Shown here: positions 1 through 64,000 of the stretch, piece by piece | Layout: the number at the start of each line of letters is the position of its first letter | Position numbering within the stretch: position 1 is the first letter of the stretch | Source: an uncultured Desulfobacterales bacterium | Lineage (GTDB): Bacteria; Desulfobacterota; DSM-4660; Desulfatiglandales; HGW-15 | Length of the DNA: 64,000 nucleotides | Direction of reading: 5' to 3' | Assembly (NCBI GenBank): GCA_964450535.1 | Contig: CAYVDE010000001.1 | Span: 50,567-114,566, forward strand | Made by a program: the position numbers and the translations under genes | Notes under the pieces: generated by a model | The model's input: only the letters and a program-made list of their open reading frames with translations | Databases searched by the model: none | Told to the model about the DNA's origin: nothing

Positions 1-1
1 A

Positions 2-199
2 GTCGATGCGGCCTACACCATTTTTTCCTGGGATGATGTCAGCTTTTCCATCCAGAACACCTGTGATATAAAAAAGAGGGTGGTGGATGCCGATCTTCAG
101 GCGATACTGCTCGAGGCCATGAGACGGAAAGACGAAAACTCTGAATTGCATGAATCAGCCGGGGGCCCTTCGACTTTTGAGCCGCCCCGCCTTCAATGA
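2..199 (+). CDS. 3' end of an unidentified CDS entering from upstream of the window (65 codons, ends ...STFEPPRLQ*)
   Basis: Frame 2 is open from the window edge to TGA at 197-199. It is absent from the ORF track because it has no start. No recognisable motif. Confidence 0.3.
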   Translation, partial: VDAAYTIFSWDDVSFSIQNTCDIKKRVVDADLQAILLEAMRRKDENSELHESAGGPSTFEPPRLQ

Positions 200-330
200 A
201 AGGCGCTTAATACCCGAAACCACCGCCCCGGTGCAATCTCGTCCATGTTTTATTGAAGAATTTGATTCAGCGGGCTTTTTCTGTGAGCGCATGAACAGAC
301 CGGAGGCAATTACTCCGTAGGAGGGGCAAA

Positions 331-849
331 TTGCAATACACACTCGGACTGGCACAACTGGACAGCATGGAGGACGTGCTTCAATCGGACATCATGGGCC
401 TCGGGGTAACCTGTGTGGTCCTGATCGATATGTCCGGAAACATTATAGCTCATTCAGAAAACGGGAACATGAAGCATGACATCTATTCCCTTGCTGCACT
501 GGCCGCCGGTAACTTCGCTGCAGTCAGCGCTATGGCCAAGATCATCGGTGAGGGGGATTTTTCTTTGCTTTTCCACAGGGGAAAAAACGAGAGCATCCAT
601 TTTGGCAAGGTGATGAACAATTTCCTTCTGGTCACGATTTTCGGAAAAAGCGTCGCCCTTGGTGTTCTGCGCATGAAATTAGCGGAGGCGATCGGAAAAA
701 TAAATAAAATACTCAAAGAGACCACAACTGAGCAGGCACAACTGGACAGTGTCGAGGACGCCCTTCAATTCTGGGGACCGAAAGACCAAACGCCTGATCA
801 GATTCAACCCGACAGCGCTGAAGACGCCCTTCAATTTTGGTCGGCTTGA
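331..849 (+). CDS. Roadblock/LC7 (MglB-like) domain protein with a repeated QLDSxEDxLQ(FW) motif at both ends
   Basis: The core VVLIDMSGNIIAHSE...LAALAAGNFAA...LLVTIFGKSVALGVLR matches the Roadblock/LC7 pattern. TTG start, with AGGAGG at 319-324. Confidence 0.7.
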   Translation: MQYTLGLAQLDSMEDVLQSDIMGLGVTCVVLIDMSGNIIAHSENGNMKHDIYSLAALAAGNFAAVSAMAKIIGEGDFSLLFHRGKNESIHFGKVMNNFLLVTIFGKSVALGVLRMKLAEAIGKINKILKETTTEQAQLDSVEDALQFWGPKDQTPDQIQPDSAEDALQFWSA

Positions 850-1076
850 AGCGGAACCTCGACCGGGCCCCGTGCCGCGGGCATAGAAAGCAGGTATATT
901 TGAAGAGCACCGGCGAATCGGCTTTGCCGGGAGAACCGTCATCGACAAAGGACAACCGTGAAAACTCCGGTTACAGTCCAAAAAAACGGATGACTAAAAA
1001 ACGGGAGCATGTTATGCTCCTTAAAAATCCCCCCGCCCTCCCCCCGACTATTCATCCTGTATATTGAATACTGGAA

Positions 1077-1847
1077 ATGGACACTAAAGACATCTCATAT
1101 CCTGACATCAGCCTCAAGTACCGAAGGGGTGACCTCATAGTCAAAGAGGGCGATTATGGGATCTCCATCTACAAGGTAATAAAGGGGCACGTGCGAGTCG
1201 TTCAAGAGCAGGGGGAAACAGAGGTCGTCCTCGCCACCCTGGGGCCGGGTGAGATCTTCGGGGAGATGGCGTTGCTGAACAAGGCCACCGGGACCCGCTC
1301 GGCATCAGTCCGGGCCATGGATGAGGTGCAGCTGCAGGTGATTCACCCCGCAAGCCTGTCCAAGGAATACGCGGGGATGTCTCCCATCCTCCGCTATATA
1401 ACGAACCAGACCCTCAATCTCCTGCTCCAGCTGAACACCATGTACGTGCAACTGCTCAAGGAAAAGGCCCTGGACAAAGCACAGGCTCTCAAGGAGCCCG
1501 ACAACACCAAGAGAAACTACTATAGAAAGCGCCTTAATAGCTTCTGTATTTACAAACCGATTCACGGTGCCGGTAAAATCCGGCTTGACGGCCGTCTGAC
1601 TGACATAAGTGTTGGCGGCATCGGAATGGATGTGAGCGTAATGAATGCCTTGAACGTCTCACACGAGCCCGGAGACGAATTCGAGATCCAGACCACACTT
1701 CCAAACGGCAGGGATATCAATCTCGTGGGAAAAATCCTGACGGTCTCCAAAATGAGCAACGCCCCCAAGCGGCTTCAGCTCGGGGTCCAGTTCACCAAAC
1801 TCAACGGGGAGGACGCTAAGGCAGTCAAGTTTTTTATGATGTCCTAG
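1077..1847 (+). CDS. cyclic-nucleotide-binding domain + PilZ domain protein
   Basis: N-terminal cNMP fold (GEIFGEMALL...RSASVRA). C-terminal PilZ-like DISVGGIGMDV (D/NxSxxG). The upstream RxxxR motif looks degenerate (YRKRLN). Confidence 0.8.
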   Translation: MDTKDISYPDISLKYRRGDLIVKEGDYGISIYKVIKGHVRVVQEQGETEVVLATLGPGEIFGEMALLNKATGTRSASVRAMDEVQLQVIHPASLSKEYAGMSPILRYITNQTLNLLLQLNTMYVQLLKEKALDKAQALKEPDNTKRNYYRKRLNSFCIYKPIHGAGKIRLDGRLTDISVGGIGMDVSVMNALNVSHEPGDEFEIQTTLPNGRDINLVGKILTVSKMSNAPKRLQLGVQFTKLNGEDAKAVKFFMMS

Positions 1848-1946
1848 CAGCCGATTCTGCGGAAATGACCTCATTGTCCGGCGGGATTAAGATTGCGGAA
1901 GTAACCCCTTCCCCATACAAAACGGCGGGTCTCCCAGGAGGGCTAA

Positions 1947-2342
1947 ATGACCATTAACAGTCTTCTTTACGGTTACATGGTGGACGAGCAGGAACACCCC
2001 GACAAGAAGGTCATCATCGAGGAAGGCAGCATCGGGGACTGGATCTACGTTGTACTGGAAGGCCGGGTCAAAGTCAGGAAGAAGACATCCAGGGGTTTTG
2101 TGACCCTGGCCACCCTGGAGCAAGGGGCTGTATTCGGCGAAATACACCTCTTTCTGAAGCTGGACAGGGTCAGGAACGCGACGTATCAGGCGGACGGCCC
2201 TGTAAAGTTAGGCATACTGGACACCTCTCGCCTGGACCGGGAGTTCGAGCTTCTCTCGCCTCAGCTCAAGGCCCTTTTAAAGACCCTGGCCCGAAGGTTA
2301 TCAGAGACCATCGACAAGATCGGCCGTATGGCCTCCGCGTAG
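1947..2342 (+). CDS. stand-alone cyclic-nucleotide-binding domain protein
   Basis: IIEEGSIGDWIYVVLEGRVKV...GAVFGEIHLF fits the cNMP-binding beta-barrel. RBS AGGAGG upstream. Confidence 0.75.
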   Translation: MTINSLLYGYMVDEQEHPDKKVIIEEGSIGDWIYVVLEGRVKVRKKTSRGFVTLATLEQGAVFGEIHLFLKLDRVRNATYQADGPVKLGILDTSRLDREFELLSPQLKALLKTLARRLSETIDKIGRMASA

Positions 2343-2373
2343 TCTTTATGCACCTCACAGGGCGCAGAACCCA

Positions 2374-3579
2374 CTACGCCAATCCGTCCGCCCAAGCCAG
2401 TGAATCCAGAAAACACTTCGGCAAGCGGTCTTCAGCCAGCCCCAGCCTCCTGGAGCGTTCAGACACCTCCGCCCAGACACCTTTTTGGTAGCTCTCCGCC
2501 AGGCGGAGATATTCCCCCAGGGTCCCCTCCCCGTAAACGAGTCCCTTTTTTATCTCCCCGGAAAGGGGAAGTTTTTCCATGAGCGATTCCATGCTGTCAT
2601 CCATTATCGCGTCTATCAGGGAAAAAAGACCCAGCGTGAACAGCTCGGATCGGTCAGCCTTTGAGGGGCCGAGCTCGGCCAGGGCCTCACAGAATCGAGC
2701 CCTGACAACAGATTCCCTTATCAACTCGTCAGGCTTTCCCGAGGCCAGGCTGGCCATGGCAATGAGGGAAAGAAAGCGCCTGACACCCCTTTCCCCCATC
2801 ATCACTATAGCCTGCCTGATGGACGTAATCTCTGCTATAGGACGGAAATAGGCCGAATTTATGTAGCGAAGCAGTTTGTACGAGATCCCCACATCCCGCT
2901 CGATGATCCTTTCGAGCTTTTGAAACTCCATGTCACTGCGGTTCGCCTCTGCCATTATCTCCAGCAGATTCATCTGCGGGCTGGAGATGTCCCTTCCTTT
3001 CAGGATCTCGGGGCGACTGAAAAAATACCCCTGAAAGTAGCTGAACCCCATTTCCAGGGCCTGCTGGAACTCCTGGTAGGTCTCCACCTTCTCTGCAAGA
3101 AACTCGAGGCGGTATGCGGAGAGTTTTTTGAGAATCGGGGCCAGGGTGCTGAGCGGGGTGAGCGAAACATCGAACTTGACGATCCCGGCGAGTCCCATGA
3201 GTCGGGCCAGGTCCGGCCGGTACAGGAAGTCGTCCAGCGCGATGGTATAGCCTTTCTCAGCCATGTCGCGACAAGCCTCTATCAGCTCCTGGTCGGGCTC
3301 GATGTCCTCCAGGATCTCTATCACCAACTGCTCTTTGGGAAACATCATTGGGACGCGACGCACCAGCATGTCCCGTGTAAAGTTGACGAACGCAGTGCCG
3401 GTCCCGGTCACCTTGTCGATACCCATGGAAAAAAAGCCGGTGGACAGCACCCGTGATGTCGCCTCGGTCCCGTCGATCTCCGGAAAGACATTGGTCAGCC
3501 CGTCGCGAAAGAGGAGTTCATAACCCAGACGGGATTTATTTCTTCGAAAAATGGGCTGCCTCGCCACATATATGTCCAT
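2374..3579 (-). CDS. EAL-domain (c-di-GMP phosphodiesterase-like) + HDOD domain protein
   Basis: N-terminus QPIFRRN...GYELLFRDG plus LEILEDIEPD and the FLAEKVET/QGYFFSRP EAL signatures. C-terminal HDOD-like ISYKLLRYINSAYF...AIVMMGERGVRRF. Confidence 0.85.
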   Translation of the reverse strand: MDIYVARQPIFRRNKSRLGYELLFRDGLTNVFPEIDGTEATSRVLSTGFFSMGIDKVTGTGTAFVNFTRDMLVRRVPMMFPKEQLVIEILEDIEPDQELIEACRDMAEKGYTIALDDFLYRPDLARLMGLAGIVKFDVSLTPLSTLAPILKKLSAYRLEFLAEKVETYQEFQQALEMGFSYFQGYFFSRPEILKGRDISSPQMNLLEIMAEANRSDMEFQKLERIIERDVGISYKLLRYINSAYFRPIAEITSIRQAIVMMGERGVRRFLSLIAMASLASGKPDELIRESVVRARFCEALAELGPSKADRSELFTLGLFSLIDAIMDDSMESLMEKLPLSGEIKKGLVYGEGTLGEYLRLAESYQKGVWAEVSERSRRLGLAEDRLPKCFLDSLAWADGLA

Positions 3580-3764
3580 TCAACCGACTCCAACCGGGGG
3601 CACTCAAGTCCCCGGCTTCCATTCAGGCCCCATGGAAGTAGCACGACTCTTGTCCTGGACTTTGCAAGAACCATTCCCTAAAATGCTCCCATGCCAACAC
3701 GGCATCCGGTTTTCCCGAGGAGGCCCTTAAACCCGCAATCCCGTGAAGCGTTTGGTGGAAGCGC

Positions 3765-4850
3765 ATGCAGAACTCGAGTTCCGCTCAACCAGGGACGGAA
3801 GGTCTTGCCCCTTTTGTCGCTCAATTCCTCAAGGACCGTGGAGTTCCCCGGCCCTCGGAATTCGAAGCCGTTCCCATACAGCCTGACGGCTCGGAAAGAT
3901 CGTTTTTCAGGATCCGCCACGAAGATTGCGATCATACATTCATAGCCGTTCTGAATCCACCCACAAGCCCTTTCCTGAAGAGGGAAAACACCGCCTACCT
4001 GAAGATCGGCATTCACCTGCGGGCACGGGGTTTACCGATTCCGGAGATTTACCACTGGGACCTGGACGGCGGCCGGTTCCTGATAGAGGATATGGGAGAC
4101 CTTCGGTTGCAGGATGTACTGCGCTCCGGCGTTCCCTCTCAAGGCCTTGAAGAAGACGTCCTTAAGACCCTCTTTAACATGCAGTTTCAGGGGGCCGCAG
4201 GTTTCGATCAGGCCTGGTGCTGCCAGACCGCTCGCTACAACCGGGAATGCATGCGCCAATACGAGTCCGGTTACTTTCGGGACGCCTTTTTATCACGATA
4301 CCTGGGCCTTGACCTGAACCCGGATATGCTGGATCCATCTTTTGACCACCTGGCCTCGGTTGCCTCCGGGGCCCAATCCAGGTTCTTTCTCCACCGGGAC
4401 TTTCAGAGCCGCAACATACTGGTAACCAGCAGGGGACCGGCCTTTTTAGACTGGCAGGGAGGGCGCATCGGCCCTTTGGGATACGACCTGGCCTCGTTCC
4501 TGATAGACCCCTATACGGGCCTTTCCGAGTCCAAGCGTCAGAGGCTGTACAGGTTCTACCTGGAAATGCTCCGCGAGCATGACCCTTCACAGCTTCAATC
4601 CTTTGAGGATACGTATCCATACCTGGCCGTACAAAGAAACATGCAGATCTTAGGAGCGTTCGGCTTCCTGAGCCTGGTTCGGGGAAAACCTTTTTTCAGA
4701 TCCTTCATTCCGGCGGCGGGCCTTTCCCTGCTGGACCTCCTGACCGGCCTGAAAGACCACCGGCTTGACCCCATCACCGAAGTCATGGAGTCAACCCGCG
4801 AACGCTGGCTTAGGACTTGTGGAAAAGGAACTCAACACCTATTATCCTGA
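3765..4850 (+). CDS. aminoglycoside-phosphotransferase/choline-kinase-fold kinase (AmgK-like)
   Basis: Brenner motif FLHRDFQSRNILV, then FLDWQGGRIGPLGYDLASF. Sits 17 nt upstream of the AMP-ligase. Confidence 0.7.
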   Translation: MQNSSSAQPGTEGLAPFVAQFLKDRGVPRPSEFEAVPIQPDGSERSFFRIRHEDCDHTFIAVLNPPTSPFLKRENTAYLKIGIHLRARGLPIPEIYHWDLDGGRFLIEDMGDLRLQDVLRSGVPSQGLEEDVLKTLFNMQFQGAAGFDQAWCCQTARYNRECMRQYESGYFRDAFLSRYLGLDLNPDMLDPSFDHLASVASGAQSRFFLHRDFQSRNILVTSRGPAFLDWQGGRIGPLGYDLASFLIDPYTGLSESKRQRLYRFYLEMLREHDPSQLQSFEDTYPYLAVQRNMQILGAFGFLSLVRGKPFFRSFIPAAGLSLLDLLTGLKDHRLDPITEVMESTRERWLRTCGKGTQHLLS

Positions 4851-4867
4851 CAACCAAGGAGGACACC

Positions 4868-6457
4868 ATGTTCCGAGAGCACCATAATACCCTCGACATT
4901 CCCGACGCCCCGATCACCCGGCTTCTGGAAGATACTGCGGCCGGCCATCCTGATCATATCGCCGTTACTGTGGACGGCAGGGACATGACCTACGCCGAAC
5001 TGCTCGGGGCAAGCCGGGCCTTTGCTTTCGGTCTTCGAGCCCGGGGCGTCAATAATGGCGACAGGGTGGGCCTGATTCTCCCCAACCTCCCACAGTACGC
5101 CATTGCATTTTTCGGCATCCTTCAGGCCGGCGGAGTGGTAGTCAATCTAAGCGTCATGACGCCGGGCCAGTCCCTCAAGGGACTCCTTGCCCACTCCGGT
5201 GCCGAGATCGCCGTCACCGCCGACGTTTTCGCCCAACCACTCCTGGAAGCGGCGGAAGGAGACGGGCTTAGAAAGCTGATTCTCGTTTCGCTTTCAGGCC
5301 AAGACCCGCCCAAGAGAACAGGGGCCGATACGCTCGAATGCATCCCGTTCGAGGCCCTGTTTCAAAACCTTTCACCCGCGCCCCTCCCAACGGACATAAG
5401 AGGCCGTGACACAGCAGTCTTCCAGTACACCAGCGGCACCACGGGCCGTCCCAAAGCGGCGGTCCTGACTCACCGGAACCTCTTCGCCAACGTGCTCCAG
5501 ATAGACCGGGCCGTAAACGTTCCCGTGCCGGAAAACGGCGGCACAGTCTGCGTTATACCCTTCTTCCACGTGTTCGGCATGACTGTCTGTCTCCTTTCAA
5601 GCATTCACAAGGGATATAGAATGATTCTGGTTCCCAGGTTTGACTGGTCTTCCGTGCTCTCTCTCCTGGAAATCATCAAGACATACCGGCCCGTGTCCTT
5701 GCCCGCGGTGTCCTCCCTGTGGGCCGCGCTCGTTTCACACCCCGAGGCCGGAGACTATCCGCTCGACGCCGTAATAGTCCCCAGCGGGGGAGGCTCCCCC
5801 CTGCCTGCGTGGGTACAGGAGCGCTTCAAGGCCATGACCGGACGAAACATCATGGAGGCCTACGGGCTCTCAGAGGCGTCTTCCACCACCCACATCAATC
5901 CCCTTGACCGTGTGATCCCCGGAAGCATAGGCGTTCCGCTGCCCGGGACCGAGGCCCGCGTTGTCGACCTCGAGACCGGTGAGAGCCCTTGCCGCGAGGG
6001 AGAGATAGGGGAGTTGATCGTCCGCGGGCCCCAGGTCATGAAGGAATACTGGCTTGAACCTGAACTCACCGCCAAGGCGATTCGAAACGGATGGCTCTAC
6101 ACGGGCGATCTGGCCAGATCGGATCAGGAGGGGTATTTCTACGTGGTGGACAGAAAGGACGATCTCATAATTTCGAGCGGCTTCAACATCTATCCCACCG
6201 AGATCGAGGACCTGCTGATAAGCCATTCGGACATCAAGGCCGCGGCGGTGGTAGGTACGAAAGACAAGATCAGGGGACAGGTGGTGAAGGCCTTCGTAGT
6301 GCCTGAACCGGAAAAGAACCTGACGCGTGAGGATGTTCTTGCGTTCTGCCGGGCCAACCTGGCCGAGTTCAAGGTACCCAAGACTGTGGTTTTTACGGAA
6401 GATATCCCCCATGCACCCACGGGCAAGCCCATCAGGAGGGCGCTGAGGGGCGCTTAG
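4868..6457 (+). CDS. AMP-dependent acyl-CoA/acyl-ACP ligase (ApeH-like adenylating enzyme)
   Basis: AMP-binding motif FQYTSGTTGRPKAAVLTH, plus YTGDLA and PTGKPIRR. Start moved to ATG 4868, which has AAGGAGGA 5 nt upstream. Confidence 0.9.
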   Translation: MFREHHNTLDIPDAPITRLLEDTAAGHPDHIAVTVDGRDMTYAELLGASRAFAFGLRARGVNNGDRVGLILPNLPQYAIAFFGILQAGGVVVNLSVMTPGQSLKGLLAHSGAEIAVTADVFAQPLLEAAEGDGLRKLILVSLSGQDPPKRTGADTLECIPFEALFQNLSPAPLPTDIRGRDTAVFQYTSGTTGRPKAAVLTHRNLFANVLQIDRAVNVPVPENGGTVCVIPFFHVFGMTVCLLSSIHKGYRMILVPRFDWSSVLSLLEIIKTYRPVSLPAVSSLWAALVSHPEAGDYPLDAVIVPSGGGSPLPAWVQERFKAMTGRNIMEAYGLSEASSTTHINPLDRVIPGSIGVPLPGTEARVVDLETGESPCREGEIGELIVRGPQVMKEYWLEPELTAKAIRNGWLYTGDLARSDQEGYFYVVDRKDDLIISSGFNIYPTEIEDLLISHSDIKAAAVVGTKDKIRGQVVKAFVVPEPEKNLTREDVLAFCRANLAEFKVPKTVVFTEDIPHAPTGKPIRRALRGA

Positions 6458-6710
6458 CTGAATCACTCCTCTCGCGTATGTAATCGGCCAGGACGGCCAC
6501 GGATCGGAATGCCACACGACCCTCTTCGGCGTTGCGGATCTCTACACCGAAGTGCATCTTGACAAGAAGGACCAGTTCGATGGCGTCGAGGGAATCAAGA
6601 CCCAGGCCCTCCCCGAAAAGAGGGGCGTCGTCGGAGATGTCCTCCGGAGTGATTCCCTCGATGTTCATCTCTTCCGAAATGATACGCTTGATTCTCTCCC
6701 GTATGTCCAT
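6432..6710 (-). CDS. acyl carrier protein
   Basis: Phosphopantetheine site LGLDSLDAIELV. 92 aa. The 3' end overlaps the ligase 3' end by 26 nt (convergent). Confidence 0.85.
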   Translation of the reverse strand: MDIRERIKRIISEEMNIEGITPEDISDDAPLFGEGLGLDSLDAIELVLLVKMHFGVEIRNAEEGRVAFRSVAVLADYIRERSDSAKRPSAPS

Positions 6711-6770
6711 CGGCTTCTCCCTGCATCGTTTCTAAGCGTAATCTAAGATGAAGGCTTAATGTTTTTACAG

Positions 6771-7967
6771 CTATTTGGGGCGGGCCCTGCCCTCCCACGT
6801 GATCATAAAGGCCATGACAAAGACCACCCCGCCCACTGCAAGCCCCAGGATCGGCCCTACAAGCAAGGATCCGATGAGCCACTCGTAAATCCGCTCCAGT
6901 GCCTGGTACCCGAGGGTCTGAAGAGACACCTCCGTAAGGAAGCGGCCGTGCCTCATGAAGTACCCGGCCTCAATGCAGAGTGCCGGGACCAGGGGGGGCA
7001 TGCACAACTGGCTTGCCGCAACCGCCGCGATCCGGTTCAGGCGCATGAATCCCGCAGAAAAGAGGATGGCCACCGTGTGGAATCCGATGATGGGAAGGGC
7101 TCCCACAAAAACTCCCAGGGCGACCGCCGCGGCCAGCCTGCCGGGAGATGCGTCACCCTTCATCAGGACACGCAACGAACGGACGGGGTGCAGAATGGAC
7201 ACACCGGGTCCGCCATCTCCTGAGGCGCCGGGAAGCCTTGTGTGAGGCCGGGGAAGCATTGAACGCATGCTGAGTCTTGTGTTCAGCAGGGCCAGGCGGG
7301 TGTTATCCCGCAGCAGGCTGAAGTGGGAAACGTGCAGGTCTTTGGGGGGATAGACAACCGACACGTCGACATCTCGAACCTCCACCCCGGCCCATGCCGC
7401 CCTTACCAGCACCTCGATCTCAAATGCAAAACCCTTTTCCCGTAAAGGCAGGTGCATGAGGACGTCCAGGGGGTAGGCCCTGAAGCCGCTCTGGCTGTCT
7501 CCGATCTTGCGGCCGGTCTGGACGCGAAACCAGAAATTGGAAAACGCCCTTCCAAAACGCCTTGACAGAGGAGCGCCCGCGGCCTGAAAATCCCGCTTTC
7601 CCACCAGCAAGGCCTTCGGGTACTCCTCTATGGCAAGGAAAAAGCGGTCGATTTCAGCCGGATTGTGCTGACCGTCGGCGTCGAGGGTTATAATGTGGGT
7701 CACGCCCATTGAGTGCGCCTCTCGCGCCGCAGTGATAATAGCCTTCCCCTTTCCACGGTTTTTGTCGTGACGCACGACTCGAACCGGAAGTCCCACAAGG
7801 ACTCCGGCTCCTTGGTCCGTGCTCCCGTCATCCACCACAAGAACCCGGTCATGAGCCTTCAGGGCTCGCTCAACGACTTCCCGAAGGGTCGCCGAATGAT
7901 TGTAAACCGGGATTACGATCAGAATTTCCTTCATTGATGGCCGTGCCGTCCTTTCTGGTTGCCGCAT
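6771..7967 (-). CDS. family 2 glycosyltransferase fused to a polytopic membrane domain (DUF2062-like)
   Basis: VIPVYNH, VVDDGSTD and LDADGQH (DxD) in the N-terminal half. Hydrophobic C-terminal roughly 130 aa. An alternative start exists at 7934. Confidence 0.8.
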   Translation of the reverse strand: MRQPERTARPSMKEILIVIPVYNHSATLREVVERALKAHDRVLVVDDGSTDQGAGVLVGLPVRVVRHDKNRGKGKAIITAAREAHSMGVTHIITLDADGQHNPAEIDRFFLAIEEYPKALLVGKRDFQAAGAPLSRRFGRAFSNFWFRVQTGRKIGDSQSGFRAYPLDVLMHLPLREKGFAFEIEVLVRAAWAGVEVRDVDVSVVYPPKDLHVSHFSLLRDNTRLALLNTRLSMRSMLPRPHTRLPGASGDGGPGVSILHPVRSLRVLMKGDASPGRLAAAVALGVFVGALPIIGFHTVAILFSAGFMRLNRIAAVAASQLCMPPLVPALCIEAGYFMRHGRFLTEVSLQTLGYQALERIYEWLIGSLLVGPILGLAVGGVVFVMAFMITWEGRARPK

Positions 7968-8259
7968 CTATTCCCTACCCAAAAGGAAGAGGCTTTTCAA
8001 CTCTCTTGTACGAACCCCCCACCGCAAGATCGGTTGTCCCGAATTTCCCGCCCGCAAACCGTTCACTTCAATAAAGAACAAATTTGCCGTTGCTATACTC
8101 CTGAACAGCTGCCGGCTGTCGACATAACCGCGGCTCTCATACGGTTTGACGATGTTGCAATGAATAGGGTAAGATCTGCAACCCCGGATGACAATCAAAT
8201 GGTGATATGGTTTTCACCCGGTTTTGACGAGTCAATTACTTGGATCGCGGTTCCCGATT

Positions 8260-9129
8260 ATGAAGAGCTTCCTGGTGAATCTACTGCTCCGTACGAGCCG
8301 GCTGACAGGAGGTTGGTTTCTTCGAACAGTAGCCTACGTGATAACGGGGGGATACTTCCTGTTCAGGCCCAACCGGGTCCGGGCGGGCATGGGACTTTAC
8401 AGGGCCCTTTTCCCGGAGCGGGGTCGGGTCTTCCACCTTTACGCTGTGTGGCGGCAGTTTACGGATTTCACCGCCGCATACTGTGATCGCCTGGAACTGG
8501 AGCAGGGAAGAGAAATCCACAAGACTGAAGAGGGATGGTCCTTTCTCGAGGAAGCCGCCGAACAGGGGCGGGGGGGGATCCTGCTGGTGTCTCACTTCGG
8601 CAACCTGGAAATAGCGGCCAGGCTGCTGAGGCGTAAGGGCCTTCCGGCGCTCCTGTTAATGGGGGAAAGGGACCCCAGGCAGGTAGCCAGGCAACAGCGG
8701 GAGGCCATGAAAGAGGAGGGCCTGGACATCCTTCTCTCCTCTCCGGAAGGAGGGTCTCCCTTTGACGGGCTCGAAGCCCTTTATTACCTCAGGGACGGCG
8801 GATTCCTGGCAATGGCCGGTGATCTTGCCTGGCAGCCCAGGCCCAGGCTCGTGGAGGCCCCCTTCCTGGGAAAAACTATCCTGCTGCCGGAGGCCCCGCA
8901 TGCCCTCGCCCTGGTTACAGGGGTTCCTCTCTTCACGCTGTGGGTGTTTAGAAAAGAAAGGGCCTCCTATCATGTGGTGGTCTCAAAACCACGCTATGTG
9001 GAGGCCGCCTCTCGGAAAGAACGTGCGGAAGCGATTCGACGATCCGCTCTTCTATACGCCCAGGAGCTGGAAACGGCCTTGAAAAGCCACCCCTGGCAAT
9101 GGCATGTCTTTGAACCCGTATTAAAATAA
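8260..9129 (+). CDS. LpxL/HtrB-type lysophospholipid acyltransferase (ApeD-like)
   Basis: N-terminal TM segment and the acyltransferase motif LLVSHFGNLE. ATG 8260 chosen; the ORF also opens at TTG 8224. Confidence 0.7.
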   Translation: MKSFLVNLLLRTSRLTGGWFLRTVAYVITGGYFLFRPNRVRAGMGLYRALFPERGRVFHLYAVWRQFTDFTAAYCDRLELEQGREIHKTEEGWSFLEEAAEQGRGGILLVSHFGNLEIAARLLRRKGLPALLLMGERDPRQVARQQREAMKEEGLDILLSSPEGGSPFDGLEALYYLRDGGFLAMAGDLAWQPRPRLVEAPFLGKTILLPEAPHALALVTGVPLFTLWVFRKERASYHVVVSKPRYVEAASRKERAEAIRRSALLYAQELETALKSHPWQWHVFEPVLK

Positions 9130-9227
9130 TGTCCCCGGATACACCCGAGGTCCCAAGATCAGCCTCCCCAGGTCTTGCGCGCCATCGCGCCGTGGCCTTG
9201 GGGAACCCTTAATTCAGGAGGAAATCA

Positions 9228-11015
9228 GTGACCGCTACTATCAAGACCAATACGGCCAAAACGCCCGCACCTGGCGGCGGCCTTGGGGAAGGGATGGCCG
9301 AAGGCTGCCGGAGCGTGGTGATCTGGGCCGATGTCCTGGACCGGATCAATGTCTTTCCTGTGCCCGATGGAGATACCGGAAGGAACCTTGCCACAAGCCT
9401 GGCCCCTCTTCAGCATGACCTAACGGGTAAGGAAGAGCTGAAAACCCGCATCCTTGCATCCGCCCGCGGGAACTCGGGCAACATAGCGGCCCGGTTCTTC
9501 TGCGGCTTCCTGGAGGCCGAGAGCCCCCTGGGCCTTCCCGAGGCCTGTCGAAAAGGACGTGACCTGGCCTATGAGGCCTTAAAAAAACCTAAACAAGGCA
9601 CCATCCTCACCCTTTTCGACGCCCTGGTGGAGGCATTGGACAAGACCCCGCCGGGACAAAACGAGGCATGGGCATTAGGAGTGATCCGTCACCTCGAATC
9701 CGCGACCCTTGCCACACGGAACCAACTGCCCGAACTCAAGGCCGCAGGAGTGGTCGACGCAGGCGCCCTGGGCATGTTCCTCTTTTTCAGGACCTGTTTC
9801 CAGGTAATGACCGGTCGCGGCGATGACCCTGAAACCCTGCCGGCGCCGCTGAAGCCCTTTCTTCACACTGTCGAGATCTGGCGGGCTGATATGAGCGAGG
9901 GGTACTGCCTGGACGCCGTGATAAGATCCGCCGAACGGAACAAAGAGGCTGTCGAGGCCTTGTCTGACCTGGGGGACGACGCCATTGCCACGTCCCGCGG
10001 GGAAGTCCTCAAGGTCCACCTCCACACGAGGGATCGAGGGAGGGCGAGAGAGCAACTCGAGAAGATCGGAGAGGTCGTGGGCTGGGCCTCCGACGACCTG
10101 GCCTTGCAGACACGCCGGTTCGCCCGGCCCGCGATTCGCCAGGCCCTTCACATAGTCACGGACGCCGCCGGATCCATAGAGCGCCATCAGGCTTTGGGTC
10201 TTGGAATCACTCTGCTGGACAGCTACATTCTGATAGGTGATGAGAGCCTGCCTGAGACCTGCGTGGCCCCTGAGCATCTCATCTCGGCCATGCAGGCCGG
10301 GACCAAGGTGTCTACGTCCCAGGCCTCGACATGGGAACGGGGACGGGCCTATGCAAAGATCCTGGACCTGCATTCCCGAGCGCTCTACATGACCGTGGGC
10401 TCGTTTTACACGGGCAATCACGAGGCCGCAGTCGACTGGAAAGCCGACCATGACCCGGAGGACCGTCTCATTCTTCTGGATTCCGGGGTGGCCTCGGGCC
10501 ACCTGGGCCTTTCGGCCATGGCCGCGGCAAGGTTTTCCATGGTCGGAGGAGACCCGGAAGAGGTCGTGGGGTTCGCCCGCAAGGCCGTTGGCGCGTGCGG
10601 GGAGGTCCTGTTTTTGGACAAGCTCCAGTTCGTGGCGGCCGGCGGAAGGATGTCCAAGACAAGCGCCTTTTTCGGGGACATGCTCAACCTGAAGCCGGCG
10701 GTCAAGCCCACGCCGAAAGGGGCTGAGAAGGTGGCGGTCCTGAGGAACCGCAAGGACCAAATCGGCCTGGCCCTGAAGACCCTGGACAAAGGGCTCGCTC
10801 CAGGCAAAACGGCCGTCGTCATGGTGGAGCACACGAACAACCGTGAGTGGGTTGAATCCGAGTTGATCCCCATGATTAGAGGAAGATTTCCAGCGGCCTT
10901 TGTCTTTGCCCAGCAGATCTCGCTAACATCGGCCGCTCACATGGGACCCGGATCATGGGGAGTCGCTTTTCTGCAAGTGCCCGAACTTGAGCGAATGGAG
11001 CCCTTTTTCCCGTGA
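9228..11015 (+). CDS. DAK2 (FakA N-domain-like) fused to a DegV/FakB-like fatty-acid-binding domain
   Basis: DAK2: NVFPVPDGDTGRN and ARGNSGN. DegV: HIVTDAAGS, STSQAS, LDSGVASGHLG, AGGRMSKTSAFFGDMLNLKPAV, AAHMGPGSWGVAF. GTG start with RBS CAGGAGG. Confidence 0.75.
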   Translation: MTATIKTNTAKTPAPGGGLGEGMAEGCRSVVIWADVLDRINVFPVPDGDTGRNLATSLAPLQHDLTGKEELKTRILASARGNSGNIAARFFCGFLEAESPLGLPEACRKGRDLAYEALKKPKQGTILTLFDALVEALDKTPPGQNEAWALGVIRHLESATLATRNQLPELKAAGVVDAGALGMFLFFRTCFQVMTGRGDDPETLPAPLKPFLHTVEIWRADMSEGYCLDAVIRSAERNKEAVEALSDLGDDAIATSRGEVLKVHLHTRDRGRAREQLEKIGEVVGWASDDLALQTRRFARPAIRQALHIVTDAAGSIERHQALGLGITLLDSYILIGDESLPETCVAPEHLISAMQAGTKVSTSQASTWERGRAYAKILDLHSRALYMTVGSFYTGNHEAAVDWKADHDPEDRLILLDSGVASGHLGLSAMAAARFSMVGGDPEEVVGFARKAVGACGEVLFLDKLQFVAAGGRMSKTSAFFGDMLNLKPAVKPTPKGAEKVAVLRNRKDQIGLALKTLDKGLAPGKTAVVMVEHTNNREWVESELIPMIRGRFPAAFVFAQQISLTSAAHMGPGSWGVAFLQVPELERMEPFFP

Positions 11016-11767
11016 CGGACAAGACCATAAGGGCCCTCAAGGGACTGGGCATGGCCTTTATGTTCGGGACCTTCGGCCTGGGGATCTCAGTGTTCCTGTT
11101 CGGGGTGATTCCCGTGTCGTGGGTGTTGAACCGCGTTGCAGGGGAGAAACCCAGGGTGGAGAGGGCCGCACGTGTGGGGTTCGGGTGGTGGCTGGAATTC
11201 ATGGGCGTGCTGGGCCTGGTTCGGAGCGTTCCGTCCCGCGGTGTTGTCTTGCCCGGCCCTTGCGTTGTCGTGGCGAATCACCCCGGACTCTTCGACGTCC
11301 TGTTCCTGATAAGGGACATCCCGTCACTCTCGGTCCTGGTCAAGACCGGGCTGGCCAGGAAACTTCCTCTCGGCCCGGTGCTGAAGGCGCTCGAGTATGT
11401 GCTCGTACCGGATTATGACCACGTCAATCCACTGGACACAGCAGAGGAGACTCTCGAAAAAATCCAAAAGGGCCGTAAGGTGCTCCTGTTTCCGGAAGGC
11501 ACGCGTTCACCCTCCGGCTCGCTCCGGACCTTCCGGACCGGGGCCTTCAAGATCGCCCGCATGACCGGAGTCCCCATTCAGCCCGTGCTTGTTCGGAACA
11601 CCCCGCCCTTTATGCCCAAGGAAGAACCCTGGTACCTGCCTCCCCGGCGGACATCATTGCTGGAGTTGGAGTTCTGGGAACCCCTGCCTCCTCCGAAAAA
11701 GGGGGAGGAGCGGGACTTCGCCCGCCGCCTGGAGCAACGCTACCGGGAGGCGCTGGGGTCCGCCTGA
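11012..11767 (+). CDS. 1-acyl-sn-glycerol-3-phosphate acyltransferase family (PlsC-like)
   Basis: HX4D motif ANHPGLFD and FPEGTRS. The GTG start overlaps the upstream stop (GTGA). Confidence 0.85.
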   Translation: MTDKTIRALKGLGMAFMFGTFGLGISVFLFGVIPVSWVLNRVAGEKPRVERAARVGFGWWLEFMGVLGLVRSVPSRGVVLPGPCVVVANHPGLFDVLFLIRDIPSLSVLVKTGLARKLPLGPVLKALEYVLVPDYDHVNPLDTAEETLEKIQKGRKVLLFPEGTRSPSGSLRTFRTGAFKIARMTGVPIQPVLVRNTPPFMPKEEPWYLPPRRTSLLELEFWEPLPPPKKGEERDFARRLEQRYREALGSA

Positions 11768-13035
11768 GCCCCTGATGCCGTCTTTTTCCTGAACACCCTC
11801 TTCGCCCTGGGATTGTGACGCCGATAGGTCCCGTCCAGCATCTCCTTCTCGATCACTTTCATGAAGAGGTCCCCCATGCGGACCTCGTAAGGCCGTTCGG
11901 CGTAAAAGGTGTCCCAGGCATAATGAAACAGCTCTTCCAGTTTCTCCGGGCTCATGAGCCTGGGCTGGTACACCACTTTGTCGGCGGTGTAGTCAAGCCA
12001 GTTGTTGTTGAAAATGCGCCCTTCCTTCAACAGTTGCTCGCGGATCGGGGAGTGGGGAAACGGCGTCAGTATGGTGAACTCGGCCACGTCCAGGTCGATT
12101 TCAAAAAGGAAATCGATGAGACGCTTGAGGTAGTCTTCGTCGTGATAATCCAGACCCATCAGGATGGTCCCCTCCACTGAGATCCCGTGATCCTTGAGTC
12201 TTTGAATCCGCCGTCGCATGGCGTCGGTCATCTCGAAGATAGCCTGGTACACGTACCAGCAGCCCGCATCCGCGGCCAGCCTGAGTATCTCGTCATTGGA
12301 GAGCAGAGGATGCGACACCCACTTTTTCTTGAGGGGAATCATGGCTGTGAACAGCTCCCTGAGCCAGCGCTTGTCGTTGGCCAGGGAGTTGTCCACAATG
12401 AAGAGCCGGTTGTTGGGAATGGACTCCATCTCCTCGATGACCTTGTCAATGGGGCGGGGCCTGAACTTCCGGCCGCCCAGGAAAGCCACACAGCAAGGAT
12501 CGCAGTTGAACCTGCATCCCCTGGACGCGTGCACCAGGTCGAGCATCTGGACGCCCCGGTAGTTGTACAGGTCGCGGTCCAGGATATCCCGGCGGGCGGT
12601 CCCCACCAGCCGGATGTCGGGCATCTCCGCCGGGTAGTCATAGACCGGCTTCAGGCAGCCGGCGTCGAGGTCCTTCATTACCTCCTGAAACCGGCCTTCC
12701 ACCTCTCCCAGAAAGACGGAGTCGGCATGCAGGGCAACCTCCTCCGCGTGCAGCATGGTGGCGATCCCTCCGAAGATCACGGGGACCCCCATGGACCGGT
12801 ACGTGCCGGCCAGTTCGAACGCCCTCGGAAGCTGGCAGGTAAGCATCACGGAAAAGGCCGCCAGATCGAAAGAAGGGTCGAAAGTCATCTCCTCGAGATC
12901 CTCGTCCGTGAAGACGATTTCCACGTCATCGGGGACCTCCGCGGCGAATACCACGGGCCCGTGCGGGGGCAGGTGGAACTCCCTCTGCCTCTCGAGCTTC
13001 GGCCAACTTGGATATATCAGGTGCATCTTCTTCAT
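11740..13035 (-). CDS. B12-binding-domain radical SAM enzyme
   Basis: CX3CX2C cluster ASRGCRFNCDPCC, preceded by a B12-binding-like Rossmann region (VIFGGIATMLH). ATG 13035 overlaps the thioesterase stop (ATGA). Confidence 0.85.
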   Translation of the reverse strand: MKKMHLIYPSWPKLERQREFHLPPHGPVVFAAEVPDDVEIVFTDEDLEEMTFDPSFDLAAFSVMLTCQLPRAFELAGTYRSMGVPVIFGGIATMLHAEEVALHADSVFLGEVEGRFQEVMKDLDAGCLKPVYDYPAEMPDIRLVGTARRDILDRDLYNYRGVQMLDLVHASRGCRFNCDPCCVAFLGGRKFRPRPIDKVIEEMESIPNNRLFIVDNSLANDKRWLRELFTAMIPLKKKWVSHPLLSNDEILRLAADAGCWYVYQAIFEMTDAMRRRIQRLKDHGISVEGTILMGLDYHDEDYLKRLIDFLFEIDLDVAEFTILTPFPHSPIREQLLKEGRIFNNNWLDYTADKVVYQPRLMSPEKLEELFHYAWDTFYAERPYEVRMGDLFMKVIEKEMLDGTYRRHNPRAKRVFRKKTASGAQADPSASR

Positions 13036-13499
13036 GGTTTCATTAATTCCCCTTCCCTCCATCGCCTGAGAAAGTCCTCGAAAAACGGTGGAGGAAACAT
13101 GCACAGGTTGCGGTCCATGTCCAGCATCATCTGGACGGTGTATCCGGTGGTGGCCACCGCACCCTCTTGGTCACGGATGACGAAGGAATGGTTGATCCGC
13201 GCCGCCTCCGAGTAGTGAAGGGACGCCTCCACAACAACCTCCTCTTTGAGCTGAAGCGGTCTTTGGAAGTCCGTGTGCAGCCGCTTTATAGGCACTAAAA
13301 TGCCGTTATTGTAAAAATCCATGTACCCGATGCCGTGGCTCTCCCCCAGGGCGTCCCTGGCCTCCTCGAAATAACCGGCGTACCTGCCGTGCCACACAAT
13401 GCCTATGGAATCGACCTCTTCGAAACGCACCTTTCGACGAATCTCGGCACGAAGAGGCGGAGGGTCCCCCTCTCGCATGTGAAAGTATGGCTTCATCAT
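13032..13499 (-). CDS. 4HBT/YbgC-type hotdog thioesterase (ApeK-like)
   Basis: VRFEEVDSIGIVWHGRYAGYFEEAR. Start trimmed to MMKPYF at 13499, which overlaps the dehydratase stop (ATGA). Confidence 0.8.
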   Translation of the reverse strand: MMKPYFHMREGDPPPLRAEIRRKVRFEEVDSIGIVWHGRYAGYFEEARDALGESHGIGYMDFYNNGILVPIKRLHTDFQRPLQLKEEVVVEASLHYSEAARINHSFVIRDQEGAVATTGYTVQMMLDMDRNLCMFPPPFFEDFLRRWREGELMKP

Positions 13500-13885
13500 G
13501 GGTCGCCTTCCTCGATACCAGGGGTGAGAGTGAACGAAGACGCAGGTTCCCCTCGTGCGAACACCCGGGCCTCTATTCCCGTTCCCCCCTCCAACTCCTT
13601 CATCACACAACGGATCTCGACTTCATCGCCGGGCCCTATGGGAAGAGTGAACTTGGCTTTGTCCACCGAAACGGTCGCATCGCCCAAGCCTTGCCAGACC
13701 TCCCCGGCCACTTGCATGGCGGCCATTATCTGCACCACTGCGGGCAGAAGGGGCCGCCCGGGAAAGTGTCCCCTGAATCCGGCGAAGCCTTCATCAAAGC
13801 GATATCGTCCCACGGCCGCGCCTGTTTCGTCCAGAAAAGGCTTTGAAACAACGGCCGATCGAACGGCCTGTCTCAGCTTCTCCAT
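13496..13885 (-). CDS. FabZ-like hotdog dehydratase (ApeI-like)
   Basis: FRGHFPGRPLLPAVVQIMAAMQ resembles the FabZ active-site region. 129 aa. Confidence 0.7.
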   Translation of the reverse strand: MEKLRQAVRSAVVSKPFLDETGAAVGRYRFDEGFAGFRGHFPGRPLLPAVVQIMAAMQVAGEVWQGLGDATVSVDKAKFTLPIGPGDEVEIRCVMKELEGGTGIEARVFARGEPASSFTLTPGIEEGDP

Positions 13886-13889
13886 GAGT

Positions 13890-16283
13890 TCACTTCCCGA
13901 GCCCGCTCTGAAAGGCCGGAATCACCAGCAGGGCCGATGGCACGGCCGCGCCAATACCCAAAAGCACGGTGACTCCTATGGTGTGGAGGGCCGGGTGCCC
14001 GGCCAGGACCAGGGCGCCGAATGCGGCCAGGGTCGTCAGCCCGGACACCAGCACCGCCTTTTCCGTTCCAAGCCCGCCTTCTCCGTTCTTGTGCATAACC
14101 ATGAAGACACCATAGTCCACTCCGAGACCTATAATCAAGACCGCCGCCACCATGCTGAAAACATTCAGGGGAATTCCCAGCAAGGCCATTCCGCCCATGG
14201 CCGCTACAAGGCCTGTACACACCGGGACCAGGGCCGCGCCCATTCGAAACACGCTGCAAAGAAGGATCCCGAGCAGCACGAGGACCATAACGGCCGCGCC
14301 CAGGATGAATAAGAGAAAATCGCGTCCCAGGGCGAGGCTTATCATGTCCCCGAATACGGACGGTGAGATGACACCGATCCGGGGCATGTCGCGGAACACC
14401 TCGGTCAGCTGGGTTTTCAGGTCCGGAGAATCGGGTACCAGGCTTACGACTTTGACGCCCCCATCAGATTGCAGCACAAAGCCTTCCATGATCTCTTCCA
14501 GCCCCGCACCGGCCAGGTCCTCTGCTCCCACTTCATCCGCTCCAGAAACGATCCACTTAAAGAACGGGGCGAACGCGCCCTTTGAAAAACCCAGGTCCGC
14601 ACCCGCCTCCTGCAAGGCCGCCCGGATCTGCGAGACCCGGGGTTCCGACCAGAACGCGGCCCAGCGTCGCCGGTTTTCCTCTTGCTTCAAAGGGGAAGGC
14701 AGCAGAGGGGCCAGGCTCATTATATCGGAGGCCGGCACTACGGTCTTCAGCCTCTCATACACCAGGTCATTCACCGGAAGGGCCGAGTCAAGGTCCTCGC
14801 CCTCGGCTACAACGAGCGCCCTTCCCAGAAGCCCTCCCCAGTTCCGGGTCAAGCGGTCTTCCTGTTCCCTGATTTCCGCCGGGGCCTTGCTCATCTTGCG
14901 GAGGTCCCCTTCAAACTCCAGTCCGGCGGCCTGCCATCCCATAAAGACAAGGACCCCCGCCCAGACCCATACGATCCACCGGGGCCGGCGGCCAATAGGC
15001 ATGGAAGCCCGGGCCGTGTCTTTCCGGAGAGGACGGATCCCCTGGGGAAGCACGATCAATGAGATGATCAGGGCGCAGGCCATGCCGATCAGGGAAAACA
15101 CTCCAAGCTGCCGCTGAGCCGGAATGGTGCTGAGCAGGAGCACGCTGAAGGCCGCCATGCTGGTCAGCCCTGCGAAGAGGACCGGGACTCCTACCCGGCC
15201 CGTGATCTCCGCGGCCCGGCCCCTTCCTGCCCGGCGAAGGGCGAAGTAGACGTGGATCCCGAAATCGATTGAAATACCCAGCAGCACTGCCCCGAAACCG
15301 AGAGTGACGGCGGAAACAGGCTTATAAATCAGAGAGGTTCCAGCAACGGCCACAAGAAGCGTGGAAGCGGGGACCAGCAGGATGAAGAGCCCGTTCACGG
15401 ACCGGACGAAAACCAAAAACAGGAGGATCAGGGCGACCGAGGAGAGGGAAAGGACCAGGAACAGGTCCCTGCGCACAGTATCGGCATTTGCCACGCTATA
15501 CAGGTGCCCGCTGTAGAGGGAGGCCGTCATCTGAGGCGGAAGATCCCCGGCCAGTCTCCGGAAACCGTCAATCAGCGCCTTCCCTCCTTCCGGATCGGTC
15601 ATGGGCACCTCCGTCTCGGCGATGATAAGCGTGTTGCGGCCGTCCCTGCTGACAAAGTGCCCGTCCGTGATGCGGACATCCGGTATCGGGCTCACGGCCC
15701 GCATTTTCTCGAAGGCGATAAGTCTAAGTCCCAGGGGGTCCCGGCTCTCCATCATCCTGCCTCCCCATCCTTCAGGGGAGGCCAGGCCGCGCAGAATCCC
15801 CTCGAGCCTGGCCCTCACCCGATCCGGATCCAGTAACTCGAGCGCGCGCAACCGGTCTTTCTCCGTGAAAAGGCTGGGCAACGCGTCCATCAGAAAATCA
15901 GGCAGCCCTTCTCCCCCTTCCACCGGGGGACCGGTCATCACCCGGGTGAACAGGGGCGGCTTCATAGCACCTGCCAGGCTGTCCGCCGCCCTTACAAGGG
16001 CCCCGATCGGAACCTCCTGTTCGGCGCTCACCTGAATGAGGAGCTTGCCTGAAAGAGGCGACTCCTGAAGGAACCTGAAATGCCTTGCCGCCTCGGAGGG
16101 TTCCTCGGGGATCATGGAGCGAATGTCTTCATCGACCCTCATGGCCTGAAGAGCCGCCAGAGAAGCAATCCAGAGGAAGAGCACAAGGGCCGCCAAGATA
16201 CGGCGGCGCGTGGTGAAGAAAACGAAGAGGAAGGAGAAAAGGGAGGAGGTCTTGAGGTGTCGAGGTGTTGAGGTTCTAATCAC
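13890..16283 (-). CDS. MMPL/RND-superfamily predicted exporter (ApeM-like)
   Basis: About 800 aa with two blocks of multiple TM helices separated by large soluble loops. The start is uncertain: GTG 16283 is proposed, while the ORF opens at 16370 inside the LolA-like gene. Confidence 0.8.
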   Translation of the reverse strand: MIRTSTPRHLKTSSLFSFLFVFFTTRRRILAALVLFLWIASLAALQAMRVDEDIRSMIPEEPSEAARHFRFLQESPLSGKLLIQVSAEQEVPIGALVRAADSLAGAMKPPLFTRVMTGPPVEGGEGLPDFLMDALPSLFTEKDRLRALELLDPDRVRARLEGILRGLASPEGWGGRMMESRDPLGLRLIAFEKMRAVSPIPDVRITDGHFVSRDGRNTLIIAETEVPMTDPEGGKALIDGFRRLAGDLPPQMTASLYSGHLYSVANADTVRRDLFLVLSLSSVALILLFLVFVRSVNGLFILLVPASTLLVAVAGTSLIYKPVSAVTLGFGAVLLGISIDFGIHVYFALRRAGRGRAAEITGRVGVPVLFAGLTSMAAFSVLLLSTIPAQRQLGVFSLIGMACALIISLIVLPQGIRPLRKDTARASMPIGRRPRWIVWVWAGVLVFMGWQAAGLEFEGDLRKMSKAPAEIREQEDRLTRNWGGLLGRALVVAEGEDLDSALPVNDLVYERLKTVVPASDIMSLAPLLPSPLKQEENRRRWAAFWSEPRVSQIRAALQEAGADLGFSKGAFAPFFKWIVSGADEVGAEDLAGAGLEEIMEGFVLQSDGGVKVVSLVPDSPDLKTQLTEVFRDMPRIGVISPSVFGDMISLALGRDFLLFILGAAVMVLVLLGILLCSVFRMGAALVPVCTGLVAAMGGMALLGIPLNVFSMVAAVLIIGLGVDYGVFMVMHKNGEGGLGTEKAVLVSGLTTLAAFGALVLAGHPALHTIGVTVLLGIGAAVPSALLVIPAFQSGLGK
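16252..16275. repeat. 3 x TYGAGGTG octamer
   Basis: ttgaggtg tcgaggtg ttgaggtt, at the LolA-like/MMPL junction. Confidence 0.7.
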
Positions 16284-16926
16284 TTTGGACCCGGACGTTT
16301 GAAAAGGTGATGACCATGCGGTCCCCGTTCGTTTCGCGGATCTCGATCGATTCCAGGTGATCCAAATCACGGGAAAAAGTCACGAGCATACGGTCCAGGC
16401 GTTCAGCCGCGGCCTCGGACCTGGGTTCCAGTTCCAATCGGATTGGCGAGCGGCTCAGAACGGACATTTCGAACCTCTCACCAAGCCAGTCAAAGTCCGC
16501 CCGGACCCATGCCAGGAGCTGCTCCATGAAGTGCCTGATGCCCGTCTCGGCACCGGGCGGCGCTCCTTCTTTTGAATCACCCGAGCCCCGCCAGGTCCTG
16601 AGTCGATCCCCTTCCGCTGAAAAGCCGAACCGCTCCGGCGAGAGGACCTCCCAGTGAACAAAACCCGGGGCCTCGTAACGAAAGAGCCCGCTGGAACGAA
16701 GCGGTTCTTCCAGCATGCCCGTGTGGCTCTCCTGGATAAACTCGCTCTCAATGGCGACGATCCCGCTGAAGGCATCGGATATACGTCTCAGGACATCTTC
16801 ATCGGACCCTGACTCGATCCCTGCGGAAGCGAAACGATCTTGAACCCACAAGGGGCCGGTGGCAATCAAAACCAATGCGATAAGGAGGGCCGGACAGACT
16901 TTCATTTCGAGGACGCCCCTGGTCAT
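16276..16926 (-). CDS. LolA-like outer-membrane lipoprotein carrier protein (ApeL-like)
   Basis: Signal peptide MKVCPALLIALVLIA and a LolA-like FIQESHTGMLEEPLRSSGLFRYEAPGFVHWEV. ATG 16926 overlaps the upstream stop (ATGA). Confidence 0.65.
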   Translation of the reverse strand: MTRGVLEMKVCPALLIALVLIATGPLWVQDRFASAGIESGSDEDVLRRISDAFSGIVAIESEFIQESHTGMLEEPLRSSGLFRYEAPGFVHWEVLSPERFGFSAEGDRLRTWRGSGDSKEGAPPGAETGIRHFMEQLLAWVRADFDWLGERFEMSVLSRSPIRLELEPRSEAAAERLDRMLVTFSRDLDHLESIEIRETNGDRMVITFSNVRVQSD

Positions 16927-17384
16927 GACGGGCTCCAGACCTTTATTTCGGCCCATGCTATATCTCTCCCTGACCGTGCCACGGCCCCCTGTGCCACGGA
17001 AAAGTCTCCAAACGATTTCTCGGTTCCGACGGTCACGACCAGTCGATCCCCGGCAGAGGCGCTTCCAGCCGTCCTCCCCTTTTTGATTCCAACCAGGTAC
17101 CCGCCGCGCACCGGCCGGCCGTTTATGAGGTTTTCGTAGCCTTTTACGGCGGCATAGGCCTGGGCTATCATTTCGAAGAAGGCCGGCGGGTCCACTCTGC
17201 CCTTTTCCGTCAGGATAAACCCGTCCTCACCAACCACGGCCTCCACAACCCCGCGGCCCGCCACAGGATCGCACTTCATGAGCCGGTCCACCAGACGCAT
17301 GGGCGGCCTGTGGGGTATTATCCTGTCCGCCGAAATTGGAAGACAGCTTACCAGCCGCATTTCTCCCTCAACAGCTATAATCAC
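16923..17384 (-). CDS. FabA/FabZ-like hotdog dehydratase (ApeP-like)
   Basis: IIPHRPPMRLVDRL motif. 153 aa. The start overlaps the ACP stop (ATGA). Confidence 0.7.
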   Translation of the reverse strand: MIIAVEGEMRLVSCLPISADRIIPHRPPMRLVDRLMKCDPVAGRGVVEAVVGEDGFILTEKGRVDPPAFFEMIAQAYAAVKGYENLINGRPVRGGYLVGIKKGRTAGSASAGDRLVVTVGTEKSFGDFSVAQGAVARSGRDIAWAEIKVWSPS

Positions 17385-17641
17385 AACATCCCCAACTCCT
17401 TCGCTTTATTGATCACAAACCGGTGTATGTCTTCAAGTGTGCGGATCTTCCGTATCTCCTCTTCGTCCCTGATCTTTATCTTGAAGGCATGTTCAAGGGC
17501 GATCACCATGTCCACCATGTCCAGGCTGTCGAGGCCCAGGTCATCGAACAGCGTGGCCTCGGGCACCATATCCGCCCTATCCAGCTCGAATTCCTCAGCC
17601 AGAGACGCATCGACACGTTCGATGATCTCCTGCTCAGTCAT
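17381..17641 (-). CDS. acyl carrier protein
   Basis: LGLDSLDMVDMVIALE phosphopantetheine site. 86 aa. Confidence 0.9.
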   Translation of the reverse strand: MTEQEIIERVDASLAEEFELDRADMVPEATLFDDLGLDSLDMVDMVIALEHAFKIKIRDEEEIRKIRTLEDIHRFVINKAKELGML

Positions 17642-18869
17642 GCTCCATTCTCCGTAATACGATCGATGAGTTTACCCCGCCGAAAGCAAAGTTGTTTTTA
17701 ATGGCCCAGGTCGTATCCTGGTACTCCACGGTTGTTATATGCCGAATGCCCTCACACTCAGGGGCGACGTTTTCGAGATTCAGGGTCGGAGGAATGCATC
17801 CCCGGTTCATGAGCTCGATCAATGCCACAATCTCGAGCGCTCCGCTTGCGGCCATGGTGTGCCCCATGTGTCCCTTCAGGCTGCTCACCGCCGTTAGAGG
17901 GCCGAACACGCGGGAAACCGCGTCGCGCTCCGCCCGGTCTCCCTGGTCGGTGCCGGTGGCGTGGGCGTTGATATAGTCGATCCTGTCGGGAGTCACCCCG
18001 GCGTCTTCCAGTGCCTTGCGCATGCAGATCTCCATGAAATCCGCGCTGGGATTGACCATGTTGGTGGTGTCGGACACGCTGGAAAAACCCGCCACTTCGG
18101 CCAGTACCGGGACGCCGCGCCGCCTGGCCGAGTCCAGCGATTCCAGGATCACAATTCCGCAACCGTCAGCGCACACCACCCCGTCCCGGTCCCGGTCAAA
18201 GGGACGCGGCGTCCTTTCGGGGTGCAGGTTGAAAGCCCTGGATGATGCGTTCATGATATCGAAAGTCGCCGTGATCAGAGGGTGATACTCCTCGGCCCCG
18301 CCGCAGACCATGATCTCCTGCCGGCCGAAAGCGACCATCTCGGCCCCATAACCTATTGTCTGGCAACTGGTGGAGCACGCAGAGGACGCGGCAAGGACCC
18401 GCCCGGTAATTCCCAGGGCGTGGCTCACATTGGCCGCGCAGGAGTGATTCATGATCTTGAAAAAACCCGTGGAGCGCATCTTTTCCAGGCTGTTGAAGTT
18501 GAAAAAATCCGAATAGGACTGCTGCGTGCTTATGGTGCTGCCCACACTGGAACCGATCGCGACTCCCATGTCTCCGCCGGCGCATTGCTCTCTGTCCAGA
18601 CCTGCCTGAAGCAATGCTTCTTCGGTGGCAAGGGTGGCGTACACGGACATGGGGGACATGGTGCGCCGGTGTTTCCTGGGAATTACCTTCGGATCGATCC
18701 CTTCCACAGGGGCCGCAACGAGACTTCCCAGGCCCTCGTAATGCTCCAGCTCCGGCACGCGACGAACTCCGCTCTTTCCGCCGATAATTGATTCCGCCAG
18801 GGTCCCCACGCCCAACCCGAAAGGTGAAACGGCACCCATGCCGGTGATGGCCACCCGCCTTCTTTCCAC
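17634..18869 (-). CDS. beta-ketoacyl-ACP synthase (KAS I/II type)
   Basis: Catalytic Cys in AASSACSTS. Catalytic His residues in NAHATGT and GHMGHTMAASG. Confidence 0.9.
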   Translation of the reverse strand: MERRRVAITGMGAVSPFGLGVGTLAESIIGGKSGVRRVPELEHYEGLGSLVAAPVEGIDPKVIPRKHRRTMSPMSVYATLATEEALLQAGLDREQCAGGDMGVAIGSSVGSTISTQQSYSDFFNFNSLEKMRSTGFFKIMNHSCAANVSHALGITGRVLAASSACSTSCQTIGYGAEMVAFGRQEIMVCGGAEEYHPLITATFDIMNASSRAFNLHPERTPRPFDRDRDGVVCADGCGIVILESLDSARRRGVPVLAEVAGFSSVSDTTNMVNPSADFMEICMRKALEDAGVTPDRIDYINAHATGTDQGDRAERDAVSRVFGPLTAVSSLKGHMGHTMAASGALEIVALIELMNRGCIPPTLNLENVAPECEGIRHITTVEYQDTTWAIKNNFAFGGVNSSIVLRRMEHD

Positions 18870-18902
18870 GCGTATCTTTCCTCCAGGCCGAATTGCAGAA
18901 AA

Positions 18903-20138
18903 TCAGGATATCCTAGAGTCCTGGAATTCCAATATCAAGCAGGAATTCGTCCCTCCGAAACCGGCGGCGTTGCACAGTGCGATTCCGGGGGGTCTTTCCA
19001 GGGCCTCTCTCAGGATATTGAGACTACGGGAGCTGTTATCCGGCTCCTCGAAGTTGATGTTGGGAGCGATAAACCCCTGGCCGGCCATGATCGAGCAGTA
19101 TACCGCCTGGGAGGCCCCCGACATCCAGAGTTCGTGTCCGGTCATGGACTTTGTGGAAGAGACCGGCGGCGTGTGATCGCCGAAAAGGGCGTTGATGCTA
19201 TCCGCTTCGGCCCGGTCCCCCGCCGGAGTGGAGGTGGCGTGTGCGCAAATGTAGTCAATGTCGCGCGGGGTCAACCCTGCTGTCTTCAAGGCCCCCTTCA
19301 TGGCCCTTAAGATACCGTCCCCACCGGGGACCGATATGTGCTCCCCGTCCGAGGAAAAGGCATAGGCCCTTATCTCGCCCAGTACCCGGGCGCCCCGGCG
19401 AACGGCCAGGTCATAGCGCTCCAGGATCAGCGCGGCGGCCCCGCCGCTGGGGACCAGCCCGTCGCGGTTCCGGTCGAACGGCCGGCATGCGGCTTCTGGC
19501 TCATCCACCCTTAGGGAAAAGGCCCCCAGCCCGTCAAAACTGCACATGGATTCCCAGTTGATTTCCTGCGCCCCTCCGCATATGACGCGGTCCTGCTTCC
19601 CGAGGGCGATCAGGTCGGCAGCCTGCCCCACGGCGTGTCCGCCGCTGGCACAGGCCGCGCTTACGGTCCAGCAAGCTCCCCGGGTCTTGAGAATGGTATT
19701 GAGGTTGATGGTTATAGTGGATGTTATGCACTGAAAGGTGAGGCCGCTTCCTATGGACCCGGTGTCCCCGTAGCGAACGAGTCTCTCCACCTGTTCGACG
19801 TTTGCGGTGCAACTCGAATCGCAACCGAAGATCAGCCCTGTCTCGGGATTAGCTATGTCCTCGGGCGACAGCCCGGAGGCTTCCAGGGCGTCCAGTACCG
19901 CCGCATAGGCCTGCTGGGCGAAATCAGGCATGCTCTTGATCTGTTTCCTGGAAAGACGGGTAGAGGAGGGATCGAATCCCTTGACAGCTCCGGTGAGCGG
20001 GCTTCTAAAGCCCAGCTCCCTGCGCCGTTCGTCCACCACAATGCCGGATTCCCCGGCCCGCAACGCCGCACCGACACTGACCGGGTCGCACCCAAGGCAG
20101 GAAACTATCCCGACTCCCGTGATGGCTACACGATGCAT
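18903..20138 (-). CDS. beta-ketoacyl-ACP synthase (KAS I/II type), second copy
   Basis: Catalytic Cys in VSAACASGG. His residues in CAHATST and MTGHELWMSGA. It therefore does not look like a Cys-less CLF. Confidence 0.9.
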   Translation of the reverse strand: MHRVAITGVGIVSCLGCDPVSVGAALRAGESGIVVDERRRELGFRSPLTGAVKGFDPSSTRLSRKQIKSMPDFAQQAYAAVLDALEASGLSPEDIANPETGLIFGCDSSCTANVEQVERLVRYGDTGSIGSGLTFQCITSTITINLNTILKTRGACWTVSAACASGGHAVGQAADLIALGKQDRVICGGAQEINWESMCSFDGLGAFSLRVDEPEAACRPFDRNRDGLVPSGGAAALILERYDLAVRRGARVLGEIRAYAFSSDGEHISVPGGDGILRAMKGALKTAGLTPRDIDYICAHATSTPAGDRAEADSINALFGDHTPPVSSTKSMTGHELWMSGASQAVYCSIMAGQGFIAPNINFEEPDNSSRSLNILREALERPPGIALCNAAGFGGTNSCLILEFQDSRIS

Positions 20139-20182
20139 AAAGCGAAATTCCTTGAAACTTCGGGCAGTTCAATCATCAGCCT

Positions 20183-20950
20183 TCAACCCATGTACATCCC
20201 GCCGTTCACGGACAGGACCTGGCCGGTAATGTAGGAGGCCGCGTCCGAGCACAGGAACCTCACCGCCTCGGCCACCTCTTCGGGTTTGCCGAGCCTTCCT
20301 GCGGGAATCATGGGAAGAATGGTGTCCATGGGCAGGTCCCCGGTCATCCCTGTCTCAATGAATCCGGGGGCCACTGCATTAACCAGGATATTACGGCCGG
20401 CCACTTCCCGTGCCAGCGTCCTGGTGGCCCCGATGAGCCCGGCCTTGGCCGCTGAGTAGTTCACCTGACCGGGCAGGCCCATGAGCCCGGATGTGGATGT
20501 GATGTTTATGATCCGGCCTTCACGCCTGCCGAGCATGGGACGGAGGACAAGCTTGGTCACGTGGAAAAACCCGTCAAGGTTCACGGCCAGTACCTCTTTC
20601 CACTCCTCGTTACTCATCCAGACCATGAGGGAGTCCCGGGTCAGCCCCGCGTTGTTGACCAGGACAAAGGGAGTTTCCAGATCGAGAAGCGGGTCCAGTC
20701 GTTCATGAGCCTCATCAGGGTCAGTCACATCAAAAGGTACGAGGCGGCATACCTTGCCTGTTTCCCGAATCCTCCCGGCCGTCTGCCCCGCAGCCTCATG
20801 ATCCCGCCGGAAATTGAGCCATATGTCGAACCCGTCTCTTGCAAGGGCAAGGGCCACGGCGGCGCCGATACCCCTTCCCCCGCCGGTCACAAGGGCGATC
20901 CTGGGGCCGTCTCGCCGGCCTTTTTCAGCTTTCTTCCGAGTTCTACTCAC
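20183..20950 (-). CDS. fabG: 3-oxoacyl-ACP reductase (SDR, FabG-like; ApeQ-like)
   Basis: VTGGGRGIGAAVA Rossmann motif and YSAAKAGL (YxxxK). Confidence 0.9.
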   Translation of the reverse strand: MSRTRKKAEKGRRDGPRIALVTGGGRGIGAAVALALARDGFDIWLNFRRDHEAAGQTAGRIRETGKVCRLVPFDVTDPDEAHERLDPLLDLETPFVLVNNAGLTRDSLMVWMSNEEWKEVLAVNLDGFFHVTKLVLRPMLGRREGRIINITSTSGLMGLPGQVNYSAAKAGLIGATRTLAREVAGRNILVNAVAPGFIETGMTGDLPMDTILPMIPAGRLGKPEEVAEAVRFLCSDAASYITGQVLSVNGGMYMG

Positions 20951-20970
20951 TGGATGAACCTAAAAATGAT

Positions 20971-21049
20971 AGGTGTTGAGGTGTTAAGGTGTTAAGGTGT
21001 TACACCTACACTTACACACCTACACCACCTACACCTACACCTACACCCC
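20971..21049. repeat. (AGGTGTTR)x4 followed by opposite-orientation CCTACA-type repeats; imperfect long palindrome
   Basis: aggtgttg aggtgtta aggtgtta aggtgtta-cacctaca cttaca cacctaca ccacctaca cctaca cctaca. It fills the gap between the flavin reductase and fabG genes. Confidence 0.85.
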
Positions 21050-21050
21050 C

Positions 21051-21617
21051 TCACCCCCTCTTTCCGATGGAAAAGGCATGCCCCAGAAATTCCCCCAGCC
21101 CGTAGTACTCCCGGCTCTCCGGGGCGAATATCACCGGGCGTACCTTGCTTATATCAGGGATGCCGTCATCCCTGAGAACGCCCTCATCGGCCTTGACGTC
21201 CATGATCTCACCGACAAACTGCGTGTGGAGGCCGAGTTCCACGGTCTTGAACAGCCGGCACTCCAGCACCACCGGGCACTCGTCCACATATGGCGCGTTC
21301 ACCATATCACTTTGGACCGCTGTCAGGCCCACCGCTGCAAACTTGTCCTCCTCACGGCCCGAGGCCATGCCCAGGTAATCCAGCTTCTTGACAATGTCTT
21401 CGGAAGGGATGTTCAAGGTAAAGGCCTTGTGCTCCATTATATGCCCGTAGGTGTAAGTGGCTTTTCTGAGTGAAACGCTCACGCAAGGCGGCTTTGAACA
21501 GCAGATACCGGCCCAGGCGGCGGTCATGGCGTTAGGTTTCATGATCTTGTCATATGTTCCAACTATAAGGGCCGGAGCAGGATAAATAAGGGTTTTTTGG
21601 CCTATTGATTTTTTCAT
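21051..21617 (-). CDS. flavin reductase-like (flavoredoxin-type) FMN-binding protein
   Basis: LIYPAPALIVGTYD...NAMTAAWAG...FTLNIP pattern. Start trimmed to MKKSIG (ATG 21617), which has an AAAGGAAA RBS. Confidence 0.8.
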   Translation of the reverse strand: MKKSIGQKTLIYPAPALIVGTYDKIMKPNAMTAAWAGICCSKPPCVSVSLRKATYTYGHIMEHKAFTLNIPSEDIVKKLDYLGMASGREEDKFAAVGLTAVQSDMVNAPYVDECPVVLECRLFKTVELGLHTQFVGEIMDVKADEGVLRDDGIPDISKVRPVIFAPESREYYGLGEFLGHAFSIGKRG

Positions 21618-21630
21618 TTTGATTTCCTTT

Positions 21631-22479
21631 TTAACTTTTTTCAGTCCTTTTACCAGCAAATCCGGGGTCAGCCGAGCAGAGGATCTCTTCATCCGGCACC
21701 ACGCCCAGGTGTCCGGCAACGGCCCGCAGATCATCTTCCGTCAACCAGGCATTCGGACCGCCGGCAGCGGCCGCCTTGAGGTAAATTTCCGATGCCTTTT
21801 CAACAGCCTCGATGAGGCCTACGGCCTCGTCCAGGGATCGGCCCGCGGCAACCACACCATGAAAAGGCCACACCATCAGCCGCCGCTTTTGAAATCCGCG
21901 GGCCGTGGCCGCGGAAAGGGCCGCGGAACCGGGAAGACACCAGGGAGGGACCTCTATGCCCTCCGGAAAAAGTGCGATGCACTCAGAATGCATGGACCAC
22001 AAAAGCCTTGTCAGGGAAACAGTATCCGGGGTGATGGTGGAGGTCAAGGCAATGACGTTCGGGGCATGCACATGCACCACCGCGGATGCCCCGAACCGGG
22101 CCCCGGCCTCTTGAACGGCCATATGCGATTGAATCTCCGAAGAGGGAGACCCTTCGGGTTCAAACCCCCACAGGACCCGGTACCTCGTCCCATCGCGGTC
22201 GAGCCGGATCACACCGCACCCCTCCCATGGCCGTTCACGAAGGCGCCGGAACAGGCTACCCCTCGCGCTCATGAGAAAGGCCGCATCTCCGAGTTCAGGG
22301 GCGTTCCAGCCCGAGTCAAACCACCCGGAGCCTTCCCTCACATTCTTGACCCCTTTGACCAGCTCAGGGTCTATTCGGACACTCAGGTTGCCGGCACCGT
22401 TCTCGGCCCACCCGTTAAGCCACATATCCCTGGCGCAGCGGACCGTGTCACTGAGGAGCGAATCAAAGGATGCAGGCAT
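21631..22479 (-). CDS. class II aldolase/adducin family protein (RhaD-like)
   Basis: MWLNGWAENGAGNLSVR resembles the RhaD N-terminus. A metal-binding His cluster VVHVHAPN is present. Confidence 0.75.
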   Translation of the reverse strand: MPASFDSLLSDTVRCARDMWLNGWAENGAGNLSVRIDPELVKGVKNVREGSGWFDSGWNAPELGDAAFLMSARGSLFRRLRERPWEGCGVIRLDRDGTRYRVLWGFEPEGSPSSEIQSHMAVQEAGARFGASAVVHVHAPNVIALTSTITPDTVSLTRLLWSMHSECIALFPEGIEVPPWCLPGSAALSAATARGFQKRRLMVWPFHGVVAAGRSLDEAVGLIEAVEKASEIYLKAAAAGGPNAWLTEDDLRAVAGHLGVVPDEEILCSADPGFAGKRTEKS

Positions 22480-22500
22480 TTCAAATACCCCCTAGGGCTT

Positions 22501-22533
22501 TGTAGGTGTAGATGGTGTAGGTGTAGGTGTAGG
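22501..22533. repeat. (TGTAGG)n tandem hexamer, 5 units with one variant
   Basis: tgtagg tgtaga tgg tgtagg tgtagg tgtagg. CTCAACACCTACA lies 50 nt downstream. Confidence 0.85.
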
Positions 22534-22591
22534 GGTCGTGCCCGCACTTCGTTGGGCCTACGTGCTTTTTCTTTGTTTTTTCACTCAACAC

Positions 22592-23266
22592 CTACATCTC
22601 TTCTTCTTTCTTCAAAGCCAGGTCATAAAACCGGTAGAACATTATGGTCAGGGTGGATGAGAGGACCATGAACACCATAGAGCTGAACATGCGGGCGGCG
22701 AGTCCCTGCATGGAAAAGACCGAGAGCACGTAGCTGAAAATAATGTCCGTACCGACCAGCAGGAACGTGAGTATGATTGTGTAGGAAATAATCTCCGCGG
22801 TGAACCCCCTGACACGCTTGTTGCTCCTGAGAAGTGCCTGTACGGGGTTCATCTTCTCGAGCACGACCCCGAACTCGGCGAGTGACAGCCTGGCAAAGAA
22901 AATCAGCCCGGGGATGATCAAGGCCAGAAGCCCGGTGAAGACAATCATTGTACTGATTATGTAAACGGCCAAAAGGTCAATCCAGAAACGAAATCCCGTT
23001 GAAAGGCATTCCCAGAATGAACGCTCTTCTCCTGCCGCAAGCCCTGAAATGAGCCAGATAAGCCCACCGGTGTACAAGGGACGGAACAGGAAATTGATCC
23101 CAAAGGGAAGCCAGAATATCAGGCCGGGAGCCTCTGTTTCCATGACCCTTGAGGCGACCATTGTCTCCAGAAGGATTATCGGAAAGGTAACCGGGACGAG
23201 AAACCACACTATTTCACGAAAAAAGGCCTTGAAAAAAGCAAGGGTCTCGAAAAGTCTCTTGAGCAT
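22592..23266 (-). CDS. multi-pass integral membrane protein of unknown function
   Basis: Five or six hydrophobic helices and clean codon usage. No catalytic motif recognised. Confidence 0.5.
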   Translation of the reverse strand: MLKRLFETLAFFKAFFREIVWFLVPVTFPIILLETMVASRVMETEAPGLIFWLPFGINFLFRPLYTGGLIWLISGLAAGEERSFWECLSTGFRFWIDLLAVYIISTMIVFTGLLALIIPGLIFFARLSLAEFGVVLEKMNPVQALLRSNKRVRGFTAEIISYTIILTFLLVGTDIIFSYVLSVFSMQGLAARMFSSMVFMVLSSTLTIMFYRFYDLALKKEEEM

Positions 23267-23466
23267 GAATCAGCACCGTTTCATCAGGTCTTGGCATATT
23301 TACTGAGAATAGACCCCGGCCGTCCGGGTGTCAAACCCAACTCATGATGGCCTCGTAAAAAGCCCCTCGGGCGTCATTCCGGCGAGAAATACACTCGACA
23401 TCGCCCTTCCCCGCGACTATGATTCTGAGATCATCTCCGGGTGGAAACGAGAGAAGGAGGAGGACC

Positions 23467-23883
23467 ATGGAAGACTGCATCTTCTGCAAAATCGCCCAGG
23501 GCCAACTGCCGTGCCACAAGGTTTATGAAGATGAAAGGGTCATCGCCTTTGAGGACATCAGCCCGGTCTCCGAAGGTCATACCCTCATAATACCAAAACG
23601 GCACGCCGAAAACCTCTTTGAAATCACCGGCGAGGAGCTTACTGCGGTGCACCTGGCCGGCCGGAAGATCGCCGAGGCCATTAAAAAGGCCCTTGCCCCA
23701 GCCGGCATCGCGGTGCTCCAATTAAACGGCCGTGGTGTCAACCAGGTCGTGATGCACTATCACCTTCACCTGATTCCGAGGGCCGCCGGCGGCCCTGCCT
23801 TGCCGGTCAGCCACTGGGATGCGGTGGAGGGGGATCCGGAGGCACTCGCAAGGACCGCCGCGAAGATTGCAGCAGCCCTGTAA
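23467..23883 (+). CDS. HIT (histidine triad) family nucleotide hydrolase
   Basis: CIFCKI N-terminus and the histidine triad HYHLHLIP. ATG 23467 has GAAGGAGGAGG upstream. Confidence 0.9.
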   Translation: MEDCIFCKIAQGQLPCHKVYEDERVIAFEDISPVSEGHTLIIPKRHAENLFEITGEELTAVHLAGRKIAEAIKKALAPAGIAVLQLNGRGVNQVVMHYHLHLIPRAAGGPALPVSHWDAVEGDPEALARTAAKIAAAL

Positions 23884-23944
23884 GCGCGCCGCGTGAAGGG
23901 CAATGCCGGCCACAATCGCGTTCAAGCCGGTTTAGGGGTTAAGG

Positions 23945-24469
23945 CTATTGGACGAGTTCCACGTTCCAGTACAGGTAGTCCCGCCAGGCGGACGGGATCT
24001 GCCTGACGCCTATGGTAATGCGCACGGCGGGGACCCAGGCCGGACGGGACGGCTTCCGAACAAGGCGCATGCCCGCCTCTTCGGGCGTCTTTCCTCCCTT
24101 TTTCCGGTTGCAGGTAACGCAGCACGTAACAATGTTCTTCCATTCGGTCCTGCCCCCGCGCGATCGAGGAAGGACGTGGTCGTAGGTGAGTTCTTCAGTG
24201 GGAAACCGGCGGCCGCAGTACTGGCAGCGGTGCCGGTCCCGGGCGTATATGTTCTGGCGGGAAAAGCGTACCGGACTCTTCGGCCGCTTGACCAGCCGGA
24301 GGAGGCGAACCACCGAGGGGAGTCGGATGGTGACACTGACTGAACGGATATCCCGCCCGTACTCCTCTATCACCTCCACTTTTCCGAGGCAAAGCAGGGT
24401 GATGGCCTTCCTCCAGTCAATGACCTTTAGGGGCTCATAACTCAGATTTAGGAGTAGGACCTGTTCCAT
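23945..24469 (-). CDS. HNH endonuclease
   Basis: CQYCG...YDHVLPRSRGG...NIVTCCVTCNRKK (HNH/zinc-finger pattern). Confidence 0.85.
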   Translation of the reverse strand: MEQVLLLNLSYEPLKVIDWRKAITLLCLGKVEVIEEYGRDIRSVSVTIRLPSVVRLLRLVKRPKSPVRFSRQNIYARDRHRCQYCGRRFPTEELTYDHVLPRSRGGRTEWKNIVTCCVTCNRKKGGKTPEEAGMRLVRKPSRPAWVPAVRITIGVRQIPSAWRDYLYWNVELVQ

Positions 24470-24593
24470 GGTCTGGTCTCTGCGTTTACCGGATCAGCGT
24501 TTGCCCGTAAATCCGTTATGGAAAGGGTTCATCCGCGCGGGCACGCGCTCTTTTTCATAAACAAAAGCGCACGAAAAGACAAGAGAGAAAAGA

Positions 24594-25466
24594 ATGCCTT
24601 TCGCAGGACTCATATTGGGAAGCGCCGCAGCATACCTGTCACTTTCCCTGGCCATGACTTACGGAGTGCACCGGTTTCCCAGAAGGCCCGTGCGGGAATT
24701 GCCGGACTGGGGTCTCGTAACGGACACGCGCATACCGGCCGCCGACGGCGGCTCTTTAGAGGTCTGGCGCGTGGAGCCCGAGGGGGCTCAAAAAGGGGTC
24801 GTCCTCTTGGCCCACGGTTGGAGCAGAAACCGCGACCGCATGGTGGGACGTGCCCGGCTGTTCGGAAAACTGGGATACACGACCCTTATTCACAGCGCCC
24901 GCGACCACGGTGAATCCACACCATACCGTTTCATGAACGCATTTCGTTTTGCCGAAGACATTGAATCGGTCATGGACTGGGCAGGGGGACCTCTTCACCT
25001 GTATGGTCACTCGGCGGGCGCGGCTGGGGCCATCATAGCGGCCCACAGACGACCGGGCATGGTCCGCCTGCTCTTCCTGGAAGGCTGCTACGCCCGCACC
25101 CGCAAGGCCCTTGTCAGTCTTTACGGACACCACATTCCGGTCCTGGGAAAGGCGTTCGCACCGACAGTGGTGGCCTGGATGAACCTTTTTTACAGGGGCC
25201 GAATGGACTGGGTGGACCCGGTCCGGCTGGCCCCTGACCTGGACATACCTGTCCTTCTGATCCACGGGGAAAGGGACGAGGCCTTTCCGCTGGACTATGC
25301 CCGGGAACTCAGGGACGCGTTTCCCGCAGGCCGGGCCGAGTTGTTTGTCGGTCGCGGCTCGAACCACAGTGGCTCCAGCTTGACCCCGGAGTATCCGGAG
25401 GCGATTCGGACGTTTCTGGAGAGGAATGAACAGGCATTAACCCGACACCTGACACCCGACACCTGA
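24594..25466 (+). CDS. alpha/beta-fold hydrolase
   Basis: N-terminal TM segment, nucleophile elbow YGHSAGA, and IHGERDE near the C-terminus. The last 7 codons are encoded by a GACACCY tandem repeat. Confidence 0.75.
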   Translation: MPFAGLILGSAAAYLSLSLAMTYGVHRFPRRPVRELPDWGLVTDTRIPAADGGSLEVWRVEPEGAQKGVVLLAHGWSRNRDRMVGRARLFGKLGYTTLIHSARDHGESTPYRFMNAFRFAEDIESVMDWAGGPLHLYGHSAGAAGAIIAAHRRPGMVRLLFLEGCYARTRKALVSLYGHHIPVLGKAFAPTVVAWMNLFYRGRMDWVDPVRLAPDLDIPVLLIHGERDEAFPLDYARELRDAFPAGRAELFVGRGSNHSGSSLTPEYPEAIRTFLERNEQALTRHLTPDT

Positions 25467-25484
25467 CACCTGACACCCGACACC
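25444..25484. repeat. (GACACCY)x6 tandem heptamer
   Basis: gacacct gacaccc gacacct gacacct gacaccc gacacc. It spans the hydrolase stop codon. Confidence 0.85.
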
Positions 25485-25502
25485 ATTCCAAGGGAGTTTA
25501 AC

Positions 25503-26081
25503 ATGAAAGTACTGGGTATCTACGGAAGCCCCCGAAAAGGGGGAAACACCGATCAGCTCATGGACCAGGTCCTGGAAGGGGCCCGGTCTGCGGGGGGGGA
25601 GATTGACACCGTTTACGCGCGCAAGCTGAAGATGTCCGGGTGCCTGGAGTGCGGGGGTTGCGACGACACGGGCGCGTGCGTTGTCCAGGACGACATGCAG
25701 GACGTGTATCCGCGCATTGAGGAGGCCCGGATCATCTTCCTGGCATCCCCGATCTTTTTCTACGGTCTCACCGCCCAGGCCAAGGCCCTGGTGGACAGGG
25801 CCCAGGCCCTCTGGTCAAAGCGAAAGCTCAACAAGCCCTTTGAGGAGTGGAAGAATTACGAGAGCGGCAGGGGATATCTAATCGCCGCAGGGGCCACGCG
25901 GGGCAAGAACCTTTTCCAGTGCGTCCAGCTCCAGGCCAGGTATTTCTACGACGCCCTGGATATGTCCTACGAGGGAGGCGTCTTCTTTCGCAGGCTTGAA
26001 GACAAAAACGCGGTCCGGGAAAACCCCGAGACACTGAAGGAGGCCTTTGAACTCGGGCTCAGCGCGATGAGGTCAGAGTAG
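25503..26081 (+). CDS. iron-sulfur flavoprotein / NADPH-dependent FMN reductase family
   Basis: MKVLGIYGSPRKGGNT flavodoxin-like start and the compact Cys cluster CLECGGCDDTGAC. Confidence 0.8.
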   Translation: MKVLGIYGSPRKGGNTDQLMDQVLEGARSAGGEIDTVYARKLKMSGCLECGGCDDTGACVVQDDMQDVYPRIEEARIIFLASPIFFYGLTAQAKALVDRAQALWSKRKLNKPFEEWKNYESGRGYLIAAGATRGKNLFQCVQLQARYFYDALDMSYEGGVFFRRLEDKNAVRENPETLKEAFELGLSAMRSE

Positions 26082-26988
26082 CCGCGGCACGGCCCATGGC
26101 CCTCAGATTTGACCGGATCTTCTCGAGACCCGGGCGGGAGAGGGCCGTACGGCCGAAACGGTCCACAAAGGCCTGCTCATCCATTCGGAAGAACTCACGT
26201 GCGGAGGGCAGCGCCACACGGGTTGATTCGTCTTCAGGGTTCAGCGGACACGCCTCCTGGCAGCGGTCACACCCCAGGAAACAGTCCCCCATCTTCTCCG
26301 CCGTCTTTTCGTCCACCTTTCCCTTCCACTCTATGGTCAGGTAAGACAGGCACTTCGAGGCGTCCAACAGGTATGGGGCTTCCAGCGCTCCTGTGGGGCA
26401 GGCGTCCACGCATCGTGTGCAGTCCCCGCAAAGGCTCTCTACGAGGCCTGCGCGCGGAAACGAAATGTCCGCCGTGGTCAGGATCTCCGCCAGAAAAACA
26501 CCGGAACCGACTCCCGGGACGATGAGCATGTTGTTCTTTCCGATGAACCCCAGACCTGCCGCAAAAGCAATGTCCCGCTCCAAAACAGGTGCTGAATCCA
26601 CGCAGGTCCGCGAACGGCTGCCGGGAAAGGCCCGCTGAATCCACTTGCCCAGTTCACCGCAAAGGCGCTTGAGTTCCAGGTGGTAGTCCTCAACATCGGG
26701 CCGGGCGTAGCGTGAGACGGCGAGGCCTTCGGGGGTGGCGGGCTTTTGCCATGAATAGGGCAGTGCAAGGCTTATTATGGTCCTGCAATCCGAAAGGAGA
26801 AGCCCGGGATCCTCGCGCACATCCAGGTTCCTCTCCAGCCAGGCCATGTCCCCGTGCCTGCCTTCCTGCAACCATTTCAGAAAGGCCTCCATGTTGTGAG
26901 GGCGAGCCGGGCGCGAAAACCCCACCGCCGCGAAACCAAGCGAATAGGCCTTTTCAGTGAATTCGGAGAGCAAAGGCGGTTGCTCCAT
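26059..26988 (-). CDS. queG: tRNA epoxyqueuosine(34) reductase
   Basis: GFAAVGF N-terminus and two ferredoxin-type clusters (CGDCTRCVDACPTGA, CDRCQEACP). Confidence 0.85.
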   Translation of the reverse strand: MEQPPLLSEFTEKAYSLGFAAVGFSRPARPHNMEAFLKWLQEGRHGDMAWLERNLDVREDPGLLLSDCRTIISLALPYSWQKPATPEGLAVSRYARPDVEDYHLELKRLCGELGKWIQRAFPGSRSRTCVDSAPVLERDIAFAAGLGFIGKNNMLIVPGVGSGVFLAEILTTADISFPRAGLVESLCGDCTRCVDACPTGALEAPYLLDASKCLSYLTIEWKGKVDEKTAEKMGDCFLGCDRCQEACPLNPEDESTRVALPSAREFFRMDEQAFVDRFGRTALSRPGLEKIRSNLRAMGRAAATLTSSR

Positions 26989-26995
26989 TTTACTG

Positions 26996-27045
26996 TGTAG
27001 GTGTAGGTGTAGGTGTAGGTGTAGGTGTAGGTGACCTCAACACCT
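26996..27045. repeat. (TGTAGG)x6 perfect tandem hexamer followed by CTCAACACCT
   Basis: Read directly. It fills the queG-map intergenic gap. Confidence 0.9.
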
Positions 27046-27925
27046 ATCCATCTATTTCATAAGGCGTAAGACTCTCAACCCCATCCTCAGTCACCAGCAG
27101 GGTCTGCTCGAACTGGGCCGAAAGCGACCCGTCGTCCGTCACGGCGGTCCAGTTGTCATCGAGCACGTGGAGCTCCTTGTCCCCGAGGTTGATCATGGGC
27201 TCCACCGTGAAGACCATTCCCGGGACCAGGAGGATTCCACGCCCCTTTCGGCCGTAGTGGGGAACTTGCGGGGGTTCATGGAAGTCGAACCCGACCCCGT
27301 GCCCCACAAACTCCCGGACCACCGAACATCCCCGGCCCTCCGCCAGGGACTGGATGGCCCACCCGATATCCCCTACTCTGCTGCCGGGCCGGACCACGGC
27401 AATCCCGGCCTCCAGGCACTCCCGGGCCACGCGTACGACCTTTTCGGCGTCCGGTCCGGGGGTCCCCACAAAAAAAGTCTTGCTTGTGTCCGCATAGTAA
27501 CCGTTCAGGATGGGAGTAACATCCACGTTGACTATATCGCCCTCCTGAAGGATGCGTTCCCCTGGGATCCCGTGACATATGACTTCGTTTACTGAAACGC
27601 ACACGCTCTTGGGATATCCCCGGTAGTTGAGAGGTGCTGGCACGGCCCCTTTCTGGACGGTGAAGTCGTGGACCAGGGTGTTGATCTCATCCGTACTCAT
27701 CCCCGGGTGAATGTGCCTTTCAACCAGATCGAGGGTATCAACCGCTATTCGGCCCGCTTCCCGCAGCGCCTCGATATCCTTCTCCTTCTTGAGACGGATA
27801 CCGTACTCCCGCCTGTAGGTCTCCTCGTAATCCTGAGCGGCGGGTGGAAACTTGCCCAGGCAGCACTTCTTGTACTTCTTGCCGCTCCCGCAGGGACAAG
27901 GATCGTTTCGGCCGGGCTTGTTCAT
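27044..27925 (-). CDS. map: type I methionine aminopeptidase with N-terminal SEC-C zinc motif
   Basis: SEC-C CPCGSGKKYKKCC. MetAP core: VCHGIP, DIVNVD, FVGHGVG. Confidence 0.9.
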   Translation of the reverse strand: MNKPGRNDPCPCGSGKKYKKCCLGKFPPAAQDYEETYRREYGIRLKKEKDIEALREAGRIAVDTLDLVERHIHPGMSTDEINTLVHDFTVQKGAVPAPLNYRGYPKSVCVSVNEVICHGIPGERILQEGDIVNVDVTPILNGYYADTSKTFFVGTPGPDAEKVVRVARECLEAGIAVVRPGSRVGDIGWAIQSLAEGRGCSVVREFVGHGVGFDFHEPPQVPHYGRKGRGILLVPGMVFTVEPMINLGDKELHVLDDNWTAVTDDGSLSAQFEQTLLVTEDGVESLTPYEIDG

Positions 27926-27995
27926 ATCTCCCTCAAAGAACGGGGTCAGGTGTTAAATTCAAAATTCCGCCAAGAAAAGGCCTGACGCCATTGTG

Positions 27996-28160
27996 TCAGA
28001 TCAGGTCGCACCGAATTCGCGCCAGCGTCTCCTCGATCTCATCATCGATGTCTTCACGCCTCAGACGCCGAAGTCGTCCGCAAGACCTGCAGACCAGAAA
28101 TACGCCGCCTCACTTTCGAACCAGTCGAAATTCGCCCTTATTACAGGTATCACACATCAT
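27996..28160 (-). CDS. 54-codon zinc-ribbon ORF with an in-frame TGA (candidate selenoprotein, readthrough product or pseudogene)
   Basis: Hand translation gives MMCDTCNKGEFRLVRK-TGA-GGVFLVCRSCGRLRRLRREDIDDEIEETLARIRCDLI*. CxxC...CxxC straddles the TGA at 28110-28112. The ATG overlaps the ampG stop (ATGA). Too short to appear in the ORF track. Confidence 0.35.
28076..28094 (-). promoter_or_regulatory. SECIS-like mRNA hairpin 15 nt downstream of the in-frame UGA
   Basis: The mRNA reads GUCUGC-AGGUCUU-GCGGAC: a 6-bp stem including one G.U pair, with a loop containing GGUC. Confidence 0.3.
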
Positions 28161-29482
28161 ATCGGTTGATCATCCCCTTTTTGAGGCCTTTCTTGAGCTT
28201 GTGAGGCCACATCCAGTTCCTCGTTGGTGCTGCTCCATGGAGCAATTCTAAACAACAGCAGCATACCGGGTAAGGCGGCCAGTGCGCAAGTGATGTAAAA
28301 GCCGCTCCAGCCGAGGCCTTTGGCCATGAAGCCGGTTATGGAGGCCGCAACCGTGCTGGGAACCGCCATAAGACTTGTCAGTAAGGCGTACTGGGTTGCG
28401 GTGAAGCGCTTGTTGGTCTGAATAGCCATGTATGTGGCGTACGCGGCCTGGCCCATGCCGGTCGAGAAGAACTCGAATCCTACGATGGCCGAGAGAAGCA
28501 CGTGCCGATACATCTCCCAGAATACAGTGCCGTGGTCGACCCAGACGAGCACCGCGAAGAAGGCCGTTGACAATCCCTGAAAGACCCCGAAGACCCACAA
28601 TGACTTGGCAATGCCCAGGCGGACCATGGCGGCCCCCCCGAGCAGGACTCCTCCGAAGAGGCATGCCATGCCGATTCCCTTAACAATGACGAAATACTCG
28701 GTCTTGGTGAACCCCTGCATGAGGATGAACGGGATGTTCAAGGCCCCGGCCATGTTGTCGCCGATCTTGTACAGGAGTATAAAGAGCAGGATCAACAGGG
28801 CGTCGCGCCTCTTGAAAAACTCCAGAAAAGGCTCCACCACGGACTCCCGCAGGGAAGCCGGGTACGGCGTGTCAACCCGTGGTTCGGGGACCAGCAGCAC
28901 GGTCAGGATACCCCCCACCATCATCAAGGAAAGCAGGACGTGAATGGTGGACCAGGATATGTCGGCATCCGCCGCCATAAAGGCGACTCCGACCGAGACA
29001 TACATACCCAGCCGCCATGCGTTCATCCACACGCCGGTACCGAAACCGAGTTCCTCGGTGCTCAGGTATTCTCTCCTGAACGCATCAAGTGCAATGTCCT
29101 GGCTGGCGCCGAAAAAGGCCACGCAAAGGGCGACCACGGCGATCCACTCGAGTGAGCGGGTCGGGTCGAACTGTCCCAGCAGGGAAATGGTGCCCATCAG
29201 CCCAACCTGGGCCATCAGGATCCATCCCCTGCGTCTCCCGAGAAAAGGGGGGACGAACCGGTCCATAACCGGGGACCAGATGAATTTCAGGGTGTAGGGC
29301 ATGGTCACGGCGGAAAACAACCCGATCGTCGTGAGGTCGATGCTGGCGTCCGTCATCCACGCCTTGAGGACGTCCTTGACGATATAGAAGGGAAAGCCGG
29401 AGGCAATGCCGAATGCGAACATGACGAGCATTCGCCACGAAAACATCACCCTCAGCGTGTGAACAAAACCTTTCCCAGCCAT
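28157..29482 (-). CDS. ampG: AmpG-family MFS muropeptide permease
   Basis: 12 or more TM helices and the AmpG-like loop motif FLGRRRGWIL. Confidence 0.8.
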   Translation of the reverse strand: MAGKGFVHTLRVMFSWRMLVMFAFGIASGFPFYIVKDVLKAWMTDASIDLTTIGLFSAVTMPYTLKFIWSPVMDRFVPPFLGRRRGWILMAQVGLMGTISLLGQFDPTRSLEWIAVVALCVAFFGASQDIALDAFRREYLSTEELGFGTGVWMNAWRLGMYVSVGVAFMAADADISWSTIHVLLSLMMVGGILTVLLVPEPRVDTPYPASLRESVVEPFLEFFKRRDALLILLFILLYKIGDNMAGALNIPFILMQGFTKTEYFVIVKGIGMACLFGGVLLGGAAMVRLGIAKSLWVFGVFQGLSTAFFAVLVWVDHGTVFWEMYRHVLLSAIVGFEFFSTGMGQAAYATYMAIQTNKRFTATQYALLTSLMAVPSTVAASITGFMAKGLGWSGFYITCALAALPGMLLLFRIAPWSSTNEELDVASQAQERPQKGDDQPI

Positions 29483-29533
29483 AACCGAAGCGCCTTCCAG
29501 GCGGCCGGAGCCCCCTGCCGAATTTGCCCGCCC

Positions 29534-30241
29534 TTAATCGCCTTCATTAACCGCGAGAAAGGTGCCCGGGTCCATGCGGATGCCCGCCAGGGGGGACCCG
29601 TAGGTCTCGTGGTCCTTGAGAAGATTCAGGTGGATGCCGCCGCTATCGGGCAGCATTTGGAGGATTATGTCGAAGAGGTCGTCGATTTCACCCAGTGGAC
29701 CGGGGATACCGCGCTCGTTCATCTCGGGCATGTGGCGGTGACTGACTGCGGAGAACCAGACATCGGTGTTGAAATCCCCGGCCAGTAACTTAAAGGCCTC
29801 CAGGACCTCCCTTCCCGACCTGGAAAAGTCCAGTCCGTCCACAATGAGGGTGTCCGGCCTGAACCCGGCGTGCTTCGCCAGGTTGTCCAGGTTCTCCCTG
29901 AGGCGTTCTATACGGAAGCTGCGGTTTACATAGGCCAGTATCATCCGGTTCTGCTCCATGAGCGCACGGAGCTCGCTTTCGTCTTCTATGTCCAGGGCCT
30001 TTACCAGGTCGTAGAAGATGACGTTATAGTAGGACGTGACCTTTTCAGGCACGTCCACAAGGGAGATGTGGGCCAGCTTTTTCCGTCGAAACAAACGATC
30101 AAAGGCAATGTGAATAAGGCACGCGGTCTTACCCACGCCCGCCCGTGCCGTGAGAACACCCAGGTTGCCCCGGCCCAGGCCTTTTTTGGATGAGTAATCA
30201 AGAATCCGCAACGGACTGGTTCTGGAAAAATCTACAATCAT
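29534..30241 (-). CDS. single-domain RecA-superfamily (KaiC/DnaB-C-like) ATPase
   Basis: Walker [12 protein letters not shown] and Walker [10 protein letters not shown]. The ATG overlaps the EF-G stop (ATGA). Confidence 0.6.
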
Positions 30242-32322
30242 TTCCTGCCTCCCTTCCCGTTTTCGGCCGCCTTACGCTTGAGTTCCTCGGCAATGGATTC
30301 CGGCACCCTGGCGTATTTGGAAAATTCCATTGTGAACTCCGCCTTTCCCTGGGTCAGTGAACGGAGAACCGTTGCATAGCCGAACATCTCCGCCAGGGGC
30401 ACCTCCGCATCCACGGTGGTGAACACGCCGTCTTCGGTTGCACTCGTGATCACGCCGCGGCGCTGGTTGATGGACCCCAGAACCCCGCCCTGGTACTCGG
30501 AGGGACACTCCACCGAGACCTTCATGACAGGCTCCAGTATGATGGGCGCCGCCTTGGGATAGGCCTGACGAAAAGCGCCCACCGCAGCAGTGGAAAAGGC
30601 CTTTTCAGATGAGTCCACCGGGTGGTCCTGGCCGTCATTGAGCACAACCCGCATGCCGAGTACGGGCATGCCCAGCATGGGCCCCTTGGCGAGACAGCCC
30701 CTGAAACCGCTGTCCACCGAGGGGATGTACTCCGTGGGGACGGCTCCACCTTTTACCTGGTTGACGAATTCGTATTCACCCTCTTCCGACGGCTCCATGT
30801 AGCCGGCCACGCGCCCGTACTGCCCCGCGCCGCCGGTCTGTTTCTTGTGCGTGTAGTTGAACTCCGCGCGCCGGGATATGGCCTCCCTGTATGCCACCTG
30901 GGGCACTCCGGATTCCACTTCCGCGCCGAATTCCCGGCGCATGCGCTCCAGGTAGATCTCCAGGTGAAGCTCACCCATGCCGGAGATCAGGGTCTCGCCG
31001 GTCTCCCCGTCCACATATGTCCGAAAGGTAGGGTCTTCCCGAATGAACCTGCCCAGGGCCTTGGCGATGCGGTCCTCGGACTTGGCGTCCCGGGCCTTGA
31101 CCGTGAGCGATATGACCGGGTCGGGTACGTATATGGAGGTCATGGAGCAGTTCAGGCGGCCGTCCGTAAAGGTGTCCCCGCTGAAGCAGTCCACCCCGAA
31201 AAGCGCCACGATGTCGCCCGCCGTTGCCTGGGTGATCTCCTCCATCTTGTCCGCGTGCATGCGAACCAGCCGGCCCACTTTGACCTTTTTCCGGTCACGC
31301 GTGTTTACCAGGTCGGCCCCCTTGGAAAGGCTCCCCTGGTATATCCTCAGGTAGGTGAGCTGGCCGTAAGGGCTCACCTCCAGTTTGAACGCCAGGGCCG
31401 CGAGCGGTGCCTCCGGGTCAGGCAGTAGAGGAAACTGTGTCCCTTCACCATCCAGGTCCATGGCCGTGTTTTCCACGTCCAGAGGTGAGGGCAGATAGGC
31501 GGCCACGCCGTCCAGCAGGGGCTGGACACCCTTGTTCTTGTATGCGGAGCCCACAAAGACCGGAGTCAATTCCCTGCTGAGGGTCCCCTTTCGAACGGCG
31601 TCAATGACCAGATCCTCTGTGACCCGCTCCTCCAGTATCGCCTCTGTTAGATCGTCCGAGAACATGGACGCGGCATCCAGGAGCCGCTCACGGGCGGCCT
31701 CGGCCTCGGCTTTTGTTTCGGGCGGGATTTCCACCTCCTGAATATCATCTCCGTACTCGCCCTTGAACAGGATCGCCTTCATCTTCACCAGGTCGATGAC
31801 GCCTTCGAATTCGGCTTCGAGGCCGAGGGGAATCTGCATCAGCATGGCGTTGTGACCGAGCTTTTCCCGGAGCTGGCGGGTAACCCGGAAAGGGTCGGCC
31901 CCGGACCGGTCGCACTTGTTGATGAATGCGACGCGGGGCACGCGATACCGCTTCATCTGCCGGTCCACTGTGATGGACTGGGACTGGACCCCGCCGACAG
32001 CACACAGGACCAGGATGGAACCGTCCAGCACCCGCAGGGCGCGCTCCACCTCGATGGTGAAATCCACGTGGCCCGGCGTGTCGATGACGTTTATCCGGTG
32101 GCCCTTCCACTCGCAGTGGGTGGCCGCAGAGGAGATGGTTATACCCCTCTCCTTTTCGAGCTCCATGGAATCCATGGTAGCGCCTACGCCGTCCTTGCCC
32201 CGGACCTCGTGGACCGCGTGAATCCGCTTGGTGTAAAACAGGATCCGCTCGGTGAGCGTGGTCTTGCCCGAGTCGATGTGTGCGCTTATACCGATGTTTC
32301 TCAGATCTTGTATATCACTCAT
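30238..32322 (-). CDS. fusA: elongation factor G paralog
   Basis: G1 [10 protein letters not shown]3 DTPGHVDF, G4 NKCDR. Full five-domain length (694 aa). Confidence 0.9.
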
Positions 32323-32388
32323 AATAGCTGTTACGCCGTTTAGTTGATAATGGTTAAGGTGTATTCACAGACACGGACACGCCCTTTT

Positions 32389-32421
32389 CACGAACCACGA
32401 ACCACGAATCACGAATCACGG
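32389..32421. repeat. (CACGAAY)x4.5 tandem heptamer
   Basis: cacgaac cacgaac cacgaat cacgaat cacgg, 67-99 nt upstream of the EF-G ATG. Confidence 0.85.
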
Positions 32422-32430
32422 CCTTTCTCT

Positions 32431-32470
32431 CCAAAACAAAAAGAGGGGCCATCAAAAGACCCCCCTTTTC
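32431..32470 (-). terminator. rho-independent terminator of the beta-oxidation operon
   Basis: On the minus strand: AAAAGGGGGG ... CCCCUCUUUU stem followed by UGUUUU, about 50 nt after the ACAD stop. Confidence 0.55.
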
Positions 32471-32520
32471 CTAGCACAATATGCTCCCCGAAGGAAGGGA
32501 ACCGGAAATATATGTACGTG

Positions 32521-34320
32521 TTACATTTTTGTCAAGGTGTATCTGGCAGCGGGAATGGCGTTTTCCGCGATCTGCCGCCTGAGCGCCACCGTATTGACCG
32601 GCGTATACTTGGCCAGCTTCTTGATCCCCATGAGCTGGGTTCGAAGCTCCTCCCCCTCGGATATGGCCGCGAGAATCTGCTTGGCCCACACATCGATCTT
32701 GGGGAGGATATCGTTGATGTATACGCGGGTGGCCGCAATGTGAAGGGCGGCCTTTTCCTCGCCTTCGCGGGCCGCCTTTTTCCTGGCACGCAAAAGTGCG
32801 CTCTCCATGGCAAAGATCTCGATGATCATATCCGCGATGTAGGCGATGATCTCCTGCTCTTTTGCCAGTTTCTGCATGTACTTCTGGGCGGCTGCCCCCG
32901 CTGCGAGGAGAGCGATCTTCTTGGCGTTTTGCACCATCTTCTCTTCCGCATCCAGCAGGGCCTCTTCTTCGCCCATTCCCATTGAGGGCCTCATGGCCAG
33001 AAGATCGCCCATCACCTTCTGCACGGCTTCCAGAAGCGGAAGTTCCCCCTTCATGGCCGCCTTCATGATAGTGTCCACTATGATCATCCGGTTGATCTCA
33101 TTGGTCCCTTCCCATATGCGGTTGATGCGGGAATCCCGGTAGGCGCCCTCTGCGGGGTACTCCTGGATGTAGCCGTACCCGCCGTAGATCTGGACGCACT
33201 CATCCACCACGTAGTCCAGCATCTCGGAACCGTACACCTTGTTGATGGAACACTCGAGCGCGTACTTGCGAAGGGCCTCGCCGGTCTCCTTGCCGGCCTC
33301 GGCCTGGGTGGGATCGATTCCTTCCAGTGTGAGATCCAGGAGGCCCGCCGTCCTGTAGACCATACTCTCGGTAACGTAAATCCGAATGACTATCTCAGCG
33401 ATCTTGGCCCGGATCAGGTTGAAATCCGAAATGGGCCGGCCGAACTGCACTCGTCCTTTTGCGTACTTTATGGTCTCGGTCAGCATAATCTTTGCAGACC
33501 CTACGGTGAAAGCGGCCAGCTTGTAGCGGCCCACGTTGAGCGTGTTCAAGGCCACCACGTGCCCGCGCCCAACCTCGCCCAGGACATTTTCCACCGGGAC
33601 CTTCACGTCCTGAAAGATGACGGCGCGGGTGGAACTGCCGTGCACGCCCATCTTCTTTTCTTCCTCGTCCACCGAGACCCCGTCCCAGGACCGTTCCACT
33701 ATGAAGCTGGTAAACTTGTCGCCGTCCGCCTGCGCGTATGTAAGGAAAAGGTCGGCGAACCCGGCGTTAGTGATAAACTGCTTCTGGCCGTTGAGGACGT
33801 AATACTTGCCGTCCTCGGACAAAGTGGCCGTGGTCTCCGCGCCCAGGGCGTCGGACCCGTGGCCCGGTTCGGTCAGGGCATAGGCCCCCACCCACTCGGC
33901 GCTCGCCAGCTTGGGGAGGTACTTTTTCTTCTGCTCCGGCGTCCCGAACAGGACCACGGGCAGGCTGCCGATGCCTGTCTGGACCGCCAGGGTCACGGCG
34001 AAACCACTGATACCCTGGCTCATGTGCTCCGTGATAAGGGTCCCGCTCACCTTGTCCAGCTCGGATCCCTCATACACCTCGGGCATGTCGGCCCCAAGGA
34101 ATCCCAGTTCGCCCGCTTTCTTGAGCAGCTCGCGGAGAAGCTCCGGGTTGCATTCGGCGAGTTCCTCTCTCTGCGGCACAAGCTCTCCCTGGCCGAACTC
34201 CACGGCGCTCTTGCCGATCATTATCTGTTCCTTATCAAAATCCTCGGGCGTGAACACCTCTTCGGGCGACGCGTCCACGAGCAGGAACTCCCCACCCTTG
34301 AAAAGCTTCATTTCACCCAT
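32521..34320 (-). CDS. long-form acyl-CoA dehydrogenase
   Basis: ACAD signatures YALTEPGHGSD and IWEGTNEINRMII, plus an extended C-terminal domain. RBS AAGGAGG. Confidence 0.9.
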   Translation of the reverse strand: MGEMKLFKGGEFLLVDASPEEVFTPEDFDKEQIMIGKSAVEFGQGELVPQREELAECNPELLRELLKKAGELGFLGADMPEVYEGSELDKVSGTLITEHMSQGISGFAVTLAVQTGIGSLPVVLFGTPEQKKKYLPKLASAEWVGAYALTEPGHGSDALGAETTATLSEDGKYYVLNGQKQFITNAGFADLFLTYAQADGDKFTSFIVERSWDGVSVDEEEKKMGVHGSSTRAVIFQDVKVPVENVLGEVGRGHVVALNTLNVGRYKLAAFTVGSAKIMLTETIKYAKGRVQFGRPISDFNLIRAKIAEIVIRIYVTESMVYRTAGLLDLTLEGIDPTQAEAGKETGEALRKYALECSINKVYGSEMLDYVVDECVQIYGGYGYIQEYPAEGAYRDSRINRIWEGTNEINRMIIVDTIMKAAMKGELPLLEAVQKVMGDLLAMRPSMGMGEEEALLDAEEKMVQNAKKIALLAAGAAAQKYMQKLAKEQEIIAYIADMIIEIFAMESALLRARKKAAREGEEKAALHIAATRVYINDILPKIDVWAKQILAAISEGEELRTQLMGIKKLAKYTPVNTVALRRQIAENAIPAARYTLTKM

Positions 34321-34350
34321 TTCGTCCTCCTTGTATCATTGCTGTTAAGC

Positions 34351-35535
34351 TCAATATTCCTCCACCTCAAAGATGGCGGCGGCGCCCATGCCGAATCCGA
34401 TGCACATGGATACGAGGCCCCACCTGGCCTTGCGCTCGTGCATCTCGTAGACGAGCTGGGTGGTCAGCTTGGACCCGGTGCAGCCCAGGGGATGTCCCAG
34501 GGCTATGGCCCCGCCGTTCACGTTTGTTATCTCTTCATTGATGCCCAGCTCGCGTATGCAGTAGATGGCCTGGGCCGCAAAGGCCTCGTTGAGTTCGATG
34601 AGGTCCATCTGCTCGAGGTCCATGCCGGCGACCTTCAGGACCTTTGGAATGGCCACGGCCGGCCCGACACCCATGTACTCGGGCGGGCATCCTTCGACCA
34701 CATGAGTCCTGAACGTGGCCATGGGCTTGAGTCCCAGCTCCTTGGCCTTCTCCTTGCTCATGAGGACCACGCCCGCTGCGGCGTCGCTGGTCTGCGAGGA
34801 GTTGCCGGCGGTAACGCTGCCCGTGGGCTTGAACGCGGGTTTGAGCCCGCCGATGCTCTCCTTTGTGGTGCCCGGCCGGACGCCCTCGTCCGTGTCAAAG
34901 ACGAACTCCTCGAACTCGAACCGGCCGTTTTTCAGCTTCTTCTGCTTCTTCACGGTTATGGGCACGATCTGTTCCTTGAACTTGCCCGCCTTGACGGCCG
35001 CTTCCGCCTTCTGCTGGCTCAGCGCCCCGAACTCGTCCTGCTCGTCGCGTGTGATGCCGTACTTCTCGGCCACGTTCTCGGCCGTAAGCCCCATGCCGGT
35101 GAAGGCCCCGGGCCGTTCATCCACAAGTGCCGGGTTCGGGTACATCATGCTCCCGCCCATGGGGATCTGGCTCATGCTCTCCACGCCTCCCGCAATGACC
35201 ACGTCCGAATACCCGCACATGATCTTCTCGGCGCCGATGGCGATGGACTGGAGCCCGGACGAGCAGAAGCGGTTTACTGTCATGCCCGGGACCCGGTCCG
35301 GCCAACCCATGGACATGACCAGGACGCGGCCCAGGTTGAGGCCCTGTGTGGCCTCGGGAAAAGTGCATCCTATGATCACGTCATCGATCAAGTTGGGGTC
35401 GAGGTCTCCCGCTCTCTTGACCAGTTCTCCCAGCACGGTGCATCCCATGTGCTCCGGGCGGGTGTCCTTGAGTATTCCGCGAGGGGCCTTTCCGACCGCC
35501 GTTCGGCAGGCGGCGACGATCACGGCTTCTCTCAT
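34351..35535 (-). CDS. acetyl-CoA C-acyltransferase (thiolase)
   Basis: Active-site Cys in [24 protein letters not shown], and C-terminal SMCIGFGMG. Confidence 0.9.
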
Positions 35536-35611
35536 GGCGTTTCCTCCTTGCAGTTACTGCTCTCAGTTATCAGGGGCCGGGTTCCTCCCCTGTTCTTTAC
35601 TCATCCGTCAT

Positions 35612-38044
35612 CTAATTCCTAAGCGGCTTTCCGGTCTGCAGCATGTGCTGTATCCGCATCTGGGTCTTGGGTTCCCCGCAGAGACTCAGGAAGGCCTCCC
35701 GCTCGAGATCCAGCAGGTACTGCTCGCTCACCACGGTGTCGGCCAGGACCTCGCCCCCGCAGAGGACGTAACCCACCCTGGTGGAAACTGTTACGTCGTG
35801 ATCCGTGATAAAGCCCGACTCGTGCATCGTCCACAGGCCCAGCTTGATCATGGCGAAGTTGTTCGCGCCCGCAACCCGTATCTCGTCACGGTACATGGGA
35901 GGCTGGTACCCCTCCATGTTCATGGCGATCACGGTCTTTTTGGCGTCTTCTATCTGATAGTCCCGATTCACGGTCATCTTGTCGGTCGGCCTCAGATAAC
36001 CCACCTTCACGGCCTCGGGCCCTGAAGTGGCCACCTTGGCCATGGCAATGGTCTCAAAGGCCCTGGCAATGTAAGGCATGAGTTCGATCTGCTTGGGATA
36101 CAGCCCGCCCCGCGGCACCTCGAAGAGGTGCTCCGTGTTGCGCAGGTAGAGCTCCTTGGTGCCTCCGCCGGCCGGAATGAGGCCCACGCCCACCTCAACG
36201 AGGCCCATGTAGGTCTCGGCGGCGAAGCGCACGCGGTCGGAGGCAAGGCAGATCTCGCAGCCTCCGCCCAAGGCCATGCCGGCCGGGGCCGCCACAACGG
36301 GCTTGTCAAGGTACTTGAGCTTCATGAAGGCGTCCTGAAAGGTCTTGATCATCCAGTCCAGGTCGTCCCACTCCTCTTCCTGGGCCGTGAAAAGGACCAT
36401 GGGCAGATTGGCCCCGGCTGAGAAGTTGGTCCCGTGGTTGGCGATGACAAGGCCGTCGAAATCCTTGGACACGATATCGGCCGCCTTGTAGACCATGGTG
36501 ACGATGTCGTCTCCCATGGCGTTCATCTTGGTGTGGAACTCCAGGCAAGCGACGCCGTCGCCCAGGTCCACAAGAGTGGCGCCCTTGTTGCCGGTCACGG
36601 TCATGTCCCGGTCCTTGAGTGCCGGGAGCAGAATGACGCCCGCCTTTACGGGGACTTCTTTGTAGGTCTTGCCGGCCGGGTCGTAATACAGGGACTTGCC
36701 CGCATCCATCTTGTAAAAGGACTCGTTGCCCTGATCCAGCATTTCCTGGACCCAGCCAGGTATCTCATAACCGGCCTTTTTCATCTTCTTGACGGACGCT
36801 GCAACGCCCAGGGCGTCCCATGCCTCGAACGGACCCATCTTCCAGGCAAAGCCCCACTTCATGGCGTTGTCCACGTTCACGATGTCGTCGGCGATCTCGG
36901 GAATGCGGTTCGCCGAGTAGATGAGCGTCTCGGCCGTCTGGCGGAAAGTGAACTCGCCCGCCTTGTCGTCAGCGTAGAAAAGGGCCTTTATTTTGGCGCC
37001 CGTGCCGGACATGGTCTGTGCCGCTTCAAGGGAAGCGAACTTGACCTTCTCCTGAGGAGTGAACTCCAAAGTCTCCGTGTCGATAGAAAGGATAATCTTC
37101 TTACCCTTCTCGTCCTTTCCCTTCTTGTAAAAACCCTGCTTGGTCTTCTCGCCCAAAAGCTTCTTTTCGAGCATTTTCTTCAAAAGCTCAGGGGGCTTAA
37201 ACGTGTCCCGCTTCTCGTCGTCCGGCGCGCCCTCATAGACGTTTTCCGCCACGTGAAGGAGCGTATCCAGCCCCACCAGGTCGGCGGTTCTGAACGAGGC
37301 GCTCTTGGGGTGCCCTATGACCGGGCCGGTCAGTTTGTCCACGGCCTCTATGGAAAGCCCCAGATCCAGCATGGAACGTATCACATGAAGCATGCTGAAT
37401 ACGCCGATCCTGTTTGCTATGAAGTTGGGGGTGTCCTTTGCCCAGACAACCCCCTTGCCCACCACTTTTTCACAGATCTCGTCCAGCGCCTCGAGCACCT
37501 CGGGCAGGGTGTCCTCGCACGGCACGATCTCCAAAAGCTTCATATACCTGGGAGGGTTGAAAAAATGGGTGATGGCGAAGTGCTTGCGAAAGGCCTCCGA
37601 CCTCCCCTCGCTCATCGCCTTGGCCGATATGCCGGAAGTGTTGGAGGTGACAATGGTGCCGGGACTCAGCACGCCTTCGATCTTTTCAAAGACCTTTTTC
37701 TTGATGTCGAGCCTCTCAACCACCACCTCGATAATCCAGTCCACCTCCCGAAGGCGCTCCAGATCGTCCTCGAGGTTCCCGATCTCCACCCGCTTGGCGT
37801 ACTCAGAGATGTAAAAGGACGCCGGCCGGCTCTTGAGAGCTGTCTCCAAGCCCTGACGGGCAAGTTTGTTTCTAAACTCTTTGCTCTCTTCCGTGAGCCC
37901 TTTCTTGCGGTCCTCGTCGGTCAGTTCAGGAGGGACGATGTCCAGGAGCAGGGTCTCAATGCCCACGTTCGCGAGCTGGGCGGCGATGGTCGCTCCCATG
38001 ACGCCGGCCCCTATGACCCCGGCCCGTTTGATCTTGCTGCTCAT
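35612..38044 (-). CDS. bifunctional 3-hydroxyacyl-CoA dehydrogenase / enoyl-CoA hydratase (FadB/FadJ-like, HAD domain first)
   Basis: AGVIGAGVMGATIAAQLA Rossmann motif at the N-terminus. Crotonase-like ALGGGCEICLASD in the C-terminal third. Start trimmed to MSSKIK (ATG 38044, RBS GGAGG). Confidence 0.9.
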   Translation of the reverse strand: MSSKIKRAGVIGAGVMGATIAAQLANVGIETLLLDIVPPELTDEDRKKGLTEESKEFRNKLARQGLETALKSRPASFYISEYAKRVEIGNLEDDLERLREVDWIIEVVVERLDIKKKVFEKIEGVLSPGTIVTSNTSGISAKAMSEGRSEAFRKHFAITHFFNPPRYMKLLEIVPCEDTLPEVLEALDEICEKVVGKGVVWAKDTPNFIANRIGVFSMLHVIRSMLDLGLSIEAVDKLTGPVIGHPKSASFRTADLVGLDTLLHVAENVYEGAPDDEKRDTFKPPELLKKMLEKKLLGEKTKQGFYKKGKDEKGKKIILSIDTETLEFTPQEKVKFASLEAAQTMSGTGAKIKALFYADDKAGEFTFRQTAETLIYSANRIPEIADDIVNVDNAMKWGFAWKMGPFEAWDALGVAASVKKMKKAGYEIPGWVQEMLDQGNESFYKMDAGKSLYYDPAGKTYKEVPVKAGVILLPALKDRDMTVTGNKGATLVDLGDGVACLEFHTKMNAMGDDIVTMVYKAADIVSKDFDGLVIANHGTNFSAGANLPMVLFTAQEEEWDDLDWMIKTFQDAFMKLKYLDKPVVAAPAGMALGGGCEICLASDRVRFAAETYMGLVEVGVGLIPAGGGTKELYLRNTEHLFEVPRGGLYPKQIELMPYIARAFETIAMAKVATSGPEAVKVGYLRPTDKMTVNRDYQIEDAKKTVIAMNMEGYQPPMYRDEIRVAGANNFAMIKLGLWTMHESGFITDHDVTVSTRVGYVLCGGEVLADTVVSEQYLLDLEREAFLSLCGEPKTQMRIQHMLQTGKPLRN

Positions 38045-38127
38045 AAGGAGACCTCCTTCTCGTTGATCAATGATCCTTGCCTTGCTCCCCGGTCCATTCA
38101 AAGCGCCTCTGTACCCGCCGGCTGAAA

Positions 38128-38145
38128 TGAATGAACATTCATTCA
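38128..38145. promoter_or_regulatory. perfect 8-2-8 palindrome TGAATGAA-CA-TTCATTCA, candidate operator upstream of the beta-oxidation genes
   Basis: Read directly from the sequence. It lies 84-101 nt upstream of the fadB-like ATG. Confidence 0.4.
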
Positions 38146-38207
38146 CAAAAATCTAACACACGCCGTTTTCCCAAGTCAACTGTTTTTAGGAAAAGGGGGA
38201 AAGGGCC

Positions 38208-38237
38208 GTGATTCGTGACTCGTGATTCGTGGCTCGT
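38208..38237. repeat. (GTGAYTC)x4 tandem heptamer (reverse complement of the CACGAAT family)
   Basis: gtgattc gtgactc gtgattc gtggctc, between the SDR and fadB-like genes. Confidence 0.85.
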
Positions 38238-38297
38238 AAAAAAACGGTAGCTCCATGGTTTTAGGGTTTCCCTCAACACATCACCTCAACAGCTAAT

Positions 38298-39062
38298 TTA
38301 AACCATCGCCCCCCCATCCACAGTAACCACCTCCCCGGTGATGTACTCGGCCCATGATGAGCAAAGAAACAGGACGGCTCCCACCACGTCCCCGGTCTCA
38401 GCTATGCGTCCCATGGGGATTGTGGCGGTGAGATCCGCCAGCAGGGAATCATTCCCCCAGAACGGCTTGCTGAACCCAGTACGTATCATTCCCGGGGCCA
38501 CGGCGTTCACGCTGATCCGCTCGGAGGCGAGCTCTTTTGCCAGCACCCGAGTCAGCATTTCCAGCCCTGCCTTGGCCACGCAGTAAACCCCCATGCCCGG
38601 AGACGCCCTGCGAGCTGCGATGGACGAGATATTCACAATCCGTCCCCCGCCCTGCCCCTTCATCAGGGGAACCGCCCTGCGTGAGGCAAGGAAGGCGCTC
38701 TTGAGGTTGCCCTCCAGGATCTTGTCCCAGAGGCCCTCGTCCAGGTCGGCCACAGAAGGGGTAGGCAGGTTCATGCCCACGTTGTTGATGAGAATGTCCA
38801 GCCGGCCGAAGTTCTCCTTGATATCCTCGAAAAGGGCGTCCACCTGCTCGGACTTTCCCATGTGGGCCTGCCGCGCATAGGCCTTAAGTCCTTTGTCCTC
38901 CAGTTCCTGAACAGCCGCGTCCAGGTTTTCCTGCTTTCGGCCGCAGATTTCGACCTGCGCGCCTTTTTCTGCCAGTGCCGCGGCAATGGACAGCCCGAGA
39001 CCGCGGCTGCCGCCGGTTACAAGGGCTGTTTTTCCGGTGAAATCGATAGATCGCGTTTCCAT
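38298..39062 (-). CDS. SDR-family oxidoreductase
   Basis: VTGGSRGLGLSIA and YCVAKAGL (YxxxK). Confidence 0.85.
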   Translation of the reverse strand: METRSIDFTGKTALVTGGSRGLGLSIAAALAEKGAQVEICGRKQENLDAAVQELEDKGLKAYARQAHMGKSEQVDALFEDIKENFGRLDILINNVGMNLPTPSVADLDEGLWDKILEGNLKSAFLASRRAVPLMKGQGGGRIVNISSIAARRASPGMGVYCVAKAGLEMLTRVLAKELASERISVNAVAPGMIRTGFSKPFWGNDSLLADLTATIPMGRIAETGDVVGAVLFLCSSWAEYITGEVVTVDGGAMV

Positions 39063-39198
39063 GACACCTCCCAGAATAAGAAAATCTTCGCTTAAGCCTT
39101 TCTTAATGTTCCGGCGGCCAATGTATCATGAAACCTGTTTCGCTTCAAAGCCGGTGAACCCCAAGCCTACCATTAATCCGCCCCTAACTCCTCTATTT

Positions 39199-39224
39199 AT
39201 TCGTGTGATTCGTGTGATTCGTAG
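39199..39224. repeat. (ATTCGTGTG)x2.9 tandem nonamer
   Basis: attcgtgtg attcgtgtg attcgtag, upstream of the SDR gene. Confidence 0.8.
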
Positions 39225-39462
39225 TTTGTATATATTCTTTTCAATTCTTCGTGCCCCTCACGGCCTCCGTTGTAAAATAACTCATACAAGGATGAACCAG
39301 GGATTCCGCTTGCACGAAGAGGCCGAAATTGTTTATGCTTTTTTTCTCAGGCATCCCGGCACGATTTTCCTGTTCCGGTTTCTCTTAAAGGCTCCATAAC
39401 CTTTGGCCTGAGAAGCATGCCTTTTTAAGACCCCGAACGCCCTTTTCCCGGAGGCAATTACA

Positions 39463-40800
39463 ATGCGATTCGTGATCATCGGAGGCGACGCCGCAGGCAT
39501 GAGCGCGGCGAGCCGCGCCCGGCGAAACCAAAAGGACCTGGAAATCGTGGTCCTTGAACAAACCATGGACGTATCATACAGCGCCTGTGGCATGCCCTAC
39601 AACCTGGCCGACCCTGAACGGCGCATGGATGACCTGGTGGTTCGTGAGGCCACGGTCTTTCGTGAAAAGCAGGGAATCGACCTCCGGATGGGGCACAGGA
39701 TGGATGCCATTGACCGTGAATCCCGGGCGGTCAGCGGCCGGACCTCTGACGGTCAACCCTTTGAGGTGGCCTATGACAAACTCCTGATAGCCACCGGCGC
39801 ATCACCCCTTATTCCGGATATCGAAGGGACCGACCTTCCCGGCGTGATGGCCCTCAAGTCGCTTGATGACGGCCGCCGGATCAAGCAATACATTTCCGAG
39901 CATAAAGTGCGGAGCGCGGTCGTCATAGGAATGGGCTATATAGGTATGGAAATGGCCGAGGCCTTTTTCGAACGGGGCGTCCGGGTGGAGATGGTGAAAC
40001 CCAGGCCCCGGGTCCTGCGCTGGATGCCCGAGGCCCTCTCGGTAAAGATCGTGGAGGAGCTGGAAAGGCATCTTGTGCGCATCCACACGGGTGAGGAGGT
40101 TCTTGCCATTGGAAAAAGTGACGCCGGGCTTCAAGTGGTATGCTCCAATAAGAGTTTTGAGGCCGACCTCGTCCTTTTCGCCATAGGGGTCCGCCCCAAC
40201 AGCAGGCCCGCGGAAAAGGCCGGCCTGGAGCTGGGGCCCGGCGACTCCATAGCCGTGGACCGGGCCCTTCGAACCTCGGACCCGGACATCTACGCCGCCG
40301 GCGACTGCGCCGACGCCTTTCACGTGGTAACCGGAGAACGCACATGGATCCCCCTCGCGCTTCGTGCCAACAGGGGCGGCAGGGCCGTGGGCGACCACGT
40401 CACCGGCCGTGAGGTGTCTGTGGACGGTGTGGCAGGCACCGCCGTCTTCAAGGTATTCGACCTCCAGGTGGCCCGGACCGGCCTCTCAGTAAACGAGGCG
40501 CAAAAGGCGGGCTTCGATCCGGTGGAAGCGGTCATCTTCGCCCGAAGCCGTGCCCATGCCCACCCCGGGGCCTCTCAGATCGGGGTGCAGATGGTCGGGG
40601 ACCGGACCTCCGGCCGGCTCCTGGGGGTCCAGATGGTAGGGAAAGAAGGGGTCGCCCATCGCATCGACGCTCCGGCCGTGGCCCTTCACGCCGGCATGAC
40701 CGTGGAGCAGTTCCACGAGTGCGACCTGGCTTACGCCCCGCCCTTCGGCGGCACCTGGGACCCCATGCATATCGCGGCACAGCAGGTCATGAAAAAGTAG
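39463..40800 (+). CDS. pyridine nucleotide-disulfide oxidoreductase (CoA-disulfide reductase / NADH oxidase family)
   Basis: FAD motif IIGGDAAGMSAA and the single redox Cys in SYSACGMPY. Confidence 0.8.
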   Translation: MRFVIIGGDAAGMSAASRARRNQKDLEIVVLEQTMDVSYSACGMPYNLADPERRMDDLVVREATVFREKQGIDLRMGHRMDAIDRESRAVSGRTSDGQPFEVAYDKLLIATGASPLIPDIEGTDLPGVMALKSLDDGRRIKQYISEHKVRSAVVIGMGYIGMEMAEAFFERGVRVEMVKPRPRVLRWMPEALSVKIVEELERHLVRIHTGEEVLAIGKSDAGLQVVCSNKSFEADLVLFAIGVRPNSRPAEKAGLELGPGDSIAVDRALRTSDPDIYAAGDCADAFHVVTGERTWIPLALRANRGGRAVGDHVTGREVSVDGVAGTAVFKVFDLQVARTGLSVNEAQKAGFDPVEAVIFARSRAHAHPGASQIGVQMVGDRTSGRLLGVQMVGKEGVAHRIDAPAVALHAGMTVEQFHECDLAYAPPFGGTWDPMHIAAQQVMKK

Positions 40801-40835
40801 GTTAGCTCTCCAGTGGCGGGATAAGCGGATTTTAT

Positions 40836-41744
40836 ATGGAGCAGATCCTAAAAGATCTCATTCGCCTGACCGGTGAGGTGTCGCGGGGCAGTTACGACAA
40901 CGCCCGCGAGATATTTGAGCTCACCAAAGAAGACAGCTATCCCGGACTCGTATCTGAACTGGCCGAATCCTTCGGCATGATGCTGGTCCAGATCGAGGCC
41001 AGGGAATACCGCCTCGAGCAGATGATTGAAGACCTCAACCGGAAAAACATCGAACTGGCAGAGACCCTCAGCAAGGTCGAGCTCCTTGAAAACATCAAGA
41101 CCCACCTGGGCAAGTTCGTGCCCGAATCGGTCAGGCGTTTGATCGAATCAAAGCCCGACTCCCCGGACCTAAAGAAGAAAAGTGCGGACGTGTCGGTCCT
41201 CTTCCTTGATGTGGCCGGTTACACCCGCATGAGCGAGACCGTGGCCCCCGACAAGATGAACACGCTCATCGAGACCTACTTCTCGAGCTTCCTGGACCAC
41301 ATCCACCAGAACAAGGGCGACATCAACGAGACCGCCGGTGACGGGCTCATGATCATTTTCCAGGACCCGGATCGCCGGCGACACGCCCTTAACGCCCTGA
41401 ATACAGCCCTGGCCGTCCAAGAACGGACCGCCATCATCAACCGCGATCTTCAAGGCCGTTTCGAGCCGGTAGTGGTAAACATAGGGATTAACTCGGGAGC
41501 TGCCTCCGTGGGCTCGACCTGCTTCGAGGGCATAACGGGGACACGGTGGACCTACACGGCCTCGGGACCCGTGACCAATCTGGCCGCGCGCATAGGGGCC
41601 CTGGCCCGCGACGGGGAGATACTCATAGGCGAGGAGACGGCCCGCAGGGTGGAAAACGGCTTTTTCCTGGAATCAACAGGCTTACACATGCTCAAGAACG
41701 TAAAAGACCAGGTGGAGATCTTCCGGGTCCTATTAGACACATAA
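40836..41744 (+). CDS. class III adenylate/guanylate cyclase with N-terminal coiled-coil
   Basis: VSVLFLDVAGYTRMSE and ETAGDGLMIIF catalytic signatures. Confidence 0.8.
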   Translation: MEQILKDLIRLTGEVSRGSYDNAREIFELTKEDSYPGLVSELAESFGMMLVQIEAREYRLEQMIEDLNRKNIELAETLSKVELLENIKTHLGKFVPESVRRLIESKPDSPDLKKKSADVSVLFLDVAGYTRMSETVAPDKMNTLIETYFSSFLDHIHQNKGDINETAGDGLMIIFQDPDRRRHALNALNTALAVQERTAIINRDLQGRFEPVVVNIGINSGAASVGSTCFEGITGTRWTYTASGPVTNLAARIGALARDGEILIGEETARRVENGFFLESTGLHMLKNVKDQVEIFRVLLDT

Positions 41745-41833
41745 ACACCCTTTTTGTTTTTGTTGTCTGGCTCCAACACCTCAACTGCCCAACAGCGCCC
41801 GCCCTGGGGGCGTGTTTTGCTAACCAAACGCCC

Positions 41834-41862
41834 GGCCTGGAATTTTTCTTGAATTCCAGGCC
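41834..41862 (+). terminator. 11-bp perfect hairpin GGCCTGGAATT-N7-AATTCCAGGCC after the cyclase gene
   Basis: Read from the sequence. The tail TCTTGTCT is only moderately U-rich. Confidence 0.4.
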
Positions 41863-41944
41863 TCTTGTCTATAGGCTTCACGCATGATTTCAACCGTTCA
41901 TTTTTTCTGCGCTCTCTGCGCCTTGGCGGGAGGCAAAAGGTTTC

Positions 41945-42274
41945 ATGGAATTGACCAACAGGAAAGAGGGTAACGCCCTTGTCATTTCGGTAAAAGGTCG
42001 AATGGACGCCGTGACCTCGCCTGAGTTCGAGAAGTCGGTGGAGACGCTGATGGGAGATGGAGAGTCGGTTTTCGTGATCGACCTGGCGGATCTCGACTAC
42101 ATCAGCAGCGCGGGTCTTCGAAGCATCCTCGCCCTGGCCAAGAAGCTCAAGACCGGCGGCGGCTCACTCCATCTGGCCGCGCTTCAAGCCGCGGTGAAGG
42201 AAGTCTTCGACATATCGGGGTTCAGCTCCATCATCCCCATCTCCGAATCCGTCGAAGCCGCCATCAGCGCCTGA
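41945..42274 (+). CDS. STAS-domain anti-sigma-factor antagonist (SpoIIAA/RsbV-like)
   Basis: 109 aa with the conserved phosphorylatable-Ser context DLDYISSAGLR. Confidence 0.85.
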   Translation: MELTNRKEGNALVISVKGRMDAVTSPEFEKSVETLMGDGESVFVIDLADLDYISSAGLRSILALAKKLKTGGGSLHLAALQAAVKEVFDISGFSSIIPISESVEAAISA

Positions 42275-42278
42275 CATC

Positions 42279-42725
42279 ATGCCTGAAATCCGACGCCCGG
42301 CAAAGCTCGAGAATCTTCAAGACCTCATGGCCTTTATTTCCGATTGCGCCGAGGCCGGAGGTTTTCCTCCCAAGCGAATCAGCGAGATTCAACTGGCCGC
42401 TGAGGAGGCCCTGGTCAACATCTTCAACTACGCATACCCAGAAAACCGTGACGGCGAGGTGCGAATCCAGTGCGGCCCCGGTGAGAAAGACCGCCTTGAA
42501 ATAGAGTTCCGGGACAGGGGGATTCCATACTCCTTTGAAGACCTGGGGCATCCGGACGTGTCCGCTCCCGTGACGGACAGGCAGATCGGCGGCCTGGGGA
42601 TCCTCCTTATCCGGAAAATGGTGGACGACGTCCGATTCCGAAGGGAAGACGACGAAAACATTCTCACCTTCATCCTTAAACCTCGCGACCGGGACGATGA
42701 ACCGGGTCCGCGGCAACATTCCTGA
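42279..42725 (+). CDS. RsbW/SpoIIAB-like serine kinase (HATPase_c)
   Basis: N-box EEALVNIFNYA and G-box IGGLGILLIRKMVD. Confidence 0.8.
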   Translation: MPEIRRPAKLENLQDLMAFISDCAEAGGFPPKRISEIQLAAEEALVNIFNYAYPENRDGEVRIQCGPGEKDRLEIEFRDRGIPYSFEDLGHPDVSAPVTDRQIGGLGILLIRKMVDDVRFRREDDENILTFILKPRDRDDEPGPRQHS

Positions 42726-43767
42726 CGCCATGCGCCTTGTAAACGGACCAGCATGCTCGGCCCACCATCGTGCAGCCTGCCGCCTCCTTCTCCTCGGCTT
42801 CGCACTTGTACTACTGATTATACCGTCCCCTGCGCATAGCGGGGAAGGGCAGCACCTCAAGCCGGCCGTCTTTCTGCCTCAATGGGTCCCGCAGGCCCAG
42901 TTCGCCGGCTACTATGTAGCCCTGGACCGCGGCATCTACCAAAAGCACGGCATCGATTTGAAGATCCTCACAGGCGGGCCCGACAGGCCTGCGGACGACT
43001 ACCTCAAGGAGCACAAGGTCGATTTCGCCACACTCTGGTTATCAACGACCATCCCCATGCGCGCCGAAGGCATCCCGATCATCAACCTGGCACAGATAAT
43101 GCAGCATTCCGCACTCATGCTCGTCGCCAAAAAATCGAGCGGTGTCATCGAACCCCGGGACATGCAGGGAAAAAAGGTGGGGCTATGGGGCCCCGTGTTC
43201 CAGATTCAGCCCCGGGCCTTTTTCAGAAAATACGGCATTGACGTGGAGGTAATCAGGCAATCATTTTCCGTCAACCTCTTCCTCCGGGACGGCGTGGATG
43301 TGGCCTCGGCCATGTGGTACAACGAGTATCACACTATTCTGAACTCCGGGCTGAACCAGGAAGAACTCAGCACGTTCTTCTTTCATGAACACGGGCTCAA
43401 TTTCCCGGAGGACGGGATTTACACCCTGGAAGAGACCCGGAACCGTGATCCGGAGCTGTGCAAGGCCTTTGTCAGGGCCTCCATCGAAGGCTGGCAGTAC
43501 GCCTTCAGCCATCCTGAAAAGGCCCTGGACATCGTCATGAGCAACCTCAAGGCCGCGCGCATACCGGCTACGCGCGTCCACCAGCGGTGGATGCTCAAAC
43601 GTATGCGCGACCTTATTCAACCGGAAGGATCAAAGGTGCCCATGGGCACGCTCAACAGGGAAGACTTCCTGCGGGTCGCCGACGGCCTTCTGGAAAACGG
43701 CATGATGGAAACGATCCCCGAATTCGACGACTTTTACCAGAACTGCACAGGCCATGCTGAAGAATAG
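42697..43767 (+). CDS. periplasmic NMT1/SsuA-type substrate-binding protein
   Basis: Signal-like LLLLGFALVLLIIPSPAHS and WVPQAQFAGYYVALDRGIYQKHGIDL. Alternative ATG at 42730. It overlaps both neighbouring genes. Confidence 0.7.
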   Translation: MNRVRGNIPDAMRLVNGPACSAHHRAACRLLLLGFALVLLIIPSPAHSGEGQHLKPAVFLPQWVPQAQFAGYYVALDRGIYQKHGIDLKILTGGPDRPADDYLKEHKVDFATLWLSTTIPMRAEGIPIINLAQIMQHSALMLVAKKSSGVIEPRDMQGKKVGLWGPVFQIQPRAFFRKYGIDVEVIRQSFSVNLFLRDGVDVASAMWYNEYHTILNSGLNQEELSTFFFHEHGLNFPEDGIYTLEETRNRDPELCKAFVRASIEGWQYAFSHPEKALDIVMSNLKAARIPATRVHQRWMLKRMRDLIQPEGSKVPMGTLNREDFLRVADGLLENGMMETIPEFDDFYQNCTGHAEE

Positions 43768-45670
43768 AGGACTAGCCTTCAGGCTCACACTGCTGATCCT
43801 CGCGAGCATTTCACTGATCTTCGCCGGGGTCTTCGCCTACAACTACGCATACTCCAAGCGGATAATCACACGAAACATAGAGGCCAACGCACTCAACCTG
43901 GCTCACGCCACGGTGAACCGGATGGACAAGGTCTTCGCCTCCGTGCAAAAGACCCCCCAAAACCTCGCATGCTTCATGGAAGCCTCCTTCCTGATGGGAG
44001 GCCAGCTGATCGAACTTCTAAGGAAAATAGCGGCCGAGAACACCGAGATCTATGGTTCTGCCATTGCCTTCGCCCCTTATGAGTACAACCGGAACACCGA
44101 GCATTTCGCGCCTTACGTGTTCAAGAGCGGCGGCTCCATAGAGTTCACCTACATCCCGTATGACTACCTTTACTGGGACTGGTACCAAATCCCCAAGGAG
44201 CTGTCCCACCCGGTCTGGAGCGAACCCTATTTTGATGAGGGAGCCGGCAACATAGTCATGTCCACCTTCTCGGTCCCTTTCTACAAGGAGAGGCTTAACA
44301 AGCGCGTGTTTTCGGGGGTGGTGACCGCCGACATATCGCTCTCATGGCTTCAGCGGATAGTGTCTTCGATCAAGATCGCCGAGACCGGTTACGGTTTTCT
44401 CATCTCCAGGAACGGGACCTATATCACGCACCCCATGGAACGGCTGGTCATGAACGAGTCCATCTTCAGTGTGGCCGAAGCCCGTGAAGACCCGCGACTC
44501 CGGGAACTGGGACGCGCCATGATTCGGGGCGAATCAGGCTTTGTTCAGTTTACAAACGTCTTTGACAAGCAGTGCTGGCTCGCTTACGCCCCTCTTCCCT
44601 CCAACGGGTGGTCCCTGGGGGTCCTGTTCCCGCAGGAAGAGCTCATGCAGGATATAGCGCATCTCAACCAAACCGTTCTCATCCTGAGCTTAGTGGGGTT
44701 TCTCTTCCTCTTTTTGGTCATCGTGCTCATAGCACGCTCCATAACGCGCCCCTTGAGAAGCCTCTCGGAAGCGGCCCAGGAAATCGCGACCGGCAACCTG
44801 GACGTGAGCCTGCCCGAGATCAGCGGGGGAGACGAGGTGGCCCGGCTGACCGGCTCCTTCGATCACATGAAGACCTCGCTCAAGCAATACATCCAGGAAC
44901 TGACAGAGACCACGGCCGCCAAGGAGCGCATCGAGAGCGAACTCAAGATCGCCCATGACATACAGATGGGGATCCTCCACAAGATTTTTCCGCCGTTTCC
45001 GGACAGGCACGAGTTCGACATCTACGCCACGCTTATACCGGCCAAGGAGGTGGGCGGGGACCTCTACGACTTCTTCTTCATGGACGAGGACCATCTCTGC
45101 TTCACAGTGGGCGACGTTTCGGGAAAGGGCGTGCCCGCATCCCTGTTCATGGCCATCACCAACACCCTCATCAAGACCAAGGCGACACGTGGACTGACCC
45201 CTGATGCGGTGCTTACCCGCGTTAACGAGGACCTGGCCATGGACAACCCGTCCATGATGTTCGTCACCCTGTTCCTGGGAATTCTGAACATCCGCACGGG
45301 CGAGTTGTCTTATGCCAACGGAGGCCATAACCCGCCGTATATCATCCACGCGGGCGGGGATGTCGAGCCCGTGGAAATGACCGGCGACGTGGCCCTGGGC
45401 GTGGTTGAAAACTTCGTCTATCGCTCCAGGACGGTTTTCCTCGAAAAAGGAGACACCTTGTTTCTTTATACCGACGGTGTGACCGAGGCCATGGACCTGA
45501 ATGACGAGCTTTACGGGGAGGAGCGCATGGTCCGCGAGCTCGACCGGCTCAGGGAAGCACCCATCAAGGAGCTCATAGAAGGCATCATGCAGTCCATCCG
45601 GGAATATTCGTATGGAGCCCCCCAGACTGACGACATCACTATGATGCGGCTGATATATAAAGGGGATTAA
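43754..45670 (+). CDS. Cache-HAMP-PP2C (SpoIIE/RsbU-type) membrane phosphatase
   Basis: TM helix, about 270-aa periplasmic Cache-like domain, second TM helix, HAMP (ITRPLRSLSEAAQEIATGNLD), then PP2C (GGDLYDFF, GDVSGKGVPA, LYTDGVTEA, DDITMM). Confidence 0.85.
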   Translation: MLKNRGLAFRLTLLILASISLIFAGVFAYNYAYSKRIITRNIEANALNLAHATVNRMDKVFASVQKTPQNLACFMEASFLMGGQLIELLRKIAAENTEIYGSAIAFAPYEYNRNTEHFAPYVFKSGGSIEFTYIPYDYLYWDWYQIPKELSHPVWSEPYFDEGAGNIVMSTFSVPFYKERLNKRVFSGVVTADISLSWLQRIVSSIKIAETGYGFLISRNGTYITHPMERLVMNESIFSVAEAREDPRLRELGRAMIRGESGFVQFTNVFDKQCWLAYAPLPSNGWSLGVLFPQEELMQDIAHLNQTVLILSLVGFLFLFLVIVLIARSITRPLRSLSEAAQEIATGNLDVSLPEISGGDEVARLTGSFDHMKTSLKQYIQELTETTAAKERIESELKIAHDIQMGILHKIFPPFPDRHEFDIYATLIPAKEVGGDLYDFFFMDEDHLCFTVGDVSGKGVPASLFMAITNTLIKTKATRGLTPDAVLTRVNEDLAMDNPSMMFVTLFLGILNIRTGELSYANGGHNPPYIIHAGGDVEPVEMTGDVALGVVENFVYRSRTVFLEKGDTLFLYTDGVTEAMDLNDELYGEERMVRELDRLREAPIKELIEGIMQSIREYSYGAPQTDDITMMRLIYKGD

Positions 45671-45702
45671 GCTGCGGCCCAAAGGGCCGCTTTGGAGAAA
45701 CT

Positions 45703-47334
45703 ATGAACAAGAAGACCCGCACCTCCCATCCACAATCGTCCCCACCCACTCCTTCAGTTGCGGTCGTGGGAAGCGGCTACTGGGGAAAGAACCTGGTCAG
45801 GAACTTCCACGGAATCGGCGCCCTGAAACTCATCTGCGACCGTAGCGAGGCCGTGCTCTCCGGGTTCCGCGACCAGTACCCGGACATTGAGACCTGCCTC
45901 GCGCTGAACGACGTCCTGTCCAGAGATGACATCAAGGCTGTGGCCGTGGCCACACCGGCAGAGACCCACTTCACCGTGTCCAGGGAGGCCCTGTTTGCAG
46001 GAAAGCACGTGTTCACGGAAAAGCCTCTGGCCCTCCGTGTAACCGATGCCGCGGCCCTCGTGGACCTGGCCCAAGACAGGGGCCTCACCCTCATGGTGGG
46101 ACACCTGCTCCAGTACCATCCGGTCTTCCAGCGGCTCAAGGAACTCGCGGACGCTGGGGAACTCGGCCGGATCAACTACATTTACTCCAACCGCCTGAAC
46201 CTCGGAAAGATACGCCGGGAGGAAAACATCCTATGGTCATTCGCCCCGCACGACATCTCCATGATCCTTACCCTGGCGGGGGAAGAGCCGGAGACAGTGC
46301 TTGCCACCGGAGGTTACTACCTCCACCAGCGGATCGCGGACGTCACAACCACGCACCTGGCCTTTTCGTCAGGCCTAAGGGCCCAGGTCTTCGTGTCCTG
46401 GCTCCACCCGTTCAAAGAGCAGAAGCTGGTAGTGGTGGGCGACAAAAAGATGGCGGTCTTTGACGACACTCAACCCTGGGAGGAAAAGCTCCTCCTCTAT
46501 GCCCACCAGATCCAGTGGCAGGACCACCTCCCCGTCCCCACAAAGGCGGAGCCTGAACGCCCGGACATCCCTCAGGACGAGCCCCTGCGCCTCGAGTGCC
46601 TGCACTTCCTCAACGCCTTCAAAGACGGCAGCACCCCGTTCACTGACGGCCGGGAGGGCGTCCGCGTGCTCAAGGTCCTGAACGCCGCCCAGGAATCCCT
46701 TGACAACGGAGGCAGGGCCGTTCCCATCGGCAGCGGTGAGGCCGTCGCCGGGCCTGAAGCGACAACCGATAAGCCCTACTTTGTCCACGAGACAGCGGTG
46801 GTGGACGAAGAGTGCGAGATAGGCGCCGGCACCAGAATATGGCACTTTACCCACGTCCTTTCACGGTCCCGTATCGGTGAGAATTGCAACATAGGCCAAA
46901 ACGTGATGATCGGGCCGGACGTCACCCTGGGCAAGGGATGCAAGCTCCAGAACAACGTGAGCGTTTATCCCGGCGTGACTCTAGAGGACTACGTTTTCTG
47001 CGGTCCCAGCATGGTCTTCACCAATGTCTACAACCCCAGGGCCGGACTCAGGAAGATGGACCAGGCCCGGTCAACCCTTGTGAGGAAAGGCGCCACCATC
47101 GGGGCCAACGCCACCATAGTCTGCGGCAACACCCTGGGCCGCTATTGCTTTGTGGGCGCCGGCGCGGTGGTGAACCGTAACGTGCAGGACTACGCCCTTG
47201 TGGTGGGTAACCCGGCACGGCGCATAGGCTGGGTGTGCGAGTGCGGGGAACGCCTCCCGGACGACCTCGTTTGCCTAACCTGCTCCAAGGCCTACCTGCC
47301 CGAAGGAGACGGCATTACAAGAATTGGGGGCTGA
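45703..47334 (+). CDS. fusion of Gfo/Idh/MocA oxidoreductase (WbpB-like) and left-handed-beta-helix N-acetyltransferase (WbpD-like)
   Basis: VAVVGSGYWGKN Rossmann motif at the N-terminus. Hexapeptide repeats (IGENCNIGQNVMIGPDVTLGKGCKLQNNVSV) in the C-terminal 190 aa. Confidence 0.8.
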   Translation: MNKKTRTSHPQSSPPTPSVAVVGSGYWGKNLVRNFHGIGALKLICDRSEAVLSGFRDQYPDIETCLALNDVLSRDDIKAVAVATPAETHFTVSREALFAGKHVFTEKPLALRVTDAAALVDLAQDRGLTLMVGHLLQYHPVFQRLKELADAGELGRINYIYSNRLNLGKIRREENILWSFAPHDISMILTLAGEEPETVLATGGYYLHQRIADVTTTHLAFSSGLRAQVFVSWLHPFKEQKLVVVGDKKMAVFDDTQPWEEKLLLYAHQIQWQDHLPVPTKAEPERPDIPQDEPLRLECLHFLNAFKDGSTPFTDGREGVRVLKVLNAAQESLDNGGRAVPIGSGEAVAGPEATTDKPYFVHETAVVDEECEIGAGTRIWHFTHVLSRSRIGENCNIGQNVMIGPDVTLGKGCKLQNNVSVYPGVTLEDYVFCGPSMVFTNVYNPRAGLRKMDQARSTLVRKGATIGANATIVCGNTLGRYCFVGAGAVVNRNVQDYALVVGNPARRIGWVCECGERLPDDLVCLTCSKAYLPEGDGITRIGG

Positions 47335-47360
47335 AAAACTAACAGAGAAAGGAATCAATC

Positions 47361-48491
47361 ATGCAGTTCATAGATCTCAAAGCGCAGCAGACCCGCATTC
47401 GCGAGGCCATTGAATCCAACATCCGCGGCGTGCTCGACCACGGCAGCTATATCATGGGCCCTGAGATCCGCAAGCTTGAAGAGCGCCTTGCCGCCTATAC
47501 GGGCGTGAGGCACGCCGTCGGCTGTTCGTCGGGCACCGACGCCCTGATTCTGGCCCTCATGGCGCTTGATATCGGCCCGGGCGACGCGGTATTCACCGCG
47601 CCCTTCACCTTTGTGGCAACGGCCGAAGTGATAAGCCTGCTTGGAGCGACCCCTGTGTTCGTGGACATCGACCGGTCCACCTACAACATCGACCCGTCCG
47701 CGCTCGATAAGGCTGTCACGGCCTTCAAGGACAACCGCGAAAATCGCCTTTTCACACCGAGGGCCGTCATCCCGGTGGACCTCTTCGGCCTGCCCGCGGA
47801 CTACGACGCGATCAACGAAATCGCCCGCAAGCACGATCTCATGGTCGTCGAAGACGCTGCCCAGTCTTTCGGCGGGGAGTACAAGGGGCGCAAGGCATGC
47901 AGCCTGGGCCGCATAGGCTGCACGTCTTTTTTCCCGGCCAAGCCCCTCGGCGCGTACGGCGACGGGGGCATGATCTTCACCGACGACGACAGGATCAACG
48001 AGACCCTGCGTTCCATCCTGGTCCACGGCCAGGGCAGGGATAAGTACGAAAACGTGCGCATCGGCATGAACGGCCGCCTTGATACCATTCAGGCCGCGGT
48101 TCTTTTGGCCAAGTTCGACATCTTTGCCGAGGAGATCGAGCTCCGGCAGGAGGTGGCGGCCCAATACAATGAGCGCCTCGCAAAGGCAGCCCCGGACCTG
48201 GTCCTGCCCTCAATTCCTCAGGGCTATGTCTCGGCCTGGGCCCAGTATTCGGTACTGGCCCGGGATTCAGAGCATAGGGCCGATATTCAGGCGACCCTCA
48301 AGGAAGCGGGCATACCCACGGCCATATACTACCCCAAGCCCCTCCACCTACAGGGTGCGTTCGCAGGCCTGGGATACAAAGAGGGGGACTTCCCGATCAG
48401 CGAGGACTGCTCCAAACGCATATTCAGCCTGCCCATGCACCCGTACTTGAAGGCGGCGGACCAGGACCGGATAGCAGCAACCATTTCCTGA
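47361..48491 (+). CDS. DegT/DnrJ/EryC1-family PLP aminotransferase (WbpE-like)
   Basis: GCSSGTDAL and the PLP-lysine context SFFPAKPLGAYGDGG. Confidence 0.9.
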   Translation: MQFIDLKAQQTRIREAIESNIRGVLDHGSYIMGPEIRKLEERLAAYTGVRHAVGCSSGTDALILALMALDIGPGDAVFTAPFTFVATAEVISLLGATPVFVDIDRSTYNIDPSALDKAVTAFKDNRENRLFTPRAVIPVDLFGLPADYDAINEIARKHDLMVVEDAAQSFGGEYKGRKACSLGRIGCTSFFPAKPLGAYGDGGMIFTDDDRINETLRSILVHGQGRDKYENVRIGMNGRLDTIQAAVLLAKFDIFAEEIELRQEVAAQYNERLAKAAPDLVLPSIPQGYVSAWAQYSVLARDSEHRADIQATLKEAGIPTAIYYPKPLHLQGAFAGLGYKEGDFPISEDCSKRIFSLPMHPYLKAADQDRIAATIS

Positions 48492-48495
48492 AAAC

Positions 48496-49593
48496 ATGGA
48501 GGAACTCTTGGATAAACGGATCCTTCACGTGGTGGGGGCCCGGCCCAACTTCATGAAGGCGGCGCCGGTCCACGCGGCCCTGTCAGAAAAAGAAGGGGTC
48601 TCCCAGTTCCTGGTGCACACGGGCCAGCACTACGATGAGATCATGAGCGAGGTCTTCTTCAAGGAGCTGGACCTCCCCGAACCGGACCTCAACCTTGAAG
48701 TGGGCTCGTCCTCTCACGCGATTCAGACCGCCGAGGTCATGATCCTCTTCGAGCAGGTGGTCCTCAAGCAGGGGCCGGATCTCGTGGTGGTTTACGGGGA
48801 TGTGAACTCCACCCTGGCCGCGGCCCTGGCCTGCGCAAAGCTCGGGATCTCCGTGGCCCATGTGGAAGCCGGGCTGAGGTCCTTTGACAAGACCATGCCT
48901 GAGGAGATCAACCGGGTCCTCACGGACCACATCTCGGACCTCCTGTTCACCCCCTGTGTGGACGGCAATGAGAACCTGGCTCGCGAAGGCGTGGACCGGG
49001 ACAAGGTCCATCTGGTGGGAAACGTGATGATAGACACCCTGATGAGGCTCTTTCCCAGGGCCCTGGAGCGCTGGGACCAAGGGCTTTCCGAGCAGTGGGG
49101 CCAAGGGGACTACGCACTGGTCACCCTTCACCGGCCTTCCAACGTCGACGACCCCGACCGGCTTGGGCGGCTCATGAGCGCCCTGGACGAACTCTGCAGG
49201 GAAGTCCGCGTAGTGTTCCCCATCCATCCCCGCACGCGCAGCCGGCTCCAGGACCTCTCATTCGAGCCGGGCGGCAAGGACCTTCACCTGATCGAACCCT
49301 TGGGCTACCTTGACTTCCTGGCGCTCCAGCGCCACGCGTCGGTGGTGATAACCGACTCGGGCGGTGTTCAGGCGGAAACCACCTTTATGGGAGTGCCCTG
49401 CGTAACGGCCCGGTCCAACACCGAGTGGCCGGTCACCACGGACATGGGCACGAACACCCTGGTGGGCGGGGACACGGACGCGCTCAAAAAAGCGGTCCGG
49501 GACGCCCTGCAAGGCCCGCCCGAACTCAAAGCCATCCCGCCCCTCTGGGACGGGCACGCCGGCGAACGCATCGCCTCCCGCCTCTGCGCTTGA
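48496..49593 (+). CDS. wecB: UDP-N-acetylglucosamine 2-epimerase (non-hydrolysing; WecB/WbpI-like)
   Basis: VGARPNFMK, HVEAGLRSFD and DSGGVQAE motifs. Confidence 0.9.
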   Translation: MEELLDKRILHVVGARPNFMKAAPVHAALSEKEGVSQFLVHTGQHYDEIMSEVFFKELDLPEPDLNLEVGSSSHAIQTAEVMILFEQVVLKQGPDLVVVYGDVNSTLAAALACAKLGISVAHVEAGLRSFDKTMPEEINRVLTDHISDLLFTPCVDGNENLAREGVDRDKVHLVGNVMIDTLMRLFPRALERWDQGLSEQWGQGDYALVTLHRPSNVDDPDRLGRLMSALDELCREVRVVFPIHPRTRSRLQDLSFEPGGKDLHLIEPLGYLDFLALQRHASVVITDSGGVQAETTFMGVPCVTARSNTEWPVTTDMGTNTLVGGDTDALKKAVRDALQGPPELKAIPPLWDGHAGERIASRLCA

Positions 49594-49605
49594 CAAAAGC
49601 TTGTC

Positions 49606-49634
49606 TTGAGCGTGTGCCGTATCTGAAGTATAGT
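49606..49634 (+). promoter_or_regulatory. sigma70-like promoter for the TA pair (TTGAGC-17-TATAGT)
   Basis: Hexamers and the 17-nt spacer were read directly. It lies 67 nt upstream of the mntA ATG. Confidence 0.45.
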
Positions 49635-49700
49635 GAATTGGAATTCGGGGACACCCCAAATGCAACCGTCCCCTAAACGCAACAATGAAAGGTTCGGCCC

Positions 49701-50084
49701 ATGGACCTAGCCGCTGCGGGAAACTACCTTCAGACCAGGGAAGACGTAGCCTTCGCCTACCTGTTTGGAAGCATGGCCTCGGAAAAGCCCACACCCTTGA
49801 GCGACGTGGACATTGCCGTCTATCTCAACGAGGGGGATTTTTCACGAAAACGCCTCGAACTCATCGGGGACCTGAGCGATATTCTGGGCACGGACCGTAT
49901 CGACCTCGTGATACTGAACACGGCTCCACCCGGCCTCAGGGCCAGGGTGGTGAGGGCAAGGACTGTGCTTGCGGATCGTCAACCCTCGGCGCGTAACGCT
50001 TTTGAGTCCAGAACACTTAGGGTTTACATGGATTTTTCCAAGCTCGAAGACCGCATTTTAACCCGAAGGTACCTTCATGGTTGA
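49701..50084 (+). CDS. mntA: MntA-type nucleotidyltransferase antitoxin
   Basis: LFGSMASEK...LSDVDIAV (GSx10-ish DxD minimal NTase). Confidence 0.75.
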   Translation: MDLAAAGNYLQTREDVAFAYLFGSMASEKPTPLSDVDIAVYLNEGDFSRKRLELIGDLSDILGTDRIDLVILNTAPPGLRARVVRARTVLADRQPSARNAFESRTLRVYMDFSKLEDRILTRRYLHG

Positions 50085-50502
50085 CAAGACTCTCATCCTC
50101 AGAAGACTTGCCGATCTGGATGAATACCTGGAGCAGATTAGCGAGTACATGGATATCACTGCTGAATCCTATACAAAAGACTGGAAAACACAAAGGATCG
50201 TCGAACGGACACTTCAGATGATGATTGAAACATGCCTGGATATCAGCGGCCACATCATCTCAGACAAGGGATTCAGCGTACCACAAACGTACGCCGACAC
50301 ATTCCGCATCCTGGTAAAAAAACATATCCTTGATCAGTCGCACCTGAACGCCTTCGAAAAAATGGCGCAGTTTCGAAATATCGTAGTTCATGATTACGAA
50401 AAAATTGACCCCAAAATAGTGGTAGGAATACTGAGAAGGAATCTTGGCGATTTCGCGAGCTTCAAGGAATCCATAATCCGATACCTAAAAACCGAAAAGT
50501 GA
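50077..50502 (+). CDS. hepT: HepT-type (DUF86) RNase toxin
   Basis: Rx4HxY motif FRNIVVHDY. Overlaps mntA by 8 nt. Confidence 0.8.
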   Translation: MVDKTLILRRLADLDEYLEQISEYMDITAESYTKDWKTQRIVERTLQMMIETCLDISGHIISDKGFSVPQTYADTFRILVKKHILDQSHLNAFEKMAQFRNIVVHDYEKIDPKIVVGILRRNLGDFASFKESIIRYLKTEK

Positions 50503-50516
50503 TGCACCAGGAAACT

Positions 50517-52934
50517 ATGAAACCCCTGAAACGAACTTACATGGGAGCCGGCCTGCTGGTTTTTCTCGGCCTGGCGCTTGTCATGGCTTGTTCCGAAGGA
50601 GAAGACCGGACAGCCAAGGCGGAGGAGTATTACCAAACGGGATTGCAGGCCTTGGAGCAGGACAAGCCCAAAGAGGCCCTGATCCACTTCAAGAACGCGG
50701 TCCAACAGGACCCGTTCCACGCCGAGGCCCACCTGGAGTTGGCCCTGCTCTATCTGAAAGACAACCAGCCGCGAATGGCGTTGCAGGAATTGCGCACGGC
50801 CGTGGAGATCGACCGGCAATTCGTGAAGGCCAAGCGCATCCTCGCGACCCTTTATTATGCCGGGGGTGCTTTTTCCGATGCAGTGCCCCTCTGCGAAGGG
50901 CTGATCGAGCAGGGAGAGGGCACCCCGGATGTCTTCCTGATCCTGGGCAATTCATTAGTAAGGCTGGACCGGATTACAGACGCCATAGACATCCTGACCA
51001 CTGCGGAAGAACTCTTTCCGGACAACCCGGACATCAAGGTCAGCCTTGCCGGTGCCTTTTTCAGGGCGGAACGGATCCATAAGGCCCGGGAGTACATGGA
51101 GGCCGCGGCCGCGGCTTCACCCGAGAACCTGTCCCTGCAACTCCTGCTGGCCGGGTTCTACCAGAGAATCCGCATGGACGAACAGGTGGAACAGGTCCTG
51201 AATCGGCTTATGAAGGAATTCCCGGACCAGATCGCCGTCCACCTGGCTTCGGCCCGGTTTCTCTTCCAAAGAGGCCGTTTTCAAGAGGCCGAGGACACCC
51301 TGACAAACGTGAAGGAACAGGGACTCACTCATCCGGACCTTTTTCAGCTTCAAGGCCTGCTGGCCCACAGGAGAGGCGAAACCCAGGAGGCGCTTTCGCG
51401 TTTTCAGGAGGCCGTGGATCAATACCCCGAGGACCAGCGAAGCCTGATGCTGCTCGCAGACTACCATGTGTTTCTGAAAGACTTTGAAAAAGCCCGGGAA
51501 ACCTACGAAAAAATCGCCGCCCAATGGCCCGGCCTGAGCCCTGTCAAGGCCAAGATAGGAGAGTTGCTCCTGGCTGAGCGGCGACTCGGCGAGGCGGAAA
51601 AGCATGTCGAGGAACTCCTTCAGGAGGACCCGGAGTATGCCAGGGGCTATGTGCTCAAAGGCCTTCTGGATATGGAGAAAGGCTTCGCACGCAAGGCACG
51701 GGAAGAATTCTCCAGGGCCATCGACCTGGATCCCAGGTCCATGGAAGGTCAATTCTACTATGGCCTGACCTTTCTGGAGGAGCAGGACTATAAAGTATCA
51801 CTCTCTGTGATGCTTAAGGCCCTTGAGGAGAATCCGGATTCCGTGAGGGTCCGCTTCACCATGGCCTACATCTATTACAAGACCGGCGAGCTTTCCTCGG
51901 CGTTGGAAGAGCTGAACAGGATTCTGGCCGCCGTACCCAACGATGTCAAGGCCAGGGAACTTCGGGCCACGGTTTTTGTGGACAAGAAAGACTGGGGCCG
52001 TGCTGCAAAGGACTTTGAAGCCGTGCTGGTCCAAAAGCCGGATGCCTGGCCCATCAGGTTCCAATTGGCCCGGGTTTACCTGGCGGCCGGGGACCTTGAT
52101 CAGGCCCTGAAGGGTTTCGAGCAAACCCTTGATAGTCATACTGATCCGTTCCTGCCGATTGAGGGCATGGTGCAGGTACACCTCAGGAAAAAGAACTTTG
52201 ACCAGGCCCTGGCCCTGTGCGACGGCCAGCTGGAAAGGCAACCCGGGGACCTTCGTTTGTCATTACTCAAGGCCGGAGTTCTAGCGGCCAAGGGGGACGA
52301 GGAAGCGGCAAAGGGTCTTCTTACGAAGGTCAGGGCGGAGCACCCTGCCTCGGACAGGCCGCTCCTTTTGTTGGCCCGAATGGCCCTGGACCAAAATGAC
52401 ACGGCCGATGCCAAGGAGCTTTACAGGGAGGCTATCGACTTGAACCTGGAGGGTGTCGAAGCATATATGGGGCTCGCGCGCATCTACATAGCCGCACAAG
52501 AGTTCGATGAGGCCGTGGACACCTACGAGCGAATGCTGGAGGAGACGGGCGGCCATGGACCCGCGGAAAACGATCTGGCCTATTTGTATGCGACCCTGAA
52601 CCGAAACCTGGACCGTGCATTGGAGCTGGCTCGAGGTGCCCGGGAAAAGCTCCCAGGCCACCCGGAAGTGTCAGATACCCTCGGCTGGGTCCATCTTCAG
52701 CGGGGCTCCTTGCCGCTGGCAGAACAGCACTTGAGCGAAGCCATCGCCGCAGATCCTGAGAATCCCCTGTATCACTTTCACCTGGGAGTGGCCCTTGCCC
52801 GCCAGGAACGCCGGGACGAAGCCATGGAGGCCTTGAACCGGGCGATGAGCTTGAACCTTCAGGAGCCGGAACGGACCCGAGCGAGCGAGCTCAAGGAACA
52901 GATCCGGGAAAAGCAGCGGCTCTTCGCGCAATAG
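50517..52934 (+). CDS. prsT: large TPR-repeat lipoprotein (PEP-CTERM system PrsT-like)
   Basis: Lipobox LALVMAC and about 20 TPR-like repeats over about 800 aa. The locus context includes a PEP-CTERM cargo gene. The ORF opens at 50499, overlapping the hepT stop. Confidence 0.7.
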   Translation: MKPLKRTYMGAGLLVFLGLALVMACSEGEDRTAKAEEYYQTGLQALEQDKPKEALIHFKNAVQQDPFHAEAHLELALLYLKDNQPRMALQELRTAVEIDRQFVKAKRILATLYYAGGAFSDAVPLCEGLIEQGEGTPDVFLILGNSLVRLDRITDAIDILTTAEELFPDNPDIKVSLAGAFFRAERIHKAREYMEAAAAASPENLSLQLLLAGFYQRIRMDEQVEQVLNRLMKEFPDQIAVHLASARFLFQRGRFQEAEDTLTNVKEQGLTHPDLFQLQGLLAHRRGETQEALSRFQEAVDQYPEDQRSLMLLADYHVFLKDFEKARETYEKIAAQWPGLSPVKAKIGELLLAERRLGEAEKHVEELLQEDPEYARGYVLKGLLDMEKGFARKAREEFSRAIDLDPRSMEGQFYYGLTFLEEQDYKVSLSVMLKALEENPDSVRVRFTMAYIYYKTGELSSALEELNRILAAVPNDVKARELRATVFVDKKDWGRAAKDFEAVLVQKPDAWPIRFQLARVYLAAGDLDQALKGFEQTLDSHTDPFLPIEGMVQVHLRKKNFDQALALCDGQLERQPGDLRLSLLKAGVLAAKGDEEAAKGLLTKVRAEHPASDRPLLLLARMALDQNDTADAKELYREAIDLNLEGVEAYMGLARIYIAAQEFDEAVDTYERMLEETGGHGPAENDLAYLYATLNRNLDRALELARGAREKLPGHPEVSDTLGWVHLQRGSLPLAEQHLSEAIAADPENPLYHFHLGVALARQERRDEAMEALNRAMSLNLQEPERTRASELKEQIREKQRLFAQ

Positions 52935-53094
52935 CGGAGGCGCTTTTGCGCTCAAGGCCCCGGTATTCACATTTTTCTTTTGACACCCCCTTGCTTACAT
53001 TTTACTATTCCTGGAATTGAGGCATTCAATGTCCGGGAACAGGCTTGTCAATGGAATGCCCGTAATCAGGCTCGGCCTTAACAAGGAGCGACCC

Positions 53095-54228
53095 ATGCGG
53101 TACTTGATCCCCTTGATAGTCCTGTTGTGCACGGCTATAGGCTGTACTTCCCAGGTGCCCAAGCCCGCCACCTATCCCATGACATTTCAGCAGAAGATGC
53201 AGGCGGCCCACCACTGGGATCTCCTGGCACAAGACGTGGCCGAGCAGGTCTGGATGTGCTGCAGTGAGAGGGAAGGCTGTGAAATGGGTCACGGCCGCCC
53301 CATCTACGTTGAACCAAAACCGGGTGTCTTCGGCAAAGCATTTCGAAATCTGCTCATAGCCCATCTGGTACAGCCCAAGGTCGATGGTGTGCCGCAGTGG
53401 ACCGGATGTCTGGTGGCGGAAGAGAAAACCGAGGACAGCCTGGTCCTCCGGTACGACGTGCAGTTGATCAAACACCGGGCCAACCGGTTCAACCGGCCCA
53501 TGCCCGGCACGTTCACCGTTTTGGGCACCGGCATTTCCGTGCTGCGAAACCCCTCGTCGGGCACACTCAAGGCCCTGGGCATAGGGGCCGGAGTCCTCAC
53601 GGACCTCTGGATCGGATCTGCTGCCACCCTGCCCCATCACGAGGTAATCGTCACCACATCCATAGTGAAGGACAACCAGTACCTTTTCAGTAAGACGGAC
53701 CTTTACTACATCAACGACCCGGACTTCATGCATTACCCCACCCAGGAAACCCCAGGGGTTCTCTTCATGGTCAAAGACAACATTTGTGCGCCGGCGGATG
53801 CCTTTGCCGCAGTCAGGGATGATGACGTAGACGAGGTAGAGGAGAGAGTCGTTATCGAGAGGGTTGTGGAGGAAAAGCCCGTGCCCGGCCCCATCGTATA
53901 TTTCGAGCTCGACCGGACCGAGGTTGCATCACCTTACCAGGAGGAACTCAGGGCCTTTGCAGGCGCCATGCAGCGGCACCCGGACTATGACATCCTGGTG
54001 GTCGGTCACGCCGACACCCGCGGGACAGTGGCTTACAATGAAACACTTTCCCTCAACCGGGCCCGGGCGGTAAGGACTGTTCTCGAGTCCTATGGAATCG
54101 AGAGGCACCGCATTCACATTTACGGAAGCGGAGAGATTACGACGGTCGACCAGGACGGCAGGCACCTTCAAAGGAGCGTGAACAGAAGGACTATGGTCAA
54201 GGTCCAGGCACGGGGAGCAACGCTGTAG
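53095..54228 (+). CDS. OmpA-family lipoprotein with unknown N-terminal domain
   Basis: Lipobox LLCTAIGCTS and C-terminal OmpA domain VVGHADTRGTVAYNETLSLNRA. RBS AAGGAG. Confidence 0.8.
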   Translation: MRYLIPLIVLLCTAIGCTSQVPKPATYPMTFQQKMQAAHHWDLLAQDVAEQVWMCCSEREGCEMGHGRPIYVEPKPGVFGKAFRNLLIAHLVQPKVDGVPQWTGCLVAEEKTEDSLVLRYDVQLIKHRANRFNRPMPGTFTVLGTGISVLRNPSSGTLKALGIGAGVLTDLWIGSAATLPHHEVIVTTSIVKDNQYLFSKTDLYYINDPDFMHYPTQETPGVLFMVKDNICAPADAFAAVRDDDVDEVEERVVIERVVEEKPVPGPIVYFELDRTEVASPYQEELRAFAGAMQRHPDYDILVVGHADTRGTVAYNETLSLNRARAVRTVLESYGIERHRIHIYGSGEITTVDQDGRHLQRSVNRRTMVKVQARGATL

Positions 54229-54274
54229 TAAAGAGGCGTTCAGGCATCACACGATTTCTCAATAGGGGATTGCA

Positions 54275-54820
54275 ATGAAAAGGTGGTCATGGGCCTGTTT
54301 CTTCCTTTTGGCATTCATGGGCTGCGCAGGCGGATACGATGGTGTTTACAGCCCTAAGCAGAACTGCATGGATCTGATGAAGGGCGATCTCTGTAAAACG
54401 GCGTATGTAATCACCGATACTCTCATTAATAACGCCCAGACCCCTCTGAGCCTGGAGCAAATTATTCTGGTTTCCTGCTTCGTGGACGTGAACAACGTGG
54501 AAAGGACCTCCAGCTTCGGCAGAATGCTGGCGGAGCAAATGGCTTCACGACTTGCCCAGAACGGATACATGGTAGTGGAGATGAAGCTGAGGACTTCCCT
54601 CTACATCAAGGAGCGGGAGGGCGAATTCCTTCTCTCCCGGAGGCTCAAGGACATCCAAAAGGCCCATGATGCCCAGGCGGTGGTGGTGGGCACGTACATG
54701 GTTTCTCCCAAGGACCTTTATCTATCGGCCCGGATTGTTCGCGCCCAGGACGCCAAGATCATTTCCTCCTGCGATGCGAAGATCCCTCTGACTGAAGATC
54801 TCAAGGCCACCCTTTGGTAA
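54275..54820 (+). CDS. small lipoprotein, FlgO/LpoB-like fold suspected
   Basis: Lipobox LLAFMGCAG. The pattern ILVSCFVDVNN...SSFGRMLAEQMASRLAQNGY resembles FlgO-family proteins, judged from memory only. Confidence 0.45.
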   Translation: MKRWSWACFFLLAFMGCAGGYDGVYSPKQNCMDLMKGDLCKTAYVITDTLINNAQTPLSLEQIILVSCFVDVNNVERTSSFGRMLAEQMASRLAQNGYMVVEMKLRTSLYIKEREGEFLLSRRLKDIQKAHDAQAVVVGTYMVSPKDLYLSARIVRAQDAKIISSCDAKIPLTEDLKATLW

Positions 54821-54890
54821 GCAGACCCTTTGTATACTCTACCTCGACCCCCCCACATGAATTGTCATTGTAGATCAGGATAGCAGGCCC

Positions 54891-56381
54891 ATGGAAAACC
54901 AAACCACGGACATCAGCCCGGAATGCCCTTCCCGACTGCTGGATCTGATGCTGGACGTGGTGCTGGAAGTCATGCGTGCGGAATGCGGCTCCATCATGCT
55001 TCTGGACGACAAAGGGGAGGAGCTGACCGTCCGCACCGCCCGCGGCCTGCGCAGGGAGATCATACGGAAAGCGCGAACCCGCCTCGGCTGCGGAGTGGCG
55101 GGCAAGGTTGCCCAAAGCGGTAGTTCCGTCCTGCTCCAGGGAAACAGGGGCGATCTCAAGCTCGATATCCGCGCCGAGGACCTGGTGAACCCTGAGATCC
55201 ACACCTCCTATGTGATGCCCATCAGGCTGAACGAGAGATCCATCGGCACTGTCAACGTCAATGCCAACCAGCCGGACCATGAGATTCGAGCGGAAAAAGA
55301 GGCCCTGGTTCAGGGAATCGTCTACCGCTTCATGGAATACCTTGGTCAGGCCGAGATCCCCCCTGCCCCATCCGAGCCCCCGTCCCAGCTTTACATGATG
55401 AACGTCTTCCGAGAGTACAGCATGCTGCGCCAGGTGCGCTCGGTGTTCGATTTCCTCTTCGAGCTGGTGGCCGGTCTTCTTGGGACTCCGAGAAAAGGGC
55501 TCTTCCTCATGAAAGACCAGGAAGGCGGTTTCTTTGATCTGGTCATGGGCTACGGCATCGAGACGGAAAACTACCATGGAATTTACGAGGCACTCATTCC
55601 ACGTATCAAGGAAGCGCCTCTTCCGCCTGAGAGCGGCATTCAGATCATCCACCGCAGTCTCCTTTGCAAGGAGCCCATCCCGTTCTGCCCTGAGACCTTC
55701 TATGTCCTGATCCCAATCTCATGGGGCGGCCGGCTTCAGGGTCTCCTTCTAATCATGACCCATGAAGAGGTCGCTGTGGAGGCATCTACCCAGGAGTTGC
55801 TGGAGTCGATCTGCAGGTCCGCAGGCAAGATCATCGAGGAGTCGGGCACGGACCGCAAGTTCCAGGACCTTTCCCAGACGGACAGCCTGACAGGCACTTA
55901 CAACTACGGACTGTGGTGGAAACGGGTCAACGAAGAGATGTACCGGATACAGAGGGCTCAGGAGGGTAGCCTGTCGGTGATCGTACTGGACATCGACCGG
56001 CTGGAAAGGTTCAACCGATCCCACGGCTACCTGGCCGGAGACCACCTGCTCAGGGTGATGGCGGATAGGATCAAGGATACCCTTCGTACGAGTGATATCG
56101 TGGGCAGGATCGGCGGAGACGAGTTCGGCATCGCCCTTCCAGGCGCCGGCATTGACCAGGCAGAAGGGGTTGCGCAAAGGATACTGCAGGTAGCCAAAGG
56201 AATTCCTGCGGAAATGAACATCGAGCCGGCCCATCCTTTAACCTTCAGTGGAGGCGTATCCTGTTTCCCCGGCGATGCTGATACACCTGAACGCCTCGTC
56301 GAACAGGCCAAGACCGCCCTGGTCTCATCGAAGATACTGGGAGGTGATCGAATAAAGCGTTTCCAGCCCGGCGGGCAATAA
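54891..56381 (+). CDS. GAF-domain diguanylate cyclase (GGDEF)
   Basis: GAF-like AECGSIMLLDDKGEELTVRTARG. GGDEF active site RIGGDEFGIALPG. Confidence 0.85.
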   Translation: MENQTTDISPECPSRLLDLMLDVVLEVMRAECGSIMLLDDKGEELTVRTARGLRREIIRKARTRLGCGVAGKVAQSGSSVLLQGNRGDLKLDIRAEDLVNPEIHTSYVMPIRLNERSIGTVNVNANQPDHEIRAEKEALVQGIVYRFMEYLGQAEIPPAPSEPPSQLYMMNVFREYSMLRQVRSVFDFLFELVAGLLGTPRKGLFLMKDQEGGFFDLVMGYGIETENYHGIYEALIPRIKEAPLPPESGIQIIHRSLLCKEPIPFCPETFYVLIPISWGGRLQGLLLIMTHEEVAVEASTQELLESICRSAGKIIEESGTDRKFQDLSQTDSLTGTYNYGLWWKRVNEEMYRIQRAQEGSLSVIVLDIDRLERFNRSHGYLAGDHLLRVMADRIKDTLRTSDIVGRIGGDEFGIALPGAGIDQAEGVAQRILQVAKGIPAEMNIEPAHPLTFSGGVSCFPGDADTPERLVEQAKTALVSSKILGGDRIKRFQPGGQ

Positions 56382-57770
56382 ATGCCTATGCTTTCCCTGC
56401 GAACCACATCGGGTACACTCTCCCTCCTGCTGGTGGACGTTCTGGCATCTTACGTTCCCCTGGCACTGGTATTACCTCATCTGCAAGGCGCCCCCGAATG
56501 GATGATACTCTCCTCGCTTAAGGGAAACCTTCTGATCTTCTCCTTTGTAGCCGTGATAATCGGGTTCATGGCCCTAAACCGCCTCTACTCCTTTTTTGCT
56601 TACAATTGCAGGCCCACCGAGCTGCTGGGCGGGTTCCTGCCGGCCTTCTTTCTCTCCATCTTGACCGTTTCCTTCTTGTGTCAGATGACCGGTTTCTCTC
56701 TGTGGATCCGATGGCACTTGCTCCCTCCCGTGGGACACACCTTTCTTGTCTTGTTCATCATCCGTTACTTCGTGTTTTACGGTATGGAGAAAAACCGCGA
56801 GAGGATCCTGATTCTAGGGGCCACTGAACAGGCCCGCCAGGTGATTGAAAAGGCAAAGGAGAAGGGATACCGTGGATACGAGATCGTGGGCCTGGCCTCC
56901 AGCCGGGAATTCAAGGCCGGAGAGGCTTTCCACGGGCGGCCTGTACTGGGGAACCTGGAACGGCTTCGGGAAATCATAGAGACACACGCCATTGACAGCA
57001 TCGTGGTCACTTTGCGGGATCGGCGTGGACAGCTTCCCGTTCATGAGCTTCTCAGCCTGAAGCTGTCCGAAGTCCGCATCTACGAGGGTCATGAGTTCTA
57101 CGAGAAGGTTATGCGAAAGATGATGATCGACGAGTTCTTCAAACCCAGCGCCATCGTCTTTGAAAAAGGCTTTGTCCTCAACCCCGTTCACAAGTCCGTC
57201 AAGCGGATACAGGGGCTTTTAGTGTCGTTTGTTCTGCTTGTCATATTCTCGCCCCTGCTCTTGCTGATTGCTCTCTTGATCAAGATCGACTCCCCGGGCC
57301 CCGTGCTCTATCGCCAGGATCGCGTAGGCCTCAAAGGCCGTGTGTTTCAACTCCTCAAGTTTCGATCCATGGTTCAAAACGCTGAGACACAGGAGCAGCC
57401 GGTGTTCACCCAGGAGAACGATCCCCGTGTGACACGCATAGGGCGCATGCTCCGCAAGCTGCGGCTGGACGAGGTCCCCCAGTTCATCAACATCTTCAAG
57501 GGAGACATGGACCTGGTGGGTCCGAGACCGGAACGCCCGTTTTTCACAGAGCAGCTTCAGGAGCGCATCCCTTACTATGGACTCCGGCACAGCATCCGCC
57601 CCGGCCTCACCGGCTGGGCCCAGATAATGCACCCTTACGGCGACACCCTGGCGCATGGGGAGGAAAAGCTCAAGTACGACCTCTACTATCTCAAGCACTA
57701 CTCCTGGTATATGGACTCGGTCATCATCTTTCTGACAATAAAGGAGGTCCTTTACGCAAAGGGCCGCTGA
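56382..57770 (+). CDS. polyprenyl-phosphate glycosyl-1-phosphate transferase (EpsB/WbaP-like initiating sugar transferase)
   Basis: Four or five N-terminal TM helices. C-terminal bacterial sugar-transferase domain: PGPVLYRQDRVGLKGRVFQLLKFRSM and DEVPQFINIFKGDMDLVGPRPERP. Confidence 0.85.
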   Translation: MPMLSLRTTSGTLSLLLVDVLASYVPLALVLPHLQGAPEWMILSSLKGNLLIFSFVAVIIGFMALNRLYSFFAYNCRPTELLGGFLPAFFLSILTVSFLCQMTGFSLWIRWHLLPPVGHTFLVLFIIRYFVFYGMEKNRERILILGATEQARQVIEKAKEKGYRGYEIVGLASSREFKAGEAFHGRPVLGNLERLREIIETHAIDSIVVTLRDRRGQLPVHELLSLKLSEVRIYEGHEFYEKVMRKMMIDEFFKPSAIVFEKGFVLNPVHKSVKRIQGLLVSFVLLVIFSPLLLLIALLIKIDSPGPVLYRQDRVGLKGRVFQLLKFRSMVQNAETQEQPVFTQENDPRVTRIGRMLRKLRLDEVPQFINIFKGDMDLVGPRPERPFFTEQLQERIPYYGLRHSIRPGLTGWAQIMHPYGDTLAHGEEKLKYDLYYLKHYSWYMDSVIIFLTIKEVLYAKGR

Positions 57771-57864
57771 TCCCCGCCTCCTTTTTCAGGGAGAAGTCAA
57801 TGCCGGGGAGGTGGAGTGCACGTGTTACCATATGAAGCGATAGGATAAACGATAAACAAAAACA

Positions 57865-57892
57865 TTGACAATTGAGAAGGTTAGCTTACAAT
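57865..57892 (+). promoter_or_regulatory. near-consensus sigma70 promoter (TTGACA-16-TACAAT) in an AT-rich gap
   Basis: Read directly. It lies 73 nt upstream of the parA-like ATG and is preceded by a GATAAAC GATAAAC direct repeat. Confidence 0.5.
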
Positions 57893-57964
57893 CGAAAAAA
57901 TTTGACTCGTATCAATACAAGTTTTTTAAAACCCGGCACCCTTCCATGCCTCAGGTAATTCCCC

Positions 57965-58774
57965 ATGACGGGACTCGTCATCTCTGTGGTCAACAACAAA
58001 GGAGGCGTGGGCAAGACGACGCTTTCCTGCAATCTGGGCGCCGCGCTCAGCCGGCTGAAGCAGCGTGTCCTGGTTGTGGACCTGGACTCCCAGTGCAACA
58101 CGAGCGGCATCCTTCTTCCCGGGGACATGGACGTGCAAAACTCCATATATGAACTCCTCAACCCCGATGCCGAGGAAGCGGTGCCGGTGGAAAGATGTGT
58201 TTATCCCTCCAAATACAAGGGACTGCAATGCCTGCCCAATGTGGAGGAGACCTCAGGACTGGAAATGGACCTGATCGCGCATTTCCCCGAGAGCCTGAAG
58301 TTTCTGCGAAACAAGCTCAGGGAATTCGCAAAAGAACACTTTGACTTCACCCTCATAGACAATCCCCCTAACATGGGGACATTTGTGGCGAACTCCCTTT
58401 ATGCCAGCGATCTGGTAATCGTTCCCATCGATGCTGGTTCTTCCTACAGCATCGACGGCCTCAGAAAGGCCCTGGAGCTGATCTCCAGCGTTCAGAAATC
58501 CGGCAACGCCGACCTTAAATTCCTCCGGTTGCTGCTGAACCGGGTGGACCTTCGCAGAAGCATCAGCAGGATCCTTCTTCACGACGTCACGCAGCGTTTT
58601 GGCCAAGACGAGCTGTTTGAGACGATCATCCCTTTCAGCAGCATGTTCCAGGAAGCCGAGTATGTTAAGAAGACTATTTTTGCCTATTACCCCACATCAA
58701 GAGCTGCCCAGTCTTATCGTAAACTGGCCAAAGAAATGCTTTCTTTGTGTGAATCCGAGTTTGGGGAAGAGTAA
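57965..58774 (+). CDS. ParA/MinD-family ATPase
   Basis: Deviant Walker A NNKGGVGKTT and LVVDLDSQ. Confidence 0.8.
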   Translation: MTGLVISVVNNKGGVGKTTLSCNLGAALSRLKQRVLVVDLDSQCNTSGILLPGDMDVQNSIYELLNPDAEEAVPVERCVYPSKYKGLQCLPNVEETSGLEMDLIAHFPESLKFLRNKLREFAKEHFDFTLIDNPPNMGTFVANSLYASDLVIVPIDAGSSYSIDGLRKALELISSVQKSGNADLKFLRLLLNRVDLRRSISRILLHDVTQRFGQDELFETIIPFSSMFQEAEYVKKTIFAYYPTSRAAQSYRKLAKEMLSLCESEFGEE

Positions 58775-58811
58775 GGAATATAGTTGAATTCAAAGAAGAC
58801 AAAGATTATCA

Positions 58812-59792
58812 TTGCCTATTCAAGTCGTAGAATCCATGTACGTCGACTCACGCTGCAAAAGCCTGTTACCGGCTCTCTTAGGCCCGCAGCCTGACACTCG
58901 AAACCCGAAACCGGCAGTTGCCATGAGAGACCCTCGGCGAAAAGGCTTGGCGGACCGCATTCTAGAGTCGGGAAACGGCGTCCAATCCAGCCTGGATGAG
59001 GCCTCCCGGCTCCTCAAGAATGATGTGGCCAAGGCAGGCCCCAGGAACCAGCCCGCTCCGCCGCCGCCTGAAGCAGGGGTTGTCCCAGGACCTCCGCCGG
59101 GCAAACCCGAGAGCCCGCCCCCCGCCACGAACGGACTTATCAAGCGAGCCTATAACTACGCGGAGGTCCACCGGCTAAGGGAAAAGATAGTGTCAGCACT
59201 CAGGGAACGGGGGCAGAAAACCGTACTGGCCACAGGGCCCCATGACAATTCCGGCACATCCACAATCATGGCCCTTCTGGCATACAACGCCGCGTTCTAC
59301 ACCGGCATGAACATCCTCCTGGCGGACCTGAACATGCGCAATCCCAGCCTTCATAAGCATTTCGGAAAGCACATGGACAATGGGTTCAGGGAAACCGCTA
59401 CCGGCCTCGTCAAATGGCAGGACACCTTAAAGGAGACCGACCTGCCCAGGCTCAAGCTCATCACCGCGGGCGAATATGACGGTGAGCTGTTTCCCTTTAT
59501 CAACCGCCCGTTCCTGGAGCAATGGCTCAACGAGCTTAAAGAGACATTTGACATCCTGTTCCTGGATACCTCTCCGGTCCTCCTGGAAAACCGGAACAAC
59601 GTGGACCCGGTGCTACTGAGCCTGATCGGCGACATGACTCTCTTAGTGGTCCAGGACAAAAAAACACGAAAAGCCGATCTCAGAGAAGCGGCAAGGTCCA
59701 TAACAGAGGGCGGAGGAAGGATAGAAGGCGTTGTCTACAACCAGCAATTCCAGGGGATCCTCCTGCCGTTGAAACGAGGCGCTAAAGGGTAA
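58812..59792 (+). CDS. BY-kinase-like (CapB/Wzc C-domain-like) protein with degenerate Walker A and a Pro-rich N-terminus
   Basis: LATGPHDNSGTSTIMALLAYNAA...ILLADLNMRNPSLHKHFG aligns to the BY-kinase P-loop region but lacks the GK[ST] lysine. There is no C-terminal Tyr cluster. TTG 58812 or ATG 58836 as start. Confidence 0.55.
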   Translation: MPIQVVESMYVDSRCKSLLPALLGPQPDTRNPKPAVAMRDPRRKGLADRILESGNGVQSSLDEASRLLKNDVAKAGPRNQPAPPPPEAGVVPGPPPGKPESPPPATNGLIKRAYNYAEVHRLREKIVSALRERGQKTVLATGPHDNSGTSTIMALLAYNAAFYTGMNILLADLNMRNPSLHKHFGKHMDNGFRETATGLVKWQDTLKETDLPRLKLITAGEYDGELFPFINRPFLEQWLNELKETFDILFLDTSPVLLENRNNVDPVLLSLIGDMTLLVVQDKKTRKADLREAARSITEGGGRIEGVVYNQQFQGILLPLKRGAKG

Positions 59793-60853
59793 TGGAAGAA
59801 AAACAATCCCAATTGGACATCACTCTCTACCTGGCCAAGTACCTGACCCCGGTCTTGGAGCGGAAGTGGGTTGTGTTGACGTGCATTGTACTGGCGCTGA
59901 TAGCCGCCTCATTGCTCAGCTTCCTGATCCCGCCTCAATACACCAGTAAGGCCTCAGTCCTGGTGGAGCAACCTCGAACCATTATTTCCATGGCCCGGGG
60001 CGGCGAAGAGGGTGTGACCCCCCCAAGACCTCGAGAAGGGTACGTTTATTCCGAGGCGGAAAAACTAAGGAGTTCCCTGTTCGCAGCGGAAGTCCTCAAG
60101 ACCCTTCCTGAAAGGGTCAGAAACGACCTGCGTTATTCGGTGGATTTAGGTCCCGTGCTCAAGGCCCGTATCAAAAGGCTCCTCGGCCTCGGCAGAAACG
60201 CCGAGGCCAGGGTTTTTCAGGGTTCTCAACTGCTGTATCAGATGACAAGGCGCGTGGATGTACAGGTAAAGCCAGGGCCCTCAATTATCGAGGTTTCCGC
60301 CCTGTCCCTGGACAAGGACGTTGCCCCTGTTATCGTTAATCGATATATCGATGTCTGGCTGGCGGAAAATCTGCAGGAAAACCAGAGAGAGGTCAGGGCC
60401 CAGCGGGCATTTGTCTTTGAAGAGAGAAACAAGGCCTTTCAGGGATTCAAAGACGCGGAACAGGCCCTGACTGAGTTCAGGACCAAACACGAACTCCCGG
60501 CGGACATAGAGGTCTTGAGGGACGCCCGGCTCCAGCTGGAGTTAAACGAATTGAAGAGAAATCTATCCGAGGCAAAGGACCGCTTTGAGCGCATGGAGCA
60601 GAGGTACCTCGAATCCCGGGTCAAGGAGGCCGGTGTGGTGGGAAACATCAAGGTCCTGGATGCACCTTCCTCTGTGTTACCCATTGTCAAGCCACTGATC
60701 AGGCGGATTTTTTTTATCGGCGCGCTTTTCGGTCTGGCTCTGGGTGTGGGATTAGCCCTCCTGCCCGAATTCATTCGGTCCCCGATACGTCATGAGAACG
60801 ACATAACATCTGCGGTGGGCTATCCGGTCCTCGGACACATACCAAAACTGTGA
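59792..60853 (+). CDS. Wzz-type polysaccharide chain-length determinant
   Basis: N-terminal TM (VVLTCIVLALIAASLL), a long coiled-coil periplasmic region and a C-terminal TM (FFIGALFGLALGVGLALLPEF). Confidence 0.7.
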   Translation: MEEKQSQLDITLYLAKYLTPVLERKWVVLTCIVLALIAASLLSFLIPPQYTSKASVLVEQPRTIISMARGGEEGVTPPRPREGYVYSEAEKLRSSLFAAEVLKTLPERVRNDLRYSVDLGPVLKARIKRLLGLGRNAEARVFQGSQLLYQMTRRVDVQVKPGPSIIEVSALSLDKDVAPVIVNRYIDVWLAENLQENQREVRAQRAFVFEERNKAFQGFKDAEQALTEFRTKHELPADIEVLRDARLQLELNELKRNLSEAKDRFERMEQRYLESRVKEAGVVGNIKVLDAPSSVLPIVKPLIRRIFFIGALFGLALGVGLALLPEFIRSPIRHENDITSAVGYPVLGHIPKL

Positions 60854-60884
60854 CTTTGCATGATGCCGTCATTTTGAGGGGTGT

Positions 60885-61637
60885 ATGAAGGGAATTACTA
60901 AACTAGGCCTTACTTGGCTTCTCCTGTGCTCACTTACCGTGCTTTTATGTGCCTGCGGGTCTACCCCCTCCACCCTGTCCTCACGAGCCTCCAGGGTACG
61001 TCTCATATCCGCTGTTCAGGCCCATGAAGTTGAAAACCGGTGTGTGTTTCTGGGCAATGTCACGGGCTCTTCCAGGGGCGCCCTGGGAGGGTTGAGGGGC
61101 TTTGTCTGGAAGGAAAGCTGGTGGAACTACAACAGCCACACACTGAACGAGCTTCTGGACAACGCGGCGGAACTCGGAGCAACCCATGTCTTTGTTAACC
61201 TGGGAAACAGCCTGGAATTGAGAGGTGAGGCCTACCGCTGCGCCTATTGCCGGCTGCCGGACGGCAACCCGGATCACGGATACTGCCGAACGCCCACAGG
61301 AGAACCGGATGTGAATCTCTGCGTGGACACCGAAGGCAACGAGATCGGCACGCCTTACTGCGACGGGGCCGAAGGAGATACCCCCATGGAGTGCAGGATC
61401 AATGGGGGAAAATGGGTGCCGGCCATTTCCCAGGCAAGGTGTGAGGCCGAAGGGCACATGTGGATACCCAAGGCCGAGGACCAAACCGCATGCGAGGCCC
61501 GAGGTGGAATATGGATTCCCGAGGCCACTGACAGGATCTCCTGCGAGGCCAAGGGAGGTGACTGGGTCATAGACAAGGAGATCCTCCGCCTGGCCCCGTC
61601 AGCCGCAGCAGGCAAGGATGAAGAGGAAGAGCCGTAA
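60885..61637 (+). CDS. lipoprotein: DUF4156-like N-domain plus four tandem 17-aa Cys/Trp repeats
   Basis: Lipobox VLLCACGS, CVFLGNVTGSS...AAELGATHVFVN, then 4 copies of CEAxGGxW[IV]P. Confidence 0.55.
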   Translation: MKGITKLGLTWLLLCSLTVLLCACGSTPSTLSSRASRVRLISAVQAHEVENRCVFLGNVTGSSRGALGGLRGFVWKESWWNYNSHTLNELLDNAAELGATHVFVNLGNSLELRGEAYRCAYCRLPDGNPDHGYCRTPTGEPDVNLCVDTEGNEIGTPYCDGAEGDTPMECRINGGKWVPAISQARCEAEGHMWIPKAEDQTACEARGGIWIPEATDRISCEAKGGDWVIDKEILRLAPSAAAGKDEEEEP

Positions 61638-61650
61638 TACAGGAGTCAAG

Positions 61651-62271
61651 ATGCAAAGCATTCTCAGGATTGCCGTTTGTCTCGGTTTTCTGTGCGCCGT
61701 ACTTGCAGTGCCTGCAGGCTGCGGGGGTAAGGGGCACAAGATTTATTATGAGCCCTCCTACAAGGACCGATTCTACACGCCCGAAAAAATCCATATTCGA
61801 CCGGGCCTCATTCAGAAGCCCGAGTTCGAGATATGCAAGCAGGTAACCGTCCTCAATGTCCAGCCCAGCCAGGAACAGGTGCTCATCGGGGCCTACACCC
61901 ACAAGTGGTACGCCAACCTTCATCGATGGACCGACACGGCGGTGGGGGTTACCAAGCAGGAGTTGAGAACCCGCGAAGTAGCCGTGACAAAAAGGGCCCC
62001 CAAAGTCCTTAAGCTTGCCGTGACCAAGGCTGAACTCTTTTGGGAATTCTGGAAGGTGGGATGCAAACTGGACCTGCAAGTGGTCACAGGCGACGGTTAT
62101 GTAATCAACTTTGACGCGTCCAGCAAATCCACGGACCTGTATGACGCCTGTGACAGCGCCATGACCAGGGCGGTTGCCGACATGTTCGACCATGATGCAG
62201 TGCGCGACTACCTGACCTGTCCCGATCCCGCTGATTCCGATTGCATACCGCCTCCTCCCCCATGCCAATGA
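61651..62271 (+). CDS. lipoprotein of unknown function
   Basis: Lipobox AVPAGCGG and RBS AGGAG at 61641. C-terminal CIPPPPPCQ. Confidence 0.5.
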   Translation: MQSILRIAVCLGFLCAVLAVPAGCGGKGHKIYYEPSYKDRFYTPEKIHIRPGLIQKPEFEICKQVTVLNVQPSQEQVLIGAYTHKWYANLHRWTDTAVGVTKQELRTREVAVTKRAPKVLKLAVTKAELFWEFWKVGCKLDLQVVTGDGYVINFDASSKSTDLYDACDSAMTRAVADMFDHDAVRDYLTCPDPADSDCIPPPPPCQ

Positions 62272-62305
62272 TTCAGGTACGAAACCGGTTGCCCATTGAA
62301 TACGG

Positions 62306-62346
62306 CGAAAAAAGGGCAAGGTCCAAGGACCTTGCCCTTTTTTTAT
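62306..62346. terminator. bidirectional rho-independent terminator
   Basis: AAAAAAGGGCAAGGTCC/GGACCTTGCCCTTTTTTT: a perfect GC-rich stem flanked by an A-run and a T-run, between convergent genes. Confidence 0.8.
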
Positions 62347-62381
62347 GACAGTTTTTCTTGCTTCCAGAAAGCCCGCTACGA

Positions 62382-62984
62382 TCAGGTTTTCGCGTTCAGC
62401 CTCCTGTAACGTATAAGCCCGGCTCCGGCAATACCTATGCCAAGCAACAGCACAGTCGCCGGTTCCGGTACCGGTCCAGGTAAATCGCGCCCCGCGTTTC
62501 TGAGCACTCCATCTGCTAAGGCAGGAAACAAACGTGGTTCTCCCCAACTGGTAAACCATAACCAGGTACTACTACCACCAACAGGAATAGGTGGCATCCA
62601 TCCAAACCAAAGAAAATCTCCCGCAGTCCAACCTGCAGTCGGGGTGGTTTCACCAGGACCTGCAGGATCCCAACCAAAGTCCATTAAACGATTATAGGTT
62701 GTAAGTCTTAGATTCTGAAGAGCCCCAATACCACCGCCTAAGTTGTCCTGGATGTTATTTACCTGAAACCTATACTGAAATAGATTAAAAATTGGACTTG
62801 CGACATCTGTTTCCCGCCAGAGCTGGAAACTAATATCAAAAGTCCAACCTGCGCCATCATCAAAGCTATAAATACCATCAAATGTGGAGCCAATAGGATT
62901 AAAAGCTCCAAAAGCACCCCCCTTAAGACCAATTAATACAAAAATAACGAGACCAAAAACAAATAGATTTTTTATTCTTTTCAT
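62382..62984 (-). CDS. PEP-CTERM sorting-domain protein (exosortase cargo)
   Basis: N-terminal signal peptide. C-terminal VPEP motif, then a TM helix and a basic tail: PVPEPATVLLLGIGIAGAGLIRYRR. Confidence 0.85.
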   Translation of the reverse strand: MKRIKNLFVFGLVIFVLIGLKGGAFGAFNPIGSTFDGIYSFDDGAGWTFDISFQLWRETDVASPIFNLFQYRFQVNNIQDNLGGGIGALQNLRLTTYNRLMDFGWDPAGPGETTPTAGWTAGDFLWFGWMPPIPVGGSSTWLWFTSWGEPRLFPALADGVLRNAGRDLPGPVPEPATVLLLGIGIAGAGLIRYRRLNAKT

Positions 62985-63141
62985 CGTTTACCTTCGCTTT
63001 CAGGGGGGGCATGACACAAATCACAAAAACCCTGAAAAAACCTAATCGCAATATCTCAAACAATCAATCAGACGAATTGGAAGTCAACGCCGTTAGGCGA
63101 TTGTCATATCCTAAAAGCAAGGTCAATTCATCATTCTTTAG

Positions 63142-63170
63142 ATTTTGCGGGAGAATAGAATGCTTGTCAA
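63142..63170 (-). promoter_or_regulatory. candidate sigma70 promoter for the PEP-CTERM cargo gene (TTGACA-17-CAAAAT on the minus strand)
   Basis: Read on the reverse complement. The -10 hexamer is weak. It is abutted by the 2x13-nt direct repeat. Confidence 0.3.
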
Positions 63171-63196
63171 TCAAAATCGTTCCTCAAAATCGTTCC
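63171..63196. repeat. perfect tandem direct repeat, 2 x TCAAAATCGTTCC
   Basis: Read directly. It sits immediately upstream of the candidate -35 on the minus strand. Confidence 0.8.
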
Positions 63197-63221
63197 CTGA
63201 TATTAAACGGCCTGAACCGAC

Positions 63222-64000
63222 TCAACGCGCCCACTCAAAAGGCCGCCTCCATGAAAGTGTGAGCATGACGCGATTGTTATCATACTCGTCTATGGGGTCA
63301 TCGCTTTCGCGTTTTCGGTACTGGTACTCCAGACCCAGGGCATACCAGCGATGGAAATCCCACCTTAGCCCGGCTCTCCCCCTATAGACCCTGTCGTCCC
63401 GAATTGCACGCTCCCTATCGTTCTCGCGAAATGAAAGCCCTGAATAGAACCTGAGTTCGTCAGTTAACCTGTGGCTGAAGCCCACTCCGACTGTCCAATA
63501 ACGGGTAAATCCCCATCGACGCTCATCCAGATAACCTTCATCCCATCCTCTTTCCACACGCACGCTCAAGTCGCCTCTTTGGAGGGTCTTCTCCAGTTGA
63601 GCGCCATACAGAAGGCCGCTCTGATCATCACCTGCCGAGTCTGCCTGCTGAAACGCCCCTGCATGGGTCTCGAGCCGCAGGGTCTCGGAGAAGTCATGGT
63701 CAAGGCCCACCGTACCTTGGTGAACCACATAGTCCTCTTCGGGATCGTTCGAATCTCTGATTCTCAAAGCGTAGTGAATGGATCCCTGGGTGCGCTGAGA
63801 AAGGCGGTGGAGGTAACCCAGGCGAATATTGTGTGCATCGATAGGTTCGTCGCGGCCCCCTATTTGATTGTCCTGGAAATCATACCTGGTGAAGGTATAA
63901 CCCGCATCCATTCCGTGTTTATTATCAAACCAGTATGTCACCTGTCCAAAAGGTCCATGCCAAGTCCTTTTACTAGAGGGGTATCGCAGGAAGTTGTGAC
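63222..64000 (-). CDS. outer-membrane beta-barrel protein (PEP-CTERM-locus-associated type suspected), 5' end beyond the window
   Basis: Alternating Y/R/D/G beta-strand pattern (RAGLRWDFHRWYALGLEYQYRKRES). The frame stays open to position 64000. Confidence 0.5.
   Translation of the reverse strand, partial: HNFLRYPSSKRTWHGPFGQVTYWFDNKHGMDAGYTFTRYDFQDNQIGGRDEPIDAHNIRLGYLHRLSQRTQGSIHYALRIRDSNDPEEDYVVHQGTVGLDHDFSETLRLETHAGAFQQADSAGDDQSGLLYGAQLEKTLQRGDLSVRVERGWDEGYLDERRWGFTRYWTVGVGFSHRLTDELRFYSGLSFRENDRERAIRDDRVYRGRAGLRWDFHRWYALGLEYQYRKRESDDPIDEYDNNRVMLTLSWRRPFEWAR

What the first reader, a model, noticed from the sequence alone, without database searches (positions are those of the whole stretch)
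3765..20950. Aryl-polyene-like type II PKS/FAS lipid cluster with non-canonical additions
Seen: contiguous genes for an AMP-ligase, two ACPs (DSL sites), two KS that both keep Cys-His-His (SSACSTS, AACASG), a FabG-type KR and two FabZ-like hotdog dehydratases. The same block has a 4HBT thioesterase, a LolA-like carrier, an MMPL exporter, a GT2 fused to a membrane domain and an LpxL/HtrB-like acyltransferase. The ten minus-strand genes from 20950 to 11740 are packed with ATGA or 8-nt overlaps. Established: this gene set (KS, ACP, KR, DH, TE, LolA-like, MMPL, GT, LPLAT, adenylating enzyme) is the hallmark of aryl-polyene (ape) clusters of Gram-negative bacteria. Inference: the logic is the same, with an acyl/polyene chain built on ACP, attached to a lipid anchor and delivered to the outer membrane. 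The product is probably not a standard APE, because I see no Cys-less CLF, no methyltransferase and no ammonia-lyase. Four extra enzymes are embedded: a B12-radical SAM enzyme, a DAK2-DegV fusion, PlsC and an APH-type kinase.
Basis: partly seen in the sequence, partly recalled or inferred. Interest (0 to 1): 0.8.

Follow-up and report, generated by a model that had tools for sequence, protein, structure and literature searches.

The report
Trimmed aryl-polyene-type lipid cluster with radical-SAM
This is a real, conserved gene cluster in an uncultured sulfate-reducer relative that most likely builds and exports a specialised outer-membrane glycolipid; it is a cut-down member of a widespread but uncharacterised family in anaerobes that links aryl-polyene pigment clusters to the "ladderane-like" radical-SAM lipid clusters.

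Summary
All 17 genes are present with the stated domains, and both ketosynthases keep Cys-His-His. The same gene order recurs in six related metagenome contigs.

Eleven proteins match E. coli Ape proteins: ApeR, Q, P, I, K, L, M, E, F, D and both halves of ApeJ. The "PlsC" is the ApeD equivalent and the LpxL-like enzyme matches the C-terminal half of ApeJ, so neither is an addition. The APH kinase is missing from a syntenic relative and is probably only a neighbour.

The radical-SAM enzyme is the signature gene of a sub-family found only in anaerobes: Desulfobacterota, Nitrospirota, Bacteroidales and one Planctomycetota MAG. Fuller versions in Desulfuromonas add an aromatic ammonia-lyase, a phenylacetate-CoA-ligase-type enzyme, a phytoene-desaturase-like oxidase, two KS/CLF pairs and two more B12 radical-SAM enzymes, one of them TIGR04072. 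This matches the "ladderane-like" clusters of Rattray 2009.

The window lineage lost those parts. It carries a fused FakA-FakB fatty-acid kinase and a FadD/4CL-like ligase, both absent from the fuller Desulfuromonas-type clusters.

The likely product is a glycosylated glycerophospholipid with a specialised unsaturated acyl chain, exported by MMPL and a LolA-like carrier. The product and the radical-SAM step are unknown. This is a new variant of a known kind.

The parts
3765..4850 (+). APH-type phosphotransferase, weakly similar to AmgK sugar kinase. Membership of the cluster is doubtful.
   Evidence: Pfam APH E 1.4e-13. The AmgK model scores 75 bits against a cut-off of 550. It is adjacent in L002 and L007 but replaced by MarR and an ABC transporter in the syntenic L074. 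An NTP-transferase partner occurs only in L002.
4868..6457 (+). FadD/4CL-like adenylating ligase. It probably loads a preformed carboxylic acid onto ACP2. It is not an ApeH orthologue.
   Evidence: AMP-binding E 1.6e-84. NCBIfam PRK06187 gives 402 bits. Best PDB matches are feruloyl-CoA synthetase/fatty-acyl-CoA synthase at 250 bits, 4CL at 232 and FadD5/13 at about 215. There is no BLAST hit to ApeH. The ligase+ACP2 cassette is absent in L007.
6432..6710 (-). ACP2, an ApeE-like carrier protein.
   Evidence: 49% identical to E. coli ApeE. PRK09184 scores 68 bits. The DSL serine motif is present.
6771..7967 (-). GT2 glycosyltransferase fused to the DUF2062 membrane domain. It matches the N-terminal half of ApeJ and resembles polyprenyl-phosphate glycosyltransferases.
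   Evidence: Pfam GT2 E 3e-23 and DUF2062 E 2e-13. 36% identical to ApeJ residues 1-233. Weakly similar to AglJ, PpgS and ArnC.
8275..9129 (+). LpxL/PatA-like acyltransferase, equivalent to the C-terminal half of ApeJ. Predicted to O-acylate the sugar.
   Evidence: Lip_A_acyltrans E 1.9e-10. The best NCBIfam match is PIM acyltransferase. hhalign against ApeJ residues 236-558 gives probability 99.6%, E 1.4e-23. The start is taken from the 284-aa orthologues.
9228..11015 (+). Single-chain fatty-acid kinase. FakA kinase and middle domains are fused to a FakB-type DegV domain.
   Evidence: Dak2, FakA_M and DegV hits. TIGR00762 DegV scores 119 bits, above the 99.7 cut-off. PDB matches are FakA and DegV structures. 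It recurs next to LpxL-like and PlsC-type genes in L072, L074 and L075, and with PlsY in L072.
11012..11767 (+). PlsC-type acyltransferase, the ApeD equivalent. Its start overlaps the FakAB stop by 4 nt.
   Evidence: PF01553 E 1.2e-19. 32% identical to ApeD, E 1.5e-19.
11740..13035 (-). Radical-SAM enzyme 'rSAM1' with a class-B-like fold. It is the signature gene of the anaerobe sub-family. Its reaction is unknown.
   Evidence: CxxxCxxC at residues 174-181. 58-71% identical across phyla. The AF2 model has pLDDT 75 and is nearest to AprD4, MgmA, TsrM and CysS. No NCBIfam equivalog matches. It forms a narrow orthogroup.
13032..13499 (-). 4HBT/YbgC-type thioesterase, ApeK-like.
   Evidence: 4HBT_2 E 2e-15. 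34% identical to ApeK. A homologue lies within 3.5 kb upstream of rSAM1 in 31 of 42 loci.
13496..13885 (-). ApeI-like hotdog dehydratase.
   Evidence: PF22818 ApeI-like scores 29.5 bits, above the 28.5 cut-off. 31% identical to ApeI.
13890..16283 (-). MMPL/HAE3 RND-type lipid exporter, ApeM-like. The start is ambiguous (16370, 16283 or 16184).
   Evidence: MMPL E 1.4e-12. HAE3 and HpnN models match. 24% identical to ApeM. Candidate starts are listed.
16276..16926 (-). LolA-like periplasmic lipid carrier, ApeL-like.
   Evidence: LolA2_flexi scores 37.8 bits. hhalign against ApeL gives 96.2%.
16923..17360 (-). ApeP-like hotdog dehydratase.
   Evidence: Orthologues carry PF22817. hhalign against E. 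coli ApeP gives 97.5%, E 5e-12.
17381..17641 (-). ACP1, an ApeF-like carrier protein.
   Evidence: PP-binding E 3.8e-10. 44% identical to ApeF.
17634..18869 (-). KS-A, an ApeR-type ketosynthase with an intact Cys-His-His.
   Evidence: 39% identical to ApeR at 288 bits, against 202 for FabB and 187 for FabF. PRK09116 scores 400 bits. It groups with ApeR in 100/100 bootstraps.
18903..20138 (-). KS-B, a FabB-like ketosynthase dedicated to the cluster, with an intact Cys-His-His. The gating Phe is replaced (AAGFGG).
   Evidence: 39% identical to FabB at 272 bits. The best PDB matches are FabB structures. It groups with FabB in 99/100 bootstraps. It sits inside the cluster in L002, L010, L069, L070 and L074.
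20183..20950 (-). FabG/ApeQ-type ketoreductase, the first gene of the long minus-strand operon.
   Evidence: adh_short_C2 E 1e-54. FlxB scores 299 bits and FabG 293 bits. 49% identical to FabG and 45% to ApeQ. A promoter-like site lies at 20995-20966.

Best explanation
The block from about 4868 to 20950 is one dedicated pathway that makes, assembles and exports a specialised envelope lipid. It descends from the aryl-polyene (APE)/flexirubin type of cluster.

Shown by homology:
- Chain-building set: KS-A (ApeR-type), KS-B (FabB-like), a FabG/ApeQ-type KR and an ApeI/ApeP-type dehydratase pair, working on ACP1 (ApeF-like). There is no enoyl reductase.
- Anchor-building set: a PlsC/ApeD-type acyltransferase, a GT2-DUF2062 (ApeJ N-half) and an LpxL/PatA-like acyltransferase (ApeJ C-half).
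- An ApeK-like thioesterase.
- Export set: MMPL plus a LolA-like carrier.

Inferred by analogy with the aryl-polyene lipids of Xenorhabdus:
1. An unsaturated chain, possibly a conjugated polyene or a 3-hydroxy chain, is made on ACP1. The PlsC-type enzyme transfers it to sn-2 of a lysophosphatidic acid.
2. The fused FakA-FakB kinase turns a free fatty acid into acyl-phosphate, and PlsY uses it to make that lysophosphatidic acid.
3. The GT2 puts a sugar on the lipid phosphate.
4. The LpxL-like enzyme esterifies the sugar with the acid that the FadD/4CL-like ligase loaded on ACP2.
5. MMPL and the LolA-like carrier move the lipid to the outer membrane.

The radical-SAM enzyme performs an oxygen-independent modification. 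Its nature is unknown. C-methylation of a pantetheine-bound or lipid-bound chain, or an AprD4-like dehydration, are the leading guesses.

The window's version is a reduced derivative of fuller clusters that also encode an aryl starter module, two KS/CLF pairs and two more B12 radical-SAM enzymes.
For: - Domain calls for all genes.
- One-to-one similarity to E. coli CFT073 Ape proteins. Profile matches for ApeP, ApeL and the ApeJ C-half.
- KS-A groups with ApeR in 100/100 bootstraps and KS-B with FabB in 99/100. Neither groups with FabF or ApeO.
- Both KS are catalytically intact.
- The gene order is identical in L002, L007-L010 and L074.
- The order KS-A, ACP1, ApeP-like, LolA, MMPL, ApeI-like, TE, rSAM1, GT2, LpxL-like, ACP2 is conserved in about 20-30 loci from Desulfuromonadales, Geobacter, Syntrophus, Desulfatiglandales and Nitrospirota.
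- Desulfuromonas acetexigens and D. versatilis show KR, KS-B, PD-like oxidase, KS-A, ACP, PlsC-type, PCL-type ligase, aromatic ammonia-lyase, ApeP-like, LolA, MMPL.
- In D. acetexigens the three radical-SAM genes are followed by GT2, LpxL-like, ACP, KS, CLF-like, DarG and DarH.
- FakAB co-occurs with PlsY, PlsC-type and LpxL-like genes in L072, and with LpxL-like, LolA and KR genes in L075.
- FakAB and PlsC overlap by 4 nt. Genes from ACP1 to rSAM1 are translationally coupled or nearly so.
- The assignment of ApeD, ApeJ, ApeE/F and ApeL/M roles in aryl-polyene lipids comes from bioRxiv 10.1101/2020.12.19.423268.
Against: - No product has been observed for this or any radical-SAM-bearing relative.
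- A polyene is not demonstrated. The absence of an ER gene is also compatible with use of the housekeeping FabI/FabK.
- The KS/CLF pair that sets chain length in APE systems is missing. KS-B and the KR are about as close to FabB and FabG as to Ape proteins, and the KR passes an NCBIfam FabG cut-off.
- PlsY is not in this window's cluster.
- The ligase substrate cannot be read from sequence; its best matches include both aryl and fatty-acid ligases.
- The ligase+ACP2 cassette is absent from L007, so the second acyl branch is dispensable in at least one close relative.
- The radical-SAM step is a guess. Its N-domain is below Pfam's B12 threshold, and its nearest structure, AprD4, does not use cobalamin.
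Confidence: 0.6

Rival explanations
1. It is a genuine aryl-polyene or flexirubin-type pigment cluster. The 4CL-like ligase loads an aromatic acid such as 4-coumarate, ferulate or a hydroxybenzoate from central metabolism or the environment onto ApeE-like ACP2. KS-A, KS-B, the KR and the dehydratases then extend it to an aryl polyene.
For: - ACP2 is 49% identical to ApeE, the carrier that holds the aryl starter in E. coli.
- The ligase gene abuts ACP2. Its best solved relatives include feruloyl-CoA synthetase (250 bits) and 4-coumarate-CoA ligases (232 bits).
- KS-A is ApeR-type, the initiating KS.
- Fuller relatives encode an aromatic ammonia-lyase.
- The KR and LolA-like protein give their best or near-best NCBIfam hits to flexirubin models.
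Against: - The window has no ammonia-lyase, chorismate-utilising enzyme or ring methyltransferase.
- There is no KS/CLF pair for long polyene growth.
- The ligase is unrelated at BLAST level to ApeH and to the PCL-type ligases of the aryl-capable relatives. It scores highest on long-chain fatty-acid ligase models.
- The cassette is missing from L007.
Confidence: 0.15
2. It is mainly primary lipid metabolism. A FabB/FabG/FabZ-type set would supply anaerobic unsaturated fatty-acid synthesis, alongside fatty-acid salvage (FakAB, FadD) and phospholipid acyltransferases, with no specialised product.
For: - KS-B groups with FabB in 99/100 bootstraps.
- The KR is 49% identical to E. coli FabG and passes one FabG equivalog cut-off.
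- FakA/FakB, FadD-like, PlsC-type and LpxL-type enzymes all have housekeeping roles elsewhere.
- FakAB fusions also occur outside such clusters, as in L073.
Against: - KS-B and the KR are always embedded in this cluster type next to ApeR-, ApeP-, ApeI-, ApeK-, ApeL- and ApeM-like genes in every relative examined.
- Two dedicated ACPs match ApeE/ApeF better than AcpP.
- A dedicated MMPL/LolA-like export pair and a GT2-DUF2062 have no role in bulk phospholipid synthesis.
- FabD, FabH and FabI are absent from the block.
Confidence: 0.08
3. It makes a radical-SAM-cyclised or cross-linked lipid, ladderane-like or otherwise carbocyclic. The radical-SAM enzyme would form C-C bonds in a polyunsaturated chain.
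For: - The wider family matches the gene content described for the clusters that Rattray et al. found syntenic with anammox 'ladderane' clusters: radical-SAM enzymes, PD-like oxidase, PCL-type ligase, GT and an Mmp-like transporter.
- One radical-SAM enzyme of the relatives is TIGR04072 'rSAM_ladder_B12' at 691 bits.
Against: - The window lacks the TIGR04072 enzyme (41 bits against a cut-off of 360), the PD-like oxidase and the KS/CLF pairs.
- No ladderanes were found in D. psychrophila (PMC2649909).
- Ladderane lipids are known only from anammox bacteria (PMC9902471).
- The nearest structures to rSAM1 are a dehydratase and methyltransferases.
Confidence: 0.05

Closest known systems
Aryl-polyene (APE) cluster of E. 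coli CFT073 / Xenorhabdus doucetiae and its product, the aryl-polyene lipids (APELs)
   Same: - Homologues are present for ApeR (KS-A), ApeQ, ApeP, ApeI, ApeK, ApeL, ApeM, ApeE, ApeF and ApeD (PlsC-type).
- Both halves of ApeJ are present: GT2 and the LpxL-like acyltransferase.
- There is no enoyl reductase.
- The logic is the same: two carrier proteins, a glycerophosphate-sugar anchor and LolA/MMPL export.
   Different: - No ApeO/ApeC KS-CLF pair, ApeB methyltransferase, ApeG, ApeN or ApeH-type ligase.
- ApeJ is split into two genes, and its GT2 half carries DUF2062.
- Extra components: a FabB-like KS-B, the radical-SAM enzyme, a fused FakA-FakB kinase and a FadD/4CL-like ligase.
'Ladderane-like' FASII + radical-SAM clusters of deltaproteobacteria and anammox bacteria (Rattray et al. 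2009, PMC2649909; called 'ladderane' by antiSMASH in Desulfobacterota MAGs, PMC9902471)
   Same: - The window's genes are orthologous (52-71% identity for KS-A, KS-B, ACP1 and rSAM1) to part of these clusters in Desulfuromonas, Geobacter and Syntrophus.
- The product is equally unknown.
   Different: The window lacks the defining extras of that family: the TIGR04072 B12 radical-SAM enzyme, a third radical-SAM enzyme, the phytoene-desaturase-like oxidase, the PCL-type ligase, the KS/inactive-KS pairs and DarG/DarH.
Flexirubin / dialkylresorcinol and xanthomonadin-type clusters (Bacteroidota, Azoarcus 'arcuflavin', PMC3949708)
   Same: - GT, LolA-like, exporter and acyltransferase genes are shared.
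- The KR and LolA-like protein hit flexirubin NCBIfam models below cut-off.
- Relatives carry DarG, DarH and TAL.
- rSAM1 orthologues sit in DarG/DarH/StlD-DarB-like clusters of Rikenellaceae.
   Different: - The window has no DarA/DarB, DarG/DarH, TAL or halogenase.
- No paper in the searched library links a radical-SAM enzyme with flexirubin or xanthomonadin clusters.
Fatty-acid kinase FakA/FakB (Staphylococcus, Streptococcus)
   Same: The N-terminal Dak2 kinase and middle domains match FakA structures. The C-terminal domain is a bona fide DegV/FakB fatty-acid-binding domain.
   Different: - The two subunits are one polypeptide, and the FakA C-terminal docking domain is replaced by the DegV domain itself.
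- It is embedded in a specialised-lipid cluster.
- The fusion itself is common: more than 5000 homologues, with the same three-domain architecture in the 120 listed.
Class-B radical-SAM enzymes AprD4, MgmA, TsrM and CysS
   Same: The fold is shared: a Rossmann-like N-domain plus a radical-SAM barrel, Foldseek E 4e-14 to 1e-7 and TM 0.53-0.68. The CxxxCxxC motif is present.
   Different: - Only 14-18% sequence identity.
- No family model is reached.
- Cobalamin use is unknown.
- The context is a ketoacyl-lipid pathway. A 2026 review says radical-SAM modification has so far been proposed only for ladderanes and jawsamycin in such pathways (PMC13459092).

Membership tests
Aryl-polyene (APE) biosynthetic gene cluster family | ApeR-type initiating ketosynthase | tested here: met
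   KS-A is 39% identical to ApeR at 288 bits, more than to FabB or FabF. It groups with ApeR in 100/100 bootstraps.
Aryl-polyene (APE) biosynthetic gene cluster family | ApeO/ApeC ketosynthase-chain-length-factor heterodimer | tested here: not met
   The window holds only two KS genes and both have an active-site Cys. Neither groups with ApeO (0/100). There is no ApeC homologue.
Aryl-polyene (APE) biosynthetic gene cluster family | Two dedicated carrier proteins (ApeE, ApeF) | tested here: met
   ACP2 is 49% identical to ApeE and ACP1 is 44% identical to ApeF. Each is closer to its Ape partner than to AcpP.
Aryl-polyene (APE) biosynthetic gene cluster family | ApeI/ApeP dehydratase pair and ApeQ reductase, with no enoyl reductase | tested here: met
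   The ApeI-like Pfam hit is above cut-off. The ApeP-like profile matches ApeP at 97.5%. The KR is 45% identical to ApeQ. No ER domain occurs in 4868-20950.
Aryl-polyene (APE) biosynthetic gene cluster family | ApeH-type adenylating enzyme and a supply of aryl starter acid | tested here: not met
   The ligase has no BLAST-level similarity to ApeH; the only match is at superfamily level. The window has no ammonia-lyase or chorismate-utilising enzyme, while relatives have TAL and a PCL-type ligase.
Aryl-polyene (APE) biosynthetic gene cluster family | Lipid-anchor enzymes ApeD (LPLAT) and ApeJ (glycosyl/acyltransferase) | tested here: met
   The PlsC-type protein is 32% identical to ApeD. The GT2 is 36% identical to the ApeJ N-half. 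The LpxL-like profile matches the ApeJ C-half at 99.6%.
Aryl-polyene (APE) biosynthetic gene cluster family | ApeK thioesterase and ApeL/ApeM (LolA-like/MMPL) export pair | tested here: met
   The TE is 34% identical to ApeK and the MMPL is 24% identical to ApeM. The LolA-like profile matches ApeL at 96.2%. ApeN and ApeG have no counterpart.
Aryl-polyene (APE) biosynthetic gene cluster family | Product is a yellow aryl-polyene chromophore bound to a lipid | not testable with these tools
   This needs expression with UV-vis and LC-MS.
'Ladderane-like' FASII/radical-SAM clusters (Rattray 2009; NCBIfam TIGR04072) | TIGR04072 'lipid biosynthesis B12-binding/radical SAM protein' | tested here: not met
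   The window's radical-SAM enzyme scores 41 bits against a cut-off of 360. The second radical-SAM enzyme of D. acetexigens scores 691 bits, and it has no counterpart in the window.
'Ladderane-like' FASII/radical-SAM clusters (Rattray 2009; NCBIfam TIGR04072) | Phytoene-desaturase-like amine oxidase, PCL-type ligase and a KS plus inactive-KS pair | tested here: not met
   All are present in L001, L068, L069 and L070. None occurs in the window.
'Ladderane-like' FASII/radical-SAM clusters (Rattray 2009; NCBIfam TIGR04072) | Orthology and synteny of the remaining genes with those clusters | tested here: met
   Identities to the Desulfuromonas-type clusters are KS-A 52-58%, KS-B 71%, ACP1 65-75%, rSAM1 67-71%, TE 50-60% and GT2 53-61%, in the same relative order.
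Fatty-acid kinase (FakA + FakB) | FakA Dak2 kinase domain plus middle domain | tested here: met
   Dak2 E 6e-17, FakA_M E 1.6e-8 and YloV 143 bits over residues 26-299. PDB matches are 7w7h and 8vip.
Fatty-acid kinase (FakA + FakB) | FakB/DegV fatty-acid-binding protein as a separate subunit docking on the FakA C-domain | tested here: not met
   The DegV domain (119 bits, above the 99.7 cut-off) is fused in place of the FakA C-terminal domain.
Cobalamin-dependent (class B) radical-SAM enzymes | CxxxCxxC cluster motif and radical-SAM barrel | tested here: met
   C174/C178/C181 are present and invariant in 25-30 homologues. The fold matches radical-SAM enzymes.
Cobalamin-dependent (class B) radical-SAM enzymes | Cobalamin-binding N-terminal domain | tested here: inconclusive
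   Pfam B12-binding scores 24.6 bits, below the 32.1 cut-off. The best structural match, AprD4, has the domain but not the cofactor. The next matches (MgmA, TsrM, CysS) do bind cobalamin.

The most novel reading that the evidence does not exclude
The radical-SAM enzyme (rSAM1) would found a new, tightly conserved orthogroup of oxygen-independent lipid-modifying enzymes. This orthogroup would tie together three things so far treated separately: aryl-polyene/flexirubin clusters, dialkylresorcinol-type clusters of anaerobic Bacteroidales, and the 'ladderane-like' FASII clusters of Desulfobacterota.

The window's lineage keeps rSAM1 but has shed the other two radical-SAM enzymes, both KS/CLF pairs and the aryl module. 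It would then be the simplest natural system in which to find out what rSAM1 does to a ketoacyl lipid. That would give a first experimental handle on the radical chemistry of the ladderane-type cluster family.
Probability: 0.3. Interest if true: 0.8.

Novelty: new variant of a known kind. Interest (0 to 1): 0.55.

Why it matters
Aryl-polyene clusters are described as the most widespread biosynthetic cluster family of Gram-negative bacteria. antiSMASH repeatedly calls 'ladderane' clusters in anaerobic non-anammox MAGs, and nobody knows what they make.

This analysis shows that the two are overlapping versions of one modular system. It identifies one radical-SAM enzyme as the constant element in anaerobes. 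It also shows a natural minimal version combined with an acyl-phosphate (FakAB) route to the lipid anchor.

A 2026 review states that radical-SAM modification of ketoacyl (non-isoprenoid) lipids has been proposed only for ladderanes and jawsamycin (PMC13459092). A third, very widespread case would be of real interest to lipid biochemists and to geochemists looking for biomarkers of anaerobes.

The gene content itself is unsurprising to a specialist, and nothing here reveals the product.

Tried and rejected
- **Flavin reductase (21051-21734) and class II aldolase (21631-22479) as cluster members, for example as a substitute ER.** Rejected. They are kept only in the closest relatives L002 and L008 and are not detected upstream of the KR in L009 or L010. 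A promoter-like site lies between them and the KR.
- **APH plus NTP-transferase as a sugar-activation pair feeding the GT2.** The NTP-transferase occurs only in L002 and is absent from the window and all other loci. The APH is absent from syntenic L074. It is left as a doubtful member.
- **KS-B as the organism's housekeeping FabB.** Rejected. Its 70%-identical homologues are embedded in the same cluster type in D. acetexigens, D. versatilis, L074, L002 and L010.
- **Sequence search of rSAM1 against solved structures.** Only marginal hits were found (AprD4, E 9e-5). A fold search was needed.
- **NCBIfam scan of rSAM1 and of its 35%-identical paralogues.** No named family was reached.
- **Rfam scan of the whole window, for example for a cobalamin riboswitch.** Nothing was found. 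No tRNAs were found.
- **ORF 7959-8486 (175 aa).** It has no family hits and overlaps the divergent promoter region and the LpxL-like start, so it is treated as not a gene.
- **Literature.** No paper in the library combines flexirubin or xanthomonadin with radical SAM. Searches for aryl polyene with Geobacter or Desulfuromonas gave only BGC surveys.
- **Technical failures.** The first hhalign script timed out. One alignment failed on an internal stop in L042.

Full report
**Observation**

Reading left to right, the genes are:

| Coordinates | Strand | Gene |
|---|---|---|
| 3765-4850 | + | APH-type kinase |
| 4868-6457 | + | AMP-ligase |
| 6432-6710 | - | ACP2 |
| 6771-7967 | - | GT2+DUF2062 |
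| 8275-9129 | + | LpxL-like acyltransferase |
| 9228-11015 | + | Dak2+FakA_M+DegV fusion |
| 11012-11767 | + | PlsC-type acyltransferase |
| 11740-13035 | - | radical-SAM enzyme |
| 13032-13499 | - | 4HBT thioesterase |
| 13496-13885 | - | ApeI-like hotdog |
| 13890-about 16283 | - | MMPL |
| 16276-16926 | - | LolA-like |
| 16923-17360 | - | ApeP-like hotdog |
| 17381-17641 | - | ACP1 |
| 17634-18869 | - | KS-A |
| 18903-20138 | - | KS-B |
| 20183-20950 | - | KR |

- Both KS retain Cys-His-His and the Lys. Both ACPs carry LGLDSLD.
- Junctions from KS-A to the radical-SAM gene are 8-nt or ATGA overlaps or short gaps. The first two junctions, KR/KS-B and KS-B/KS-A, have 44- and 33-nt gaps.
- The radical-SAM gene scores below Pfam's thresholds for both of its domains. 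It has an invariant CxxxCxxC and a class-B-like fold.

**Comparison with a reference APE cluster**

I fetched the E. coli CFT073 APE cluster (L004) and E. coli fabF and fabB.

BLASTP identities to E. coli proteins:

| Window protein | E. coli match |
|---|---|
| ACP2 | ApeE 49% |
| ACP1 | ApeF 44% |
| KS-A | ApeR 39% (288 bits; FabB 202, FabF 187, ApeO 98) |
| KS-B | FabB 39% (272 bits; ApeR and FabF 200 each) |
| KR | FabG 49%, ApeQ 45% |
| GT2 | ApeJ N-half 36% |
| PlsC-type | ApeD 32% |
| TE | ApeK 34% |
| ApeI-like | ApeI 31% |
| MMPL | ApeM 24% |

Profile-sequence comparison adds three more matches:
- ApeP-like against ApeP, 97.5%.
- LolA-like against ApeL, 96.2%.
- The LpxL-like family against residues 236-558 of ApeJ, 99.6%, E 1.4e-23.

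E. coli ApeJ is therefore a GT2 + LpxL-like fusion that is split into two genes here. Neither the PlsC-type nor the LpxL-like gene is an 'addition'.

There is no homologue of ApeB, ApeC, ApeG, ApeN or ApeO. The ligase is not ApeH-like.

In a neighbour-joining analysis the KS-A family joins ApeR in 100/100 bootstraps and the KS-B family joins FabB in 99/100. Neither joins FabF or ApeO. Reference sampling is thin, with E. coli sequences only.

**Synteny**

- The radical-SAM protein has thousands of close homologues.
- A scan of one genome per species returned 61 loci. I mapped them with tblastn using the window's proteins.
- Six contigs keep the window's architecture gene for gene. These are L002, L007-L010 and L074, from Desulfatiglandales, 'Desulfobacterales' and Thermodesulfobacteriota MAGs.
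- L007 lacks the ligase+ACP2 cassette. L074 lacks the APH kinase.
- A further 20-30 loci come from Desulfuromonadales, Geobacter, Syntrophus, other Desulfatiglandales and Nitrospirota. They share the order KS-A, ACP1, PlsC-type, ApeP-like, LolA, MMPL, ApeI-like, TE, (KS+CLF-like), rSAM1, two more B12 radical-SAM genes, GT2-DUF2062, LpxL-like, ACP2, KS+CLF-like.
- A TE lies within 3.5 kb upstream of rSAM1 in 31/42 loci, an MMPL in 23/35 and a LolA-like gene in 22/34. FakAB occurs in only 4/43.
- In D. acetexigens and D. versatilis the left arm reads KR, KS-B, phytoene-desaturase-like amine oxidase, KS-A, ACP, PlsC-type, PCL-type AMP-ligase, aromatic ammonia-lyase, ApeP-like, LolA, MMPL.
- In D. 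acetexigens the right arm has three radical-SAM genes. The second is TIGR04072 'rSAM_ladder_B12' at 691 bits. It also has DarG- and DarH-family genes.

**Link to earlier literature**

This gene content is what Rattray et al. (2009, PMC2649909) described as FASII clusters syntenic between Kuenenia and Desulfotalea, Geobacter and Pelobacter. They listed radical-SAM enzymes, PD-like oxidases, a 'phenylacetyl-CoA ligase', a GT and an Mmp-like membrane protein.

MAG surveys report these as 'ladderane' BGCs of unknown function in Desulfobacterota (PMC9902471).

The searched ladderane papers do not mention aryl polyenes. No paper in the library pairs flexirubin or xanthomonadin with radical SAM.

**What is special in the window lineage**

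Relative to the fuller clusters it has lost:
- the PD-like oxidase;
- the PCL-type ligase;
- the ammonia-lyase;
- both KS/CLF pairs;
- radical-SAM enzymes 2 and 3;
- DarG, DarH and the ABC transporter.

Unlike the fuller clusters, it carries an operon of LpxL-like, FakA-FakB fusion and PlsC-type genes, plus a FadD/4CL-like ligase placed convergent with ACP2.

The fusion has the FakA kinase and middle domains and a true DegV domain above the TIGR00762 cut-off. The architecture is common, with more than 5000 homologues. It recurs with:
- LpxL-like, PlsC-type, ACP, a FadD-like ligase and PlsY in L072;
- LpxL-like, LolA and KR in L075.

It also occurs alone, in L073. PlsY uses acyl-phosphate, the Fak product (established knowledge). 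This supports a FakAB, then PlsY, then PlsC route to the phosphatidic-acid core.

**The radical-SAM enzyme**

- It is 58-71% identical from Desulfobacterota to Bacteroidales.
- It collapses into about two 50%-identity clusters. The next relatives are at 37% identity or less.
- It reaches no NCBIfam family.
- Its AF2 model (pLDDT 75) is closest to AprD4, a diol dehydratase without cobalamin (E 4e-14, TM 0.67). The next matches are the cobalamin-dependent methylases MgmA, TsrM and CysS.
- In Rikenellaceae and other Bacteroidales it sits with DarG-like, DarH, ACP, a sulfotransferase, a PCL-type ligase, a StlD/DarB-like KS, a TE, a PD-like oxidase and GT2-DUF2062.
- One paralogue (34% identity) is fused to an MMPL transporter (P0463). 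This hints that the family acts on the lipid handled by the exporter.
- All taxa that carry it are anaerobes.
- Its reaction remains unknown. I rank C-methylation and AprD4-like dehydration above C-C cyclisation.

**Mechanism**

Steps marked 'inferred' rest on the APEL pathway proposed for Xenorhabdus.

1. KS-A, KS-B, the KR and the ApeI/ApeP-like dehydratases extend a chain on ACP1 without enoyl reduction. The gene content is shown. The unsaturated or polyene nature of the chain is inferred.
2. rSAM1 modifies the chain or the lipid (inferred; step unknown).
3. FakAB and PlsY supply 1-acyl-G3P. The PlsC/ApeD-type enzyme adds the special chain (inferred).
4. GT2-DUF2062 resembles polyprenyl-phosphate glycosyltransferases. 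It adds a sugar to the phosphate, as ApeJ does (inferred).
5. The LpxL/PatA-like enzyme acylates the sugar with the acid that the ligase loaded on ACP2 (inferred). This branch is absent in L007.
6. The ApeK-like TE edits or releases the chain. MMPL and the LolA-like carrier take the lipid to the outer membrane (inferred).

**Verdict**

It also misses that the cluster is a trimmed member of a family already flagged in 2009.

The cluster is a new variant of a known kind. The product is unknown and interest is moderate.

The surrounding window is ordinary chromosome. It contains EF-G, a beta-oxidation operon, signalling proteins and TPR proteins, no tRNAs and no Rfam matches.

Noticed in passing
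window 6432-6457 and 11740-11767: Two pairs of convergent genes overlap at their 3' ends. The AMP-ligase and ACP2 overlap by 26 nt, and the PlsC-type gene and the radical-SAM gene overlap by 28 nt. No terminator can sit between them, so antisense read-through is possible.
   Followed up: no
P0463 (protein; no locus): This 1210-aa protein fuses an MMPL/HAE3 transporter (residues about 148-750) to a 34%-identical paralogue of the window's radical-SAM enzyme (residues 811-1176). It is a Rosetta-stone hint that this radical-SAM family works with lipid exporters.
   Followed up: partly
L047 1-21212 and L050 7000-11300 (Rikenellaceae / Bacteroidales MAGs): Orthologues of the radical-SAM enzyme (58-62% identity) lie in a different cluster. 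It contains DarG-like, DarH (BtrH-like), ACP, a sulfotransferase, a PCL-type ligase, a StlD/DarB-like ketosynthase, two crotonases, an O-methyltransferase, a PD-like oxidase and GT2-DUF2062. It may make a sulfated resorcinol- or stilbene-type lipid in anaerobic gut or sediment Bacteroidales.
   Followed up: partly
L069 9016-21221 and L070 9205-21221 (Desulfuromonas acetexigens, D. versatilis): Cultured Desulfuromonas species encode the full version, with an aromatic ammonia-lyase, a PCL-type ligase and a phytoene-desaturase-like oxidase between KS-B and the ApeP-like gene. In D. acetexigens the radical-SAM arm (L001) lies about 27 kb away on the same contig, on the opposite strand.
   Followed up: partly
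L072 2750-9521: A related cluster carries PlsY (G3P_acyltransf) together with ACP, an ApeI-like gene, a second ACP, a FadD-like ligase, an LpxL-like gene, the FakAB fusion and a PlsC-type gene. This is a complete acyl-phosphate route to phosphatidic acid inside a specialised-lipid cluster. No radical-SAM gene is seen within the 7-kb flanks.
   Followed up: partly
window 18903-20138 (KS-B): KS-B and its orthologues have AAGFGG where FabF and FabB have SFGFGG. The gating phenylalanine of FabF/FabB is replaced by alanine. KS-A and KS-B both read AHATG where FabF, FabB and ApeR read AHGTG or SHGTS (ApeO: LHGTG).
   Followed up: no
window 2374-3579 (-): An EAL+HDOD protein lies directly upstream of the APH gene, at the position where L002 has an NTP-transferase. 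An EAL+HDOD gene also lies about 8 kb from the FakAB fusion in the unrelated locus L075. This is probably a coincidence.
   Followed up: no
window 32521-38146 (-): This is a beta-oxidation operon. It has an acyl-CoA dehydrogenase with an extra C-terminal domain, a probable thiolase, and a fused 3-hydroxyacyl-CoA dehydrogenase/enoyl-CoA hydratase. It lies about 12 kb from the lipid cluster.
   Followed up: no
window 45703-47334 (+): A single 543-aa ORF combines a GFO/IDH/MocA oxidoreductase with a hexapeptide-repeat acyltransferase domain, resembling a fused sugar oxidase/N-acetyltransferase. It lies next to a dCache-HAMP-SpoIIE phosphatase at 43754-45670.
   Followed up: no
window 7959-8486 (+): This 175-aa ORF has no family hit. 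It spans the divergent intergenic region between the GT2 and LpxL-like genes and is most likely not a gene. A promoter-like site at 8146-8175 lies inside it.
   Followed up: partly

What the first reader, a model, noticed from the sequence alone, without database searches (positions are those of the whole stretch)
9228..11767. Single-polypeptide DAK2-DegV (FakA-N + FakB-like) fusion coupled to a PlsC acyltransferase
Seen: the N-terminal DAK2 signatures (PVPDGDTGRN, ARGNSGN) and a complete DegV-like C-terminal half (STSQAS, LDSGVASGHLG, AGGRMSK...LKPAV, HMGPGSWG) lie in one 595-aa ORF. Its stop overlaps the GTG of a PlsC with HX4D (GTGA). Established: in the Fak system the FakA Dak2 domain phosphorylates a fatty acid held by the separate DegV protein FakB, and the acyl-phosphate feeds glycerolipid acyltransferases. 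Inference: this is a self-contained fatty-acid-kinase-like unit. It could activate the free acid released by the cluster thioesterase and hand it to PlsC/LPLAT, which would be the lipid-anchoring step.
Basis: partly seen in the sequence, partly recalled or inferred. Interest (0 to 1): 0.6.

Follow-up and report, generated by a model that had tools for sequence, protein, structure and literature searches.

The report
Single-chain fatty acid kinase (FakA-FakB fusion)
One 595-residue protein joins the ATP-using half of the bacterial fatty acid kinase to its normally separate fatty-acid-binding partner; the family is widespread but untested, and here it sits in a pigment-lipid gene cluster where it most likely makes acyl-phosphate for building the lipid anchor.

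Summary
ORF 9228-11015 (+) encodes Dak2 (aa 44-190), the FakA middle domain (225-296) and a full-length DegV domain (307-582). Its stop overlaps the GTG of a PlsC-family acyltransferase (GTGA).

The C-terminal half is a true DegV/FakB domain, not the FakA C-domain, so this is not an ordinary YloV/FakA.

All tested Fak catalytic and ligand residues are about invariant across more than 100 diverse fusion proteins. AlphaFold gives a compact, confident model (pLDDT 92.5, pTM 0.92).

The fusion is not unique. It is a large family across many phyla, annotated only as 'DegV family protein', and it has been mentioned in the literature but I found no biochemical characterisation.

New here:
- In 7 of 42 loci the gene abuts plsY, the only known acyl-phosphate-using acyltransferase.
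- The window's Desulfobacterota clade lies in aryl-polyene-like lipid clusters, three of which carry their own plsY.

The product therefore most likely goes to PlsY (or via PlsX to ACP).

This is a new variant of a known system and of moderate interest.

The parts
9216..9221 (+). Shine-Dalgarno AGGAGG, 6 nt upstream of the GTG start
   Evidence: Read directly from the sequence.
9228..11015 (+). Dak2-FakA_M-DegV fusion gene (595 aa), proposed single-chain fatty acid kinase
   Evidence: ORF. Pfam and NCBIfam domains. AF2 model with pLDDT 92.5 and pTM 0.92.
9357..9797 (+). Dak2 (FakA_N/DhaL-like) ATP-Mg domain, aa 44-190. Motifs: PVPDGDTGRN (9357-9386), ARGNSGN (9462-9482), GVVDAG (9747-9764).
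   Evidence: Pfam E 6e-17. D47, D49, G51, N53, G81, N82, G84, G124, D177 and G179 are invariant in 104-112 fusion proteins. They align to the FakA PVPDGDTG motif. Foldseek TMt 0.76 to S. aureus FakA_N.
9900..10115 (+). FakA middle domain, aa 225-296, with C227 (GYC, 9900-9908) and H264/H266 (HLH, 10017-10025)
   Evidence: Pfam PF21645 E 1.6e-8. C227 is conserved in 112/112 and H264 and H266 in 111/112. The equivalents of FakA C240/H282/H284 (or C244/H289/H291) are required for activity (PMC9136124, PMC10848957).
10146..10973 (+). Full-length DegV (FakB-like) fatty-acid-binding domain, aa 307-582, with T363, T395, R474 and H571
   Evidence: Pfam DegV E 6e-33 over model positions 2-278 of 280. 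TIGR00762 scores 119 bits, above its 99.7 cutoff. Foldseek TMt 0.79-0.88 to fatty-acid-loaded DegV/FakB structures. Conservation: T363 110/112, T/S395 111/112, R474 111/112, H571 108/112.
11012..11767 (+). PlsC/LPLAT-family acyltransferase (ApeD-like), with a start overlapping the fusion's stop (GTGA). HX4D at 11279-11296, EGTR at 11495-11506.
   Evidence: The same adjacency is seen in L001, L003 and L014.
8224..9129 (+). LpxL/PIM-type acyltransferase (PF03279), first gene of the three-gene + strand operon
   Evidence: It is conserved directly upstream of the fusion in L001, L003, L004 and L014.
13032..13610 (-). 4HBT-fold thioesterase (ApeK-like), candidate source of the free acid
   Evidence: Pfam 4HBT_2 E 2e-15. 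Its homolog lies directly upstream of the fusion in L005, L007, L008, L009 and L010.
4817..20950 (.). Surrounding aryl-polyene-like lipid cluster. Genes: AMP-ligase (4817-6457 +), ACP (6432-6710 -), GT2-DUF2062 (6771-7967 -), B12-radical SAM (11740-13104 -), ApeI-like DH (13496-13885 -), MMPL (13890-16370 -), LolA-like (16276-16956 -), ApeP-like DH (16923-17384 -), ACP (17381-17641 -), two KS (17634-20138 -), KR (20183-20950 -).
   Evidence: Pfam scans. ApeP-like is assigned through the L001 homolog.

Best explanation
The protein is a single-chain fatty acid (carboxylic acid) kinase. It consists of the minimal catalytic FakA unit (the Dak2 ATP-Mg domain plus the Cys/His/His middle domain) covalently joined to a genuine FakB-type DegV domain. 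The DegV domain takes the place of FakA's degenerate C-terminal FakB-docking domain.

Proposed steps:
1. The DegV domain buries the acyl chain and presents the carboxylate, held by T363, T395 and H571, with R474 above it.
2. The Dak2 domain transfers the gamma-phosphate of ATP to the carboxylate, giving acyl-phosphate.
3. The acyl-phosphate is used by PlsY to acylate glycerol-3-phosphate at sn-1. Alternatively PlsX converts it to acyl-ACP.
4. In this cluster, that would supply the 1-acyl-G3P acceptor which the translationally coupled PlsC/ApeD-like enzyme acylates at sn-2.
5. GT2-DUF2062 and LpxL-like enzymes then decorate the lipid, and MMPL/LolA-like proteins export it.

The substrate acid may be an ordinary fatty acid or the acid released by the cluster thioesterase.

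Shown here: the architecture, residue conservation, the predicted fold, and gene linkage to plsY and to APE-like clusters.
Inferred: kinase activity, substrate identity, and the PlsY-then-PlsC order.

My confidence is about 0.8 for acyl-phosphate-forming kinase activity and about 0.5 for the pathway placement.
For: - Domains: Dak2, FakA_M and full-length DegV.
- Residues: the Mg/ATP aspartates D47 and D49 (SsFakA D37/D39), GNSG, C227/H264/H266, and the FakB carboxylate set T363/T395/H571 with the essential arginine R474 (FakB2 T61/S93/H264/R170, PMC10848957) are conserved in 108-112 of 112 fusion proteins, down to about 25% identity.
- Minimal unit: FakA_N plus the middle domain suffice for kinase activity on FakB, and FakA_C only docks FakB (PMC9136124). 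The fusion therefore contains every required part.
- Structure: AF2 gives pLDDT 92.5 and pTM 0.92. The C-half superposes on fatty-acid-loaded DegV/FakB structures at TMt 0.79-0.88 and the N-domain on FakA_N at TMt 0.76.
- Gene linkage: plsY directly abuts the fusion in 7 of 42 loci from different phyla, including cultured Pseudoxanthomonas sp. Root630. plsY also lies inside the APE-like cluster in L003, L010 and L014.
- Cluster context: 8 of the 11 close-clade loci have two or more APE-like cluster genes around the fusion.
- Precedent for the PlsC step: the published APE lipid carries its conjugated acyl chain on sn-2 of a lysoglycerolipid, placed by the PlsC-type enzyme ApeD (bioRxiv 10.1101/2020.12.19.423268).
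Against: - No enzymatic data exist for any member of the family.
- The 64-kb window has no plsY or plsX, so the consumer must be encoded elsewhere in this genome.
- 5 of the 8 well-covered APE-like loci also lack plsY within 10 kb.
- ApeK-type thioesterases showed no hydrolysis in vitro and may be proofreading enzymes (PMC8253772).
- One close homolog (L002) is not in such a cluster.
Confidence: 0.6

Rival explanations
1. The acyl-phosphate, still held on the DegV domain, is handed directly to the translationally coupled PlsC/LPLAT enzyme (or to the LpxL-like enzyme), which uses it as acyl donor.
For: - The GTGA stop/start overlap.
- The LpxL-AT, fusion, PlsC gene order is conserved in the window, L001, L003 and L014.
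- The window has no plsY.
Against: - No HX4D acyltransferase is known to use acyl-phosphate. PMC5700162 contrasts PlsY with all others, which use CoA or ACP thioesters.
- L003 and L014 have both the coupled plsC and a cluster plsY, so PlsC does not replace PlsY.
- Outside this clade the conserved partner is plsY, not plsC.
Confidence: 0.1
2. The kinase makes acyl-phosphate that housekeeping PlsX converts to acyl-ACP. The coupled PlsC then uses that acyl-ACP. This is the known Firmicute route of exogenous fatty acids to sn-2.
For: - The FakAB-PlsX-PlsC route is established (PMC10146087, PMC12594616).
- It explains the coupling with PlsC without a cluster plsY.
Against: - No plsX is in the window.
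- The family's recurrent neighbour is plsY, not plsX.
- The cluster already has two ACPs and an AMP-ligase for loading.
Confidence: 0.15
3. It is the organism's general housekeeping kinase for scavenged or recycled fatty acids, and its position in the cluster has no pathway meaning.
For: - L002 and many distant members lie outside specialised clusters.
- The pairing with plsY in other phyla looks like general phospholipid synthesis.
Against: - The close clade forms a separate long-stem branch.
- It is embedded in APE-like clusters in 8 of 11 loci, with conserved operon partners.
Confidence: 0.1
4. It is a non-catalytic lipid-binding or regulatory protein, or an ordinary YloV/FakA that needs separate FakB proteins.
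For: - Some DegV proteins have regulatory phenotypes (PMC10138225).
- NCBIfam YloV gives a partial hit.
Against: - Catalytic residues of both halves are about invariant.
- There is no FakA_C FakB-docking domain.
- The YloV score of 143 is far below its 396 cutoff and covers only model positions 8-300.
Confidence: 0.04

Closest known systems
Two-component fatty acid kinase FakA + FakB (S. aureus, S. suis; PDB 7W7H, 7RM7, 4X9X)
   Same: - The Dak2 ATP domain has the same Mg/ATP motifs.
- The middle domain has the same Cys/His/His.
- The DegV domain has the same Thr/Ser/His/Arg carboxylate site.
- The expected product is acyl-phosphate, and the family shows genomic linkage to PlsY.
   Different: - It is one polypeptide.
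- FakA's C-terminal FakB-docking domain (PF13684) is absent, and a complete FakB-type DegV sits in its place.
- It has a single fixed binding domain instead of exchangeable FakB isoforms.
- It is predicted to be compact, whereas FakA has freely tethered domains.
- It occurs mostly in Gram-negative and uncultured phyla.
Single-chain ATP-dependent dihydroxyacetone kinase (Citrobacter freundii DhaK-DhaL fusion)
   Same: It uses the same logic: an EDD-fold substrate-binding domain fused to a Dak2/DhaL nucleotide domain (as discussed in PMC10848957).
   Different: - The domain order is reversed (K then L).
- It has no middle domain.
- The substrate is dihydroxyacetone bound as a hemiaminal, not a fatty-acid carboxylate.
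Aryl polyene (APE) gene cluster lipid-anchoring module ApeD / ApeJ / ApeK (E. coli CFT073, Xenorhabdus doucetiae)
   Same: The same kinds of genes surround the fusion: KS pair, KR, ApeI/ApeP dehydratases, ACPs, AMP-ligase, 4HBT thioesterase, PlsC-type LPLAT, GT2-DUF2062, LolA-like and MMPL (PMC8253772).
   Different: - The described APE clusters list no kinase, DegV or PlsY. Their lysolipid acceptor is taken from housekeeping lipid synthesis.
- This Desulfobacterota/Myxococcota variant adds the fusion kinase, a B12-radical SAM enzyme and an LpxL-like acyltransferase, and sometimes plsY.
YloV (TIGR03599, DAK2 domain fusion protein)
   Same: The N-terminal 300 residues align to model positions 8-300.
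   Different: The C-terminal 230 model positions are unmatched, and the score of 143 is below the 396.1 cutoff.

Membership tests
FakA / YloV (TIGR03599, NF038248) | N-terminal Dak2 domain with Mg/ATP-binding DxD and GNSG motifs | tested here: met
   PF02734 E 6e-17. D47, D49 and G81-N82-S83-G84 align to FakA and are invariant in the family.
FakA / YloV (TIGR03599, NF038248) | Middle domain with the conserved Cys and two His | tested here: met
   PF21645 E 1.6e-8. C227, H264 and H266 are conserved in 111-112 of 112.
FakA / YloV (TIGR03599, NF038248) | C-terminal FakA-like_C domain (PF13684), the FakB docking site | tested here: not met
   No hit even at E<=10. The positive-control FakA scores 1.4e-84. 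hhalign of the fusion C-half against FakA_C gives probability 2.9%.
FakA / YloV (TIGR03599, NF038248) | Score above the NCBIfam curated cutoff | tested here: not met
   YloV scores 143 against a cutoff of 396.1. FakA_VfrB scores 89.8 against a cutoff of 975.
DegV / FakB fatty-acid-binding proteins | Full-length DegV domain above curated cutoffs | tested here: met
   PF02645 scores 114.7 bits against a cutoff of 27, over model positions 2-278 of 280. TIGR00762 scores 119 against a cutoff of 99.7.
DegV / FakB fatty-acid-binding proteins | Carboxylate-binding Thr, Ser/Thr and His, and the essential Arg (FakB2 T61, S93, H264, R170) | tested here: met
   T363, T395, H571 and R474 were mapped through the 1PZX alignment and are 108-111 of 112 conserved. 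Residue roles come from PMC10848957.
DegV / FakB fatty-acid-binding proteins | Two-subdomain fold with the inserts that close the fatty-acid tunnel | tested here: met
   Foldseek TMt 0.79-0.88 over 277-289 residues of fatty-acid-loaded DegV/FakB chains. This rests on a predicted model only.
DegV / FakB fatty-acid-binding proteins | Stand-alone protein of about 280 aa; FakB1 equivalog score | tested here: not met
   The domain is fused in a 595-aa protein. NF038249 scores 25.4 against a cutoff of 350.
Fatty acid kinase (function) | ATP-dependent formation of acyl-phosphate | not testable with these tools
   This needs an enzyme assay.
Fatty acid kinase (function) | Genomic association with the acyl-phosphate consumer PlsY | tested here: inconclusive
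   At family level the feature is met. plsY abuts the fusion in 7 of 42 loci and lies in-cluster in 3 more. In the window itself it is not met: there is no plsY in 64 kb.
PlsC / LPLAT (downstream gene) | PF01553 domain with HX4D and EGTR motifs | tested here: met
   E 1.2e-19. HPGLFD lies at aa 90-95 and EGTR at aa 162-165. TIGR00530 scores 70.3, below its 102.95 cutoff, so this is a divergent member.
Aryl polyene (APE) biosynthetic gene cluster | Type II KS pair, KR, ApeI/ApeP dehydratases, ACPs, AMP-ligase, thioesterase, LPLAT, GT2-DUF2062, LolA-like and MMPL exporter | tested here: met
   Pfam hits. ApeP-like is assigned through the L001 homolog.
Aryl polyene (APE) biosynthetic gene cluster | Aryl-headed polyene product; ApeB methyltransferase; ApeG and ApeN homologs | not tested
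   The product is unknown. No methyltransferase was seen among the scanned ORFs, and ApeG and ApeN were not specifically searched for.

The most novel reading that the evidence does not exclude
The translationally coupled HX4D acyltransferase takes the acyl group directly from DegV-bound acyl-phosphate. That would be a thioester-independent donor chemistry new to the PlsC/LPLAT superfamily, and it would anchor a thioesterase-released polyene acid to a glycerolipid without PlsY, PlsX or ACP.
Probability: 0.08. Interest if true: 0.8.

Novelty: new variant of a known kind. Interest (0 to 1): 0.45.

Why it matters
- Fatty acid kinase is treated as a two-protein system of Gram-positive bacteria. 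This family shows a one-polypeptide form spread through many Gram-negative and uncultured phyla and repeatedly wired to plsY, which implies that acyl-phosphate-based fatty-acid activation is much more widespread.
- A compact single chain containing all required parts could settle the open dispute about the Fak active site: whether the middle-domain Cys/His/His is catalytic or a structural zinc site, and where phosphotransfer occurs (PMC9136124 versus PMC10848957).
- For aryl-polyene-type lipids, it gives a concrete, testable route for building the glycerolipid anchor.

Tried and rejected
Considered and rejected:
- C-terminal half is FakA_C, making this an ordinary YloV. Rejected.
- Fusion is an assembly or frameshift artefact. 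Rejected because all 120 best hits, and 106 of 150 representatives at 50% identity, share the architecture.

Searches that found nothing:
- plsY in the window with an HMM built from 7 neighbour PlsY proteins: no hit even at E<=10.
- plsX among the remaining ORFs: none.
- Literature searches for biochemical work on Dak2-DegV fusions, or for DegV in aryl polyene clusters, in the held corpus. [quoted passage not shown] 2006)'.

Inconclusive:
- The formal monophyly test on a midpoint-rooted NJ tree returned False for both fusions and FakA, because of a basal multifurcation. The groups do not interleave, but a single origin is not proven.

Tools or data that were unavailable:
- The look-up of encoding contigs on the exact protein P0001 found no record.
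- The Kinch et al. 2005 EDD paper is not held.
Full report
**Observation.**
- The ORF at 9228-11015 (+) is real: 595 aa with a GTG start and an AGGAGG Shine-Dalgarno sequence 6 nt upstream.
- Pfam finds Dak2 (aa 44-190, 6e-17), the FakA-like middle domain (225-296, 1.6e-8) and a full-length DegV domain (307-582, model positions 2-278 of 280, 6e-33).
- NCBIfam's DegV domain model passes its cutoff (119 against 99.7). The YloV and FakA models match only their first 300 positions and fall far below their cutoffs.
- The stop codon overlaps the GTG of a 251-aa PF01553 acyltransferase (GTGA) that carries HX4D and EGTR motifs.

- Scanned alone at E<=10, the C-terminal 295 residues hit only DegV (9e-34) and no FakA C-domain.
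- A canonical FakA from Mammaliicoccus, used as positive control, hits FakA-like_C at 1.4e-84.
- A profile of 112 fusion C-halves against a profile of 38 FakA C-domains gives hhalign probability 2.9%. The FakA_C consensus lacks the GGR arginine.
- PDB sequence and fold searches agree. The N-half matches FakA_N (TMt 0.76), and the C-half matches fatty-acid-loaded DegV/FakB chains (TMt 0.79-0.88).
- The protein is therefore not an ordinary YloV.

**Functional residues.**
- In an alignment of 104-112 fusion proteins reaching down to about 25% identity, the following are invariant or nearly so:
  - D47, D49, T50, G51, N53
  - G81-N82-S83-G84
  - G124-T125
  - D177, G179
  - C227, H264, H266
  - D312, T363, Q365, T/S395, D418, S423, G473-R474
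  - H571-x-GPG
- These correspond to published functional residues:
  - the FakA Mg/ATP aspartates;
  - the middle-domain Cys/His/His needed for activity;
  - the FakB2 residues T61, S93 and H264 that bind the fatty-acid carboxylate;
  - the essential R170 (PMC10848957; PMC9136124).
- PMC9136124 also shows that FakA_N plus the middle domain suffice for kinase activity on FakB, and that FakA_C only docks FakB and has no fatty-acid tunnel.
- The fusion therefore equals the minimal kinase plus its substrate-presenting protein.
- AlphaFold2 with this alignment gives pLDDT 92.5 and pTM 0.92, a compact three-domain body.

**How common it is.**
- All 120 best hits in the 5.8-billion-protein collection have the same Dak2 plus DegV architecture. 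Where they are named at all, the names are only 'DegV family protein', 'hypothetical protein' or 'uncharacterized protein'.
- The closest named relative (81% identity) comes from a Thermodesulfobacteriota MAG.
- In the library clustered at 50% identity, 211 representatives score E<=1e-30. Of the top 150, 106 carry both domains at near full length, and the rest are fragments.
- The species-level genome scan finds full-length fusions in these groups:
  - Desulfobacterota, Myxococcota, Spirochaetota
  - Bacteroidales, Cytophagia
  - Gemmatimonadota, Acidobacteriota
  - Neomarinimicrobiota, Krumholzibacteriota
  - Thermotogae, Acetothermia, Xanthomonadales
  - two cultured strains, Pseudoxanthomonas sp. 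Root630 and Vagococcus salmoninarum
[quoted passage not shown] 2006)'. I found no biochemical study in the held corpus.
- In an NJ tree of the N plus middle region, the fusions do not interleave with canonical FakA. The window's relatives form a separate long-stem Desulfobacterota clade. The formal monophyly test was inconclusive.

**Gene neighbourhood.**
- I analysed 42 loci that carry a full-length fusion.
- plsY (PF02660, confirmed) directly abuts or overlaps the fusion gene in 7 loci from different phyla: L012, L015, L024, L027, L043, L045 and L079.
- A DUF1295 membrane protein is the near neighbour in 7 other loci (6 abutting; in L018 it lies about 0.6 kb away with a lipocalin gene in between).
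- The window's clade is different. Of its 11 loci:
  - 8 have two or more aryl-polyene-type cluster genes around the fusion;
  - 2 (L006 and L007) show only one such gene;
  - 1 (L002) has none.
- L010, from Polyangiaceae (35% identity), is also in such a cluster.
- Within these clusters:
  - the LpxL-type acyltransferase lies directly upstream in the window, L001, L003, L004 and L014;
  - the PlsC-type gene lies directly downstream in the window, L001, L003 and L014;
  - the 4HBT thioesterase lies directly upstream in L005, L007, L008, L009 and L010.
- L003, L010 and L014 carry plsY inside the cluster.
- The window has neither plsY nor plsX.

**The cluster in the window (about 4.8-21 kb).**

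| Gene | Coordinates (strand) |
|---|---|
| AMP-ligase | 4817-6457 (+) |
| ACP | 6432-6710 (-) |
| GT2-DUF2062 | 6771-7967 (-) |
| LpxL-like acyltransferase | 8224-9129 (+) |
| Dak2-DegV fusion | 9228-11015 (+) |
| PlsC | 11012-11767 (+) |
| B12-radical SAM | 11740-13104 (-) |
| 4HBT thioesterase | 13032-13610 (-) |
| ApeI-like dehydratase | 13496-13885 (-) |
| MMPL | 13890-16370 (-) |
| LolA-like | 16276-16956 (-) |
| ApeP-like dehydratase | 16923-17384 (-) |
| ACP | 17381-17641 (-) |
| Two ketosynthases | 17634-20138 (-) |
| Ketoreductase | 20183-20950 (-) |

- This matches the gene content of APE clusters (PMC8253772).
- In the solved Xenorhabdus APE lipid, the PlsC-type ApeD places a conjugated acyl chain on sn-2 of a pre-existing 1-acyl lysoglycerolipid, and ApeJ adds the sugar and the aryl polyene.

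**Mechanism.**
- The most economical reading is a single-chain fatty acid kinase that produces acyl-phosphate.
- The recurrent physical linkage to plsY, the only acyltransferase known to use acyl-phosphate (PMC5700162, abstract seen), is independent genomic support for that product.
- In the APE-like clusters, the kinase together with PlsY would make the 1-acyl-G3P acceptor that the coupled PlsC then acylates.
- This explains the kinase-PlsC coupling without proposing new chemistry.
- It also explains why some clusters carry their own plsY in addition to plsC.
- Whether the acid is an ordinary fatty acid or the thioesterase-released cluster product is open. The thioesterase-kinase adjacency in five loci favours the latter, but ApeK-type enzymes have not shown hydrolysis in vitro.
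- Passage through PlsX to acyl-ACP is a known alternative route.

**Verdict.**
- The pathway step to PlsC is probably off by one enzyme.
- The architecture is a variant of the Fak system that is known at database level but uncharacterised. It is not unique to this window.
- The associations with plsY and with APE-like clusters are, as far as I could find, undescribed. They make the function directly testable.

Noticed in passing
window 11740-13104 (-): A B12-binding radical SAM gene sits inside the APE-like cluster, its 3' end overlapping the 3' end of plsC by about 28 nt (convergent genes). Homologs recur with the fusion in L001, L005, L008, L009 and L010. The described E. coli and Xenorhabdus APE clusters list no such enzyme. 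Its role (C-methylation, or another modification of the chain) is unknown.
   Followed up: partly
L018, L029, L033, L035, L049, L059, L070 (next to the fusion gene): In a distant sub-group of the fusion family, the near neighbour is a DUF1295 membrane protein (steroid-reductase/PEMT-like, E 1e-68), which directly abuts the fusion in six loci. In L018 a lipocalin gene abuts the fusion instead, and DUF1295 lies about 0.6 kb upstream. The heliorhodopsin preprint also reports DegV, DUF1295 and DUF2177 co-occurring.
   Followed up: partly
window 3765-4850 (+): An APH-family phosphotransferase gene overlaps the start of the cluster's AMP-ligase gene (4817) by 34 nt. No homolog was seen in the related loci. 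It is unclear whether it belongs to the cluster.
   Followed up: no
window 13032-13610 (-) and 13890-16370 (-): The longest-ORF starts are probably too far upstream. The thioesterase ORF (192 aa) overlaps the ApeI-like gene by 115 nt, whereas the L001 ortholog is 155 aa. The MMPL ORF (826 aa) overlaps the LolA-like gene by 95 nt, whereas the L001 ortholog is 790 aa.
   Followed up: partly
window 21051-21734 (-) and 21619-22671 (+): A flavin reductase-like gene flanks the KR end of the cluster. The overlapping 350-aa ORF on the + strand has no Pfam hit and may be spurious.
   Followed up: no
window 33559-35622 (+): A 687-aa ORF has no Pfam family at E<=0.001. It lies next to a bifunctional 3-hydroxyacyl-CoA dehydrogenase/enoyl-CoA hydratase (35612-38146, -) whose dehydrogenase domain comes first.
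   Followed up: no
window 1077-3579 and 40836-45670, 54891-56381: This is a dense signalling region. It contains a cNMP-binding-PilZ fusion, an EAL-HDOD protein, an adenylate/guanylate cyclase, a STAS/HATPase/SpoIIE partner-switching set with a dCache-HAMP-SpoIIE phosphatase, and a GAF-GGDEF cyclase.
   Followed up: no
window 45703-61637 (+): An exopolysaccharide-type locus. It contains an oxidoreductase-hexapeptide transferase fusion, a DegT aminotransferase, a UDP-GlcNAc 2-epimerase, an 811-aa TPR protein, an OmpA-like protein, a Bac_transf priming transferase, an AAA_31/ParA-type ATPase, a Wzz/GNVR protein, and three ORFs without Pfam hits (58812-59792, 60885-61637, 61567-62559).
   Followed up: no
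L054 4922-7476: In a Bacillaceae MAG, a canonical FakA (with FakA_C) is followed directly by a separate DegV gene. This is the unfused arrangement next to which the fusion can be compared.
   Followed up: no

What the first reader, a model, noticed from the sequence alone, without database searches (positions are those of the whole stretch)
11740..13035. B12-binding radical SAM enzyme translationally coupled to the cluster thioesterase
Seen: the CX3CX2C motif (CRFNCDPCC) follows a B12-binding-like N-domain. The ATG overlaps the thioesterase stop (ATGA at 13032-13035), and this is the last gene of the 10-gene operon. Established: B12-dependent radical SAM enzymes perform C-methylation or C-C bond formation at unactivated carbons, including on lipids (hopanoid methylases, tetraether and membrane-spanning lipid synthases). 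Inference: the enzyme tailors the acyl or polyene chain, by methyl branching or cross-linking. That step is not in my recollection of described APE pathways.
Basis: partly seen in the sequence, partly recalled or inferred. Interest (0 to 1): 0.65.

Follow-up and report, generated by a model that had tools for sequence, protein, structure and literature searches.

The report
Conserved radical SAM enzyme of polyene-lipid clusters
This gene encodes an uncharacterised radical SAM enzyme with a vitamin-B12-binding-like front domain; it is the best-conserved gene of a lipid-making gene cluster found in many oxygen-avoiding bacteria, so it very probably modifies that lipid, but nobody yet knows how.

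Summary
Window 11740-13035 (-) encodes a 431-aa protein with an invariant CX3CX2C motif. It has a Rossmann-like N-domain carrying the SxL and GG motifs of B12-binding domains. Its ATG overlaps the thioesterase stop (ATGA), and it is the last of 10 co-directional genes.

It belongs to a tight orthologous family that I call rSAM1. The family has more than 6,000 clusters and stays 61-71% identical across Desulfobacterota, Nitrospirota, Acidobacteriota and Planctomycetota. No curated family model captures it.

Of 49 related loci with long flanks, 48 have a ketosynthase nearby, 44 the thioesterase and 39 the MMPL exporter. rSAM1 is the most conserved protein of the cluster.

Canonical clusters add a KS/CLF pair, tyrosine ammonia-lyase, an aryl-CoA ligase and one or two further B12-type radical SAM genes (TIGR04072 and an HpnJ/BchE-like one). 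The window carries a reduced, aryl-less variant in which rSAM1 is the only radical SAM gene.

Radical SAM genes in such clusters have been noted since 2009 (the "ladderane-like" clusters of Kuenenia, Desulfotalea and Geobacter), and their function is still unknown. The closest solved structure is AprD4, which works without B12, so B12 dependence and methylation remain unproven. Verdict: a real, dedicated tailoring enzyme and a member of a recognised but uncharacterised kind. Interest is moderate.

The parts
11740..13035 (-). rSAM1 gene, 431 aa: radical SAM enzyme with a B12-binding-like N-domain
   Evidence: Translation. More than 6,000 homologues. AlphaFold model pLDDT 94. Foldseek matches to AprD4, MgmA, TsrM and CysS.
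12631..13035 (-). N-terminal Rossmann-like (B12-binding-like) domain, residues about 1-135
   Evidence: Pfam PF02310 24.7 bits, below cut-off. Alternating strands and helices in the model. N-domain profile gives weak hits mostly to cobalamin-binding domains, with SxL and GG in register with MetH. Matches the N-domain of the MCR glutamine methylase MgmA.
12490..12516 (-). CRFNCDPCC: the CX3CX2C motif that binds the [4Fe-4S] cluster (C174, C178, C181)
   Evidence: Read directly. Invariant in 150 homologues.
12001..12543 (-). Radical SAM TIM-barrel core, residues about 165-345
   Evidence: Pfam PF04055 at residues 171-309. Profile alignment to AprD4 over query positions 129-364. Alternating strands and helices in the model.
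11743..12000 (-). C-terminal helical domain with a conserved basic tail (DGTYRRxNPR..R.F)
   Evidence: Helices 363-377 and 383-401 in the model. Conserved columns. Some homologues carry a precomputed PF13282 (DUF4070) hit.
13032..13035 (-). ATGA: rSAM1 start codon overlapping the thioesterase stop codon
   Evidence: Not conserved in L002.
13032..13499 (-). 4HBT/YbgC-type thioesterase, 155 aa from the ATG at 13499
   Evidence: PF13279 58.4 bits. The ATG at 13499 overlaps the TGA of the upstream ORF. Found upstream of rSAM1 in 44 of 49 loci.
13496..13885 (-). ApeI-like hot-dog dehydratase, 129 aa
   Evidence: PF22818 29.5 bits, above the 28.5 cut-off.
13890..16370 (-). MMPL/HAE3-type RND exporter
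   Evidence: PF03176; TIGR00921 and HpnN-like hits.
16276..16956 (-). LolA-like lipid carrier
   Evidence: PF03548; weak hit to the flexirubin LolA2 model.
16923..17384 (-). FabZ/ApeP-like dehydratase
   Evidence: Weak FabZ NCBIfam hits. ApeP-like E 0.078.
17381..17641 (-). Acyl carrier protein
   Evidence: PF00550.
17634..18869 (-). Beta-ketoacyl-ACP synthase (PRK09116-like), Cys-His-His triad intact
18903..20138 (-). Beta-ketoacyl-ACP synthase (FabB-like), Cys-His-His triad intact
20183..20950 (-). 3-oxoacyl-ACP reductase (similar to FlxB and FabG), first gene of the run
   Evidence: A promoter-like site lies at 20995-20966, but the promoter count is not above chance.
11012..11767 (+). PlsC-type acyltransferase, convergent; its 3' end overlaps the rSAM1 3' end by 28 bp
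   Evidence: PF01553.
9228..11015 (+). Fatty-acid kinase fusion (FakA Dak2 domain plus DegV/FakB)
   Evidence: The same fusion sits in sister-clade clusters L081 and L082.
8224..9129 (+). LpxL-like lipid acyltransferase
   Evidence: PF03279.
6771..7967 (-). GT2 glycosyltransferase fused to DUF2062
   Evidence: Found downstream of the rSAM genes in 37 of 49 loci.
4817..6457 (+). FadD-type AMP-dependent ligase, a candidate starter-loading enzyme
   Evidence: PF00501 284 bits. Its membership of the cluster is inferred from adjacency only.

Best explanation
The gene encodes a working radical SAM enzyme (rSAM1) that is a dedicated tailoring enzyme of an APE-like type II FAS/PKS lipid cluster, the kind that antiSMASH's 'ladderane' class was derived from.

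Shown:
- One CX3CX2C [4Fe-4S] site and no second conserved Cys cluster.
- A three-part fold: Rossmann-like N-domain, TIM barrel, helical C-domain.
- Tight orthology across phyla.
- Conserved position in the cluster, usually TE-KS-CLF-rSAM1-(rSAM2)-(rSAM3)-GT2.

Inferred pathway:
- A FadD-type ligase loads a non-aryl starter onto the ACP.
- Two active ketosynthases, the ketoreductase and two hot-dog dehydratases extend it. The run encodes no enoyl reductase, so the product would be an unsaturated or polyene acyl-ACP.
- rSAM1 cleaves SAM reductively to a 5'-deoxyadenosyl radical and functionalises an otherwise unreactive carbon of this chain.
- The thioesterase releases the acid. FakA/DegV, PlsC and the LpxL-like acyltransferase attach it to a lipid anchor. 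The GT2-DUF2062 protein decorates it, and MMPL with LolA exports it.

Chemistry: my best single guess is cobalamin-assisted C-methylation (class B type). I give that specific step only about 0.3-0.35.

rSAM1 persists in clusters that lack the aryl-starter genes, the KS/CLF pair and the other two radical SAM genes. Its target is therefore a part common to all variants (chain or anchor), not the aryl head.
For: Radical SAM identity: motif and alignment; model pLDDT 94; structural matches to radical SAM enzymes with N-terminal Rossmann domains.

Orthologous family with a sharp boundary: in a 1.84-billion-protein library clustered at 50% identity there are only two full-length representatives (60% and 47% identical), then a drop to about 35% paralogues.

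Co-conservation in 49 loci with long flanks: KS 48, TE 44, CLF 43, rSAM2 42, MMPL 39, GT2 37.

rSAM1 is the most conserved cluster protein. Median identity to the window protein is 67%, against TE 51%, GT2 53%, MMPL 38% and LolA 31%.

The sister clade (44-50% identical) sits in the same type of cluster, with ApeI/ApeP-like dehydratases, KS, ACP, FakA-DegV, PlsC and GT2.

The window lacks rSAM2, rSAM3, TAL, aryl-CoA ligase and CLF. The same reduced layout is kept in L001 and L002 at about 85% nucleotide identity.

The N-domain keeps B12-domain motifs and matches the N-domain of the MCR glutamine methylase MgmA.

A paralogue is fused to an MMPL transporter (P0223), which links this enzyme type to exported membrane lipids.
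Against: - There is no biochemical evidence for any member. Of the comparable Kuenenia enzymes, Kuste3342 and Kuste3343 could not even be detected when expressed in E. coli (PMC4790861).
- The best solved relative is AprD4 (TM 0.77; profile E 9.4e-12), a 1,2-diol dehydratase acting on an aminosugar. To my knowledge it does not use cobalamin.
- Pfam B12-binding is below its cut-off.
- No curated methylase family is matched: HpnP/HpnR, the PhpK family and TsrM-type models all score far below cut-off.
- The related loci were collected by searching for rSAM1 itself. The counts say that rSAM1 implies the cluster, not that the cluster implies rSAM1.
- The ATGA coupling to the thioesterase is not conserved.
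Confidence: 0.55

Rival explanations
1. rSAM1 works without cobalamin, like AprD4. It performs a radical dehydration, ring contraction or rearrangement on the polar head group (the sugar or polyol installed by the GT2-DUF2062 protein) rather than on the acyl chain. This would parallel the hopanoid set HpnI (GT2), HpnJ (radical SAM) and HpnN (MMPL).
For: AprD4 is the top structural hit (TM 0.77) and the top profile hit (E 9.4e-12). HpnJ is among the best NCBIfam hits over residues 168-406. The GT2-DUF2062 gene follows the rSAM genes in 37 of 49 loci, and the MMPL gene's best named relatives include HpnN. HpnJ is proposed to contract the glucosamine ring of a hopanoid (PMC13459092, section 3.2).
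Against: Identity to AprD4 is only 16-17%, and the AprD4 N-domain does not align with this one (domain E 3.4e2), whereas the N-domain of MgmA does. The AprD4 and HpnJ family models score 23 and 46 bits against cut-offs of 500 and 578. In the window the GT2 gene is in a different transcription unit.
Confidence: 0.2
2. rSAM1 forms a carbon-carbon bond in or between polyunsaturated acyl chains (cyclisation or cross-linking). This is the type of chemistry proposed for ladderane formation and shown for the membrane-spanning lipid synthases Tes and Mss.
For: Clusters of this type, with radical SAM genes, were noted in the ladderane producer Kuenenia (PMC2649909). The run encodes no enoyl reductase, so a reactive polyene is plausible. 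Radical SAM enzymes do couple inert lipid carbons (PMC13459092).
Against: The family is spread across many phyla not known to make ladderanes. Desulfotalea, which has such a cluster, made no ladderanes (PMC2649909). Only one Fe-S motif is conserved. No Tes-like structure appears among the 50 listed structural neighbours or among the profile hits.
Confidence: 0.13
3. rSAM1 modifies a protein of the pathway, for example by methylating the ACP or a synthase, rather than the lipid.
For: The N-domain's best solved sequence match is MgmA, a methylase acting on a protein glutamine. The very high conservation could reflect a protein-protein interface.
Against: No particular partner protein is invariably adjacent. 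The ACP is detected within the flanks in only 17 of 49 loci. No precedent is known to me in FAS or PKS systems.
Confidence: 0.05
4. The gene is unrelated to the cluster and only happens to lie next to it.
For: One homologue (L018) sits away from any such cluster.
Against: Position and strand are conserved relative to TE, KS, MMPL and GT2 across several phyla. The sister clade lies in the same cluster type.
Confidence: 0.02

Closest known systems
'SAM radical enzymes' of the FASII-like clusters shared by Kuenenia stuttgartiensis (Kuste3342/3343), Desulfotalea psychrophila (DP1853/1855), Geobacter and Pelobacter (Rattray et al. 2009, PMC2649909). antiSMASH's 'ladderane lipids' cluster class cites this paper.
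   Same: Same cluster type: extra FabF-like KSs, ACP, FabZ-like DH, FabG-like KR, glycosyltransferase and a phenylacetyl-CoA-ligase-like gene. In Desulforhopalus (L082, which I place in the same family as Desulfotalea from memory) the rSAM1 sister-clade gene is followed directly by a 455-aa AMP-binding-domain protein, as Kuste3343 is followed by the ligase Kuste3344 (PMC4790861). Function unknown in both cases.
   Different: One-to-one orthology with Kuste3343 or DP1855 is inferred from gene order only; I could not retrieve those sequences. The window cluster lacks the amino-oxidase (phytoene-desaturase-like) gene, the aryl-type ligase and the second radical SAM gene.
TIGR04072, 'lipid biosynthesis B12-binding/radical SAM protein' (rSAM_ladder_B12)
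   Same: Same domain architecture. It is encoded immediately downstream of rSAM1 in canonical clusters (L023 11254-12630, 684 bits) and is present in 42 of 49 loci.
   Different: A different family. The window protein scores 41 bits against a cut-off of 360. The window contains no TIGR04072 member.
AprD4, radical SAM 1,2-diol dehydratase of apramycin biosynthesis (PDB 6fd2)
   Same: Best structural match (TM 0.74-0.77) and best sequence-profile match (E 9.4e-12) over the core and C-domain. Same three-domain layout.
   Different: 16-17% identity. The AprD4 family model scores 23 bits against a cut-off of 500. The N-domains do not align. AprD4's substrate is an aminoglycoside and its context is unrelated.
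Cobalamin-dependent (class B) radical SAM enzymes: MgmA (9ccb), TsrM (6wte), CysS (9n1d); the lipid-related HpnP/HpnR methylases; HpnJ and BchE
   Same: N-terminal Rossmann-like domain with SxL and GG motifs followed by a GE.EG segment, then the CX3CX2C barrel.
   Different: Every curated family model scores far below its cut-off: HpnJ 46 vs 578, BchE 37 vs 481, HpnR 29 vs 650, MgmA 32 vs 360. Cobalamin binding has not been tested.
Characterised aryl-polyene (APE), flexirubin and xanthomonadin clusters
   Same: ApeI- and ApeP-like dehydratases, two or more KSs, KR (299 bits to the flexirubin FlxB model, cut-off 340), ACP, 4HBT thioesterase, LolA-like and MMPL proteins, GT2 and acyltransferase genes.
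   Different: To my knowledge those characterised clusters contain no radical SAM gene. The window cluster in turn has no ammonia-lyase, aryl-CoA ligase or chain-length factor.

Membership tests
Radical SAM superfamily | CX3CX2C motif that binds the [4Fe-4S] cluster | tested here: met
   C174, C178 and C181 are present and invariant in 150 homologues.
Radical SAM superfamily | Partial or full TIM-barrel core resembling solved radical SAM enzymes | tested here: met
   Model pLDDT 94. Foldseek probability 1.0 to AprD4, MgmA, TsrM, MiaB, CysS, biotin synthase and HydE. Pfam PF04055 alone is below its cut-off (23.2 vs 29.5).
Radical SAM superfamily | Reductive cleavage of SAM to a 5'-deoxyadenosyl radical | not testable with these tools
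   Needs purified, reconstituted enzyme.
Class B (cobalamin-dependent) radical SAM enzymes | N-terminal Rossmann-like B12-binding domain | tested here: met
   Fold seen in the model. SxL and GG motifs in register with MetH, and 8 of 11 weak N-domain hits are cobalamin-binding domains. Aligns to the MgmA N-domain. Pfam PF02310 is 24.7 bits, below the 32.1 cut-off, so the domain is divergent.
Class B (cobalamin-dependent) radical SAM enzymes | Cobalamin actually bound and required | not testable with these tools
   AprD4, the closest solved relative, has such a domain yet to my knowledge works without cobalamin (for the similarity). No cobalamin riboswitch lies in the window, which is uninformative.
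TIGR04072 lipid biosynthesis B12-binding/radical SAM protein | Score at or above the curated cut-off of 360 bits | tested here: not met
   41.4 bits. The true member is the downstream neighbour in canonical loci (684 bits).
HpnJ, HpnR (and HpnP-type) and BchE | Score at or above the curated equivalog cut-offs | tested here: not met
   HpnJ 46.1 vs 577.6; HpnR 29 vs 650; BchE 37 vs 481.
AprD4 family diol dehydratases | Score at or above the curated cut-off of 500 bits | tested here: not met
   23.2 bits, although AprD4 is the best structural neighbour.
Tes and Mss membrane-spanning lipid synthases | Sequence or fold similarity to the solved tetraether synthase | tested here: inconclusive
   No such entry is among the 50 listed structural neighbours or among the profile hits at E <= 0.01. 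I did not compare directly with named Tes or Mss sequences.
Aryl-polyene (APE) type gene cluster | Type II KS(s), KR, ApeI/ApeP-type dehydratases, ACP, thioesterase, LolA-like and MMPL export genes, GT and acyltransferase genes | tested here: met
Aryl-polyene (APE) type gene cluster | Aryl starter supply (ammonia-lyase and/or aryl-acid ligase) and a KS/CLF pair | tested here: not met
   No TAL, aryl-CoA ligase or CLF homologue anywhere in the 64-kb window. Both KSs keep the catalytic Cys. Canonical relatives such as L023 do have these genes.

The most novel reading that the evidence does not exclude
rSAM1 is the founding enzyme of a widespread, unrecognised modification of non-isoprenoid (ketoacyl-derived) lipids in anaerobes. 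It would be a radical C-C bond-forming or C-methylating step on a polyenoyl chain, yielding a lipid class not yet described. [quoted passage not shown] The window's minimal cluster, with rSAM1 as the only radical SAM gene, would be the simplest system in which to find the product.
Probability: 0.2. Interest if true: 0.8.

Novelty: new member of a known kind. Interest (0 to 1): 0.5.

Why it matters
Gene clusters of this type are reported in non-anammox anaerobes of several phyla (Desulfobacterota, Planctomycetota, Verrucomicrobiota and others), where they are expressed and routinely labelled 'ladderane' with no known product (PMC9902471). rSAM1 is their most conserved protein, yet it has no curated family model and no assigned reaction. 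Working out its chemistry would add a radical SAM reaction on acyl-type lipids, a field so far almost confined to isoprenoid lipids. It would also clarify what these 'ladderane' annotations really encode and could explain unassigned lipid biomarkers from anoxic sediments. The reduced cluster in this window narrows the problem. It shows that rSAM1 does not need the aryl starter, the KS/CLF pair or the two other radical SAM enzymes.

Tried and rejected
- Single-sequence AlphaFold run: useless (pLDDT 36). Repeated with a 150-sequence alignment.
- Rfam scan of the whole window for a cobalamin riboswitch or any other RNA: nothing.
- Promoter and terminator scan: counts not above chance. The terminator-like hairpin at 13868-13853 lies inside the ApeI-like ORF and was dismissed.
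- Literature searches for aryl polyene plus cobalamin-dependent radical SAM, and for TIGR04072 or the locus tags: only the 2009 and 2016 ladderane papers came up. A search pairing aryl polyene with Geobacter, Desulfovibrio and similar genera returned nothing relevant. The Geobacter bemidjiensis genome paper does not mention the cluster.
- GTG 13104 as the start codon: rejected, because homologues start at the ATG.
- TTG 13610 as the thioesterase start: rejected in favour of ATG 13499.
- One KS as a chain-length factor: rejected, because both keep Cys-His-His.
- Filing the protein under TIGR04072, HpnJ, HpnR, BchE or AprD4: rejected on curated cut-offs.
Full report

Yes. On the minus strand an ORF runs from the ATG at 13035 to the stop at 11740-11742 (431 aa). 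The sequence around the start is ...aaaccATGAagaag.... The ATG (13035-13033) therefore shares two bases with the TGA (13034-13032) that ends the upstream thioesterase ORF.

An in-frame GTG at 13104 is not the start. Twenty-eight homologues all begin MK(M)xLIYP, at the position of the ATG.

The protein contains SRGCRFNCDPCCV, that is C174-x3-C178-x2-C181. These three cysteines are invariant in a 150-sequence alignment that spans 41-94% identity. No other cysteine is invariant there, so there is no sign of an auxiliary Fe-S cluster.

**2. Domain architecture**

Pfam sees B12-binding (24.7 bits, cut-off 32.1) and Radical_SAM (23.2 bits, cut-off 29.5). Both are below threshold, so the sequence is divergent.

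A single-sequence structure prediction failed. With the 150-sequence alignment AlphaFold gave pLDDT 94 and pTM 0.91. The model has three parts:
- an N-terminal alpha/beta (Rossmann-like) domain, residues about 1-135;
- a TIM-barrel core, about 165-345;
- a helical C-terminal domain.

Foldseek against the PDB ranks the neighbours as follows:

| Solved structure | TM-score (query-normalised) | Identity |
|---|---|---|
| AprD4 (6fd2) | 0.74-0.77 | 16-17% |
| MCR glutamine methylase MgmA (9ccb) | 0.63 | 15% |
| TsrM (6wte/6wtf) | 0.62-0.67 | 14-16% |
| MiaB | 0.55-0.60 | 11-13% |
| CysS (9n1b-9n1d) | 0.58-0.63 | 14-15% |

A family profile searched against PDB sequences hits AprD4 over the core and C-domain (E 9.4e-12). 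It hits MgmA over the N-domain, profile positions 55-205 (E 1.8e-5).

A profile of the N-domain alone gives only weak hits (E 0.07-1.2). Eight of the eleven are cobalamin-binding domains: MetH, B12-dependent mutase small subunits and a cobalamin-binding protein. The alignment puts DLVGISvmLT on MetH DLIGLSGLIT, and vLGG on LIGG. These are the SxL and GG motifs.

So 'B12-binding-like N-domain' is correct. Whether cobalamin is actually bound cannot be decided here. AprD4, the nearest solved relative, carries such a domain but, to my knowledge, does not use cobalamin.

**3. Which family?**

No curated family captures the protein. The best NCBIfam scores are all far below their cut-offs:

| Model | Score (bits) | Cut-off (bits) |
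|---|---|---|
| TIGR04013 | 46.5 | 251 |
| HpnJ | 46.1 | 578 |
| TIGR04072 | 41.4 | 360 |
| BchE | 37 | 481 |
| MgmA family | 32 | 360 |
| HpnR | 29 | 650 |
| AprD4 family | 23 | 500 |

The protein nevertheless has a very large and very tight set of orthologues.
- There are more than 6,000 hits at E <= 1e-5, and the best 120 are 68-94% identical.
- In a library of 1.84 billion representatives clustered at 50% identity, only two full-length representatives are close (60% and 47% identical). The scores then drop to about 35% identity, roughly 230 bits and below.
- Members come from Desulfobacterota (Desulfatiglandales, Syntrophus, Geobacter, Desulfuromonas, Desulfobacteraceae), Nitrospirota/Thermodesulfovibrionia, Acidobacteriota (Holophaga), Planctomycetota, Verrucomicrobiota and Kiritimatiellia.

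I call this family rSAM1.

**4. Genomic context in the window**

The ten co-directional genes on the minus strand are:
- KR (20183-20950);
- two ketosynthases (18903-20138 and 17634-18869), both with an intact Cys-His-His triad;
- ACP (17381-17641);
- a FabZ/ApeP-like dehydratase (16923-17384);
- LolA-like carrier (16276-16956);
- MMPL exporter (13890-16370);
- an ApeI-like dehydratase (13496-13885; PF22818 29.5 bits against a cut-off of 28.5);
- a 4HBT thioesterase (13032-13499), whose ATG also overlaps the preceding TGA;
- rSAM1.

These assignments come unless noted. None of the ten genes gave an enoyl-reductase assignment.

Converging on rSAM1 are an LpxL-like acyltransferase, a FakA-DegV fatty-acid kinase fusion and a PlsC acyltransferase. 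Further on lie a GT2-DUF2062 glycosyltransferase, a FadD-type ligase and an APH-like kinase.

This is the gene set of an aryl-polyene-type cluster. However, the 64-kb window holds no ammonia-lyase, aryl-CoA ligase, chain-length factor or further radical SAM gene.

**5. Co-conservation**

I fetched 80 loci that encode rSAM1 relatives and mapped the window proteins onto them, together with the proteins of a canonical locus.

The canonical layout is seen in Desulfuromusa kysingii DSM 7343 (L023):
- aryl-CoA ligase (FlxY-like) and tyrosine ammonia-lyase;
- DH, LolA, MMPL, a LolB-like protein, an ApeI-like DH and TE;
- KS and CLF;
- rSAM1;
- rSAM2, a true TIGR04072 member (684 bits);
- rSAM3, HpnJ/BchE-like;
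- a GT2-DUF2062-LpxL fusion, then ACP and two KSs.

Among the 49 loci with at least 8 kb upstream and 5 kb downstream, the counts are:

| Gene | Loci (of 49) |
|---|---|
| KS | 48 |
| TE | 44 |
| CLF | 43 |
| rSAM2 | 42 |
| MMPL | 39 |
| DH | 39 |
| LolA | 38 |
| GT2 | 37 |
| rSAM3 | 28 |
| aryl-CoA ligase | 23 |
| TAL | 17 |

Several combinations of radical SAM genes occur:
- all three (Desulfuromonadales, Geobacter);
- rSAM1 plus rSAM2 (Nitrospirota);
- rSAM1 plus rSAM3 (for example L026, L032, L039);
- rSAM1 alone (the window, L001, L002, L055).

rSAM1 is the most conserved protein of the cluster. Median identity to the window protein is 67%, against 51% for TE, 53% for GT2, 38% for MMPL and 31% for LolA.

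The sister clade, 44-50% identical, sits in the same cluster type. Its clusters include the FakA-DegV fusion, PlsC, GT2, an LpxL-like gene and an amino-oxidase.

The window's reduced layout is shared with two Desulfatiglandales/Desulfobacterales MAGs (L001, L002) at about 85% nucleotide identity. It is therefore a stable variant, not an assembly accident.

One caveat applies to all these counts. The loci were selected through rSAM1. The data show that rSAM1 comes with the cluster, not that every such cluster has rSAM1.

**6. What is already known**

Rattray et al. 2009 (PMC2649909) described FASII-like clusters with 'SAM radical enzymes'. Kuste3342/3343 are homologous to DP1853/1855, and similar clusters occur in Kuenenia, Desulfotalea, Geobacter and Pelobacter. 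No ladderanes were found in Desulfotalea.

antiSMASH 3.0 added a 'ladderane lipids' cluster class citing that paper (PMC4489286). Such clusters are now reported, and expressed, in many non-anammox phyla with unknown function (PMC9902471).

Expression of kuste3342/3343 in E. coli gave no detectable protein (PMC4790861).

The association is therefore known. The enzyme's reaction is not, and the rSAM1 family itself has no curated model.

That rSAM1 corresponds to Kuste3343/DP1855 is my inference from gene order. In Desulforhopalus (L082) the rSAM1-type gene is followed by a 455-aa AMP-binding-domain protein, as Kuste3343 is followed by the ligase gene Kuste3344.

**7. Mechanism**

Shown: a single [4Fe-4S]/SAM site, the class-B-like architecture and dedicated membership of the cluster.

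Inferred: the enzyme generates a 5'-deoxyadenosyl radical and functionalises an unreactive carbon of the cluster's lipid. rSAM1 persists without the aryl genes, the KS/CLF pair, rSAM2 and rSAM3. Its target must therefore be common to all variants, either the growing or released unsaturated chain or the anchor.

My best single guess is cobalamin-assisted C-methylation (about 0.3-0.35). Two things support it: the N-domain keeps B12-domain motifs, and it aligns with the N-domain of the MCR glutamine methylase MgmA.

The main rival (about 0.2) is cobalamin-independent chemistry on the glycosyl or polyol head, in the manner of AprD4 or HpnJ. It rests on the AprD4 similarity and on the parallel between GT2, radical SAM and MMPL here and HpnI, HpnJ and HpnN in hopanoid biosynthesis.

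C-C coupling or cyclisation (about 0.13) and protein modification (about 0.05) are not excluded.

A paralogue fused to an MMPL transporter (P0223) supports action on exported membrane lipids.

**8. Verdict**

The specific chemistry and the B12 dependence remain open.

The gene is a new member of a recognised but uncharacterised kind. The useful new points are these:
- rSAM1 is a distinct, uncurated family. It is not TIGR04072.
- It is the most conserved protein of the cluster, and it occurs here without the other two radical SAM genes.
- This window holds a natural minimal cluster, aryl-less and with a single radical SAM gene, that would simplify finding the product.

Noticed in passing
window 13496-13885 (-) and 13496-13499: A 129-aa ApeI-like dehydratase ORF fills the apparent gap between the MMPL gene and the thioesterase. 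Its TGA overlaps the thioesterase ATG at 13499, a second ATGA junction. The 192-aa thioesterase ORF starting at TTG 13610 is therefore over-extended.
   Followed up: yes
window 9228-11767 (+); L081 17577-20569; L082 12632-14398: A FakA(Dak2)-DegV fatty-acid kinase fusion recurs in these clusters, next to a PlsC-type acyltransferase in the window and in L081 and in both rSAM1 clades. This suggests that the acid released by the thioesterase is re-activated as an acyl-phosphate before being attached to a lipid anchor.
   Followed up: partly
protein P0223 (1210 aa; domains): A paralogue about 34% identical to rSAM1 is fused to the C-terminus of an HAE3/MMPL transporter. This Rosetta-stone-type fusion links this kind of radical SAM enzyme to lipid export.
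   Followed up: partly
window 11740-11767: The convergent PlsC gene and rSAM1 overlap by 28 bp at their 3' ends, and no terminator-like hairpin was found between them.
   Followed up: partly
L002 9884-10001; L001 around 6001: In the two closest relatives the thioesterase ends about 114 nt before the rSAM1 start. The ATGA overlap in the window comes from a C-terminal extension of the thioesterase and is specific to this genome.
   Followed up: yes
L020 6677-7243 and 11263-11934 (Phycisphaerales MAG): The cluster looks partly decayed. There is only a 188-aa MMPL-like fragment, and a 223-aa ORF with only a B12-binding domain follows an intact rSAM1.
   Followed up: partly
L018 9917-13049 (Acidobacteria MAG): An rSAM1 homologue (68% identical) lies outside any lipid cluster. 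It sits next to a different radical SAM gene (zinc-ribbon HMPTM type) and a PHP-domain gene. This is either a stray copy or a binning or assembly artefact.
   Followed up: partly
L023 11254-14078 and most Desulfuromonadales/Geobacter loci: Canonical clusters carry three consecutive B12-type radical SAM genes with overlapping or abutting reading frames: rSAM1, a TIGR04072 member and an HpnJ/BchE-like gene. Nitrospirota loci carry only the first two.
   Followed up: yes
window 21051-22479 (-): A flavin-reductase-like gene and a class II aldolase-like gene lie directly upstream of the KR gene, and both are syntenic in L002 (80-82% identity). A promoter-like site separates them from KR. Whether they belong to the pathway is open.
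   Followed up: no
window 32521-38146 (-): A beta-oxidation set (acyl-CoA dehydrogenase, thiolase, fused 3-hydroxyacyl-CoA dehydrogenase/enoyl-CoA hydratase) lies about 12 kb from the cluster. The rest of the window holds housekeeping genes, c-di-GMP signalling genes and polysaccharide genes. No Rfam family, and so no cobalamin riboswitch, was found anywhere in the 64 kb.
   Followed up: partly
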